Source: Eledone cirrhosa (Eukaryota). Taken from it: a stretch of DNA of 64,000 nt. Below, piece by piece: positions 1-64,000 of the stretch. The translations under genes were made by a program, and so were the position numbers. Location of the stretch: assembly GCA_964016885.1 (NCBI GenBank), contig OZ024742.1, forward strand, positions 302,188,001-302,252,000. The letters run 5' to 3'. The notes beneath the pieces are model-generated. The model was not told the origin of the DNA. It saw nothing but the letters and a program-made list of their open reading frames with translations, and ran no database searches. How positions within the stretch are numbered: the first letter of the stretch is position 1; every line of letters begins with the position of its first letter.

Positions 1-1194
1 AAAATTTATTCTATAAACTCATAGTTTTCAAAAACCTGATTAACAATAACAGTAAAATAATTCTAAAATTGTCATCGAATAAATATATTTTCGACAATGT
101 GATGGCCGCCTACTGCAATAAGGCACTAGTAATTAGTGGACTAAAAATAAGATAAGATATATTCTTAACCTGACGCAATTCAATAGTAAAATGTGACGCT
201 ACTGGTTCATAGCCATTTCTTTATAAATGTTAAAAATATTGATATTGTTAAAAATAAACGAACCTTAATAAGTAAATATTTTGCCCATCAACCAAGGATA
301 TAGAAAATTGCTTAACTGAAGTATAAACTGAGTTATAGCTGTGACATGAAAAACAAGCAAACCAACTAATTTACTCAGCTATGCAATGCTGAAGTGATTA
401 TCTATGAGACATTTATTCTATACATGGTTTTGCTGTTGTTTTATCATTGTTGTAATAACCGTTCGTCTATGTTCTCCACTCGTTTCTTAGATCTGTGGCT
501 GTATCATATACAAGTTTTCTTTATATTACAACTAATGAAATATTTAAAAATCATACATAAACAAACGAAAGTAATTATATTCCATATCGTCTTTAGAGTA
601 CCACCGGGCCTGCGGGACGGCCAGCGCGTGGGCCCCCATTTGCTCATAATAGTGAGAGATGGGGAGAGCGGGAGAGACGGTGGTTATGACAGTGGGAGTT
701 TGGTTCTTTTGTGTTCAGACCTAATGCATATGTATATGTTTCACGGACACACTGACGCATAAACTTTCTACACCCATTCCTGGTATAATCTAATAAAAGT
801 CAATGTTTAGTTAGATACCTAAGCTATCTCTCTCTCATGCAATATCTAATTGCTGTAGTGGACTGTGGCTTGAGTGAAAGAGATATAAGAAAGCCATAGT
901 GGTGACATTGACAGTGTGCAAGACCAGCCTGCATATCCTCTTGCCCCACATCACCACAAGACTTCGGCCGTATCAACCCATGGCAGAGGCAGCTAGGAAA
1001 TCTGTGTGACATGTTGACACATTGTAAAGTAACATCATATTTGTGTGACAGGTGAAGGTCAAACAGTAAAACTTCATTTTAAACACGAACTCACAGCTTC
1101 TTTAAATAAAGAAATTTCTAGTGTTTTTTAAAAATATAAACATAAACGATAGATTCAGTTACTATAGAGATGTATGACAGAATGGAATGGAGTG

Positions 1195-1488
1195 GACCTC
1201 TGTCGGCTTCGACGAAGAGTGTTCTAGTTGTTCGATCAACGGAAAAGCTTACTCATGAAATTAACGTGTAAGTGCCTGAGCATTCCACAGACACATGTAG
1301 TGAAGTTGAGTAGATGGAAACTGTTTGGAAGTCTGTTGGATGGATTTTACACTGAATCTCTCTGAGAATTACGATAACAGTATACGTGTCTGTGGAATGC
1401 ACAGCCACTTACACGTTAATTTCATGAGCTGGCTGTTCTGTTGATCGAATAACTGGAACAGACAACGTCGAAACCGACGGAGGTCTAT
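1195..1488. repeat. Inverted pair of SINE 3' fragments (~105-bp arms, ~80-bp spacer)
   Basis: 1195-1299 is the imperfect reverse complement of 1383-1486 (catgaaattaacgtgtaagtg / cacttacacgttaatttcatg). A third copy lies at ~4262-4340. Confidence 0.8.
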
Positions 1489-1515
1489 ACTAGTAATACA
1501 AGTAATACTACTTAC

Positions 1516-1666
1516 GTGTACAATACCAAAACAATGCCGGGTTTGAAATTCTCTCGTGAAAGTTGTGAAAAATCCAGAGGTAAAACAGTTTGGTTCGGTG
1601 AACAAACTACAGGATGGGTTTGTAAATAAACTCCAGTAAAATAGTCCTTGTGAGCCTTCATCACAA
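1516..1666 (-). CDS. Second coding exon of the Reeler-domain gene, apparently with a 1-nt frameshift
   Basis: Acceptor ttcttcag| and donor |gtaagt. Phase-1 continuation reads VVMKAHKDYFTGVYLQTHP (Reeler F.G..LQ); an adjacent frame gives SGFFTTFTREFQTRHCFG (G.F...Q..C). Confidence 0.65.
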
Positions 1667-1987
1667 CTGAAGAAAGTATGACATTGTAGTTAGAACAATC
1701 TGCGAGATTGATATAGAGTAAAAGATGTATATGTGCATGGTAGAGGGCATTTTAAAAACCTGGTGAAGCCCATAACACTACAGATTTGAATACAGTCTAT
1801 TTCTTACAGAGGAGGAGGAGGAGGAGAGAGAGAGAGAGAGGAAAACGACCCCTGAATTGGACTGGTACTTATTTTATGGACCTCGAAAGGATGAAAGTTA
1901 TGACCCCTAGGAAATCCTATGTAATTTCTAGTAGTGTAGATCAGCGTTTCAAGCTCTAGGGGCTTATATTGTGTGTAAACAAATAAT

Positions 1988-2150
1988 TGTTTCTACTTTT
2001 GGCACAAGACCAGCAATTACCCCAGTGCATTATTGGTGCTTTATTTTATCCACCCCGGTGGGATTTTAACTCAGATTGTAAAGGGCCACGACTCTATGCT
2101 GCAAAGCATGGTGTCCGATCCTCTACCGATTCTGCCAAACCACTGCCCTA
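1988..2150 (-). mobile_element. SINE 3' part (octopus-type); related pieces at 1845-1900, 3645-3720, 7945-8150, 13950-14165, 63330-63430
   Basis: Recurrent motifs ggcacaaggccagcaa, actggtacttattttatcgacc and aaaggcaaagtygacc...gaactcaga are shared among these loci. Confidence 0.7.
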
Positions 2151-2380
2151 ATAAGAAATAATGTATGTTACTTATGTATTGCTTCATGTTGAATTCAATG
2201 TGTTTTTCGAATTTCTCTGCCATCTATGGCTTTTTTTGCTCCAAAATCGATTAATTACCAAAATGGCCGATATGGCCGATACCAATTATATGCAAATTAA
2301 CCGATGCAACCCTAGCGATGAGGTAGTAAATAAAAACAAAGAAATAAAAATATCTTAAATGTAATATCAATAATAGTTAC

Positions 2381-2576
2381 CTGGAATAGTTTCACCTGGA
2401 TTAAACGAAGATCTTTTGATTGTTAATGTGTACGGAGCCGGGGATAACTGAGGCGGAACACCGTGACCAGTGGGTAACATCGTTTGACAAGAAGAATCAG
2501 GACCACCACTGGGATATGTTAGTCCCAGACTTTTCAGGTTTAACATGAAATATACTAGTAACATCGCTGGAGTCAT
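2381..2576 (-). CDS. First coding exon of a secreted Reeler-domain protein (defense protein / ferric-chelate reductase-like N-terminus)
   Basis: MTPAMLLVYFMLNLKSLGLT (signal-like) then YPSGGPDSSCQTMLPTGHGVPPQLSPAPYTLTIKRSSFNPGETIP, matching the Reeler start YPxG.P..C..M.P.H....Q....PY. Acceptor ctttag lies just upstream of 2590; donor CCAG|gtaact follows 2381 (phase 1). Confidence 0.8.
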
Positions 2577-2897
2577 GACTTTATGTTTCTCTAAAGTCAA
2601 GAAAACAACAACAACTAAAAAAACAATAAAAACAATAACAACGAACAAAAAACAAAAACAAGTGGAATTAAAGATCATCTTTTATATGGACTAGGAGAAA
2701 CATAATTCCACTTTTTTCCTAAAATAAGTCTAAAAATCTACCATGTGTCCTGGAGATCGAAGGTTGTTTATTATTTTTTTAAAAATTTGTCAAAATTAGG
2801 GTGCGTCCTCGAGGACGAAGCATCTTCGGCGCCGGGAAATACAGTATATATATACAATGATATTAAATAAATGGAAACTATATTATAAAACCAGATT

Positions 2898-2958
2898 TAT
2901 TCTATTATATATATTTCAGGGGTACCAAAGTTTTGGTACGCTATCATCAGATAAAATA
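2898..2958 (-). ncRNA. Type I hammerhead ribozyme motif inside a small inverted repeat (arms 2853-2888 / 3032-3068)
   Basis: Minus strand: tattttat CTGATGA tagcgtaccaaa-ac-tttggtacccct GAAA tatata TA atagaata. Stem I is 8 bp; stem III is palindromic. Confidence 0.6.
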
Positions 2959-3178
2959 CGAAGTGTGTTTTTATAAATTTTGACATAACCAAGGAGAATA
3001 TACCTTAACGGTTCAAGTTATCCTTGGATAGTTATAAATATAGTTTCCATTTATTTAATATCATTGTATATTATACTCCAGAAAACTTGTAGAGTGCTCT
3101 GAATCTGTTATAAACATTTATATTTGTTGAATTACCAACAAATTGAATATCCCTTCTGCTTATATATATATATATATC

Positions 3179-3254
<76 letters not shown>

Positions 3255-3527
3255 GGGACAACAAATACAACATCTATATCTCTGTTTGCCTGCCTGCCTG
3301 CCTCCCCATCTATCTATCAATAAATTATGATTGTAATTATTTAAATGAATGTGAAATGAAATACAACAATGGCCAGAATGACAATAAGGGAGAAATTCAA
3401 GGATAATCAAGAGTAATTTTTTCTAGCACAACTCTACTCAGCAAAGAATTAGAAGCCTAAACTAGCCAAACAACATTTAAACCTGTCGGAGCCATCACTC
3501 TCCAAGTTGGAGAACGAATCGATTTCT

Positions 3528-3563
<36 letters not shown>

Positions 3564-3568
3564 GAGAG

Positions 3569-3643
<75 letters not shown>

Positions 3644-4446
3644 GAACTGGCACTGTATTTATCGACCTCGAAAGGATAAAAGGCAAAGTTGACAGCGGGA
3701 TTTGAACAGAGAGCGTAGAGCAGGTATGGCCAAACCTTTTTCGAGCAGTGAGACGCATAGGATGTGGCTCATCATAAGATGGGTCGTAAAACTAAGAAAT
3801 TCAAAAACAAATTTTGAAGTTAGGCGTGCCATTCAGAAAGCCAATCGGGCCGTATGCGGCTCGTTAGTCTCAGTTTTCTCCATGGCTTGGCATAGAGGGA
3901 CGGAATCAATACTGCAAAGTATTCTATTCGACGTTCTAACGACTCTGCCATTTCGCCGCCTCTTGAATATTACTATCTGAAAAAAAAAAGTGTTGGTTAC
4001 ATTGTTTGGAAATATAATGGGGTAGTCATGGCTGGAACTCTTTGATAGGTCTGCAGGATGAGAACAGACCTATTGCTAAACAATAACAAAAGCAAAGAGA
4101 AAAATAAAATACGAATAAAATACTTACAGATGAAGTTTTGCAGTGACCAGTTTGATTGAGCGATGTTTTGTCCGGCGTTGGCAGTGTTGTAAGTCTGTAT
4201 CTCCGTACTATCTTTGATATTATTGACTATGCTGAATCGTGTACTGCGTTGTTTGATGAAGGTGCACGTTAATTTCACGAGTTGGCAATTCCGTTGATCA
4301 AACAAAGTGAAACACTCATCGTCGGAACAGACGGAGGCTCAACACATACACAAGTAAGACTTAATTGCCAGCAATAAATGTATGAAGTAAGACCAGAGCA
4401 GGTAACAGCAAAAGGTATATCTAAGAGAATACACAGTGGTTAGAGT

Positions 4447-4630
4447 GGTGACGCTAGTCTAGGTTTGGTTGGAGCAGCGGCACTAGTTAAAGGTTGGGTG
4501 GAGCGGCGACACTAGTCAAGGTTTGGTTGGAGCGGTGACGCTTGTCTTGGTTTGGTTCGAGCGGCTGCGCTAATCAAGGTTTAGATGGAGCGGCGGCGTT
4601 AGTGAAGGTTTAGTTTGAGCGGTGACGCTA
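4447..4630. repeat. 29-bp minisatellite, ~6 diverged copies
   Basis: Unit approximately ggYgacRctagtcaaggtttggttggagc. Confidence 0.85.
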
Positions 4631-4946
4631 TATATATATATATTATGGATTGTTCTTAAACTTCAACTGGTCTCGTTTCACAAATACAATTACAATAAAT
4701 TGTAATTGTATTTAGTAAATGTAGTTTGTAGTTTCGGAATGAAAGTTAGGCGGTGTATTACCAAATACGTGATCTTGAAGGTAAAAATAATGAAGGTAGT
4801 GTTTGCAAGCAACGTTTGAACTGTAGCACAATGTTTTCATATTTAGGCCAACCAATTAAAACAAACGAAAAAAAAGTGTGAAGGGCAACACACACACAAA
4901 TAAACCAATTCTTTGTGTTTTCGAACTCTATTACACACCGATTTGC

Positions 4947-5035
<89 letters not shown>

Positions 5036-5788
5036 ATCTTCTATCTCTCCCCCCCCCCTCTCTCTTCATATATATATATACTACATGATGATGGCTGCCC
5101 CCTCGTTATCGAGTATGGCCATTGCACGATATACCATTATTAATAATTATTAATAATTCTATCGTGCAATGCCTGTGCGTGAAGATATTTTTTAAAGTGA
5201 GGAAAGACTGTGCACTGAGCCAATCCCACTCTCTGAGCGACAGTAGCTATAACCACCCAAAGAAGAAAAGATCAACATCATCGGTAACTACTGAGCCGCA
5301 GGTTTTATATCGGAGTTATCCCAGTTTCCTGAGTTGCCTGCTCCTAGAAGAATGCCCTGACAAAGGCCTAGGGATCGTTCACTCCCAGTGGTTTAACCGC
5401 GCGATCGGGTGTCCAGACCGACTATTTCTGTCCCCCGCGCATATACATACACATGCACCCATGTATATATACACATATACATACATATGTACATGTGTAT
5501 ATACATATTTACACACTTTTGGATGGCCGTTGACTCTTATTGAGTTCTTCTGCCCTTTGTCAGGGTTTTGTTTTTTGTCCTGCAGGGTGTCCAAAATCAC
5601 CCTCCTCACCAAGTAAACTTGGTGGGGTTGCCGGGGGTAACGACAGTAAGTAAGGTACTCAATGCATAGCAGAGTATAAATATTTAATATAGAAATGGCT
5701 TCTGGTGATTTCTCCCGAATAAAACAGTTCTAGTCCTGTAGAAGCTATTTCTATATTAAAAAAAATATATATATACATACACACACAT

Positions 5789-6053
5789 AGGGGTGGTGGA
5801 ACTGGGGGGTTGTGATGTGGGGGTGGGCAAGGGGCCATGCCATCCCCGCCCAATAATTATATTTTTATCCCAAAAGTACCAAAATACACATCTATTTGTA
5901 TATAAGCTACAGTTTATGTACATGTGTTTATCGCATATCGAATTTTTTTAATATCTTGGTTGATATTTGTTAATAAGAGCTAAACTAAATACTTCAGTTA
6001 AATTGACCAAATTTGGCCCCCGACCCCATTTAGAAATGTTTCCACCGCCCCTG
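5789..6053. mobile_element. Putative MITE with short GC-rich TIRs (PIF/Harbinger-like ends)
   Basis: Ends aggggtggtggaac ... gtttccaccgcccct; no coding capacity; flanked by CA/TA microsatellite. Confidence 0.45.
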
Positions 6054-6061
6054 ATATATAT

Positions 6062-7570
6062 ATATATATATGAATATAGACATAGAATATTCGAAAATAT
6101 TCTGTATGTTTATAATAAACATTTTGAAGACCTAATCGCTATAGAATAGAATACGTCACGTATTACAATTAGATTCTCGATAAAAGCAAGGGAAGTAATC
6201 TACGCGTTTCATTCTCGTTAGAAATCATCAGGACTACATATCCAGTGCTTTCATCGAGAATGACACAGCTAGAGACTTATAGAATACTTAGCTGTGTACA
6301 GGAACTGGTTTGAAAGAGCGGTTGCCGGTCCGGCAGAAATTAGAAATTGGAATAAATGCTCTGAAATAGCGATATATATGTGAATATAGACATAGAATAT
6401 TCGAAAATATTCTGTATGTTTATAATAAACATTTTGAAGACCTAATCGCTATAGAATAGAATACGTCACGTATTACAATTAGATTCTCGATAAAAGCAAG
6501 GGAAGTAATCTACGCGTTTCATTCTCGTTAGAAATCATCAGGACGATTAGGTCTTCAAAATGTTTATTATAAACATACAGAATATTTTCGAATATTCTAT
6601 GTCTATATTCACATATATATCGCTATTTCAGAGCATTTATTCCAATTTCTAATTTCTGCCGGACCGGCAACCGCTCTTTCAAACCAGTTCCTGTACACAG
6701 CTAAGTATTCTATAAGTCTCTAGCTGTGTCATTCTCGATGAAAGCACTGGATATGTAGTCCTGATGATTTCTAACGAGAATGAAACGCGTAGATTACTTC
6801 CCTTGCTTTTATCGAGAATCTAATTGTAATACGTGACGTATTCTATTCTATAGCGATTAGGTCTTCAAAATGTTTATTATAAACATACAGAATATTTTCG
6901 AATATTCTATGTCTATATTCACATATATATCGCTATTTCAGAGCATTTATTCCAATTTCTAATTTCTGCCGGACCGGCAACCGCTCTTTCAAACCAGTTC
7001 CTGTACACAGCTAAGTATTCTATAAGTCTCTAGCTGTGTCATTCTCGATGAAAGCACTGGATATGTAGTCCTGATGATTTCTAACGAGAATGAAACGCGT
7101 AGATTACTTCCCTTGCTTTTATCGAGAATCTAATTGTAATACGTGACGTATTCTATTCTATAGCGATTAGGTCTTCAAAATGTTTATTATAAACATACAG
7201 AATATTTTCGAATATTCTATGTCTATATTCACATATATATCGCTATTTCAGAGCATTTATTCCAATTTCTAATTTCTGCCGGACCGGCAACCGCTCTTTC
7301 AAACCAGTTCCTGTACACAGCTAAGTATTCTATAAGTCTCTAGCTGTGTCATTCTCGATGAAAGCACTGGATATGTAGTCCTGATGATTTCTAACGAGAA
7401 TGAAACGCGTAGATTACTTCCCTTGCTTTTATCGAGAATCTAATTGTAATACGTGACGTATTCTATTCTATAGCGATTAGGTCTTCAAAATGTTTATTAT
7501 AAACATACAGAATATTTTCGAATATTCTATGTCTATATTCACATATATATCGCTATTTCAGAGCATTTAT

Positions 7571-7576
<6 letters not shown>
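6062..7576. repeat. 310-bp tandem repeat carrying hammerhead ribozymes: ~1.5 units on minus (6062-6544) fused to ~3.3 units on plus (6545-7576)
   Basis: gattaggtcttc recurs at 6545, 6855, 7165 and 7475. Units appear identical by eye; the left arm is the reverse complement; both ends run into (TA)n. Confidence 0.95.
6731..6819 (+). ncRNA. Type I hammerhead ribozyme (repeats at 7041-7129 and 7351-7439; minus-strand copy core at 6195-6237)
   Basis: gtagtc CTGATGA t ttct-aacg-agaa t GAAA cgcg TA gattac. Stem I is extended by attctcgatgaaagca/tgcttttatcgagaat (16 bp, one G.U). Palindromic minimal stem III (ACGCGU); GUA cleavage triplet. Confidence 0.85.
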
Positions 7577-7613
<37 letters not shown>

Positions 7614-7739
7614 GGTAAGCTTTCTGAACATAATGTTATACTCTGGGGTCTTACCTCATCTGAGTGCTAAAGCTACAAACCGAATAAGCATACACGCTAG
7701 CTTGGCCGTATACTAGAGCTTCGTCTATGCTGTACTAAA

Positions 7740-7788
<49 letters not shown>

Positions 7789-8485
7789 CAAATGGAGTGT
7801 GGAAAGTATTGTAACAAATGTCAATCCAAAGACTCAGTTTTCGGCGTCGTGGCTACGCTTGTCTTCTTCGTCTTAATCAAAATAACGATTATCAAAATAA
7901 TGATTATTTCCACTCAATTTTCCTATATAGAGAGAATAATAATTGTCTCTACTTTTCGCACAAGGCCAGCAACTTGAAGGGAAGGGGAAAGTCGATTAAA
8001 TGAGCCCTAGAAATTGACTGGTACTTTATTTTATCAACTCTGAAAGGGTGAAAGGCAAAGTTGACCTCAGCGGAATTTGAACTGAGAACTTGAAGAGCCT
8101 GAAGAAATACTGCTGCTCGTGTGTCCGATGCTCTAACACCTCTGCCAATCTACTAAAACAAAAGGAGATTCGAAGCTGCTTAGAAGTAGCCATATTTGAG
8201 GATGCTAGAGAGAATGTCAATAACAACAACAACAACAACAACAACAACAATAACAAACACGATGGCAGCAACAAGAATAAAGACAACAACGACGACAATA
8301 AAATCTATAACAACAACAAGAACAAATACAACAGCAGCAACAACGACATCAACAATTTCTAATGTTCACCAATTTTCGGCTTTTAACTGAAGGGGGTCTG
8401 TCTATGTAAATCCGTGAATGGCTCCAATTTTTGGAATGTGTTGACGAAGCTGGTAACACTATGTCAACATTGACGACGAAAACAG

Positions 8486-8594
<109 letters not shown>

Positions 8595-8640
8595 AAAATA
8601 TATATGCACGTATATATATATATAGAAATATAATATAGAA

Positions 8641-8740
8641 ATGGCTTCTACAGGACTAGAACTGTTTCATTCGGGAGAAATCATCAGGGCTTCCTGATGA
8701 TTTCTCCCGAATGAAACAGTTCTAGTCCTGTAGAAGCCAT
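8641..8740 (+). ncRNA. Back-to-back inverted pair of a second hammerhead family (intact plus copy 8688-8738; degenerate copy at ~5696-5748)
   Basis: ggcttc CTGATGA t ttc-tccc-gaa t GAAA cag-ttctagtc-ctg TA gaagcc; 8641-8688 is its reverse complement. Confidence 0.75.
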
Positions 8741-9250
8741 TTTTATATTAAATATTTATACTCTGCTTTGTATTGAGTACCTTACTTACTGTGGTTACCC
8801 CCGATTGAACCCGAGATAAACTTATATATATATATATATATAATATAAATAAAATAACAGGAGGCTGGACTATATATGTATATATATATATGCATGTCTG
8901 TATATTCATATAAACACACACTCTCACACACACATATATGCAAACGCAAAGGTACTCATCAAAAAATGACCCAGGAAAATAAAATAAAAATTAAACAAGT
9001 ATACAATGTGAAATTTTGTTTATCTAGCAATGAACCAATATTGAACTTATCGTCTGACCCCCCCCCCCCGCCTCAGAGCTTCCACATTTTTCCAGAGGTT
9101 CATATAAGCACCAATATATTGCCGGGCTCGTCAACATCCATTATCCTTCAATTTTATGGTGAATATGTAAATATGTAAGAAATGTTATGGTCTCGCGAAC
9201 ATTTTTCACAAGACATTGACGGGATGGTTGTTCTTTCGACATACCTGATG

Positions 9251-9342
<92 letters not shown>

Positions 9343-9473
9343 GTGAAAGCAGCGATTCTTTACTTAAACTTTAATTTGTTTTTATAATAAATATTTGCTC
9401 TACGGGTTTATATATATATTATATATATATAATCCTTATTGAGCCCTCTTCGGATTTTAGTCCTCACATTTAT

Positions 9474-9624
<151 letters not shown>

Positions 9625-9751
9625 ATATATATATATATATACATATAGTAATATTCATATAGTAATAATAATAAAATTGAAGACTAAAATCGAAAGAGGG
9701 CTCGATAAGGATAAATATATATCAAATATATAAGAACCGTAGAGCAAATAT

Positions 9752-10390
9752 TTATTAAATAACAGATTAAAGTTTAAGCAAAGAATCGCTGCTCACCCTT
9801 AACGGGATCTTCTGAAACTAACAAAGTCAATCTGTAAACGCAGAACTGGATATTTCAAAAAACGTTGCAACCGGAGGAAGACAGGAAGACGATACTTTGG
9901 TTCGTGGAAACGTTCGCAGGCAAAGAACGGGAAAAAACGAATAATACGTCATTAATAGGAGCGGTGAAAAAACAATTACGCGCAAAGACAACCACGTTTA
10001 TGGTATAAAAGAGGTCGTAGACTAATGTTCTCTTTACGCTCCACATATGACTTATTATCTTCGTTTTTTCGTTCATTGCCAGAGAACGTCTCTATGCACC
10101 ACCTAAGAGAACATTAGTCTACGACCTCTTTTATACCATAAACGTGGTTCTGTCTTTGCGCGTAATTGTTTAACACCGCTCCTATTAATGACGAATTATT
10201 CGTTTTTTCCCGTTCTTTGCCTGCGAACGTTTCCACGAACCAAAGTATCGTCTTCCTGTCTTCCTCCGGTTGCAACGTTTTTTGAAATATCCAGTTCTGC
10301 GTTTACAGATTGACTTTGTTAGTTTCAGAAGATCCCGTTAAGGGTGAAAGCAGCGATTCTTTGCTTAAACTTTAATCTGTTATTTAATAA
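9752..10390. repeat. ~285-bp inverted repeat, probably a Penelope pLTR/retrozyme remnant, with a variant hammerhead at 10305-10380 (+)
   Basis: 9752-10033 is the reverse complement of ~10106-10390. Motif: agttt CAGAAGA t ccc-gttaa-ggg t GAAA gca..tgc TT aaact, with distal pairing acagattga/ttaatctgt. An extra fragment lies at 9341-9470. Confidence 0.75.
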
Positions 10391-10396
10391 GTAATA

Positions 10397-10437
<41 letters not shown>

Positions 10438-10483
10438 ATATATATATATATTTCATTTTTTCCATATATATATATATACATAG

Positions 10484-10576
<93 letters not shown>

Positions 10577-11974
10577 AATTGTTATACTTCAAAAACGAAT
10601 TATATATATATATATATATATAATTGGTGTTGGATGATTAAAGCGTCCGTATGCGGCAGTCAGTATGAGCACTCGATGCTTTCACAGAGCAGAGTATGAT
10701 ATCACAAAAAAAAAAGAGAATCGGTGTTGCGACGAATGGAATTTATTGGACATATTACAATCGTTTCTCTGGCGACCAGCTCAAGGCACGATCGATGTGA
10801 TAATCGAACCTGACTCTGAAAATCGCAAGGTCCTCAGATACGTCTTGATTCTACGAACCAGATTTTCCAAATATCCTTTTACATCGATATCCTTCGCCTG
10901 TCGACTTAGATCCTATTGTTGTCATTCCACCCTACTCAGTAAGGTAATGAAGTCTGGGATCTTGTCGATCATTTTTTTCTTGACACAAAAGTCTCAGACT
11001 TGAAACCGTCGAACAGCTTCTAACACATAACTTCCTTTAGCTCTTCCTTGCCAAATTAAGGCAGTACATTGATTTTCACGATAGCCTCAAATGACAGGCC
11101 ATCGTTATTCATATGCCTCCTTGTATCTCTATAGAATGTGATGGTGAGTGATTTTTCAGTTGGCAGAGTGCAGTGAGCAGAGGAAAAAAAATAAAACAAA
11201 ACGGGATTCCTTAGTAACGCTGAATTACATCGTTCGCAGTTATGTCACCGAGAGATGTGGCACAAGGGACGTATTGGATCTTTCATTTCCAGATGTCAAA
11301 CACCCATCCTGCTCTTGACCAAAGACCGTTTCTCTGCCAAATAGATGAGCTACAGAATGATGTGTCACACGAACATAAACATTTCCACTAACGTCGTTTT
11401 TCAGGAATCTCTAGAGTAGGTGTTTGAAGAAGATATATCACTTTACCAGTGAGACATGACGCTTTAACGACAAATAGTCAGGTGTTTCCTGGCACAAGGC
11501 TCAATGTTCAGACAGTAGGATATCATCCAGACGATGTAGACGTTAACTTCTTCTACCTCAGCTTTCAGCTTCATCTCAGTACATTTCTGAGACTAGCTTC
11601 TCTGTTCACGACATCTTTCTGAGTTTTACTCCCCTGGCGGTCTAACCTGAACTAAACAATTTGGTCTAGCGATGTCGCGTATGGACAAGGTTCTCCAGGT
11701 ATCGAGCATTCCACCAACTTGTCCTGATTAATGTGTGTTCCTGTTACTTCCTGGTACTTCTCCAGAATGGTTCCGACCATCAATATTTCCGATGTGTCTG
11801 ACACCATGACTGCTACGTCTTTTGCGCATGGCGATACAGCTTTTCTGCATCTCAGTTCAAGGGTGGGGGAGTATAATAATAATTTAGAAAAATAATATTA
11901 ACTAAAAACCCCTTTGATAAATTAATGGAAGATTAAAAGAGAAATCAGAATAAAAGACTTGTATTTCAAAATGG

Positions 11975-12140
11975 CTACCTTCGTTGTAGAGGGTGGGGGT
12001 GTTATTTTCACCTTCGTTGTAGCGGGTAGAAATGCTATTTCCACCTTTGTTGTAACGGCTGGAAATGCTATTCCCAGTTGTGGTAGCAGGTGGAAATAGC
12101 ATTTCCACCCTCGTCATAATGGGTGAAGGTGCTATTCCCA
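11975..12140. repeat. Diverged ~33-bp tandem repeat
   Basis: Unit approximately ccaccttcgttgtagcgggtRgaaatgctattt, ~5 copies. Confidence 0.65.
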
Positions 12141-12919
12141 TTAATGGTAGCAGTCTCAATGGTAAACATGCTTCAGACGAAACGTTAAAAAAAAAAAAAA
12201 GCTTCCACCTCATCTCCCGACAATATGACTGTTGAACAAACAGACAAAAAGTAATTTAAAAATTGTTTTCTAAATATGGTATCTTCTGTAATAATTTTGA
12301 ATACGACAAAATTCCTGTGAGCTTTAGAATTATTAAATAAAATTAACTTCACCTGCTTGGAGCCAGTTTTAATCTTTAATCAAACTGAAAACTTGAACAT
12401 GAGATTGATATTGAACTTCATATACATATTGTAAATTAATTTCATATTCTTCCTAGACTTACAGCCTTCGATTTTTCTGCAATTTCTTTTCATTATCAAG
12501 ACTAATTTAAATCCTACTAAAATTCTTATATTGCTAACCATATTCTATTGTTTACCAGTGTTTTAAAAAAGTTATTGCAAACTATATCAGAATGTGGAAA
12601 CGTCTGCAAATGGGAGTTTAAAATATTGATTTACAAAGATTCTAAATTTCCGAACATATTAAATAATTAATTTAGTTATACACACAGGAACAAACATTGG
12701 TTTACCAGATTATCTCCCCCTGTCCCCATAACACACAAAAAAAAACAACAACAAAACAAAACAAAAAACACCCAAGAGATTTTCCATTGTAATAAATATT
12801 TAATAGTGTCAGAGAATGACAACAAGGGCTGGACAATATTTATTTCTTGATCAGGCGGCATTGCTTAGCAGGATTAAAGTTTCATTCATCAAAGAAACCA
12901 TTTTCGACCCGTTAAAGTT

Positions 12920-13347
12920 AAACAACCACCTGACGTGTAAATAGTGTTAAACAACTATCTGACGTGTAAATAGTGAAAAACTATTACCTGACAAATAAAT
13001 AGTATTGGTCTACCATATAACGGGTAAAATAATATTAAACAATAATCTGACGTAAATAGTGGTAAACTACCCTCTGACGTGTTAATAGTGGTAAATTACC
13101 ATCCGACGTGTAAATAATATTACACAGCCATATGAGGTGTAAATAATGTTAAACTACCATCTGACGTGTAAATAGTATTACACTGCCTTCTGACATGTAC
13201 ATAGTGTTAAACTACCAGCTGACGTGTAAATAGTATTACACTGCCTTCTGACATGTACATAGTGTTAAACTACCTTCTGACGTGTAAATAGTGTTACACA
13301 ACCATCTGACGTGTAAAAGTTAAATTACCACCTGACGTGTAAATAGT
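12920..13347. repeat. ~29-bp minisatellite, ~14 copies
   Basis: Unit approximately ctgacgtgtaaatagtgttaaactaccat. Confidence 0.9.
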
Positions 13348-13490
13348 TAGTTGTATTTAGCAAGATATCATTTGGTAGGTAGATGAACATAATAATCGTG
13401 ATGGTGATGATGATGATGATGACGACGACGAAGAAGAAGATGTCGACGACTACGACAACAACAACAATAACAACAACAATAATAATACTA

Positions 13491-13525
<35 letters not shown>

Positions 13526-13568
13526 AATAAGCATAATGAAGAAATCAAAGCCAATCAACCAATCAACC

Positions 13569-13880
13569 AACCGACCAGATATTATAGTCAAAGATCACGA
13601 AGAAAAGTAATGTCTTCTAATTGATGTATCTATCGCCACAAATGACATATTTATCAAGAAAACTGAGAAATCATCTAAATATAAAGATCTGGAGAGAGAA
13701 ATAACCCGAATGTAGATGATTAAAACATAAACAATCCCTATAATAATAGGTGGTCCGGGAATGATAAAAACACAGACAGATACATAGCCAAAACCATAGG
13801 ACTTACTAATTTATATAGCATACAGAAAATAACTCTACTAGGCACTGTACAATGTTACAAAGTCTACTCTCTATACAATA
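13569..13880 (+). pseudogene. 3' fragment of an R4/Dong-like non-LTR retrotransposon (restriction-like endonuclease domain)
   Basis: NRPDIIVKDHEEK*CLLIDVSI...EK..KYKDLEREITRM...TIPIIIG...IQKITLLGT matches the RPD...D...EK..KY RLE motif; multiple stops; follows (ATG)/(AAT) repeats. Confidence 0.75.
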
Positions 13881-14224
13881 GAAATAGTAACACCAAAAGC
13901 AAGCTGCATATGCCCTAGGTACACAAAACTGTGTATATACTCGTAATTAGAGGTTTCTGATTTAGGCACAAGGCCAACAATTTTTGGGGCAGGGGAAAGT
14001 CGATTAAATCGACCACCGTGGATTACTGGTATTTTATTTTACCGACTCCATAAAGATGAAAGGCAAAGCTAACATCGGCGGGACTTCAACTCAGAACGCA
14101 AAGGGCCGTAACTCGATACCACAAAACATATTGTCCGACGCTCTACCGATACTGCCAATCCACCGCCCTTATGCTCATAATTAATTAAAATATTGAAGAC
14201 ATGATGAGTCGAACGCCGTAGTAA

Positions 14225-14425
14225 TCCCAGTGCGGTGAAGGCGAGAGGCATACTGATTCAGCTTATGATCGTAGAATCGTGAGTTCGATTCCCGGCAGCG
14301 TATTGTGCTTGAACAAAACACTTTATTTCACGTTACTCCAGTCCACTCAATTGGCAAAAATGAGTTGTACTTGTAATTCAAAAGGCCAGCCTTATCATAG
14401 AACATGTTACGCCGAATTTCCCGAC
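14225..14425 (+). mobile_element. tRNA-headed SINE, decayed
   Basis: B-box-like gagttcgattccc followed by acactttatttcacgtt..ccagtccactca..aaaaatgagt..gtaattcaaaaggccagcctt body. Confidence 0.6.
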
Positions 14426-15062
14426 GGAGGTGTAGCACCAACAACAATCTCAGGGTAAACCGAGATTGTGACATAGACTGAATTATTGGTTGAAACCATT
14501 TCATTTTAGTTACATTCTCAATGGAATTTAATGGACCTCCTTCAGTTTCGACGATAGGTGTTCCAGTTGTTTGCTCAACAGAATGATTTGTCAATGAAAT
14601 TAACATATACGTGGTTGAGTAATCCACAGACACTTGCACTCAACATAATTATCAGGGAGATTAAGTGTGACACAGTATGTGGCAAAGCTGAACCTTTTGA
14701 ATTACAAATACAGTCCATCCGATAGGCTTCCAAACAGTTTCTGTCTACCCAATTTCACTCACACAACATTAGTCGATCCGAGGCTATGATAGATGAAAGT
14801 TACCTAAGATGCCAAGCAGAGGGACTTAATCATTATGAAGCGAACTCCTTAAACATTCGCCCATACTGCGTCAAAATAACATTCCCAATGTCTTCAAGAA
14901 AGGCATGAAAGCCAAAAAACCCCAGTAATTATCACATTTAAATGTAGGATATTTCAGTTTAGAGATAATAAATCAATATTAAATAAGAGGTTTCGTTCCT
15001 CCTAATAAATTCTGACAACCGACAATCTTGTAAATTGTCGAAATATTGAACGTGATTGCTAC

Positions 15063-15095
<33 letters not shown>

Positions 15096-15296
15096 GATAG
15101 AGTAAGACACGCTTCGCATCGGCTCCGCTATTCCATCGGGATTTACCCTTGCTATTGTAAGTACCGGATAAATTTTTTAGTGCAACACATTTGGAACACT
15201 AACCCCTGTTATTTAGGGAAACATTTTTGCATTTACCCCCTTTTTAGGGGGTAAAATAAATATCTATTTTTGCCGAAAAATTTCTTTCTTGGCAGC

Positions 15297-17132
15297 ATGG
15301 CGGAAAAGATGGCAGACATGTCTGCCATTAGCTCTGCCACGCCCCCCAAGTCTGAAGAACAAAAAATAATTACAACAAAATTAGACATTGAAACAAACAA
15401 ACAAAATGAAAAAACAAATGTTAAGGAAAATGAGCAAACAGAAAACAAACAAACAGAAAATAATACAAATAACGACAGGGCAACTTTCGCCCAGAAAACA
15501 AAGCAATCCATTACATACACACCAATTGACCTAACTGCCGCCAGAGAAAAACTGGCCGAAGCAAAGAAACATATTGTTTTGGGGGAAAACGGAATGTTTT
15601 CCATTAACTCCCCCCCAGAATTCAAGAAAGCCAGAGCAGAAAACACAGTTATATACAGAACTATACTAAACCAGTCAAGAAAGCCAGCACAGCCCAGCCA
15701 AATGGAAATAGAGTTAGTCCTAAAAGACTATATGAAGAATATTCTCTTCATACGAAAGGACCGACTCTATGGCAGCATTTCGGTCCTAACAAGAGACAAA
15801 GAAACGGCGGTTCAGCTTTCCCTAAGCCCACTCTCGTCGACAACATATAGCTTCTATCCCTCCTACATGGGTAGAAGAACTCAGAGAATAAAAGTAAAAA
15901 CAATGCTGCCCACAATGGACTTCTGGTGGGCTATTGCTGGCTTCATTGATATGGGCGAAGACACTATGCTGTCAATGGGGAAGGCAACTGGAGATGCGTT
16001 CCTGGGAATGGGCCTCGACATACTAGTCCAAATGAGGCCCGAAAGAATAGCACAAATCCCGGATCGCATCTGGCTGGATGACCTTACCCCAATAGACATA
16101 ATTGTAGAGGGGAGAAGACCAGCATGCTATTTATGCATGGAAAGGGGACACGTTAAGGCTAACTGCCCGAAACGTATCCCCCAAAAAGGACTATTGCCCA
16201 CACCCACCACAAACAGTACACCAGCACCACCCACCTCCAAAAATACACTAATACCACACACAGCAAACAAAATACAGACACCACCAACCACAAACACAAC
16301 ACAAACATCACCACCACCAGCACCAAACACAAGCACGACACAAAAATCACCACCACCAACCACAACACAAACATCACCACCACCATTACCAACCACAAGC
16401 ACGACACAAACATTACCACCACCACCACCACAAAACCCATTCCAAACAAATAATAAAAAAAACAGTAACAAATCTACCCCTCCCGCAAAAAAAAAACAAC
16501 CACACAACACGTCCCTCCCACCTAGCGCTGAAGAGTTTCCCCCAACTTCTGAAGAAGAAGGAGGAGAAGCCTTCAGACAAGTTAAAAGAAAAAAAAGAAA
16601 ACACACACCCAGCACACCACAAATAACCCACACACAAACACCAACTCCAATCAAAAACACCCCACCCTCAACAAACAAAAATAAATCTGCGCCTCCCCTC
16701 TCCGAAACATTGACAGCATCACAAAAAAAGACGTTGCAATACACATATATAAATAAAGAAAACAAAAAACTGGTTAAATTAATAAACAATAACCCTATGG
16801 TGCAGACCGAAGGGCCAAACTTTATCTCAACAGAGAACTTCACCCATTTAAAAATGATAAAGGTCCCTCTGGACCTTTATCGTTCCTTAAAAGAACAATT
16901 TAGACGGGACGTGAGCCCCCCCTGTTTAAAACCGTTGAATCGCGTCCTCTTGAAAGATTTCCCCATAACCGCCCCTCTCCCTGACACAACTCCAAATACC
17001 CCAACCCCACCACACACGTGTACCCCCACACCACCACAAAACATCCCTCCACCCAACACACCTGATGCCATGGAAATTACGCAACCCGGAGAGGTAAGTG
17101 CTTTTCTTTCTTCACTTTCAACACCAAAATAG
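15297..17132 (+). CDS. E1 ORF1 (gag-like, CCHC zinc knuckle, Pro/Thr-rich linker, basic NLS-like patch)
   Basis: EGRRPACYLCMERGHVKANCP = CX2CX4HX4C; KRKKRKH; open for ~610 aa from the first ATG. Confidence 0.88.
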   Translation: MAEKMADMSAISSATPPKSEEQKIITTKLDIETNKQNEKTNVKENEQTENKQTENNTNNDRATFAQKTKQSITYTPIDLTAAREKLAEAKKHIVLGENGMFSINSPPEFKKARAENTVIYRTILNQSRKPAQPSQMEIELVLKDYMKNILFIRKDRLYGSISVLTRDKETAVQLSLSPLSSTTYSFYPSYMGRRTQRIKVKTMLPTMDFWWAIAGFIDMGEDTMLSMGKATGDAFLGMGLDILVQMRPERIAQIPDRIWLDDLTPIDIIVEGRRPACYLCMERGHVKANCPKRIPQKGLLPTPTTNSTPAPPTSKNTLIPHTANKIQTPPTTNTTQTSPPPAPNTSTTQKSPPPTTTQTSPPPLPTTSTTQTLPPPPPQNPFQTNNKKNSNKSTPPAKKKQPHNTSLPPSAEEFPPTSEEEGGEAFRQVKRKKRKHTPSTPQITHTQTPTPIKNTPPSTNKNKSAPPLSETLTASQKKTLQYTYINKENKKLVKLINNNPMVQTEGPNFISTENFTHLKMIKVPLDLYRSLKEQFRRDVSPPCLKPLNRVLLKDFPITAPLPDTTPNTPTPPHTCTPTPPQNIPPPNTPDAMEITQPGEVSAFLSSLSTPK

Positions 17133-20100
17133 ATCAATTGAGAGTTGGCTGTTTGAACGCGCGTGGCCTGAGCTCAGCTTGGAAGCAAGCAAAGCTTCTA
17201 AGTGACCTCAGGTCACAAAGTATAGATGTGATGGTTGTTTGCGAGAGTCGGATCAGCAGCGTGAGACAGCTGGCGCCCGCCTTCGATGACTTTGAGATGC
17301 ACGCATCTCTCTGTCAACCCGGAGGCGGGGGGGGGAGTTGCCGTACTGCTGGATAAACGTCTGACTCTCGACGTACAGATTGTTCACTCGGACCCGGGGG
17401 GTCGATTACTGGTGCTGGACGTCGGAGGTGGTGAAGGCGGGGCTTTCAGACTGGTCGGTCTTTATGCTCCCTTCGGGGCGGAGAGAGCCGACTTCTTCCA
17501 ACGTCTGGAGACTTTTCTAGGAACGTCGCGTTCCCTGCTTTTAGTGGGGGACTGGAATGGAATCCTAGATGCGCGTTGGGACTATGCAGGGGCATGTCCC
17601 GATAGAGGGGGGTGTAGCAGCCTCAAGGGGTTACTCGATCGATTCGACCTGGTCGATAGATTTCGACTAGATTGTCCAACTGCGCCAACCTGGACCTGGG
17701 CAAACCGCAGTGGACAATCTAGATCGTACCTAGATAGGTTTTTGGTTAGGAGTAAGGATAGGGACGTATTTAGTTGTCCAGAACTGATCATGGTTGGCTA
17801 TTCAGATCACAAATTAGTGACCTGCGTGGTCAACCTTGATAGAACGCATAGACAGGGTCCCGGTTACTGGAAGATGAACTTGTCCTTACCGACAAAGAAA
17901 GATTACAGAAACCGGATTAGTAGCTTAGTTAAGATGCGGTTGACGGGAGCGATCGTCAACAGCAGGTGGTGGGTATCTCTAAAGAGAGAGATTAGAGTAA
18001 GTTCGATAGGTTACAGTAAGGAACTAGCGGCGAATAGAAATAGGAGGGAAAGGGAGTTAACAGATAAACTAGAAGAGGCGATTAGGAGCGGAGACGTAGC
18101 CAGAGTGTTAGCGACGAGAACGGCATTGAGCCAGTTCTTTGACGCGAAGCACGAAGGCTGCGTTGTCCGAAGTAAAATACGTGCTTTAGGAAACGAGGGG
18201 ACCAAAGCTGTTAGCTGGGCCCGCGTGACAGAAGCCAAGAGTGGGATTAAATCCACCATTCGGTCTTTGCGAGACCAGGATGGACGGGTGATCCTTGAAC
18301 CTGAGCGAATGTGCGAGACCTTTCAAAGGCACTTTGCTCGACTGTTCGGAGGTGGCGGGGGGCCGGACGGGGATGTGGACTTCGGTCCATACCTCGACGG
18401 TCTACCGCGTCTTTCGAGCGGCGAAGCGGAGTGCTGCGAAGGGCCAATCACAGCCACTGAAATCGGGGAAGCGCTCAGCCAATGCAGCAGACGCAAATCC
18501 CCGGGTCTCGATGGTCTACCATACGAACTTTATTTAGCTATGCCGGTCTTGTTCTCCGAACTCCTCGAGGCTGTCTATTGCAACTGGCAACAGAACGGGA
18601 GAATTCCCTGTTCTGTGACCAAGGGCGTGGTCACGCTAGTGAGGAAGGACGAGAGCAAGGGGGACGACTTAAGTAACTTTAGGCCCATAACTCTGCTGAA
18701 TGCAGAGTTACAGATTTTGGCCAAGGTGTTGACGAAGAGGTTGGCGCTTGTGGTGGGTGGTTTGGTGGGAGACGCGCAGACATGCGCTATCCCGTCCAGG
18801 TCCATTCACGACAACCTCCACCTCATGCGATACATCATAGAGAGGGTTGGCTACGAACCCGGCTTTGGTGGGGCCCTGATCAACTTGGATCAATCTAAGG
18901 CGTTCGATAGGGTCGACCATGGTTACCTGGATGCGGTGCTAGCGGCGGCGGGCTTCGGACCCGTTTTCAGGGGCTGGATTTCTGCCATGCACAGTGGCAA
19001 CATCTACTCTAGGATTAAAGTAAACGGCTACCTCTCGGAGCCGTTTCAAATCACCCGATCCATCAGACAGGGGTGCCCCCTCTCCTCCCTTCTGTACGTA
19101 TTGACTCTCGAGCCACTGCTGCGGAAGTTGGAGTTGCTGCGGGGCATACCCCTGGAACCGGGATTGCACAAAGCGGTCTCGGCCTATGCCGACGACGTAA
19201 CAGTAATGGTGGCGGACGCCTCGGAAATCGGGGCGATCGCCACCCTACTGGAGGAATACGAAAGGCTGACGGGGGCTAAGCTGAACCAGGACAAGTCGGT
19301 CGGTTTGCAACTCGGAACGTGGAGGGGCAAACCGATGCCGTTGGACGGTGTCGTCGGGCGGTGGACGGAGGGCCCGGTGAAGCTGCTCGGGGTCTGGTTC
19401 GGACCGGACCTCCAGGTGGAGAAGAATTGGGGCGAGGTGACGAGCAGGGTGTTTGCGCTGACCCAGAAGTGGGCCAAGTGCAAACTATCACTGAAAGGTC
19501 GGGCGGAGGTGACGAACGCTTACATAGCGTCCGTCATCTACTACCGCCTGACCGTCGTGCCTTGCCCCAAGGAAAAGCTCACCATCATGGAACGCATGCT
19601 CTTCCAGTTCCTCTGGAAGAAGCGGCCTCCCATGGTGAGGAGATCCATCTGCTGCCAGCACCCTTCGAAAGGAGGGCTGGGTATGCCGTGGCTGTTGATG
19701 CGTAGGCACGCATTGAGGCTACGGCATCTACAGGTATTCCTCAACGGTCAGCCGGTGTGGGCCCCGTTTGTGAGGCGAGCCTTCCCACAGCTCGTCTCGC
19801 TCACCGAACTGCAATCCTGGGTGAAGCAAAGACCGAGAAAACTGGGCAACTGGCACACTGAGTGTGCCCAGGCGCTCACGGCTATCTGGCAAGCGGACCC
19901 GACTGTCAGTGGAGAATCCACCTCGACATTCTATAGAGGGTTGGTGGCTAGCAGGGGCGACGACACCCTTGGAGAGTCGCTAGGCATGGAGGAGGACGAA
20001 CTGGCCAGCCTGTTCGGTAGAACTTTCGGCCCGGGACCCATGGACAACTTCCAGAGGTCCCTAGCCTGGCAGTGTTACCGGGGGGCTCTGCCCGTTCGAG

Positions 20101-20567
20101 AAAAGCTCTACAGACACGGGCGCCCGGGCAGGGATCCCGCGAAAAAGATCTGTCCCAGATGCGTGCGCGACGAGGAAACCGTTGCGCATGCACTGGTACA
20201 CTGCCCGGGCGTTGCCGATCTGTGGGGCTACGTCGAACGACTGCTGTCGCGTGTGGCGCCGATTCGATTAACCGCCGAGTCTGTGGTGAACATCAAGCCG
20301 CCTCCTCCCTTCAGAAATGAAGCAGAGGCGGTCTTTCTGTGCGTAATAGCCATGATGAAAGAGGTTGTGTGGTGGACGCGCCTGAAAGGTCTGAGGTCGG
20401 GTGACTTTCTCTCCGGCCATCACCTGGTTTACTTCTTCCGATACCACTTCGGAAGAAGAATCAGGATGGAGAGAGAAGTGCTTGGTCCCAGACAGTTTTA
20501 TGAAAGGTGGGTGAAAGAAGCGAGAATGGCCCGTGTAAATGGGCCTTCTCTCTACATTGTTCTGTAG
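17129..20567 (+). CDS. E1 ORF2: APE endonuclease + reverse transcriptase + C-terminal zinc finger (start ATG appears as ATA; one frameshift in the G-run near 17330)
   Basis: VGCLNARGL, LLVGDWN, SYLDRF, YSDH (APE); SPGLDGL, FRPITLLN, LDQSKAFDRV, RQGCPLS, YADD (RT); CPRC..ETVAHALVHC. Confidence 0.93.
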
Positions 20568-20798
20568 GTGAAGAAGTGAAGAGGAAAGGGGGAGCGCCTC
20601 CTCTCTGGGCTTCCCCCGCGAAAAGAGTTGCACACTTTTCGGGGGTATGTGCAATCCCCAACACGCCCCCTCCCTTTTGAGGACTTTTTATTGTTATATT
20701 ATTATTGTTATTCCTTTTTTCTTTACTCGATTTATGTAAACTCCCCCACTGTGTAAATGTCCCCTTCTTTTGTGCCCTCGTGGCAAATAAATAGAAAT

Positions 20799-20858
<60 letters not shown>

Positions 20859-23800
20859 TAATCTAGCTGTCGTCTGTTCTACAGTGTGGATGTCATTCAC
20901 TTCGCACAGAAGTTTTGTTCAAATTTATTGAGGAAATTTTGTGAGTTCAAACTTAATTTTGATACAATTGTGTAGCTTGACCCTCCGTCTGAACTGTCAG
21001 GCGGTGGGTCAGCTCATCTTTACCCCTCCTAGAGGTGAAAAACCTGTTTTAAAAAATTTTGTGTAAAAAATTTCAATCGTCTAACAGAAATGTTAAACGC
21101 AGCGAACGAAAATAGTGGTGGGGGGACAGCGGTAAGAGTTGTAAGCTCGCACGCTTTAGTCCCCCCTTCCTTCCCAACTAACGTCATAGAGAAGGAAGGA
21201 AAAATTAAAATAAAAACAGACGAATCTGCGGAGAAAAAAAAAAAATGACGAAAACACAAATCTGGACTTGGATTCCAACAACGAAAAAAAAAAAATTTGA
21301 AAAATTGCATGACAATACTAATAACACAAACAAAGACACAACAAACACAAAAATAACATTTGAAAATAACACCATATCAGAAAACAAAGCAGACGACAAG
21401 ATTTCATTTGCACAGAAAACAAAGAAATCTTTGACTTATATAGCGGAAAACATTTCAGATGTGGTACGAAGGATCACGGACGCCAAACAATACATAAGTG
21501 AAGGAGAGAATGGTATTTTATCGGTAAAAATGCCTCAAGAATTCACGAAAGACATTGAAAGCCGAACGGTCAAGTTTCTGACCATCAACAACAGTACAAA
21601 AAAACCTGAACAGCCTTCTCAAGCAGATATCAAAACAGTACTCACAGAAGTACTTAATGAAACCACTTTCATAAGAAAAGACAGACTGTATGGAAGCCTA
21701 GCAATTATCATGAAGAACGAATCGGCGGCAAAAAAATGTGCTTTGTCACCGATTCGTTCGAAAAATTTCACCTTTTATCCATCTTATATGGGGAAAAGAA
21801 CTCAACGCATATGGCTGGATGCAATGATGCCAGATGTGGACTACTGCTGGCTCATAGCTGGCTTCATCGATCCAGTGAATGACAACGTGATTTCCATTGG
21901 GAAAACCACAGGCAATGCGTTCAGTGGAACAGGTATAGAGCTGGTAGTACAAATGAAGCCTGAACGCATCGCCCAAATACCCGACAGAATCCTATTAGAG
22001 GACCACGGGTATATAAACATTAGCGTGGAGGGGAGAAGGCCGTCCTGCCACATCTGTGCAGGCAGAGGGCACCTGAAGGCCGCTTGTCCCCAACTCAACA
22101 AAAAGAAAACCCTGCTACCAACACCAGCTCCACCACCACCACCACCACAACAGATAAACAAACAACAAAACTCAGTCCCACCCAACCCGTCCCTCAGTAA
22201 AACCACAACACCACCACAACACAAACAGTCACAACACATTACCCCAAAACAAAATACAGGCCCACCCAACCTCTCACTCAATAAAACAACACAACCACCG
22301 CAGACACAACACACAACACAGTCTAACATAGTGACATCCATCTCCCCCACAAAGAAAACCAACACGGAAACATTACCAGCAAACATACCTCTTCCCTCCA
22401 ACACTGAAGATAACCCAACGAATTCGGAGGAAGAAACGGAGTCCTTCAGACAGATTAAAAGGAAAAAAAGAAAACATGTGCAAAACACACAAGGACAAAC
22501 GACCCCCACCCAAATCTCAACACAATCCAACAAAACAGAAAACACCCCTCCAGCAACAAACAAAACCAAACCTGCCCCTCCCCTCTTCGAAACACTCACA
22601 CCATCGGAAAAAAAGACATTACACTATACTTACATCAACAGAAACAATAATAAATTAAATGAGCTCATATACAATAATCCTTCGGTACAAACCGAAGGTG
22701 TAAACTTTGTTTCGTCAGAAAACTACCCACATTTAAAACTAATAAAGATCCCAATGAACCTCTACCAAAAACTAAAAAAGGATTTTAAGGAGGACGTAGG
22801 ACCACCCTCTGTCAAACCCATAAACCGCGTCCTACTAAAAACCTTTCCCCCTCCCCTTCCCCTCCCCAACACAACTCCAAACACCCCAACCCCACCACAC
22901 ACTGACAACCCCACACCACCACAAGACACCCCTTCACCCAACACCCCCGACCCCATGGAAGTAGTGCAACCCGAACCCCGGGAAGCGGAAAGGTAGGTCT
23001 CTACACTCTCCTTTGGCTCTGCCGCCCACATGGATGTGTTAAGAGTAGGATGTTTGAATGCACGTGGCCTGGGCTCAACTTGGAAGCAAGCAAAACTTCT
23101 AAATGACCTCAGGTCATGTAGTATAAATGTAATGGTTATCTGTGAGACTCGAATCAGCGTCGTGCGGCAGCTGGCCCCCACCTTCGATGACTTTGAGGTG
23201 CATGCATCTCTCTGTCAACCTGGAGGTGGGGGTGGGGTTGTCGTACTGCTGCAAAAACACCTGGGTCTTGCCGTACAGGTTGTGCACTCGGACCCGGAGG
23301 GTCGTTTGTTGGTGCTAGACGTTGGCAGTAGTGAAAGTGCGGCCTTGAGACTGGTCGCCGTCTACTCCCCTTTCGGAGCTGAACGGCCCGACTTCTTCCA
23401 GCGTTTGGAGACTTTTCTGGGAACGTCGCGTTCCCTGCTTCTAGCGGGGGATTGGAATGACATCCTGGATGCACGTTGGGACTATGCAGGAGCATGTCCT
23501 CATAGAGGGGGTGTAACAGCCTGAAGGGGTTACTCGACCGTTTTAACTTGGTCGATAGATATCGACTAGATTTTCCAACTGTGCCTACCTGGACTTGGAG
23601 AAACCACAGTGGTCAATCTAGATCGTACTTAGATAGATTCTTAGTTAGAAGTAAGGATAGGGACATATTAAGCTGTCCAGAAATGCGCACGGTTGGCTAC
23701 ACGGATCACAAATTAGTGACCTGCGTGGTCAATCTCGAGAAAACACATAGACAGGGTCCCGGTTACTGGAAACTTAATTTGTCTTTACCGGCAAAAGAGA

Positions 23801-26680
23801 CTTACAGAAACCGGATTAGCAGATTAGTTAAGGAGAGGTTGACGGGTGCAATCGTCAACAACCGATGGTGGGCATCTCTCAAAAGAGAGATTAGAACAGA
23901 ATCAATAAGTTATAGCAAGATGTTAGCTGCCGATAGGAATAGAAACGAGAAAGAATTAACAGGTAAATTAGAAGAGGCAATCAAGAGCGAAGATGTGGCC
24001 AGAGTTCTGGCATCGAGGACGGCCTTGAACCAGTTTTTCGATGCAAAGCACGAAGGCTGCGTCATTCGAAGTAAAATACGTGCTCTAGGTAATGAGGGGG
24101 CCAAATCCGTTGGATGGGCCCGCGTGACAGAAGCTAAGAGTGGAAATCGATCCACCATCCGGTCGTTGCAAGACGAAGATGGACGGGTGATCCGGGAGCC
24201 TAAGCAGATGTGCGAGGCCTTTCAAAGGCACTTTGCCCGATTGTTCGGGGGAGGCGAGGGTCCGGGCGGGGGCGTGGATTTCGGTCCATACCTCGACGGC
24301 CTGCCGCGTCTCTCGAACGAAGAGGCAGAGTCCTGCGAGGGACCAATCTCGGCTGATGAGATCGGAGATGCGCTGAGCCAATGCAGCAGACGCAAATCTC
24401 CAGGTCTCGATGGTATACCTTACGAACTTTATTTAGCAATGCCGGTCTTCTTCTCCGAACTCCTCGAAGCGGTCTACTGCAATTGGCAGCAGAACGGGAG
24501 AATTCCTTGTTCTGTAGCCAAGGGCGTAGTCACGCTGGTGAGGAAGGACGAGAACAAGGGGGATAATATAAATAATTTTCGGCCCAAAACCCTGCTAAAC
24601 ACAGAGTTAAAGATTTTGGCCAAGGTCTTAGCAAAGAGGTTGGCGCTTGTCGTGGGTGGCCTGGTGGGAGATGCGCAGACATGTGCTATCCCATCCAGGT
24701 CCATTCACGATAACCTCCACCTCATGCGATACATCATAGAGAGGGTTGGCAACAAACCCGGCTTCGGTGGGGCCCTGATCAACTTGGATCAGTCTAAGGC
24801 CTTCGATAGGGTCGACCATGGTTACCTGGATGCGGTGCTAGCGGCGGCTGGGTTCGGTCCTGTTTTCAGAGGCTGGATCACTGTCCTACATGGCAACCAC
24901 ATCTGTTCTAGGATCAAGGTGAACGGCTACCTTTCGAAGCCGTTCGAAATCACACGATCCATTCGACAGGGGTGCCCTCTCTCCTCCCTTCTGTACGTAT
25001 TGACTCTCGAGCCTTTACTGAGGAAGTTGGAGTTGTTGCAGGGTATCCCCCTGGAACCAGGATTGAGCAAAGCGGTGTCGGCCTACGCCGATGACGTAAC
25101 AGTAATGGTATCAACCGACTCGGAGATCGAGGCGATCGGTACCTTACTGGAGGAGTACGAAAGGTTGTCAGGAGCGAAACTGAACCGGGAAAAATCCATC
25201 GGGCTGCAACTCGGAACGTGGAGAGGCAGACCGATGCATCCTGACGGTGTCGTCGGACACTGGACGGAGGGCCCGGTAAAGTTGCTTGGGGTCTGGTTTG
25301 GACCGGACCTCCAGGTGGAAAAGAACTGGAACGAGGTTACGAACAAGGTGTTTGCACTAACCCAGAAATGGGCCAAATGTAAGCTGTCCCTAAAAGGCCG
25401 GGCGGAGGTGGCGAACATTTACATAGCGTCCGTCACTTACTACCGCCTGACTGTCGTGCCTTGCCCTAAGGAAACACTCACCACCATGGAACGCATGCTC
25501 TTCCAATTTCTTTGGAAGAAGCGTCCTCCTATGGTGAGAAGATCCATCTGCTGCCAACAACCTTCGAAAGGAGGGCTGGGGATGCCGTGGTTGATGATGC
25601 GTAGGCACGCATTAAGGCTACGGCACCTACAGGTATTCCTCACTGGTCAACCGGTGTGGGCTCCGTTCGTGAAACGAGCCTTTCCGAGACTCGTCTCGCT
25701 CACCGAGCTACAGTCCTGGGTCAAGCAAAGATCCGGAAAACTGGGAGACTGGCACACTGAGTGTGCTCAGGCGCTCAGGGCTCTCTGACAAGCGGGCCAG
25801 GCCATCGGTGGAGAATTCACCTCATCATTCTATAGAGGGCTGGTGGCTAGCAGGGGCGATGACACCCTTGGAGAGTCGCTGGACATGGAAGAAGACGAAC
25901 TGGCCAGCCTGTTCGGTAGAACTTTCGGCCCAGGACCAATGGACAACTTCCAGAAGTCACTGGCCTGGCAGTGCTACCGGGGGGCTCTACCCGTTCGAGA
26001 GAGGCTCTACAGACACGGGCGCACGGGCAGGGATCCCTCAAAAAAGATTTGCCCTAGATGCGTGCGTCACGAAGAAACCGTTGCGCACGCATTGGTGCAA
26101 TGTCCGGGCGTGGCTGATCTGTGGGGCTACGCCGAACGACTGCTGTCGCGGGTGGCGCCGATTCAATTGACCGCCGAGTCCGTGATGACAATCAAACCGC
26201 CTCCCCTCTTCACAAAGGAAGCAAAGGCGGTTTTTCTGTGCGTAATAGCCATGTTGAAAGAGGTTGTTTGGTGGACACGATTGAAAGGTCTGAGGTCAGG
26301 CAACTTCCTCTCTGGCCATAGTCTGGTCTACTTCTTCCGATATCACTTCGGAAGAAGGATAAGAATGGAGAGAGAGGTGCTTGGCCACAGGCAGTTTTAT
26401 GAAAGGTGGGTGATAGTGGCGAGAATGGCTCGTGTAAATGGGCCTTCTCTGTATACCATCCTGTAGGTAAAGAAGTAAAGGAGAGGGGAGCACCTTCTCC
26501 ATGTGCTCCCCGGGCAAAGGATTGCACACTTTTTCGGGGGTGTGTGCAACCCCCATCACGTCCCCTCCCTTTTGAGGTTATTTTCGATTATTTTCATGTT
26601 ACACCCTTTTTACTCGATTATATGTAAACTCCCCCTTTGTATTTGTCCCTTCTTTTTATGCCTTTATGGTAAATAAAGAA
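20859..26680 (+). mobile_element. E2: full-length copy; ORF1 ~21090-22996, ORF2 23030-26466 (frameshift ~23510, TGG>TGA at 25786)
   Basis: Same motifs. ORF1 start MLNAANENSGGG matches E3 MNAASNDNGGG; ORF1 breaks fall in poly-A runs. Confidence 0.92.
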
Positions 26681-26716
26681 ATCTATCTATCTATCTATCT
26701 ATCTATCTCTCTATCA

Positions 26717-29700
26717 GTCGTGTGTCACTTCGCGGAGAAGTTTCCGTTAATTTATGTAAGGAAAAAACGTGAGTTTTTAGTTCAATTTTATATCATTGTG
26801 TAACTTGACCACCCGTCTGGACCTTCAGGTGGTGGGTCAACTCATTTTCGCCCCTACAGGGGCGGAATATCCATTTAAAAAATTTTTCTCCATCGAATCT
26901 TGGAAAAAATATTGTAAAATTTTGATTACGTTATGAACGCTGCGTCCAACGATAATGGTGGTGGAGAGGCGGTAACACTACAAAGCTCGCAGTCAACAAC
27001 GTCTTCTTCACTAGATACTATAGAGATGGAAAGACAAAATGAAAATAAAAAAACGAATTCACATCCAAACAACACAAATGACACCAAACAGCTCAATGAC
27101 AACAAAAATAACAGCAAAACCAATAATGATGATAAAAGCAACAATGATAACAACAACAAAGAAAAAAATAAAGACAACGCCAATAACACCAGCATCAAAG
27201 ACAACAACAACACCAAGGGAAATACGGATGATACCAACATCGGTGACAACAAGAATAACAACAAGAATAACAACAATAATGACAACACCACCAATACGGA
27301 TTCCACAAAGAAACCAAAAATCTCCTTTGCAGAGAAAGTTAAAAAAAAGGAAGAATTGATATATCTCGACATAACAAATGCTGAACAACTTTTAAAGGAC
27401 GCTAGGAGATATGTCAGTTTCGAAAAAAATGGTGCTTTCAGCATCAATTCTCCGGTAGAAATTCGCAAGGAAACTGCTCTCAAAACGATAGTTTTTAGGA
27501 CTGTTTCCAATTCTACCCGAAAACCATTCCAATTGTCACAGAAAGATATTGAACTGGTTTTCAAAAATTCAATGAATGATATTGCATTCATTCAAAGAAG
27601 CAAACTTTTTGGGAGTATTTCGGTACTGATGAAGGATCAATTGACGGCCCAAAATTACTCTGTGTCGCCAATTGTATCCAACCTGTACACCTTTTTCCCT
27701 ACATACATGGGAAAAAGGACACAAAAGATCAGAATCACGAGTGTCACACCAAAGGTGAACATATGGTGGATACTGTGCAGCTTCATCAATTTTGATGAAG
27801 ACAGAATACTGTCAGTAGGCAAGTCCCCCAGAGATGTATTCAATGGGACTAGCATTGAAGTTCTGGTGCAAATGAGCCCAGAGCGAATAGCTATGATCCC
27901 ACAGCGTGTACTCCTGGACAGACTCACCTACATAAACTTTTCGGTTGAGGGTAGGCGGCCTTCATGTTACCATTGCTTTAGCAGGGGTCACCTGAGGGCT
28001 TCCTGTCCTAAATTAATGAACCAAAAAAGGCTCTTCTGCCGACACCCATCAAAACAACACAACCACCAACACCACCACCACAACAACAACACCAACACAC
28101 AAAAATAACCACAACAAATACAGTCCCACCCAACCCCACTCCACCTAAAACCACTGCAAAATCACATACAGACACAACAGCTCCCCAAGACATACCCCTC
28201 TCCAATCACACAGACGATACAACAGATGAGGCTATCTCGCCATCACCCAGTGAAGACGAGGGAGAACCCCATCGCTCGAAAAGAAAGAAAAGACATCACA
28301 AAAGCAAACTTATAGGTCCCTAAAAGAAACATTTGAGAAGGATGGGGAATTCCTGCGTGAAACCAATCAACCGCGTCCTTCTCAAATGTCTCCCCACCCC
28401 AGACACCCCCATCCCACCAGACCCCACCCCACCAAACATCTCCGTCCCCACCCGCCGGAAACCACCACCCATCCAGACAACCCCTCCAACACCTCCATGG
28501 AAATCGTGCGGCCTGGTCCCCAGGAGACGTAGGGTGATCTCTTTTCCTCTTTTAACTTTTCAGCACCAACATGGCCAATATAAGAGTTGGATGTGTGAAC
28601 GTACGCGGCTTGGGGATGCCCTGGAAACAGGGCAAACTCTTAAACGACCTCAGGTCGCACAGTATGGATGTGGTAGCCATTTGCGAGTCCAGGATCCACG
28701 GCGAGCGACAGCTGGCCCCCATCTTCGATGACTTTGAGATCTACGCATCTCTCTGTCAACCGGGGGGTGGGGGCGGAGTTGCCGTTTTGCTGCGGAAACA
28801 CCTGGGCCTCGTAACACAGACGGTACATCTGGACCCGGAGGGTCGGCTGGTGGTCCTAGACGTTGACGGTAGTGAAGGTGGAGCGTTCAGGCTGGTGGCC
28901 GCATATGCCCCATCCGGGACACCGCGGCCAGACTTCTTCAAACGTCTAGAGACTTTTCTGGGAACGTCCCGCTCCTTGCTTTTAGTGGGGGACTGGAATG
29001 GAATCTTAGATGCACGTTGGGACTATGTGGGAGCATGTCCCGATAAAGGGGGGTGTAACAGCCTCAAACAGTTAATCGACCGATTTGACCTGGCCGATAG
29101 ATATCGACTAGATTTTCCGATGCGCCACTGTGGACGTGGAGTAATCGTAGCGGAACATCTAGATCGTACCTAGATAGGGTTCTAGTTAGAAATAAGGATA
29201 GGGACATGTTAAGCTGTCCACAAATGTGCATAGTTGCCTATTCAGATCACAAACTAGTGACCTGCGGCTAACCTTGATAGAACCCATAGACAAGGACTCG
29301 GCTACTGGAAGCTGAACTTGTCGTTACCGACAAGCAAAGCCTACAGTAGACGGATTAGCACTTTAGTTAAACAGCACTTGACAGGGGCCATTGTCAACAA
29401 CAGATGGTGGTACTCTCTCAAGAGGGCAGTTAGATTAGACTCGATAGTTTTTAGTAAAAAATTAGCGTTAGATAGAAATAGAACCGAGAAGGAACTGGTA
29501 GATAAAGTAGAAGAGGCAATTAGAAGTGGCAACGTAGCCAGCGTGCTAGCAACGAGAACGGCCTTGGACCAGTTCTTCGACGCAAAGCACGAGGGCTGCG
29601 TTGTCAGAAGCAAAATACGTGCTCTGGGAAACGAGGGAGCCAAAGCTGTTAGCTGGGCCCGAGTGACGGAGGCAAAAAGTGGCAACAAGTCCACGATTCG

Positions 29701-30772
29701 GTCTTTGAAGGACCAAAACGGACGCGTGATACGTGAGCCGAAGCAGATGTGCGCGGTTTTTCAGCGGCACTTTGCTCAGCTGTTCGGGGGGGGGGAGGCG
29801 CGCCGGGAAAGGCTATGGATTTCGGTCCATACCTCGACGGCCTACCGCAACTCTCGGACAGCGAGGCAAAATTCTGCGAAAAGCCGATTTCAGCCACTGA
29901 GATAGGGGACGCGCTGAGCCAATGCGGCAAACGCAAATCTCCAGGTCTCGACGGTCTACCCTACGAATTTTACGTAGCAATGCCGGACTTATTCTCCGGT
30001 CTCCTGGAAGCGGTCTACTGCAACTTGCAGCAGAGCGGGAGAATTACCAGTTCTGTAACCGGGGGCGTGGTCACACTAATCAGGAAGGACGAGAACAAGG
30101 GAGACGATATAAGTAATTTCAGACCCATAACTCTGCTAAATACAGAGTTACAGATTTTGGCCAAGGTGTTGGCAAAGAGGCTGGCGCTTGTCGTGGGAAA
30201 CCCGGTGGGAGATGCACAGACATGTGCTATCCCGTCCAGGTCCATCCACGACAACCTCCACCTCATGCGATACATCATAGAGAGGGTTGGGAACGAACCC
30301 CGGCTTTGGTGGGGCCCTGATAAACTTGAATCAATCTAAGGCATTCGATAGGATCGACCATGGTTACCTGGATGCAGTGCTAGCGGCGGCAGGCTTCGGA
30401 CCCGTTTTCAGGGGCTGGATTGCTGCAATGCACAACAGCAACATCTGCTCAAGGGTCAAGGTGAACGGCTACCTCTCGGAGCCGTTCCATATTACGCGAT
30501 CCATTCGACAGGGATGCCCTCTCTCCTCCCTTCTGTACGTACTGACTCTCGAGCCACTACTGCGGAAGCTGGAGCTATTGCAGGGCATCCCTCTGGAACC
30601 GGGACTGCGGAAAGATGCGTCGGCCTACGCCGACGACGTGACAGTAATGACAGTAAACGCTGATCAGGAAAGACGAGAACAGGGGGGACGAAATTAACAA
30701 CTTATATAATTAACAAACTTATATAATAAAGAACTAACAACTTATATAATTAACAACTTATATAATAAAGAA
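26717..30772 (+). mobile_element. E3: 5'-complete copy, ORF2 deleted after YADD and joined by filler to the poly(A) signal
   Basis: ORF1 from 26933 (CYHCFSRGHLRASC) with an internal deletion; ORF2 from 28571 with several frameshifts; homology stops ~30655. Confidence 0.9.
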
Positions 30773-30850
<78 letters not shown>

Positions 30851-33800
30851 TAACATTTGAAAATTTTACAATTTCTATCGCCGAAGCGGAGAAAAATGAC
30901 AATAACACACAGGAAAACACAGCAAAAAAACCCATTGACATACATACACATGAAAAAGACATCAACAACTCTACAGATACATCTACACATAAAGTTTCCA
31001 ACAACGATAACATCATCATCAACAACAACACCACACAAAAAAATAAAATGTCTTTCGCTGACACAGTCAACAAGAAACAAGATTTTATAAATCTTGATAT
31101 CTCCAACGCAAGAGATATGCTCCAGCAAGGGAGAAAATTTGTAACTTTCGAAGAAAGAGGTGGGTTTAGAATTAACTCACCCCTTGAAATAAAGGAAGAC
31201 ACAAACCGCCGATCAGTCACTTTTAGGACTGTGTCAAATTCGTCAAGAAAACCGACATTTGTTAATCAAGCAGATATAGAAGATTCTTTTAAGGAGATTC
31301 TAGCAAATGTCGATTTTCTCCAGCGAGGGAAAACAGTACGGAAGTGTTTCCGTACTGTTTAAAAGCGAGGCACTGGCCCAAAAAAACTCTGTGACACCAA
31401 TAGTGTCAAAAGCATACACCTTTTTCCCTACATACATGGGGAAAAGGACACAAAAAATAAAAATAAAAAAACATACCTCCAAGCATTAACATCTGGTGGA
31501 TCTTGGCTTCGTAGAGCCAGAAACAGACATAATACTTTCGATACGAAAATCCATTCGACAAAGGTGGGCGGGCACCGATTTGGAGATTCTGTTGCAAATG
31601 AAACCGGAGAGAATCTCCAAAATACCCGAAAGAGTCGTTATTGATAATAACAACAAAATAAACATTTCGGTAGAAGGAAGAAAATTTCACTGCTTTCGCT
31701 GTGGTAGCACATCTCACCCAAAAGCCTCTTGTCCACAAACACACAACAGCAACATCATAAAAAAACGCTATTACCAACACCAACACCAAAACAACCACCA
31801 CTACCACCACAAGTACAACGACAGACGAAACGAGCAACCACACCAAAACAAACAGACACTCAACCAACAACAACAGAAAAAACAGAGACAACACCCCTGA
31901 AGAACACATCCCCACTCCATCCCACTCCATCAAACACTACCACAAACACACATACCGAAACACCACCACCACCACACAACATACCCTTACCCCACACACC
32001 TGACGATGATTATTCATCGACGGATGAAGCTGCTTCTCCTTCTTTAAGTGAAGAAGAGGGAGAACCGCGGAAATCCAAAAAACAAAAAAAGAGACACCAC
32101 AAAACCCCCAAAACTCCAATCACCAACACCAACACACAACCACAGACACAAACAACAACACAAACAACACCACAGTCAAACATCCCCCTATCAGCAAAAC
32201 CAGCACCAACACCACCCCAAACACAAGCACCCACCATAAAAAGAAAACTCCCGGATGAACAACAAACTAAAACAATACAACAAAAACACAAACAACAATA
32301 CGCATACATCAACACAAACAACAAGAGTTTGATGGAGGTCATCTCCCAAAACCCCAAGGTGGAGACGGAGGGCAAAACCTTCGTCAAGGCAGAATCGTCT
32401 CCACACCTTAAACTTATAAGGGTTTCTATGGAAACCTATAAAGACCTGAAAATTAAATTTTCACAGGACTTGGGCAACCCCTGCCACAAACCCATCAACC
32501 GCGTCCTGTTGAAAGGTTTCCCCACCCCACCCAACACCCCATCCAGCACCCAAATGGAGATTGAACAACCCGATCTCCAGAAAACGAAAAGGTAAGTGCA
32601 CCTTTCGTCCTTTTTCTCCAACTTTTCTTCACCAACATGGCTGGTTTACGAGTTGGAACCGTGAATGTGCGTGGCCTAGGGATGCCCTGGAAACAGGGCC
32701 AACTTTTAAACGACCTTAGGTCACACAGTATGGATGTGATAGCCATCACCGAGTCCAGAATCCACAACAGGCAGCAACTAACCCCCATCTTCGACGACTT
32801 TGAGATCTACGCATCTCTCTGTCAGCCAGGAGGTGGAGGTGGAGTGGCTGTTATGTTTCGGAAGAACCTGGACGTCGGAGTACAGCAAGTACACTTGGAC
32901 CCGGAGGGTAGACTGGTAGTCCTAGACGTGAACAGTATCGGAGGTGGAGCCTTCAGACTGGTGGCCGTTTATGCCCCGACCGGGCAATCGCAATCACGGC
33001 CAGACTTCTTTAAGCGTCTAGAGTCTTTTCTGGGAACGTCTCACTCCTTACTTTTAGTGGGGGACTGGAATGGTATCCTAGATGCACGATGGGACTATGT
33101 GGGAGCATGTCCCAGTAGAGCGGGGTGCAACAGCCTCAAAACTTTAATCGGCCAATTCCAACTGGCCGATAGGTATCGACTGGATTTCCCGACTGCACCA
33201 CAGTGGACGTGGGTAAACCGCAGTGGGACATCTAGATCGTATTTAGATAGGTTCTTCATTAGAGAAAGGGACAAGGATATGTTAAGCTGTCCACGAATGC
33301 ACATGGTTGCCTATTCAGATCACAAGTTAGTCGTCTGCTTAGTCAACCGTGATAGAATACATAGACAGGGTCCCGGATACTGGAAGCTGAACGTGTCGTT
33401 GCCGGCACGTAAAGCTTACAGTGAACGGATAAGTAAACTAGTCAAGCAACAGTTAACGGGAGCCATCGTCAACAATAGATGGTGGTACTCTCTCAAGAAA
33501 GCAATTAGAATAGAATCGATAGGGTATAGAAGAGAGTTAGCCTTAGAGAAAAACAGAATAGAAAGAGAACTAGTAGCCAAGGTAGAGGAGGCACTTAGAA
33601 GTGGCAACGCGGTTAGAGTGTTAGCGTCGAGAACGGCACTGGACCAGTTCTTCGATGCGAAACACGAAGGCTGCGTGGTCAGAAGCAAAACACGTGCTCT
33701 AGGAAACGAAGGAGCGAAAGCTGTCAGCTGGGCCCGAGTGGCGGAGGCAAAAAGTGGCAACAAGTCCACGATTCGGTCTTTGAAAGAGCAAAACGGACGC

Positions 33801-36316
33801 GTGCTACTTGACTTCAAGCAAATGTGCGCGGCCTTTCAGCGGCACTTTGCGCGACTGTTTGAGCAGAACGACGGTGAGCCGAACGGGGCAATGGACTTTA
33901 GTTCATACCTCGACGGCCTGCTGCGTCTCTCGAACACGGACGCCGAGTTCTGCGAAAGACCGATCACGGACACTGAGATACGGGACGCATTGGGCCGCTG
34001 CGGGAAACGCAAGTCACCCGGTCTAGATGGTCTACCCTACGAATTTTACATAGGCATGCCGGACTTGTTCTCTGGCGTCCTCGAAGCCGTCTACTGCAAT
34101 TGGCAGCAGAACGGGAGAATTCCCAGTTCTGCAGGCAAGGGCGTAGTAACGCTGATCAGGAAAGACGAGAACAAGGGGGACGAAATTAACAACTTCAGGC
34201 CCATAACTCTGCCCAACACAGAGTTAAAGATTTTGGCCAAGGTGCTAGCGACGAGGTTGGCGCTTGTCGTCGAGAACCTGGTAGGGAAAGCGCAAACGTG
34301 TGCAATCCCGACCAGGTCCATACACGACAACCTCCACCTCATGCGATACATCATAGAGAGGGTGGGTAGTAAACCCGGCTTCGGTGGGGCTCTGATCAAC
34401 TTGGATCAGTCTAAGGCATTCGATAGGGTCGACCATCGATACTTGGAAGCGGTTCTCAAGGCGGCCGGTTTCGGTCCCGTGTTCAGAGGATGGATCGAGG
34501 CGATGCACACCAGCATCTGCTCGAGGGTCAAGGTGAACGGCTACCTATCGGAGCCGTTCGCAATCACGCGTTCCATTCGACAGGGATGCCCTCTCTCCTC
34601 CATTATGTATGTATTGACTCTAGAGCCACTACTGCGGAAATTGGAGCTGTTGCAGGGCATCCCCCTAGAACCGGGACTGCGCAAAGCGGCGTTGGCTTAT
34701 GCCGACGACGTGACAGTAATGGTGTCGAGCACCTCGGAAATCGGGGTGATCGGCAACATACTGAAAGAATACGAAACGCTGACGGGAGCAAAACTAAACC
34801 CAGACAAGTCTGTCGGTTTGCAACTCGGTACGTGGAGAGGCAAACCGATGACATCCGACAGCGTCGTTGGACGCTGGACGGACGGACCGGTGAAATTGCT
34901 CGGGGTCTGGTTCGGTCCAGACCTCCAGGTGGAGAAAAACTGGAACGAGGTCACGGCCAAGGTGTTTGCACTCACTCAGAAGTGGGCAGAGTGCAAACTG
35001 TCCTTGAAAGGTCGAGCGGAGGTGGCGAACACTTTCATAGCGTCCGTCATCTACTACCGCTTGACTGTCGTACCTTGTCCCCGTGAACACCTCGCCAAGA
35101 TGGAACGCATGCTCTTCCAGTTTCTGTGGAAGAAGCAGGCTCCGCTGGTGAGGAGATCCGTCTGCTGTCAGCACCCTTCCAACGGAGGGCTGGGAATGCC
35201 GTGGCTGATGATGCGCAAACATGCGCTGAGGCTGCGGCATCTCCAGGTATTCCTCACCGACCCCCAACCGGTGTGGGCACCGTTTGTGAGACAGGCTTTC
35301 CCACAGCTCGTCTCGCTAACGGAGCTGCAGTCCTGGGTGAAGAAAAGACCGAAAACGATGGGCGCCTGGCACATTGAATGCGCTCAGGCGCTCACAGTCC
35401 TCTGGCAAGCGGGCGCAGCAATCAGTGGAGACTCCACTTCGACATTCTATAGAGGGATTGTACGTTACAAGGGCGACGACGTGCTCGGAGAGACTCTGGG
35501 CGTCGAAGACGATGAGCTCACCAGTATGTTTGGTAGGAATTTCCGCCCGGGACCTATGGACAACTTCCAGAGGTCCCTGGCCTGGCAGTGCTACCGAGGA
35601 GCTCTACCGGTTCGTGACAAGATCTACAGGCACGGACGCCCTGGCAGGGATCCTTCCAAGAGGACGTGTCCAAGATGTGCGCAGGACATTGAAACAGTTC
35701 TGCACGCAATTGTACACTGCCCGGGCGTAAGCGACCTGTGGAACTATGCAGAACAACTGCTGTCACGTATGGGATAAATCCAGTTGACTGCCGAGTCCAT
35801 AGTAAGGATCAAACCGCCAGACTCTTTCAAAAACGAAAGAGAGGCGGTTTTCCTCTGTACGGTGGCTATGGTGAAAGAAGTTATATGGTGGACGAGGTTG
35901 AGAGGACTGAGGACAGATGCCTTTCTCTCCGGACAACAATTGATTCCCTTCTTTAAGTATCACTTTAGAAGGAGAATCAGGGTGGAGAGAGAGGCACTGC
36001 ACCCCAGTAAATTTACTGAAAGGTGGGTGAATGAAGCGAAAATGGCCCGAGTGATTGGGCCTTCTCTGTTTATAAGCCTGTAGGTTGAGGAAGAGAGCAA
36101 AAGGAAGAAAGGAGCACTTGCACAACACGCTCCTGGAGTTGAGGGTTGTTCTATCGACGGGGTATTAAACAACCCATTTGTGGCGCCTCCCCCCTATTGG
36201 GGATTTCGATTGTTGAAATTGTTTGTTTTTATATTTTTTACACGATTGTATGTAAAATCCCGGCATGTCTTTGTATTGTCCCCTTTTCTTGTTGCGCCCT
36301 TGTGGCTAATAAAGAA
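30851..36316 (+). mobile_element. E4: slightly 5'-truncated copy; ORF1 fragments to 32595, ORF2 32637-36083 with one premature TAA at 35775
   Basis: 1046-aa open APE-RT frame plus in-frame remainder; ORF1 knuckle CFRCGSTSHPKASC. Confidence 0.92.
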
Positions 36317-36364
<48 letters not shown>

Positions 36365-37159
36365 GTTCGGTAGGACCTTCCGCCCGGGACCGATGGACAA
36401 CTTCCAAAAGTCCCTGGCCTGGCAGTGCTACCGAGGAGCTCTACCAGTTCGAGACAAGCTCTACAGACATGGGCGCCCGGGCAGGGACCCTGCAAAAAAG
36501 ATCTGTCCGAGGTGCGTGCGAGACGAAGAAACCGTCGCGCACGCATTCATACACTGCCCGGGCGTCACTGACCTGTGGGGCTATGTAGAACGACTATTGT
36601 CGCGGGTGGGACCAATCCAGTTGACCACCGAGTCCATTGTCATGATCAAACCGCCACCCTCCTTCAAAAACGAAGGAGAGGCGGTTTTCCTTTGTGTGAT
36701 AGCTATGGCGAAAGAGGTTGTATGGTGGACAAGGTTGAAAGGGCTGAGGTCAGACACCTTTCTCTCCGGTCAACAACTGATTCTTTTTTTCAAATACCAC
36801 TTTGGAAGAAGAATCAGGATGGAGAGAGAGGTGCTGTACCCCAGCAAGTTTTATGAAAGGTGGGTGAAAGTGGCGAGAATGGCCCGAGTGAATGGGCCTT
36901 CTCTCTATATCAGCCTGTAGGTTGAGGAAAAGGAGGAGGAGAGGAAAGGAGTACAAGCTCTTCGTACTCCTGGAGATGAGGGTTGCACATTTTTTTCGGG
37001 GGTCTGTGTTACCCATATAAACTGTCTCCCTCTATTGGGGAAAATCGACTAACTTTTAAATTCCATCTGTGATAACATTTTACACGTTTTTATTGTATGT
37101 AAACTTCCCCCTTTGTATTTGTCCCCTTCTTTTGTGCCCCTGTGGCTAATAAAGAAATA
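36365..37159 (+). mobile_element. E5: heavily 5'-truncated copy (ORF2 zinc-finger end + 3'UTR)
   Basis: Starts directly after (TATC)n at LFGRTFRPGPMDNF; stop at 36920; AATAAA at 37148. Confidence 0.92.
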
Positions 37160-37182
37160 TATCTATCTATCTATCTATCTAT

Positions 37183-40100
37183 AATCACCGCAACCACCAC
37201 TACAAAAACAACAACCACAGCTCAAACCAAAACAAAACACTGTCCAACCCATCCCCCCCACTAAAAAAAAAAAACAATTTCCAAAACACCCGCACCGCAA
37301 ACACAACCCTAAAATCTACCCCCTCCTCTCCAACACGGAAGATGACCCTCGTTCGTCGTCAACGAGGAGGAGCACTTCAACACAATCAAAAGAAAAAAAA
37401 GAAAACACACCTCAGACACACAAATGAAAACAACCCCTCCCCAAAACATAACATAGACACCAACACAAAAGAGCACACAACAACAGCAAACAAAAAACAC
37501 CACACAAAAACAAAAACATGCATACACATACATAAATACAAGAAATAAAAAAACTGCTAAACATTGTATACAACAACAATTTAGTGAAAACCCAAGGGCC
37601 TAACTTCACCCAGACAGGAGATTTCCCCCACCTCAAAATGATTAAGGCCCCAGAGGACACATATAAAACGCTAAAAAAAAACTTTAAAGAGGACGTGCCC
37701 CCCCCCCCTCCTGCGTCGGGCCCATTAACCGCGTCCTCCTAAAAAAATTAACCTCCCCCTCCCCAAACACACATACAACTCCAAACCACCCCAACCACAA
37801 AACACACTGATGCCCCTACACTTCCACAAACCACCACCCCACCCAACAACCCATCCCCCACCCTCATGGAAATTGTGCAGCCCGATACCCGGGACGCAGA
37901 GAGGTAAGTGCCTTTTCTCTTCACCACCAACATGGCTATGCTGAGAGTAGGTTGTCTAAATGGGGGTGGCCTGGGCTCAACTTGGAAGCAAGTAATGCTT
38001 CTAAACGACCTCAGGTCACAACGTATAGATGTGATGGTTATTTGCGAGGCCCGGATCAGCTACGTGCGACAGCTGGCCCTCACCTTTGATGACTTTGAGA
38101 TGCACGCATTGCTTTGTCAGCCCGGTGGTGGGGGTGGGGTTGTCGTTCTGCTGCAAAAACATCTGGGTCTCGCAACACAGACGGTACATTTGGACCCGGA
38201 GGGTCGACTAGTGGTACTGGACCTTGGCAGTGGTGAAGGCGGAGCGTTTAAGCTGGTAGCCGTCTACGGCCCTTTCGGGTCAACGCGGCCGGACTTCTTC
38301 CATCGCCTGGAGACTTTTCTAGGGACGTCCCGCTCCTTGCTATTAGTGGGGGACTGGAATGGTATCCTAGATGCACGTTGGGACTACGTAGGGGCCTGTC
38401 CTGATAGAGTGGGGTGTAACAGCCTCAAAGGGTTAATCGGCTGATTTGACCTGGCCGATAGATATCGACTAGATTTTCCGACAGCGCCAACCTGGACCTG
38501 GGCAAACCGCAGCGGATCATCTAGGTCGTACCTAGATAGGTTCTTAGTTAGAAATAAGGATAAGGACTTTTTAAGTTGTCCAGAAATGCTCATGGTTGGC
38601 TATTCAGACCACAAGATAGTGACCTGCATGGTCAACCTTGACAGAACGCATAGACAGGGAGCCGGTTACTGGAAGCTCAACTTGTCCTTACCGGCAAGTA
38701 GAGCTTACAGGGACCGGATTAGCACTTTAGTTAAGGAGCGGTTGACGGACGCCATCGTCAACAGCAGGTGGTGGGGATCTCTCAAAAGAGAGATTAGAGT
38801 AGTCTCTATAGAATTTAGTAAGGAGTTAGCCTCAAATAGAAATAGGAAGGAAAGGGAGTTGGTAGATAGTGTAGAAGAAGCAATTAGAAGCGGCGACGTG
38901 GCCAGAGTGCTAGCGTCGAGAACGGCCCTGGGCCAGTTCTTCGACGCGAAACACGAAGGCTGCATCGTCCGAAGCAAAACACGTGCTCTGGGAAACGAGG
39001 GGACCAAAGCTGTTAGCTGGGCCCGCGTGACAGAAGCCAAAAGAGGGAGTAGATCCATTATCCGGTCTTTGCGAGACCAGGATGGACGGGTGATCCTTGA
39101 ACCTAAGCAGATGTGCGAAGCTTTTCAAAAGCACTTGGCCAGATTGTTCGGAAGGGGCGGGGAGCCGGTTGGGGAAGTGGACTTCGGTCCATACCTCGAC
39201 GGCCTGCCGCGTCTCTCGGACAAGGAGGCGAAGTCCTGCGAGGAGCCGATTTCAGCCGCTGAGATAGAGAACGTGCTGAGCCAATGCGGCAAACGCAAAT
39301 CCCCGGGTCTCGATGGTCTTCCATACGAACTATATCTAGCTATGCCGGACTTGTTCCCCGATCTCCTCGAGGCGGTCTACTGCAACTGACGACAGAACGG
39401 GAGAATTCCCTGTGCTGTGACGAAGGGCGAAGTCACGTTAGTGAGGAAGGACGAGAACAAGGAGGACGATATAAGTAATTTCAGACCCATAACTCTGCTA
39501 AATACAGAGTTACAGATTTTGGCCAAGGTGCTAGCAAAGAGGTTGGCGCTTGTCGTGGGAAACCCGGTGGGAGATGCACAGACATGTGCTATCCCGTCCA
39601 GGTCCATCCACGACAACCTCCACCTCATGCGATACATCATAGAGAGGATTGGGAACGAACCCCGGCTTTGGTGGGGCCCTGATAAACTTGAATCAATCTA
39701 AGGCATTCGATAGGATCGACCATGGTTACCTGGATGCAGTGCTAGCGGCGGCAGGCTTCGGACCCGTTTTCAGGGGCTGGATCACTGCCATGCACAGCAG
39801 CCGCATCTATCTACTCTAGAGTCCATCCGACAAGGGTGCCCTCTCCCCTCCCTTCTGTATTTGATGACTCTAGAGCCACTGCTGCGGAAGTTGGAGTTGT
39901 TGCAGGGCTTCCCGTTGGAACCGGGATTGCGGAAAGCGGTGTCGGCCTACGCCGATGACGTAACAGTAATGGTGTCGACGGCCTCGGAAATCGGGGCGAT
40001 CGGCACCTTACTGGAGGAGTACGAAAGGTTTACAGGGGCTAAGCTGAACCGGGACAAGTCGATCGGTTTGCAACTCGGCACGACGAGGAGCAAATCGATG

Positions 40101-41364
40101 CCATCCGATGGCGTCGTCGGGCGCTGGACGGAGGGCCCGGTGAAGTTGCTCGGGGTCTGGTTCGGACCAGACCTCCAGGTGGAGAAGAACTGGGGTGAGG
40201 TGACGAACAGGGTGTTTCCACTGACCCAGAAGTGGGCCGAGTGCAAACTGTCCCTGAAAGGCCGGGCGGAGGTGGCGAACACTTATATAGCGTCCGTCAT
40301 CTACTACCGCCTGACCGTCGTGCCTTGCCCAAGGCAAACGCTCGCCAAAATGGAGCGCGCACTCTTCTAATTCCTTTGGAAGAAGCGGGCTCCTATGGTG
40401 AGGAGACCCATCTGCTGTCAACACCCTTTGAAAGGAGGGCTGGGGATGCCGTGGCTGATGATGCGTAAACACGCATTAAGGCTACGACGCCTTCGGAGAA
40501 GCCCTAGGCATGGAGGAAATCGAACTGGCCAACCTATTCAGTAGGACATTCAGCCCGGGACCTATGGATAACTTCCAGAGGTCCCTGGCCTGGCAGTGCT
40601 ACCGAGGAGCTCTGCCCGTTCGAGAAAGGCTCTACAGACACGGGCGCCCGGGTAGGGACCCCTCGAAAAAGATCTGTCTCAGATGCGTGTGCGACGAGGA
40701 AACCGTTGCACACGCATTGGTACACTGCTCGGGCATTGCCGATCTGTGGGGCTATGTCGAACGATTGCTGTCGCGGGTGGGCCCGATCCGGTTGACCACC
40801 GAGTCTATTGTAACGATCAAGCCGCCTCCCCTCTTCAAAAACGAAGGAGAGGCGGTGTTTCTGTGCGTAATAGCCATGGTAAAAGAGGTTGTATGGTGGA
40901 CGCGTCTGAAAGGACTGAGCTGAGGTCAGACACCTTTCTCTCTGGCCAACACTGGTCCGTTTCTACCGATATCATTTCGGAAGAAGAATCAGGATGGAGA
41001 GAGAGGTGCAGCACTCCAGCCGTTTTTATGAAAGATGGGTGAAAGTGGCGAGAATGGCCCGTGTGAATGGGCCTTCACTCTACATCAGATCGTAGGTGAG
41101 GAAGATGAAAGATCAAGGGAGCACCCTCTCTCTGTGCTCCTGAGGAGAAGGGTTGCACACTTTTTTCGGGGGTGTGTGCGACCCCCCAAGGCGCCTCCTC
41201 CCTATTGAGGATTTTGTTATTCAATTTATTTTTCTTATATTTTATATTTTTATATTTTTATATTTTGTTATTGCCTCCTCCTTATTGAGGACGCCTTTTT
41301 ATGTAAACTCCCCCCATTGTACTTGTCCCACTCTTTGATGCCCTGGTGGCAAATAAAAAGAAAT

Positions 41365-41365
<1 letters not shown>
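37183..41365 (+). mobile_element. E6: 5'-truncated, decayed copy (ORF1 3' half to 37907; ORF2 37932-41095)
   Basis: Stops, frameshifts, and deletions near 39810 and 40490 relative to E1. Confidence 0.9.
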
Positions 41366-41406
<41 letters not shown>

Positions 41407-44400
41407 GGATGGACACACGTGTGAAATTTGCTGGGTAAGTTCTGCTTACATTTCTATAGAAGTTCTTGACTGTGAGCCTTCATTTTTATACCAATTTATA
41501 GAGGGACTGCCAGGTCAAATTTTGATCTGGTCAGTCTCCCAAAATATTCTACGCCGTTAGGCGAAATAGTCCATGAAAAAGATTTGGGAAAAACTAACGT
41601 TTTAAAAAAATGGCTGAAGCGATAACAGCTTCTTCACCAACATTCGAAGGAGGAAACGGGAAGATATGCTTACAGCTTCCTCCTTCCACCGTCATAGTAG
41701 CAGATGTCTCAGACAAGGGTCAGAGAGAGGAAGGATTTTCTTCACCTGCTGACCGATAACTTGACGTTGCCATGGCAACAAACCAAAACCAAAAGTGTGG
41801 AATAATGAACAAAAACAACACAACCGGCACCACCACCAACAACAACAACAATGCTATGAACGAAAACAACACCAACAACAACGAAGACAACAACAATAAC
41901 AAGAACAACAAAAACAACTCCAGCGCAAGCGAAAACAACCACACACAAAAAAAAACAAAACAAAAAAAAACGTCTGCAGAAAGCCTTGCCAAAGAGACAG
42001 AATTTATAGAAATAGATCTGTCAAACCAAGCGCAGCGCCTAAAGGACGCTGCACAACATATAACTTTCGAAGGTAACGGCTTTCGAATAAGTACCCCACC
42101 GGAAATTAGGGCCGCGACCTTAAGAAAAACAATTTTCTTCCGGACTAACTGCTCACAAACCTAGAAACCCATGACTCTAAGCAATAGCACCGTGGAAACC
42201 GCACTAAAGGAAGCAATGCCAGACATTGCTTACCTCCAGAGGGTCAAGCAGTACGGGAGCATCTCGGTGCTCTTTAAAAGCGAGGTTTTCGCCCAGAAAT
42301 ATTTGGTGGCTCCAATTAGAACGAGCCAACACATCTTCTTCCAACATACATGGGAAGAAGAACCCATAAAATAAGGATCTCCCAGATCCCACCGAACACC
42401 AACATTTGCTGGATCCTGGGTGGTTTTTTGGAGGAGGGTGAAGACAACCTCCTCTCTGTAAAAAAATCAATCCACCACACATTTAAAAGCATTTTGACCA
42501 ATGCTGGATGTGGAAAAACAAAAGAAGGCGTTGTTGCCAACCCCAAAACTACAACAGACACACCCGAAAACAAAAAAACACAACCCCCAAACCACCAACA
42601 TTCACCCAAACATCACAAACCACAAAAGACACCACACCAAAAATTCCTCTGAAGGACTCTGTCCTACCTCTTTCCCCTCTGTCCAACACTCCCACAAACA
42701 CACACACAGACACTCTACCACCACACAACATACCCCTCCCACCTACCCACAATGATAACACCTCAGACACGGGCACCTCTACATCTCCAAGTGAGGATGA
42801 AGAGGAACTCAAAAAATCCAAGAAGCAAAAAAGACACAGAAAAAATACAAAAACAAAAACATCAACAGAAAACACGCACACACCCAACACTGACATAAAC
42901 ATACCGCCACAAACGAAAACCACACCAACAACACAATCAGACACTTCACCAACAAAACAAATACCCACACCACCACAATCACAAACCCTAACCACCAAAA
43001 GAAAACTACAAACAGAAACAGTACACATAAAAAACAAAACACATTACACATACATAAAAACACGAAACAAAGAACTGGTGGAAACTGTCCGAAAGGATCC
43101 CACTATCCAAACGGAAGGGAAAAACCTTCCCCATCAACGACCCACCTCCAAACCATAAACTAATCAGGGTAACAACCCTACAGTATGAAACTTTAAAAGG
43201 GAACTTCCCACATGATGTGCCCCCCCCCCTGCCAAAAACCCCTTAACTGTGTCCTGCTAAAAGGATTCCCTACCTCCCAAAACACCCCCCAATCTGGACA
43301 TGGAGATCGAACAACCCGACCTCCAGGAAACGAAAAGGTAAGTGTTCTTGCCTTTTCTCTCCCTAACATGGCGACTATACAAGTTGGATGTTTGAATGTA
43401 CGTGGCCTGGGCATGCCCTGGAAACAGGGCCAGGTTTTAAATGATCTCAGGTCACACTGTATTGATGTGATAGCCATCACCGAGTCCAGGATTCACGACA
43501 AGCAGCAGCTAACCCCCATGTTCAATGATTTTGTGATCTATGCATCTCTCTGTCAGCCAGGAGGTGGAGGAGAGTTGCTTTTTCTGTTTCGAAAAAACTT
43601 GGATCTCAAAGTACAGACGATTCACTTGGATCCGGAGGGCAGCCTGGTAGTCCTTGACGTGAATGGTAGTGAAGGTGGAGCTTTCAGACTGGTGGTCGTA
43701 TATGCCCCGATTGAGACATCGCGACCAGAGTTCTTCAAGCGTCTGGAGCCATTCCTGGGAACGTCTCGCTCCTTAGTGTTAGCGGAGGACTGGAATGGCA
43801 TCTTTGACGCACGTTGGGACTATGTAGGAGCTTGTGATAATAGAGGGGGTTGTAAGAGCCTAAAAAATCTCATCAGCCAATTCCAACTGGCTGATAGATA
43901 TCGACTAGACTTCCGAAGTGCACCACTGTGGACGTGAAGCAACCGCACTGCGTTTTCTAGATCGTATTTAGATAGATTTTTAATTAGACAGAATGATAAG
44001 GAAACATTAAGCTGTCCACAAATGCACGTGGTTGCCAATTCAGACCAGAAATTAGTCACCTGCATAGTCAAACTTGATAGAACACACAGACAGGTACCCG
44101 GATACTGGAAGCTAAACATGTCGCTCCCGGCGCGTAAGGCCTACAGTAAACGGATTAGCACCTTATTTAAGAGCCAGTTAACGGGGACCATCGTCAACAA
44201 CAGGTGGTGGAGCTCTGTCAAGAGAGCAATTAAAATAGAATCGATAGCATATAGCAAGGAAGTAGCTTTAGAAAAAAACAAAACTGAAATGGAACTGGTA
44301 GCTAAAGTAGAAGAGGCACTTAGGAATGGCAGTACAGCTGACGTGCTAGCAGCGAGAACGGCACTAGACCAGTTCTTCAACGTGAAACACGAAGGTTCTA

Positions 44401-47099
44401 GTGTTAGAAGTAGAACATGTGCTCTAAGAAACGAGGCAACCAAAGCTGTTAGCTGAACCCGAGTGGCAGAGGCGAAAAGTGGCAACAAATCCACAATTTG
44501 GTCTTTGCAAGACAAAGATGGACGCATTCTATTTGAATCCAAGCAGATGTGCACGGCCTTCCAGCAGCACTTTGCATAACTGTTCGGGCAAAGCGGTACG
44601 TCGAGCGAGGTGATGGACTTCAGTTCCTACCTCGACGGTCTACCACGACGGCCTACCACGACTCTCGAGCACGGATGCAGAGAGCTGCAAAAGGCCGATC
44701 ACAGCAGGCGAAATAGAAGATGCCCTAGGCCGCTGTGGGAAACGCAACTCACCCGGTCTAGATGGTCTACCCTATGAGTTTTACATAGGCTTGCCAGACT
44801 TGTTCTCTGGCGTCCTCGAAGCGGTATACTGCAACTGGCAGCAGAACGGGAGGATTCCCAGTTCTGTAGGCAGAGGCGTAGTAACGCTGATCAGGAAAGA
44901 TGAGAACAAGGGGGATGAGATAAGCAATTTCAGGCCCATAACTCTGCTCAACACAGAGTTAAAGATTTTGGCCAAGGTGTTAGCAACGAGGCTGGCGCTT
45001 GTCGTCGAGAACCTGGTAGGGGAAGCGCAAACGTGTGCAATCCCGACCAGGTCCATACACGACAACCTCCACCTCATGCGATACATCATAGAGAGGGTAC
45101 GATGTAAACCTGGCTTCGGTGGGGCTCTGATCAATTTAGATCAGTCTAAGGCATTTCATAGGGTCGGCCATCAATACTTGGAAGCGGTTCTCAAGGCGGC
45201 AGGCTTCGGTCCCGTGTTCAGAGGCTGGATCGCTGCCATACATACGAGCATCTGCTCGGCAGTCAAGGTGAATGGCTACCTATCGGAGCCATTCTAAATC
45301 ATGCGTTCCATCCGCCAGGGATGCCCTCTCTCTTCCATTCTGTATGTACCGACTCTCGAGCTATTACTGCGGAAGCTGGAGCTGTTGCAGGGCATCCCGA
45401 TCGAACCATACTGCGGAAAGCAGCCTCGGTCTATGCCGACGATGTAACAGTGATGGTGTTGAAAACCTCGGAAATCGGGGTAATCGGCAACCTATTACAG
45501 GAATACGAAACGTTGCCAGGAGCAAGACTAAACCCAAACAAGTCTGTCGGTTTGCAACTCGGCACATGGAGAGGCAAACCCATGCCTTCCGACAGTGGCG
45601 TTGGACGCTGGACGGAAGGACCGGTGAAATTGCTCGGGGTCTGGTTTGGCCCAGACCTCCAGGTGGACAAGAACTGGAACGAGATCATGGCGAAGGTGTT
45701 TGCACTCACCCAGAAGTGGGCAGAGTGCAAACTCTCCTTGAAAGGTCGAGCGGAGGTGGCGAACACTTACATAGAGTCCGTCATCTACTACCGTTTGACA
45801 GTCGTGCCTTACCCCACGAACACCTCACCAAAATGGAACGCCTACTCTTCAAGTTCCTCTGGAAGAAACAGGCTCCGTTGGTGAGGAGATCCATCTGCTG
45901 TTAACACACTTCTAACGGAGGGCTGGGTATGCCGTGGCTGATGATGCGCAAACACGTGCTGAGGCTACGCCATCTCCAGGTATTCCTGACCGGCGAACCG
46001 GTGTGGCTGTAGTTTATGAGACGAGCTCTTCCACAACTCGTCTAACTAACAGAGCTGCAGTCCTGTGTCAAGCGAAGACCGAAAATGGGCGCCTGGCTCC
46101 CCGAGTGCCTTCAGGCGCTCACAGCCCTATACCAAGCGGAAACGGCAATCAGCGGAGACTCCACTTCGACATTCTATAGGGGATTAGTGGAGGATAAGTG
46201 CGACGACGTTATCGGGGAAACTCTAGGCATCGAGGAGGACGAACTGACCAGTCTGTTAGGGAGGACTTTCCGTCCAGGGCATATGGATAATTTCCAGAGG
46301 TCACTGGCCTGGCAGTGCAACTGAGAAGCTCTACCAGTTCGAGACAAAATCTACAGGCACGGACGCCCTGGCAGAGATCCTGCCAAAAGGACCTGTCCAA
46401 GATGCGAGCAGGCAATTGTTCAGTGCCCAGGGGTGACCGACCTGTGGAATTATGTCGAACAGCTACTGTTACGTGTGGGACGCATCCAGTTGTCAGCCAA
46501 GTCCATCATGAGGATCACCCCGCCGCCTTCATTTAAGAATGAAGGAGAGGCGGTTTTCCTCTGTCTGGTGGCTCTGGCGAAAGAGGTAATATTGTGGACG
46601 AGGTTAAAAGGACTGAGGGCAAACACCTTTCTCTCCGGACAACAACTTATCCCCTTCTTTAAGTACCACTTCAGAAGGAAGGTGAAAGTGAAGAGAGAGG
46701 TGCTACACCCCAGTAAATTCGCTGAAAGGTGGGTGAATGTGGCGAAAATAGCCCGAGTGAATGGGCCTTCTCTGTATATAAACCTGTAGGTTGAGGAAGA
46801 TAAACAGAGGGAAGACAGGAACACCTACAAAACGTGTTCCTAGTGTTGAGGGGTGTTCTATCCACGGGGTGTAAAACAACCCTGCAATAACGTTCCCCCC
46901 TCCTTATTTGGGATTTCAATTGTTATTTTATTATATATAGTTTATTGTTATTTATTAATTGTTTCTACGTTAGGCACAAGGCCAGCAATTACCCAGTGCT
47001 TATTTATTAATGTTAAAGTTATATGATTTTTATGTAAAACCCCCGCCGTCACGTCTTGTAATGTCCATTTTTGTACGCCCGTGACAAATAAAGAAAGAT
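41407..47099 (+). mobile_element. E7: full-length, most decayed copy (ORF1 ~41610-43341; ORF2 43368-46789)
   Basis: All domains recognisable, with many stops and frameshifts; the ORF1 knuckle region is deleted. Confidence 0.9.
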
Positions 47100-47249
47100 A
47101 TCTATCTATCTATCTTTCCCCTTCTCCTACTCTGTCTCTCCCCCCCTTACTCTCTCAAACACACACATTTTCTCTTTCTCCATCTTTAACCCTCCCCTCT
47201 CTACCCCCACTCTCTCAATCCATCTTTATGTCTATCTATTCTTATCACT

Positions 47250-48230
47250 GGCACCTGGTGCCTGGCACCTCGAGTGCCTACAGGCGCTCACAGCCCTCTA
47301 CCCAGCGGAAACAGCAATCAGCGGAAACTCTACTTCGACATTCTATAGGGGATTAGTGGAGGATAAGTGCGACGACGTTCTCGGAGAAACTCTAGGCATC
47401 GAGGAGGACGAACTGACCAGTCTGTTCGGGAGGACTTTCCGTCCAGGGCCTATGGATAACTTCCAGAGGTCTCTGGCCTGGCAGTGCTACCGAGGAGCTC
47501 TACCAGTTCGATATAAAATCTACATACACGGACGCCCTGGCAGAGATCCTGGCAAAAGGACCTGTCCAAGATGCGAGCAGGACATCGAAACCGTTCTGCA
47601 CGCAATTGTTCAGTGCCCAGGGGTAACCGACCTATGGAACTATGTCGAATAGCTGCTGTCATGTGTGGGACGCATCTAGTTGTCAGCCGAGTCCACCGTG
47701 AGGATCACCCCGCCGCCTTCATTTAAGAATGAAGGAGAGGCGGTTTTCCTCTGTCTGGTGGCTATGGCGAAAGAGGTAATATGGTGGACGAGGTTAAAAG
47801 GACTGAGGGCAAACACCTTTCTCTCCGGACAACAACTTATCCCCTTCTTTAAGTATCACTTCAGAAGGAAGGTGAGAGTGGAGAGAGAAGTGCTACACCC
47901 CAGTAAATTCGCTGAAAGGTGGGTGAATGTGGCAAAAATGACCCGAGTGAATGGGCCTTCTCTGTATATAAACCTGTAGGTTGAGGAAGATAAACAGAGG
48001 AAAGACGGGAACACCTACAAAACGTGTTCCTGGTGTTGAGGGTTGTTCTATCCACGGGGTGTAAAACAACCCCGCAGTAACGTTCCCCCCTACTGGGGAT
48101 TTCAATTGTTATTTTATTATATATAGTTTATTGTTATTTATTAATGTTAAAGTTATTTTTATGTAAAACCCCCGCCGTCACGTCTTGTAATGTCCCATTT
48201 TTGTACGCCCCTGTGGCAAATAAAGAAAGA
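47250..48230 (+). mobile_element. E8: 5'-truncated copy of the E7 subfamily with a 17-bp TSD
   Basis: Flanks tatctattcttatcact (47233-47249) and tatatattcttatcact (48231-48247). Confidence 0.9.
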
Positions 48231-48943
48231 TATATATTCTTATCACTATATTTCTATCTTTTTCACTCTCTCTATCCCATTTGCTTTCCCCCTTACAACG
48301 AGCTTTGCTCCCCTCCACCTGCTATCTCCTTTGCCCACCAAGTCATTCAATACAAAAATGCTACGAATTAAATATGAAGAAGAGAATAATAAAAATAAAA
48401 TAAATCAACCAAAATAAAACATAACACTCACTACACCCCCCCCCCCCGCCCCCCACCCCCTCCTCAAAACAGAACATCTCCACCTTGCTCCATAACAACA
48501 GAATAAGATAAAACAACAAGAACAACAATAACACCATTTCGAAGAGAGAGCAAAGACAAAATTGTGGCGTCATCGAGGGAATCTTTCTGGATGGTTCCAA
48601 TACCATTAATAACACAAAGAAATAGCGACGAGGAAACGGGAGTTGTTTGGATTAAGCAATCTACCAGCTATTAAGTTCGCTACAGTTTGTTGTATGGCCT
48701 CGTGAAAATATAACAAATAAACTATTTGCCAAGTGATTAAGAGGAGATACATAAGCAGAGAAGTCTGGACAAGAAAAATCTCAAGGAACGATACACAATT
48801 GCTATGGCTTCTTTCTGTCAAATATCATGAGGGCAATTCACGACAGCTTAGACATCACGTAACATCACAACAGCTTTGTTTCGTTCGTTGACTGTTTATT
48901 TCTATGGCGTGTATTGGCTTGATTCATACATGAAATTATGCGC

Positions 48944-48974
<31 letters not shown>

Positions 48975-49121
48975 CGTGTATGCGTGTGTGCGCGCGCATG
49001 GAAATATATATATATATATGTATATATATTTATATATATATACACATATATATGTATATAATTGTATATATATATGTATATGTATATGCACATATATAAT
49101 ATATATGGGTGTGTATATGTG

Positions 49122-49185
<64 letters not shown>

Positions 49186-49390
49186 TATATATATATAGGC
49201 ATATGCATATATGAGTCTATGGCTCCGTTAATTTATCGTGGTATATATATATATAAAGAATTAGTATATCTACGTGATGAAGAAAGGAATTCTCCATGGT
49301 TTTGAACACTATGTATATCCCCTTTCAGAAACTAATTAGTTGGAGTGAAACTTAAGTAAGTTAATTATTATAATTTTTTTATTTTACGTC

Positions 49391-49443
<53 letters not shown>

Positions 49444-49482
49444 CGTCTGTATATGCACATATATAATATATATATGGGTGTG

Positions 49483-49635
<153 letters not shown>

Positions 49636-49665
49636 AAATGTGTGTAATCCTTGGTACAGTTAGGT

Positions 49666-50407
49666 ATATTAAGACAGGGGGGAAGAAAAAATGGCTTCAT
49701 TTGTGCTTTCAACAAATTTATTTTCTTCACAAAATCCAAAAAGAATTTTTCTTAAAAAAAATTATTTTATAAATTAAGTTGTTGGTTGTTGGTTAGGTCT
49801 TAGGAGTTCTTGGTTAACGTAGGAGGTATTGTTTCGTTTTTAGAAAGACCTTTCACGCTGAGGTGCGCTTGTCAAACTGATGTGTATGTGGTGTGTTGTT
49901 CTATATATAGGGATTTAACATGTCTGTGGTGTGGTGGGGGTTTCTTTTCTCCCCCTTTAATAAGTGCATGGGTGTAGGTGTGTTGAAAAAGTGTTCATAG
50001 CAGTAATGAGTTGAGACGGTGAGTAGGGTTGGGTGGGGAGAAATGTAGCAAGTGCGGCCTGCCCCGGTCATTCTCGAAAAATTCCTTTAGCATTGCTTTT
50101 GTGTTGAGCATGGTCACAGGCAAATCGCACCTGTCAAGTTTGTGAATAATTATTTTTTTCTTCTTTTTTTCCTGAAGAATTTTTCTACGTCCATCCCAAA
50201 GTTAGTTCTTTGTTCAACACACACATATGTGCGCATATACGTACATACACACACGGGCATATGTAGGAACATATAGGCACACACCATCAATCACACACCC
50301 ATGCACAAATACATCCACATACATACACAAAAACATATAGAGACACATATAAAAACACACATATACATACGTACACACACGAATATGTACTCATACCTCC
50401 ACATGGG

Positions 50408-50441
<34 letters not shown>

Positions 50442-53120
50442 TACACATACACATATACATACATACATATATATATATACACATATATATACATACATAT
50501 ACACATACACACACATATACACACACACACACAGCAACGGCCACGCAAAAGTCTATCGCCCAACCAGTTACCGACATGAAGTTCCGGCTGGCCAAAGGTT
50601 TCACCACAACAGAAACACCCCTATCCCAAATGGCACACATTTTTTAGGACTAGGGGCCTCGCACCAAATGAAAGAAAAAAAGAAAAAAGCACCACCTTTC
50701 AAGTGGCACCTGACGAGAAAGAACCAATCGAACCAAAAATAATCAATATTATTAACACAAGAAATTAACACAACCAGAAATACAACTGTTAGAAAATGGA
50801 CTGAAGTTCACTCCCACTCCGAAAGCAGACACAGCCGATGTTATAAAAGACACAGAAGAATGCTGTCGAAAATTACGCTTAGGAGAATTCTTCCAGGGTG
50901 TACAATACGAGGAAGAATCACTGGTGAAAAACAAAAAGAACTTCACACCCCCGCTAAATAGAGATAAATACCTGGAGGAATACATAACCTGCCTTCGCCG
51001 ATCAGCACGTACAAATACGGCCGAGACGAAACACAAATGCAACATCCCTACAGACCAACTACTAGCATTGAACAAGCTACAAAGAGATTCCTCAATAATA
51101 ATAAAAGAAGCGGACAAAGGTGGAGCAATCGTCATCATGGACACAAACCACTACAAAGATATGGTCCTAGCACACTTGAATGACGAAAACTTCTACAGGA
51201 AAATCACTAAAAACGAAGAAAGGAAATCGAGGAACCAAATAGGCAAACTAACAACAAAGTACCAAAACAACCTAACACCAAAAGAAGTAGATTACCTAAC
51301 CAACTTCGAAATGAAAACCAGCAATTTCTATGGATTACCAAAAATTCACAAATCCATAGAAATCCAAAACAACATAAAAGGGAAAAATACATCATACATC
51401 GAAGCACCAAAACCGACAGACTTAAAATTACGCCCCATTATTGCTGGCCCAGCCTCAAGCACGCAACGTCTAAGCAACCTATTAGACATCATACTCAAAC
51501 CCCTATGTAAAAAAGTTCCAAGCTACATCAGAGATGATATGGAATTCCTTAACTATATCCCCTAAAAAGTACACCAGGATACAATCCTAGTCAGTTTTGA
51601 TGTAATAAGCCTATACACTAACATCCCACACGACCTAGGGATTGAAGCTGTGGACTTCTGGATTACAAAACACTCAAGTCACATTTCAGAAAGATTCCCC
51701 AAAGAATTCATCTTGGAAGGACTTAAATTAGTATTGGAAAACAACCACTTCCTCTTTGACAACGAAGTTTATCTACAAATAAAAGGAACAGCCATGGGTA
51801 CCAAAGTGGCCCCTACATATGCAACGCTCGTTATGGGTCACTTAGAGGCAAAATTATATTCCCAACTACAGATAACATTCAGTCACGACTTCGCCTTCTA
51901 CATTAATAAAAACTGGAAACGTTACCTAGATGACTGCTTCATCTTCTGGAACAGAAGCCAAACAGACCTACAAAAATTTTATTCGATCCTAAACAGGCTT
52001 CATGAAGCCATACAATTCACTATGGAATGTAACGAAAAGGAACTGCCCTTTCTAGATATCATCATCATTAAAGAAGGGGAAAATATCATAACGGACCTAT
52101 TTTGCAAACCCACTGACACACACCAATACTTAAATTTCCGGTCAGCACACCCCTCACATACGAAAAGGAACATTCCCTTCAACATGGCAAGGCGCATCTG
52201 AACTATAGCAACACACCCCGTACTACAAGAAAAAAGATTATGTGACCTGAAAAAAAGCCTTAAAAAACAAGAATACCCGATGAAACTCATCAACGCAGCC
52301 ATCTCCAAGGCTAAGAACATCCCAATAACAACACTGAGAAAACCAAACCCACGACATAAAAAAGAAAACCCTGCTATCTCTTTTGTCATCACTCACAACC
52401 CAGGGAACATCAACATTGTGAAAACTGCTAAGCAGTATCTCCCGATTCTACAGCAATCTACCAAAATGAATGCACTTTTAAAAAACACACAGATAATTTA
52501 TAGCAGACGCCAAGCACCCAACCTTAAAAAACTAATTACCAAGGCAAAATTTACGACCAACATGGAATCAATGCAAGTGACGAAATGCGGGGACCCTAGA
52601 TGTGGAACCTGTGAACTCATCGAAGAGGGCAAACAGTTGTCCTTCAAAAACCATGATAATTTCAAGGTCAATGCTAACATGAACTGCAAAACGAAAAACC
52701 TAATATATTGCGCAACATGTCCACAGTGTAAAGAGTATTACATTGGGGAAACTGGAACGGGATTACATGATAGAGTCCGGGTACATAAACAACAGATTAA
52801 AGACCCCACAGTCAGAAATACCACATGTAGCGCACACTTTGCATCATGCGGGAAGGGAAAATTCACAATCTTCTCTTTCTTCAAGATATGGTCGGATAAC
52901 GAACATTTCCGCAGATATAAAGAAGAATTCTTCATTGAAAAATTTAAACCACTACTGAACACGAAAAAATGAATTAACACTCGGAGGTAAAATTCAATTT
53001 CACTACCCCCCCCCCTCTTCTTATGTATACACATGAATATCTGAGTGAACGGTGAAACACACACATATGTGTGTGTAGGGATGTATGGATGTATGTACGT
53101 GTGGGTATATATGTATGTGG

Positions 53121-53162
<42 letters not shown>

Positions 53163-53277
53163 GTATGGATGTGTGTATGTTTGTATGTGTGTGTGTGTGT
53201 ATATATATATATATGTATGTGTGTATGTGTGTATATATGTGTATATGTACATGTATGTATGTGTATGTTTGTATATA

Positions 53278-53344
<67 letters not shown>

Positions 53345-53918
53345 TTAGAAACACACAGATACATGCGGACACACACATATATACATGAATGCATCCGCAC
53401 CCAACTGTGAGTTAAGGGTGCCAACTTCACCGATGTTGCTCAATGAATGACTGGGACAGACCAATTCAGTTTGAACCAGACTGAACCAGTATCAGAGTTA
53501 AAAATACATTATGAAGAGAGAAGAAACATTTAGATATAATTAGTAATAAAAGGTATCATACCTAAACTGTTTCTAAATTCCTCGACTACGTAGTTTCGTG
53601 GCATAAACAAAAACAATATATCAAAGATATAGAGTCCTTGCGAGGTCTGCCGACTTATCAAGAGGATACCTCATTTTACTAGTCTCAAGAACGCGTCTAC
53701 ACGACGTGAGAAAGAATCCCAAAAGGCGGAGGGGGAGATAGTCACGCGATACAATATATATATGTGTATGTGTGTGTGTGTGTATGCCTCTCTCTTTATA
53801 TGTGTATATATATATAGATGCATGTGTGTATGTGTGTGTGTGTATGCATGTATGTGTGAACAGAGGGGTATATATACGGACATATGTATATGTGTGTGTG
53901 TGTGTGTGCGTGTGTATA

Positions 53919-53986
<68 letters not shown>

Positions 53987-54068
53987 CGTGTATGTGTATA
54001 TATGTATATTTAGTTATGTATCTTTATGTGTGTATATGTATGTATATGTATGTATGTATATGTATGTA

Positions 54069-54131
<63 letters not shown>

Positions 54132-55002
54132 GTATGTGTGTGTATATGTGTGTGTATGTGTATATGTATGTATATATATGTGTATATATATATATATGTA
54201 TGTATGTATATGTGTATGTGTATGTGTGTGTATATATATATATATACCCATGTGGAGGTATGAGTACATATTCGTGTGTGTACGTATGTATATGTGTGTT
54301 TTTATATGTGTCTCTATATGTTTTTGTGTATGTATGTGGATGTATTTGTGCATGGGTGTGTGATTGATGGTGTGTGCCTATATGTTCCTACATATGCCCG
54401 TGTGTGTATGTACGTATATTCGCACATATGTGTGTGTTGAACAAAGGACTAACTTTGGGATGGACGTAGAAAAATTCTTCAGGAAAAAAAGAAGAAAAAA
54501 ATAATTATTCACAAACTTGACAGGTGCGATTTGCCTGTGACCATTCTCAACACAAAAGCAATGCTAAAAGCTTTTTCCCCTGAATAAAGGAATTTTTCGA
54601 GAATGACCGGGGCAGGCCGCACTTGCTACATTTCTCCCCACCCAACCCTACTCACCGTCTCAACTCATTACTGCTATGAACACTTTTTCAACACACCTAC
54701 ACCCATGCACTTATTAAAGGGGGAGAAAAGAAACCCCCACCACACCACAGACATGTTAAATCCCTATATATAGAACAACACACCACATACACATCAGTTT
54801 GACAAGCGCACCTCAGCGTGAAAGGTCTTTCTAAAAACGAAACAATACCTCCTACGTTAACCAAGAACTCCTAAGACCTAACCAACAACCAACAACTTAA
54901 TTTATAAAATAATTTTTTTTAAGAAAAATTCTTTTGGGATTTTGTGAAGAAAATAAATTTGTTGAAAGCACAAGTGACGCCATTTTTTCTTCCCCCCCTG
55001 TC

Positions 55003-55008
<6 letters not shown>
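49666..55008 (+). mobile_element. Penelope-like element with an inverted copy of its 3' end at the 5' side
   Basis: ~49666-50530 is the reverse complement of ~54130-55008; the arms enclose an RT + GIY-YIG ORF. Confidence 0.85.
50740..52972 (+). pseudogene. PLE reverse transcriptase + GIY-YIG endonuclease (Cys-rich linker, Neptune-like)
   Basis: GLKFTPTP, ADKGGAIVIMD, FYGLPKIHK, RPII, FDVISLYTNIP, GTAMGT..AP, RYLDDCF, LPFLD, CGDPRCGTC, NLIYCATC..C..YIGET..RVRVH; in-frame stops at 51563 and 52199. Confidence 0.92.
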
Positions 55009-55066
<58 letters not shown>

Positions 55067-56390
55067 AACGAGTAGGACCCCGACGGCTGAGCTCAAGCCG
55101 TTCCGACGGCTAATTCTGGACTAAATGAACATTTTTATCCTGGTAGATGAATAGCCGAGCTTCTCAGGGGGTAATTCCATATATGTTAAAAGTGATTGTC
55201 ACAAGGATTGGTCAAAAGTTTGTTGTTGAGACATAATTCTATCATGGCATTTTGTGGAAGGAAGGGGTAGCTGAACCTGCCAGTAGAAGAAAGAGGGAGA
55301 GGGAGTGGAGGAAACCCAGTCGTGCGTTGATAGTGCCAACTACAGCAGGATCCTAAGGATAAGAGGTAGAGAAAGTATACTAGGGAGGAGGAGGGGAGGA
55401 AGTCGAAACAATAAGTAAATCAATATGGAGTAAATATATAAAAGAATAATAAGAATGTTAAAAATATAAAAAAAAACAATTTCTGGTTACTATTCCCTTA
55501 CCACAATCACCAAGTCTCTCACTGGTACTACCAAACTACAGAAAAGTTTAATAGGTGGGACGGAATACTAAATACGAGATAGTGAAAGAATTTTATGTAG
55601 TGAAAGAATTTTATGAGTTAGTAGTAATCATCCAAATCTATTTTACAGTGACAGGTCAACAAGTAGGGGATCAAAATACTAAAGAAACTACTACGAAATA
55701 ATAATTCGGAGTCCCGAAACTAATACGAAATAATAATTCAGAATCCCGAAAATGAATACTAATACAATATATAAGGGTGCCGCTACGATACAAACATTCT
55801 AATACAAACTACATGAATGCTCGTACGATATATATGAAAAATTTGATACGAAAAATATTAATTCAGAATTCCCCCCCCCCCCCCCCCCCTAAAAAAAATA
55901 CTGATATACGAGAAACTGAAGCAGAGATACCACTAAGAAATCTAGAAAGCATGGAAATGGGACAGTCATCGGATAAGAAAGCAAGTATCTGGGGTCTATC
56001 ACATCTGCTATAAAAAGCGGAGTCGGCCAATTCTATCATAGAATAGGGGATGGGGGTGGGGGTACTGAGGCTACAAAGGACCGAAGGGCTGCCTCGGGGT
56101 GGGCGAGAAAGTGAAAAAGACGTCGACAAAGAAGGAGAACTGGGGTGGAAGGACTAGGAAGGGATGGGGGGGGGGAAATATAAAGGAAACGATAAAAAGA
56201 TATATAAGAAAATCTTACGTCTACCTTTGCAAGCAGGGGTTACCCATTACAAAGTCGGCAAGTGGGGTGTTACAGCCCTTGTCTACCTCCCCGGGTCATT
56301 ATGGGGTTTGAGGGCGAGGTAAGTCCTACGCAATCTGTGTTTGCATGCAGTTACCAGTTCGTCTTTCTTGTTTAGGAGTTGGTCCATAGG

Positions 56391-56428
<38 letters not shown>

Positions 56429-56499
56429 CCTAACTACAGGCTCCTAATCGGTCGATCAACCACCTAAACATACAGCACTACTATGGGAAAGCATTACAT

Positions 56500-58762
56500 A
56501 GGTATGTCCCTAAAGAACATTCCTAAAGGATTATACCCTCGGGATGATACAACGAACAAACGACTTTATACGTCGGGTTAGATGGAAAACTTTCCATTTC
56601 GCCAAAGGATGTAACGGTCGCACCGTTGAATGCGATAAGGAAACATACGGCTTCAAATCATGTAAGAACCCACCTACCAACCCTCAACTGGATGCCTTTG
56701 AACAGGACTTACTGAAGATGGTTATGGATATCAAATTAAAAAGCAGAGGAATAATAAACTCCAGAATGACATGAATACATTCATAAAAAAGCTGCGAACT
56801 ACCCACGGAGTTATTGTCAAAGCGTACAAAACCTCAAATGTGTATACGATGGATATTAATATATACCATACCTTCATACGGAAGGAATTACATAGAAAAT
56901 ACAGAAAAACTAACGAGACGGCACAGATAAACATCAACAACGAGGCACACAATATAGTCAAACACCTAGAAATAGAGGATAGAACAGAGCCACTTAGACC
57001 ATGTACCACCACATTTAATCTCAAAGACCTTAAGGTAACTTTTGATTATAACCCCACAATTAGACTTATATGCCCGTCCAAATCAGACATTGGGAAAATT
57101 TGTAAACATATATTAGACAGAATAATAACACAAATGAAGAATAAACTAGTGATTAAACTATTGGGTAACACTACCGAAACAATTAAATGGTTTAACAGTA
57201 TAGCCAACGAAAAAGCATCTAAGTTTATACAATTTAACATTAACGATTATTATTCCTCTATATCACCCAATACCTTGGATAAAGCCTTAGCATTCGTCAA
57301 AGCCAACTCTGACCTAACAGAAGACGAGATAAAAATTATATTAGCTGCTAGGAAAACAATAATTAAATTTGAAAACGCCTATTGGGAACGTAAGGATAGA
57401 TTAGATAACTTTGACATCACGATGGGGGCTAATGACTCGGCTCAGTTCACGGATATAGTAGGTATTTACATAGCCCATAGTTTACATAAGGAATTTAGTG
57501 ACCTTCACGGTGGAATCTACAGAGACGACGCCCTTCTTCTAGTTAAGAACCTAAATAACCAGAGCATATAAAGACTGCGCAAGAATATTAGAAAGACTCG
57601 GCAAACTGGGCCTTAGCATAACGTATGAATATAGCACTAAAATAGTTAACTTTCTAGACGCGACGCTTAACCTAAATACGGGACTTATAAGACCTTTTCA
57701 CAAGAATAATGAAAATTTAGCATACATCAACTGTAATTCGAACCACCCACTCTCCATAATTAAGTAGTTCCACGCAGCATATTCCTTAGGATCTCCCGCC
57801 TCTCGTCTAACCGACAAATCTTCAAGGAACACGCGGAGTACTACAATACCGCACTAGATAAGGCAGGCCACCTAGATAGAGTAGAATATATAGATGAAAG
57901 CCTCCGCAAAGCACACACGAACAGGCATAACACAAACCCCAGAAACACAAGCACACACGCATTTACGCATAGAACTACCAATTATACTGAAAATAGAAAT
58001 ACAACATCAAAATCAAACAGGTCACGCAGTAGAAAATATATTTGGTATAACCCTATATTTAACACCTCTATTGGTACCAATCTACCCTCTACCTTCTTTA
58101 GAATAATAAATAAGCACTTTCTAGATTCACATAGATACAGCAAAATCCTTAACACTAAATCTATTAGACTATCTTACTCCACTGCACCAAACATAGGGGC
58201 ACACATTAAGATACTTAACGCTAAAAAGATACGTAACATCACCGGAACACAAATTTATAACAATAACAATACAATTACCATCGAACACAACAGAATATCT
58301 AATACACAACCACCCACTAGAAGGCAAACAAAACGTAACACACTTGTACAGGCATCGCAGCCCACCAATAATGCCAAAGTTGCCCATGATAAAAATTGTA
58401 ATTGCCACCTACCTGAAACCTGTCCATTGCATAATTAATATATGCAGTCTAACCTGGTTTAAGACTGGGAATACATTTAAAGCTCGTTGGTATACACATC
58501 GCTACGCAATGAAACATTCCCAGCGAACAAGACCTGGCAACTGAGGGAAAATAACCATCAATACACCCTGAAGTGGAAGAAATTATCGAACGCGCCTGCA
58601 TATCGGAGTGGTATGAGAAGCTGTCGGTTATGTGACCTTGAACTGTTCCACATTTTGAGTTCGAAGAATAAGTTACTCAACAATAAAATCGAAAGATCAA
58701 TTTATTGCAAGCATAGACTTAAAGAAAAATGTTCGCACTACAAGTGCAAATCGAACCCTTAA
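56500..58762 (+). pseudogene. Second, divergent and decayed Penelope-like RT/endonuclease
   Basis: F.RRVRWK, IRLICPSKSDIGKI, FDITMGAND, GIYRDD, VNFLD, YIN.NSNHP, FKARWYTHR, CRLCDLE...CKH; many frameshifts. Confidence 0.8.
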
Positions 58763-59034
58763 CCTCCTACTACCACCTGACAAACTGCATATACTTAGAC
58801 TTTCTACCCTCTTATTGAATCTAACCCCTTTAATTACCCACAGTAACCAATACTTATGTCCCTCTCTCCTTCATTCCTTTTTTTTTTTTCGTTTTCTTCT
58901 TTTCTTCTCTCTCTTTTTTGTTCTCTTTTCTTTTCTTCTTTTTTCTCTTCCCCCTTTTATATATATATATTTATCTTTCTACCCCCCTCTCTCTCTCTCT
59001 ACACACACATATATATATATACACATATATGCAT

Positions 59035-59127
<93 letters not shown>

Positions 59128-59433
59128 CTTCGTTCTTGAATTGGTTTTGTAAGATTTCTTATCTGAAAACGTGTGTTGAAACAGATATTGTTATACTTTG
59201 GGAGGAAATTTATAATAAATTGAAGTGAAAACCATCAGGTGCGTGTGTTTTTATTGGCAGCATAGCCCTCCCAAAATATAACAATATAACAATATATATA
59301 TATATAACATTCATACAAATAAAACTTGATATAGAAGCTCCAGTGTGTATGTATGTATGTATGTATGTATGTATGTATGTATGTATGTATGTATGTATGT
59401 ATGTATGTATGTATGTATGTATGTATGTATGTA

Positions 59434-59889
59434 TCAAAGGGCAAAGGAGCTCTTAAGAGTCAATGGCCATCCAAAATCACCGGGAGAGATGACCCCTTAG
59501 CCTTTGTCAAGGCAGAATTCTAGGAGAAGGAAAACTCTGATATAACACCTGCAACCCTGATGGTATCCAATGATGTTGACTTGTTCTTCTTTTTGGTAAA
59601 TATCATCTTGGTTAAGAGAGTGGGACTGGCTTTGTGCAGTGCTTTTGCTCACTATAAAAGCTTCACGGCACAGGCATTACTTTATATCTGGAGATCTCTC
59701 TACACTTGTCGTCACATGGTACCATGGGCCCAGCACTATGTGTCAATAATTGTCACAATTGTAGTGTTTGTACCAGAGTTTTCAAGTCGCTGGCTGGACT
59801 AAAATGTCACTCGTTCAGCGCATCGGTAGGAGTTCTCCTACATGGATATAAAGTAGTGGCCGTACTCGAAAACGAATTGGCAGCCACCA
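59434..59889 (+). mobile_element. Short non-autonomous RTE-derived element embedded in (ATGT)n
   Basis: 5' ctaggagaaggaaaactctga (RTE-like UTR, from recall); C-terminal CSVCTRVFKSLAGLKCH; 3' end tggccgtactcgaaaacga..gcagcca. Similar 3' ends lie on minus at ~5086-5135 and ~61080-61115. Confidence 0.55.
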
Positions 59890-60378
59890 TGTATGTATGT
59901 ATGTATGTATGTATGTATGTATGTATGTATGTATGTATGTATGTATGTATGTATGTATGCATACATGTATGTACATTTGTTGTTATGAAGATGTCTACAT
60001 GTACGGGAAGAAAATTGAAATGTCTGTGTATTGATCTTCATATAAATCTGAATGGCGTGATATCCCAATATATTTCACATACATTTACACATACATACAT
60101 ACATACATACATATATAAAAACATACACATATACATATACACATACATACATTCATACATACATCCACACATGCACCCACATACATACATACATTCATAC
60201 ATACATGCATACATATATACATTCACATATACAAACATCATTTATGCATCCAAACATAGATATATATATATATATACAAACATACACATATACATATACA
60301 CATATATTTATACATTCATACATACATATATACATACATACGTTCATACATACATACATATATACAAACATATACACA

Positions 60379-60412
<34 letters not shown>

Positions 60413-61497
60413 CATACATACATTCATATATATATATACATCCATCCATGCATCCAAACATACATACACACATACGTCGGAAGTATGTATGTATATATAA
60501 TATATACATTACTAACAATTTAGTCTGTCGTTGTTGGGCTATTTACCCCATAAAATGCTTTTCTTTCTATTCTTTTTATTCCATGTCAGACCATGTCTCT
60601 CTCCTGAGCCTCATCTCCCGTTACTTATTCTCCATAACTTGTTCCCATGAATTGCCAATCATCCCCAAGGTGGTTTGTTTGGAAATTTACTCAGTGGAGC
60701 TGTAAGTTGAAGTGGTATCAGTGGCTTGCCGTCTACTTTAGCGTGAGCGTCTTCACGTATACATTGGGTGGCCTCTGTGAGGACAGCTCTCTGCCTCATA
60801 GCAAAAACAATACACCCTGTTGACGGTATGGATGGAATTAGGTCACGTTGAATTGATCAATAAAGGCCAGACTACATAAACTGTCACAGTAACAGTGATT
60901 GTTACTATTTTCTTTTTTTTTTTTTTTTTGCTATTCCATTATTTTTTTTCGGAATCAAGAAACCCCATATGCCCCCAAATCTTTCCCTTGAGACGTAGAT
61001 TTCGAAAATCAAACATTTTTGCCTTCAGAAGGCACCGTTCTGGAAACTTTTGGTCCCCCCCCCCACATACACACACACAATGATGGCTGTAACTCGATTT
61101 CGAGTAATGCTATTGCTTGATACTTCAGCTTGGGTATTACAGACGTGGCTTTTTAGTCTTGCTAGGAACTTGTCTACGGCCAGCAATACCATGTATCGCA
61201 AAAGATGTCACATATCAAGCGATGCCTGTGTTTGAAGCTTTTTTAAGTGATGAAAGGCTTTGTACGTTGTCAATCCATCCCTCTGAACATCGAATGCATG
61301 TACCCAAAAAGTATAACTGGTTTATATCATTGGATGCAAACGAAGTCACAGGTTTTATATCAGACTGACCTTCTCATAGAGAGATGTCTTAATGAAAACT
61401 ATGAGTCTCTCGCTCCACAGAAAAAAAAGAAATCTTTATTGCATGGCCGTTGGATCTCCTGAGTTCTTCTGCTTTTTGATACAAGCATGTATACATA

Positions 61498-62379
61498 CGA
61501 GGAGTGTCAGAAAAGTTCCAGAACTGATGTCACAAAAGATTTATTTCAAACCCAAACTTCACACTAAGAGTTTTTTCCTTAAAAGTAATCCCCTGGAGTC
61601 TAATGCACTTTTCCATCTTTTTCTGCCACGCTTGCATGCACTCCTGGAAGGATTCTTCCAGGATCCTCCGCAGTTCCGTCGTCACGGCCTTTTTGATGTC
61701 GTCCACGTCTTCAAAACGGGTCCCCTTGATGACCCCCTTGAGCATCCGGTGATGACTGTCCCTAGCAAGCTGGTTCGGTTTCAAGACGCTTGAAGATGTC
61801 CTGGCACACTTGCATGCGTCGATTCTTCTGGTCATCGTTCAGCAGTTTTGGCACCATCTTCGCGCAGACTTTCCGCATGTCCAAATCTTCAGTGAGAATC
61901 TTCCAGACGCTGTCCCGATTCATGCCCAGCTCATTTGCCATCAGTCGTACAGTCAGCCGACGATCGCTACGCACCATCTGCCTGACGCGCTCAACGTTGA
62001 CCTCAGTCCTGGTTGTTGAGGGCCTTCCGCTCCTGGGGTCATCTTCCACCTCCTCGTGTCCTTCTTTAAACCTCTTGCACCACTCAGAAACACGTGAGCG
62101 TGACATCGTCTCATCTCCATACACTTGCTGCAGCAATCCCAGTGCTTCTGACGGAGTTTTCGCCAACCGTTCGTTGCTCTGTGCTCATTGCTTGACGACC
62201 TGAAACAGAGGACATGTATATAAAATTATGAAGAAAAAAGTTTGATCGCTGCAGAGAGTTAAGATTACAGTTACATACTCCAGGGGGATTACTTTGAAGG
62301 AGAACATTCTTAGTGTAAAGTTTGGGTTTGAAATAAATCTTTTGTGACATCAGTCCTGGAACTTTTCTGACACACCTCG
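61498..62379 (-). mobile_element. Internally deleted mariner (Tc1/mariner) element with ~100-bp TIRs and TA TSD
   Basis: TA|cgagg..tcagaaaagttccag ... ctggaacttttctga..cctcg|TA. Transposase HTH region (W..RFKEG..V.DDPRSGRPST, RKVCAKMVPKLL) is joined to the C-terminus (KGTRFEDV...CI); the DDD core is missing. Confidence 0.93.
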
Positions 62380-63439
62380 TATATACATAAAATCATGCAT
62401 ACATGCAAGTATAATCCATTAATGGAACTGTAAAAATATAGAAGGAAAAATAAGATAAAATGTTGGAGATGACAGGAGGTTATATATGTAGCATGTTCGC
62501 GGTTAGAGTGATAATGTATGTCAAACTATAGAGGTACTTATAAAGTGGATGAGTGATGAGCTGAGAGATGAATGGATGAGAATATTGCATTAATAGGTTA
62601 TGAGAAATTATGAGCTTTTAGGTTATTTCAAAAGTCTGTTTTGTACGTTTAGTTGTGCATGTTGTACGTTGGTGTTTCCATGAAGAGAGTAAGTAATTTT
62701 TCAAAATGCAAATAGCTCCTGAATATTTCACTTTTGATGTTGAGGCATTCTTTAGAACATTTTAAACTTTGGAGTATGCCACTTTTCTCGCCGGGACAAA
62801 GCCCACATTTCTTCGATCCGTTGATATATAGATTGGGCTTTCCTACTATTCTTCATCTTATTTTATGGGAGTCTACCTTTGTCCTTTAATCTCCATACAT
62901 ATTTCAGTAAGGCAGCCACTGATTTCATTTCAGGATGTCTGAAGGTTCAAACACGCGAGTAAAACCTTTATTTAAACCTGTCATCTACCACACCCACATA
63001 TCATTATATGCTCATTGTTTGGTTGGCGTTATCAAGTATAGCTTCAACATTATATATTATCAAGCTTACGTTACAAGCCTGTTGCAGTGGGTATTCGTCC
63101 TTTATCCTACACCAGTGTTCGGGTTGTTCATTGAGTCTATATATATCTTGCAGTTATCATTGACTTTATGGAAAGGTCACATGGATAACTGATTGCGATT
63201 GAGTGCTTACTGAAGATCCTACTCTACCTGTGATGTGGAGAGAAATGCATGTCTATTAATTTAAGTAAATTTTTTTTTTACCTACATTAGTTTTGTTCCG
63301 AAATCTATTTTACTCGTACACATGGAACGATAAAAAGCAAAGTCAACTCTGGTTGGAATTGAACTCAGAAGGTAAAGAGATGTAAATAAACACCGCAAGG
63401 TACTTTAATTGTCGTTCCATCGATTGTGTCAATTCTGAA

Positions 63440-63735
63440 CAGCAACAGCGACAACTAACACCATCAACAACAAATATCCCCCCCCCCCCACTAATATCAG
63501 CACCAGCAGCAGCAGCAACACCATCACCACCAGCACCAGCACCATCACCATCACCACCACCAGCACCACCAGCACCACCACCGCCGCCGCCGCCGCCACA
63601 ACCAGCAGCAGCACCACCACTAGCAGCAGCACCACCACCACCAGCACCGCCACCACCGCCACCACTACCACAACTATCACCTGCAGCAGCACCAGTACCA
63701 CCACCACCACCACCACCACCACCACAACAACAATT
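63440..63735. repeat. Compound (CAC/CAG/CCG)n trinucleotide tract
   Basis: Direct inspection; generates spurious Gly- and Val-rich ORFs. Confidence 0.85.
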
Positions 63736-64000
63736 AACACTAACAAACCACATATATAAACAACTAAGAAGTAGTTCATATAATCAAATAACTGTCTTTG
63801 ATGATTTTTCTGCACAACAAACACTTTTTCCTATTATGTCTACTTTGGCGTGCATTATACTTCAGATCTCTCAATCACTCTAGTATACACCCGCTTCCAC
63901 TCCTCCACACAGACACTTTATATCTGCTTAGTATTGACAGTTGCAAGAATGAGTACTCAATACCATGCTAGTGATGAATATAATTTTTATTCAGGAAAAG

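Follow-up and report, generated by a model that had tools for sequence, protein, structure and literature searches.

A same-strand train of eight likely Tx1-clade retrotransposons at TATC microsatellite sites in Eledone cirrhosa

The 33-kb array described here probably records eight insertions from a single radiation, likely of the Tx1 clade, at TATC sites, a train that would have grown by nicking of the GATA strand and renewal of the target. It lies in a 64-kb stretch of Eledone cirrhosa DNA (the window). Homology and domain matches confirm the array itself: eight APE-RT LINEs are arranged head to tail, all on the + strand, as a sequence-only reading had proposed. Tracts of at least three TATC or GATA units are confined to the array in a scan of the window. 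Its features are as follows.

15063..15094, + strand: (ATCT)8, left target tract, no family element upstream
15095..20799, + strand: E1, full-length, youngest subfamily, 99.98% identical to copy L041
15255-17132, + strand: ORF1 of E1, with CCHC knuckle
20800..20858, + strand: (TATC)14 junction tract
20859..26680, + strand: E2, full-length, ORF2 broken, 99.4% identical to the nearest fetched copy over the 3' 1.8 kb
26681..26715, + strand: TATC junction tract with one imperfect unit
26716..30650, + strand: E3, complete at the 5' end, belongs to the E5 subfamily, sequence 3' of the RT motif lost
30651..30772, + strand: rearranged remnant with 48 nt of E4-type RT together with a duplicated 3' end of the E4 type, found nowhere else in the genome search
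30773..30850, + strand: (ATCT)19 junction tract
30851..36316, + strand: E4, 5'-truncated by about 350 nt relative to a full-length relative
36317..36364, + strand: (ATCT)12 junction tract
36365..37159, + strand: E5, 795-nt 5'-truncated 3' piece, 99.9% identical to other copies
37160..37182, + strand: (TATC)5 junction tract
37183..41365, + strand: E6, 5'-truncated within ORF1, internal ORF2 deletion, about 96% identical to the nearest fetched copy
41366..41406, + strand: (TATC)10 junction tract
41407..47098, + strand: E7, full-length, decayed, about 94% identical to the nearest fetched copy
47099..47114, + strand: (TATC)4 right tract
47233..47249, + strand: left copy of the 17-bp E8 target duplication, read from the sequence
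47250..48230, + strand: E8, 5'-truncated, about 120 bp beyond the last tract at a minimal site resembling TATC
48231..48247, + strand: right copy of the E8 target duplication, one mismatch

Aligned within the window, the eight homologous elements are about 70-87% alike over ORF2 and the 3' UTR, and in ORF1 only patches can be aligned. The nearest relatives of each lie elsewhere and not among its neighbours, and the elements belong to different subclades, a structure that fits the earlier view of independent insertion and not tandem duplication. Two further observations of that reading were borne out: (ATCT)8 precedes E1 with no element upstream, and the 5'-truncated E4, E5 and E6 all start flush on TATC. 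Its statement that every junction is a TATC tract is right for most junctions but fails at two. E8 is separated from the 47099-47114 tract by about 120 bp of pyrimidine-rich DNA, and E3 stops near 30650 and is followed by rearranged E4-type pieces, so that its own 3' junction is lost; the rearranged piece is probably the remnant of a ninth element. No copy in the window has both ORFs intact. For example, E1 ORF2, which ends at 20567, has a frameshift near its start that is absent from close genomic copies, and ATA stands at the position of the ORF2 ATG of other subfamilies. The E4 ORF2 frame (32565-35777) keeps intact APE and RT motifs, with a stop preceding the normal end, and E6 lacks most of ORF1. 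The only match to the 361 bp upstream of the left tract was an old dispersed repeat over the first ~170 bp, and a search for an empty paralogue of the left flank found none.

The proteins are those of an APE-type LINE. ORF2 matches Pfam Exo_endo_phos, RVT_1 and zf-RVT (N-terminal APE, RT and C-terminal zinc-binding region) and human L1 ORF2p (E 8e-52), with the APE and RT catalytic motifs aligned. ORF1 has a visible C-x2-C-x4-H-x4-C knuckle, with a Pfam zf-CCHC match below cut-off (E 0.019) and Atlas neighbours with zf-CCHC at 0.92. A CCHC knuckle in ORF1 is typical of the Tx1 clade. The family shows 5' truncation and target-site duplication, as expected of an L1-group non-LTR retrotransposon. 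Its 3' end is AATAAA and a short A-rich stretch (..GAAA) followed by TATC, with no poly(A); a 3' poly(A) tail is usual in L1. The hairpin loop of the endonuclease is also shorter than in L1. In quick RT trees (midpoint root, no bootstrap, no rows for named Tx1L, Keno, Kibi, Koshi or vertebrate L1), the family is sister, on a long branch with SH-aLRT 90, to a clade holding the U2-inserted, Keno-like copies L364 and L370. This placement makes the Tx1 membership suggested earlier likely. Named Tx1, Kibi or Koshi proteins were absent from the matches of the protein searches, a metagenome scan returned distant relatives only (at least three TATC units in 0 of 14 inspected), and neither the window nor the satellite flank had an Rfam match.

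The preference for TATC is seen across the genome. Among 91 scored 5' junctions of truncated copies from five subfamilies, a TATC 8-mer was present at 70 and a 6-mer at 77, against a background for the 8-mer of 0.16%/0.07%. The GATA 8-mer was found at none of the 91, so orientation is fixed. Random 5' flanks, which the sequence-only reading had taken as the sign of a tail instead of a target, were thus not the rule. In the E1 subfamily TATC is at the 5' junction of 35/35 full-length copies and the one truncated copy, and at the 3' junction of 40/40. TATCT or TCTAT directly follows the 3' end in 144 of 147 copies. Kojima's criterion for a target preference is that more than 20% of flanks share a single type of sequence; the 5' and 3' fractions here are 70/91 and 144/147. 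Most sampled copies are young, since they were taken as best matches in the search. The 21 truncated junctions without the 8-mer (14 without even the 6-mer) may reflect later deletion, wrongly called ends or insertion off target, and (TC)n borders a few old copies (L287, L351). Recognition involves a short site, about TCTATCTAT, and a long microsatellite is not required.

Target duplications are about 11-20 bp where readable. Strict duplications were found in 14 of 136 copies (shuffled mean 4.55, maximum 8), a count that includes three tandem copies (L056, L086, L188) and is to be read against a shuffled control above zero. A looser search (25 versus 11.5 shuffled) picked up element ends as contamination, and the strict one replaced it. 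The 3' flanks of L162 and L235 reproduce the way in which the target itself departs from TATC, and that of L205 does so with one mismatch; TATC at the 3' end is therefore not a fixed tail. The logo of fourteen sites picked by hand reads (T)CT^ATCT(A)T, the core of which is invariant partly by construction because the sites were aligned by hand on ATCT; to the left of the duplication, T at -3 and C at -2 occur in 13 of the 14. The endonuclease itself would read the repeat and would most likely nick the GATA strand at 5'-AGAT^AGA-3', a T^A step like that of human L1. The 3' ends of E2 and E4 rule out a cut one base further left, and two sister subfamilies are consistent with the same T^A phase.

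In the mechanism that we propose, the APE endonuclease would nick the GATA strand, most likely at that T^A step, and the freed 3'-OH would prime reverse transcription at the AATAAA-containing, poly(A)-less 3' end of the element. A second nick downstream would create the target duplication and so leave target on both sides of the element, each duplication supplying fresh target for the next arrival; slippage could afterwards lengthen the tracts. The more diverged E6-E8 on the right would have inserted first, and E1, E2, E4 and E5 later.

A different basis for site choice is unlikely, though not far-fetched. The endonuclease might be only loosely T^A-specific, with the site selected by pairing between the nicked GATA strand and a few UAUC bases that end the RNA, whether encoded or derived by read-through at the source locus. 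The near-constant repeat after the 3' end would fit this, including in L104, L123 and L240, where the 5' flank is without it, and the primer has no poly(A) with which to pair. Sister subfamilies that adjoin a 73-bp satellite and (ATT)n also fit: their hairpin loops are near-identical but the last bases of the elements differ, and since the satellite-flanked one has nearly the same loop, the loop does not explain the shift of target. Against RNA pairing, the 3' flanks of L162, L205 and L235 follow the deviation of the target within 3-6 nt, so that any RNA-borne repeat would be very short. Moreover, 3' pairing would not select the T and C left of the duplication, and Tx1L-EN alone is sequence-specific in vitro (PMC1950540). 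We favour recognition by the endonuclease.

The locus is no exception but one of very many trains. The 3'-end motif occurs 25,783 times in the genome (control 13), with 19,294 raw matches, some counted twice, directly before ATCTA. By a hand count that includes sister subfamilies, 58 of 100 ends in the first 19 Mb of C1 are followed by ATCTA. Of the neighbour pairs no more than 8 kb apart among the first 100 C1 ends, 33 share a strand and 2 are opposite (4.1 expected), downstream neighbours are on the same strand in 63 of 64, and 47 of 100 consecutive ends sit in same-strand trains. The description of the array as a self-extending landing pad may hold, but not as a property of a unique locus, since such trains occur genome-wide.

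Could the elements instead bring TATC with them at both ends, as tail and head, insert nearly at random and seed the microsatellites? Perfect 5' runs have a median of 26 nt in full-length E1 copies versus 11 nt in truncated copies, and some of the repeat on the 5' side may thus come with the element or arise as it inserts; L124 shares the imperfect unit that stands ahead of E3 (two copies only); and 14 of 21 position-ordered tracts of at least seven TATC units adjoin a family piece. The other 7 have no element, however, and TATC precedes truncated copies whose starts fall at dozens of different points within the element. With duplicated flanks specific to each locus and same-strand trains that require targeting, an element-borne origin is very improbable. 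That the train arose by tandem duplication, or through a false join of near-identical repeats in the assembly, is barely credible: young copies match one another at 99.9% across 5.7 kb, the array is read from the assembly and some pairs of neighbours elsewhere are tandem copies of equal length (L169/L170, L177/L178, L187/L188), but the window elements are too unlike one another, with their closest relatives elsewhere, and mixed-subfamily trains recur at other loci.

We also offer a wider reading, tentatively, as possible rather than probable. An undescribed octopod Tx1 lineage, perhaps once Keno-like and U2-targeting, would have been retargeted to TATC, would hold about two thirds of long TATC tracts and breed its own target, and would have switched target within the radiation (TATC, 73-bp satellite, ATT). 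In addition, conserved splice-like signals would flank ORF2 on both sides, and ORF2 may be spliced out as an intron, leaving an ORF1-only mRNA. Spliced ORF1-3'UTR retrocopies were found neither with two probes nor at 34 donor sites, a weak null because ORF1-only RNAs would rarely be copied. TATC/GATA adds to the known targets of APE-type retrotransposons, and does so on an unusual scale, with over 25,000 ends, intact copies that are very young, and elements at most of the long TATC tracts sampled. Subfamilies about 78% alike in ORF2 adjoin different repeats and so provide a natural series for what sets APE target choice. The family bears on the mutual feeding of microsatellites and their parasites, on GATA markers, and on the assembly of such loci in these genomes.

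Microsatellite targeting by Tx1 elements is already an established kind. Kibi targets (TC)n, Koshi (TTC)n, and crocodilian families (TTCC)n/(TTTC)n (PMC4494074, PMC3812793). These share with the present family the APE-RT non-LTR type and a preference for pyrimidine-rich microsatellites; the target here is TATC, and the distinction is drawn from target descriptions, not from sequence. TATC is absent from the text lists of Tx1 targets in those two papers, Figure 3 of PMC4494074 listing further ones. As the sequence-only reading supposed, no (TATC)n-specific family was found in the literature, Repbase being outside the search. Tx1L of Xenopus and human L1 likewise have two ORFs with APE and RT, and L1 nicks TTTT/AA, whose T^A step fits here; Tx1L differs in targeting a DNA transposon, and L1 is promiscuous (PMC1950540). 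Keno, of the Tx1 clade, inserts in U2 snRNA genes (PMC4494074, PMC4640811). It is APE-type, its U2-inserted likenesses L364 and L370 form part of the sister clade, and the U2 3' flank also contains TATCT. In contrast to the AATAAA..GAAA plus TATC end of the family, Keno-like copies end in an A run and then U2, and the register of TATCT relative to the junction is not the same. A family end joined to the U2 3' half had 0 matches in the genome, and no U2 piece lay beside family copies at 310 loci searched. In Octopus vulgaris, 13 recently active L1-Tx1 families are reported, for which the text names no target preference (PMC13282606) and which may include relatives of the TATC family.

TRAS/SART, Waldo (ACAY), Mino (AC) and Dong (TAA) are likewise repeat-targeted but belong to other clades or have other endonucleases, and Utopia is reported in tandem and multi-family arrays in U2 clusters. 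HeT-A and TART form unidirectional trains. The likeness to HeT-A/TART drawn in the sequence-only reading extends to architecture only: those elements extend chromosome ends, whereas the TATC-family trains, thousands of them, are internal, and TRAS/SART and the U2 arrays with Utopia are the closer analogues.

The window corresponds to C3:302188001-302252000 in a genome of 3.0 Gb. All eight of its TATC tracts lie within 15063-47114; a scan of the whole 64 kb found no tract of at least three units outside that interval. Between and around the tracts are eight homologous elements (E1-E8, left to right), every one on the + strand, which bears out the same-orientation train described by the sequence-only reading. 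E4, E5 and E6 are 5' truncated and each abuts TATC flush, as had also been described. Not every junction is a TATC tract, however: E8 lies about 120 bp beyond the last tract and has its own 17-bp duplication. The 3' side of E3 is a rearranged remnant with no second occurrence in a genome search. The elements are about 70-87% alike across ORF2 and the 3' UTR, and ORF1 can be aligned in patches only. Compared with the closest copy retrieved, E1 is 99.98% identical, E2 99.4%, E3 98%, E4 about 99%, E5 99.9%, E6 96%, E7 94% and E8 96%; relatives of E3 and E7 were sampled less densely. The window also contains a decayed Penelope-like element (50756-52972; RT then GIY-YIG, interrupted by stops) and a 310-bp unit repeated 3.3 times with 100% identity (6544-7576), either a recent tandem duplication or an assembly feature.

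Both flanks of copies elsewhere in the genome bear on whether TATC is target or tail. For E1, the best 40 of 2,831 candidates (all matching at 100% across the 3'-terminal 500 bp) have TATC directly after the 3' end in 40/40. Upstream, TATC is found in 35 full-length copies and one truncated copy, the other four being unscored (three with internal breaks, one cut region). The E2, E4, E5, E6 and E8 types were represented by 147 copies, the window's own excluded, which are mostly young because they were chosen as best matches; TATCT/TCTAT stands at the 3' end in 144 of them. The 5' junction falls inside the locus for 91 of these and outside for 56. Among the 91, which include three pairs of overlapping tandem copies, a perfect TATC 8-mer occurs within about 25 nt in 70 and a 6-mer in 77, against background rates of 0.16%/0.07% and 2.2%/1.4%. 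The GATA 8-mer occurs in none, so that orientation is one-sided and the 5' flanks are not random, as the earlier proposal of a TATC target had anticipated. Thirty ends sampled in order of position include ten TATC-type copies with a visible 5' junction; scored by eye, six of these ten have the 8-mer, two the 6-mer and two neither. A preference for TATC insertion sites is thus well supported.

Target duplications are consistent with this preference. A strict search for locus-specific duplications found 14 in 136 copies, compared with 4.55 (maximum 8) in shuffled flank pairs; unique ones are about 11-20 bp long, and three of the 14 are tandem copies. In two copies (L162, L235) the target's own departure from TATC is repeated in the 3' flank, and in L205 likewise with one mismatch. 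The consensus of fourteen hand-picked sites is (T)CT^ATCT(A)T, unconstrained at position +7, implying a target of about 9 bp for which a long microsatellite is unnecessary. The 3' ends of E2 and E4 are AATAAAGAA-ATCT, so that cleavage falls either at T^ATCT or a single base rightward. In the first case the APE endonuclease would nick the GATA strand at the T^A step; recognition of the site by this enzyme is the likeliest, and a probable, cause of the preference. Some of the 5' repeat may be carried or added, since perfect 5' runs have a median of 26 nt in full-length E1 copies versus 11 nt in truncated copies.

The family is abundant. Its 3'-end motif occurs 25,783 times in the genome (control 13), and 19,294 raw matches, some double-counted, run on into ATCTA; by hand count 58 of the first 100 ends do so. 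Same-strand clusters of 2-7 hold 47 of the first 100 ends on contig C1, where neighbour pairs less than 8 kb apart are on the same strand in 33 cases and opposite strands in 2 (4.1 expected). A family piece lies within 150 nt downstream of 64/177 focal copies, in the same orientation in 63 of the 64. (TATC)7 gives 148,247 overlapping matches; a family piece lies beside 14 of the first 21 such tracts on C1, and 13 of these 14 are oriented as expected. The window train, a long one, is therefore an example of the family's ordinary behaviour. Dimers also arise through local duplication; tandem pairs of truncated copies with equal length and start are seen at L169/L170, L177/L178, L187/L188 and L086.

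Sister subfamilies have other flanks. One, with ORF2 78% identical to E4, accounts for 8 of the 30 position-ordered ends; each of its 3' ends runs into a 73-bp satellite at an identical position in the unit, and it forms its own six-copy head-to-tail train within a satellite array.

C1:4.22-4.26 Mb, 0.56 Mb and 1.57 Mb: satellite-subfamily copies (L341-L347)

Another three of the 30 ends (L348-L350) are directly followed by (ATT)n. A quick tree places the satellite subfamily inside the TATC group with SH-aLRT 98, and has the ATT copy branching as the sister of all of these. The junctions of the satellite and ATT subfamilies are also compatible with the T^A phase, and their hairpin loops are nearly the same as in the TATC subfamilies. 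Targeting here is seen at 3' flanks only and is less well shown than for TATC.

ORF2 contains APE, RT and zf-RVT domains and can be aligned to human L1 ORF2p with catalytic motifs retained; ORF1 has a CCHC knuckle. The ORF1 end reads AG|GT(A/G)(A/G)GT in seven subfamilies, among which all three stop codons are used, and E1 keeps this splice-donor-like motif despite a shifted frame. The ORF2 stop is TAG followed by G in 7/7 window copies retaining that end.

17093-17099, + strand: splice-donor-like motif at ORF1 end
32591-32597, + strand: splice-donor-like motif at ORF1 end
37903-37909, + strand: splice-donor-like motif at ORF1 end
43337-43343, + strand: splice-donor-like motif at ORF1 end
20565-20568, + strand: TAG-G at ORF2 stop (example)

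Joining the motif to the base after the ORF2 stop would restore an identical ORF1 end in E2 and E6, and hypothetically ORF2 could be removed as an intron. Two genome probes and 34 donor sites revealed no spliced copies of the family, and coding constraint on Arg-stop accounts for part of the motif. In the E1 subfamily, ATA shared by intact copies replaces the ORF2 ATG of other subfamilies and overlaps the ORF1 stop (17125-17145), which suggests that ORF2 may start independently of AUG.

Among named proteins, the closest comes from Argonauta hians (65% in the RT), which points to a probable octopod host. A metagenome scan detected APE-RT elements inserted in U2 (L364, L370). In a tree of a chosen subset of matches, lacking named Tx1L, Kibi, Koshi and vertebrate L1 sequences, the clade with these elements groups as sister (SH-aLRT 90, long branch) to the family and its unnamed relatives together. 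The U2 flank includes TATCT, which as a lead suggests that the family may descend from a U2-targeting ancestor. Against this, the register differs from the family junction, and no family copies in U2 were found by a genome search (element end plus U2 3' half) or among 310 loci checked for adjoining U2. A tandem U2 snRNA array (about 2.2-kb period, L311-L340) lies at C3:307.35-307.45 Mb, 5 Mb from the window. Other Tx1-like elements lie beside U1: one metagenome contig (L373) has such an element then a U1 gene, and another (L366) has one after a U1-like start, recognized by eye with no Rfam match. In the fish Coilia grayii, near-identical Tx1-like ORF2 proteins (P0162/P0163 cluster) have close locus tags (024466-024484), which suggests a tandem array.

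No TATC/GATA-specific retrotransposon was found in searches of the literature; Kojima and Fujiwara 2004, Repbase, Dfam and the PMC4494074 supplements may contain one. The U2-inserted elements match Keno as described in the portions of the literature consulted. Repeat targets recorded in excerpts of published work are TC, TTC, TTCC/TTTC, ACAY, AC, TAA and TG (PMC4494074, PMC3812793, PMC4640811, PMC1950540, PMC13282606, PMC10294476, PMC8869645); TATC is not among them. The putative GATA-strand nick at T^A resembles that of L1, given as TTTT/AA in the excerpted text of PMC1950540.
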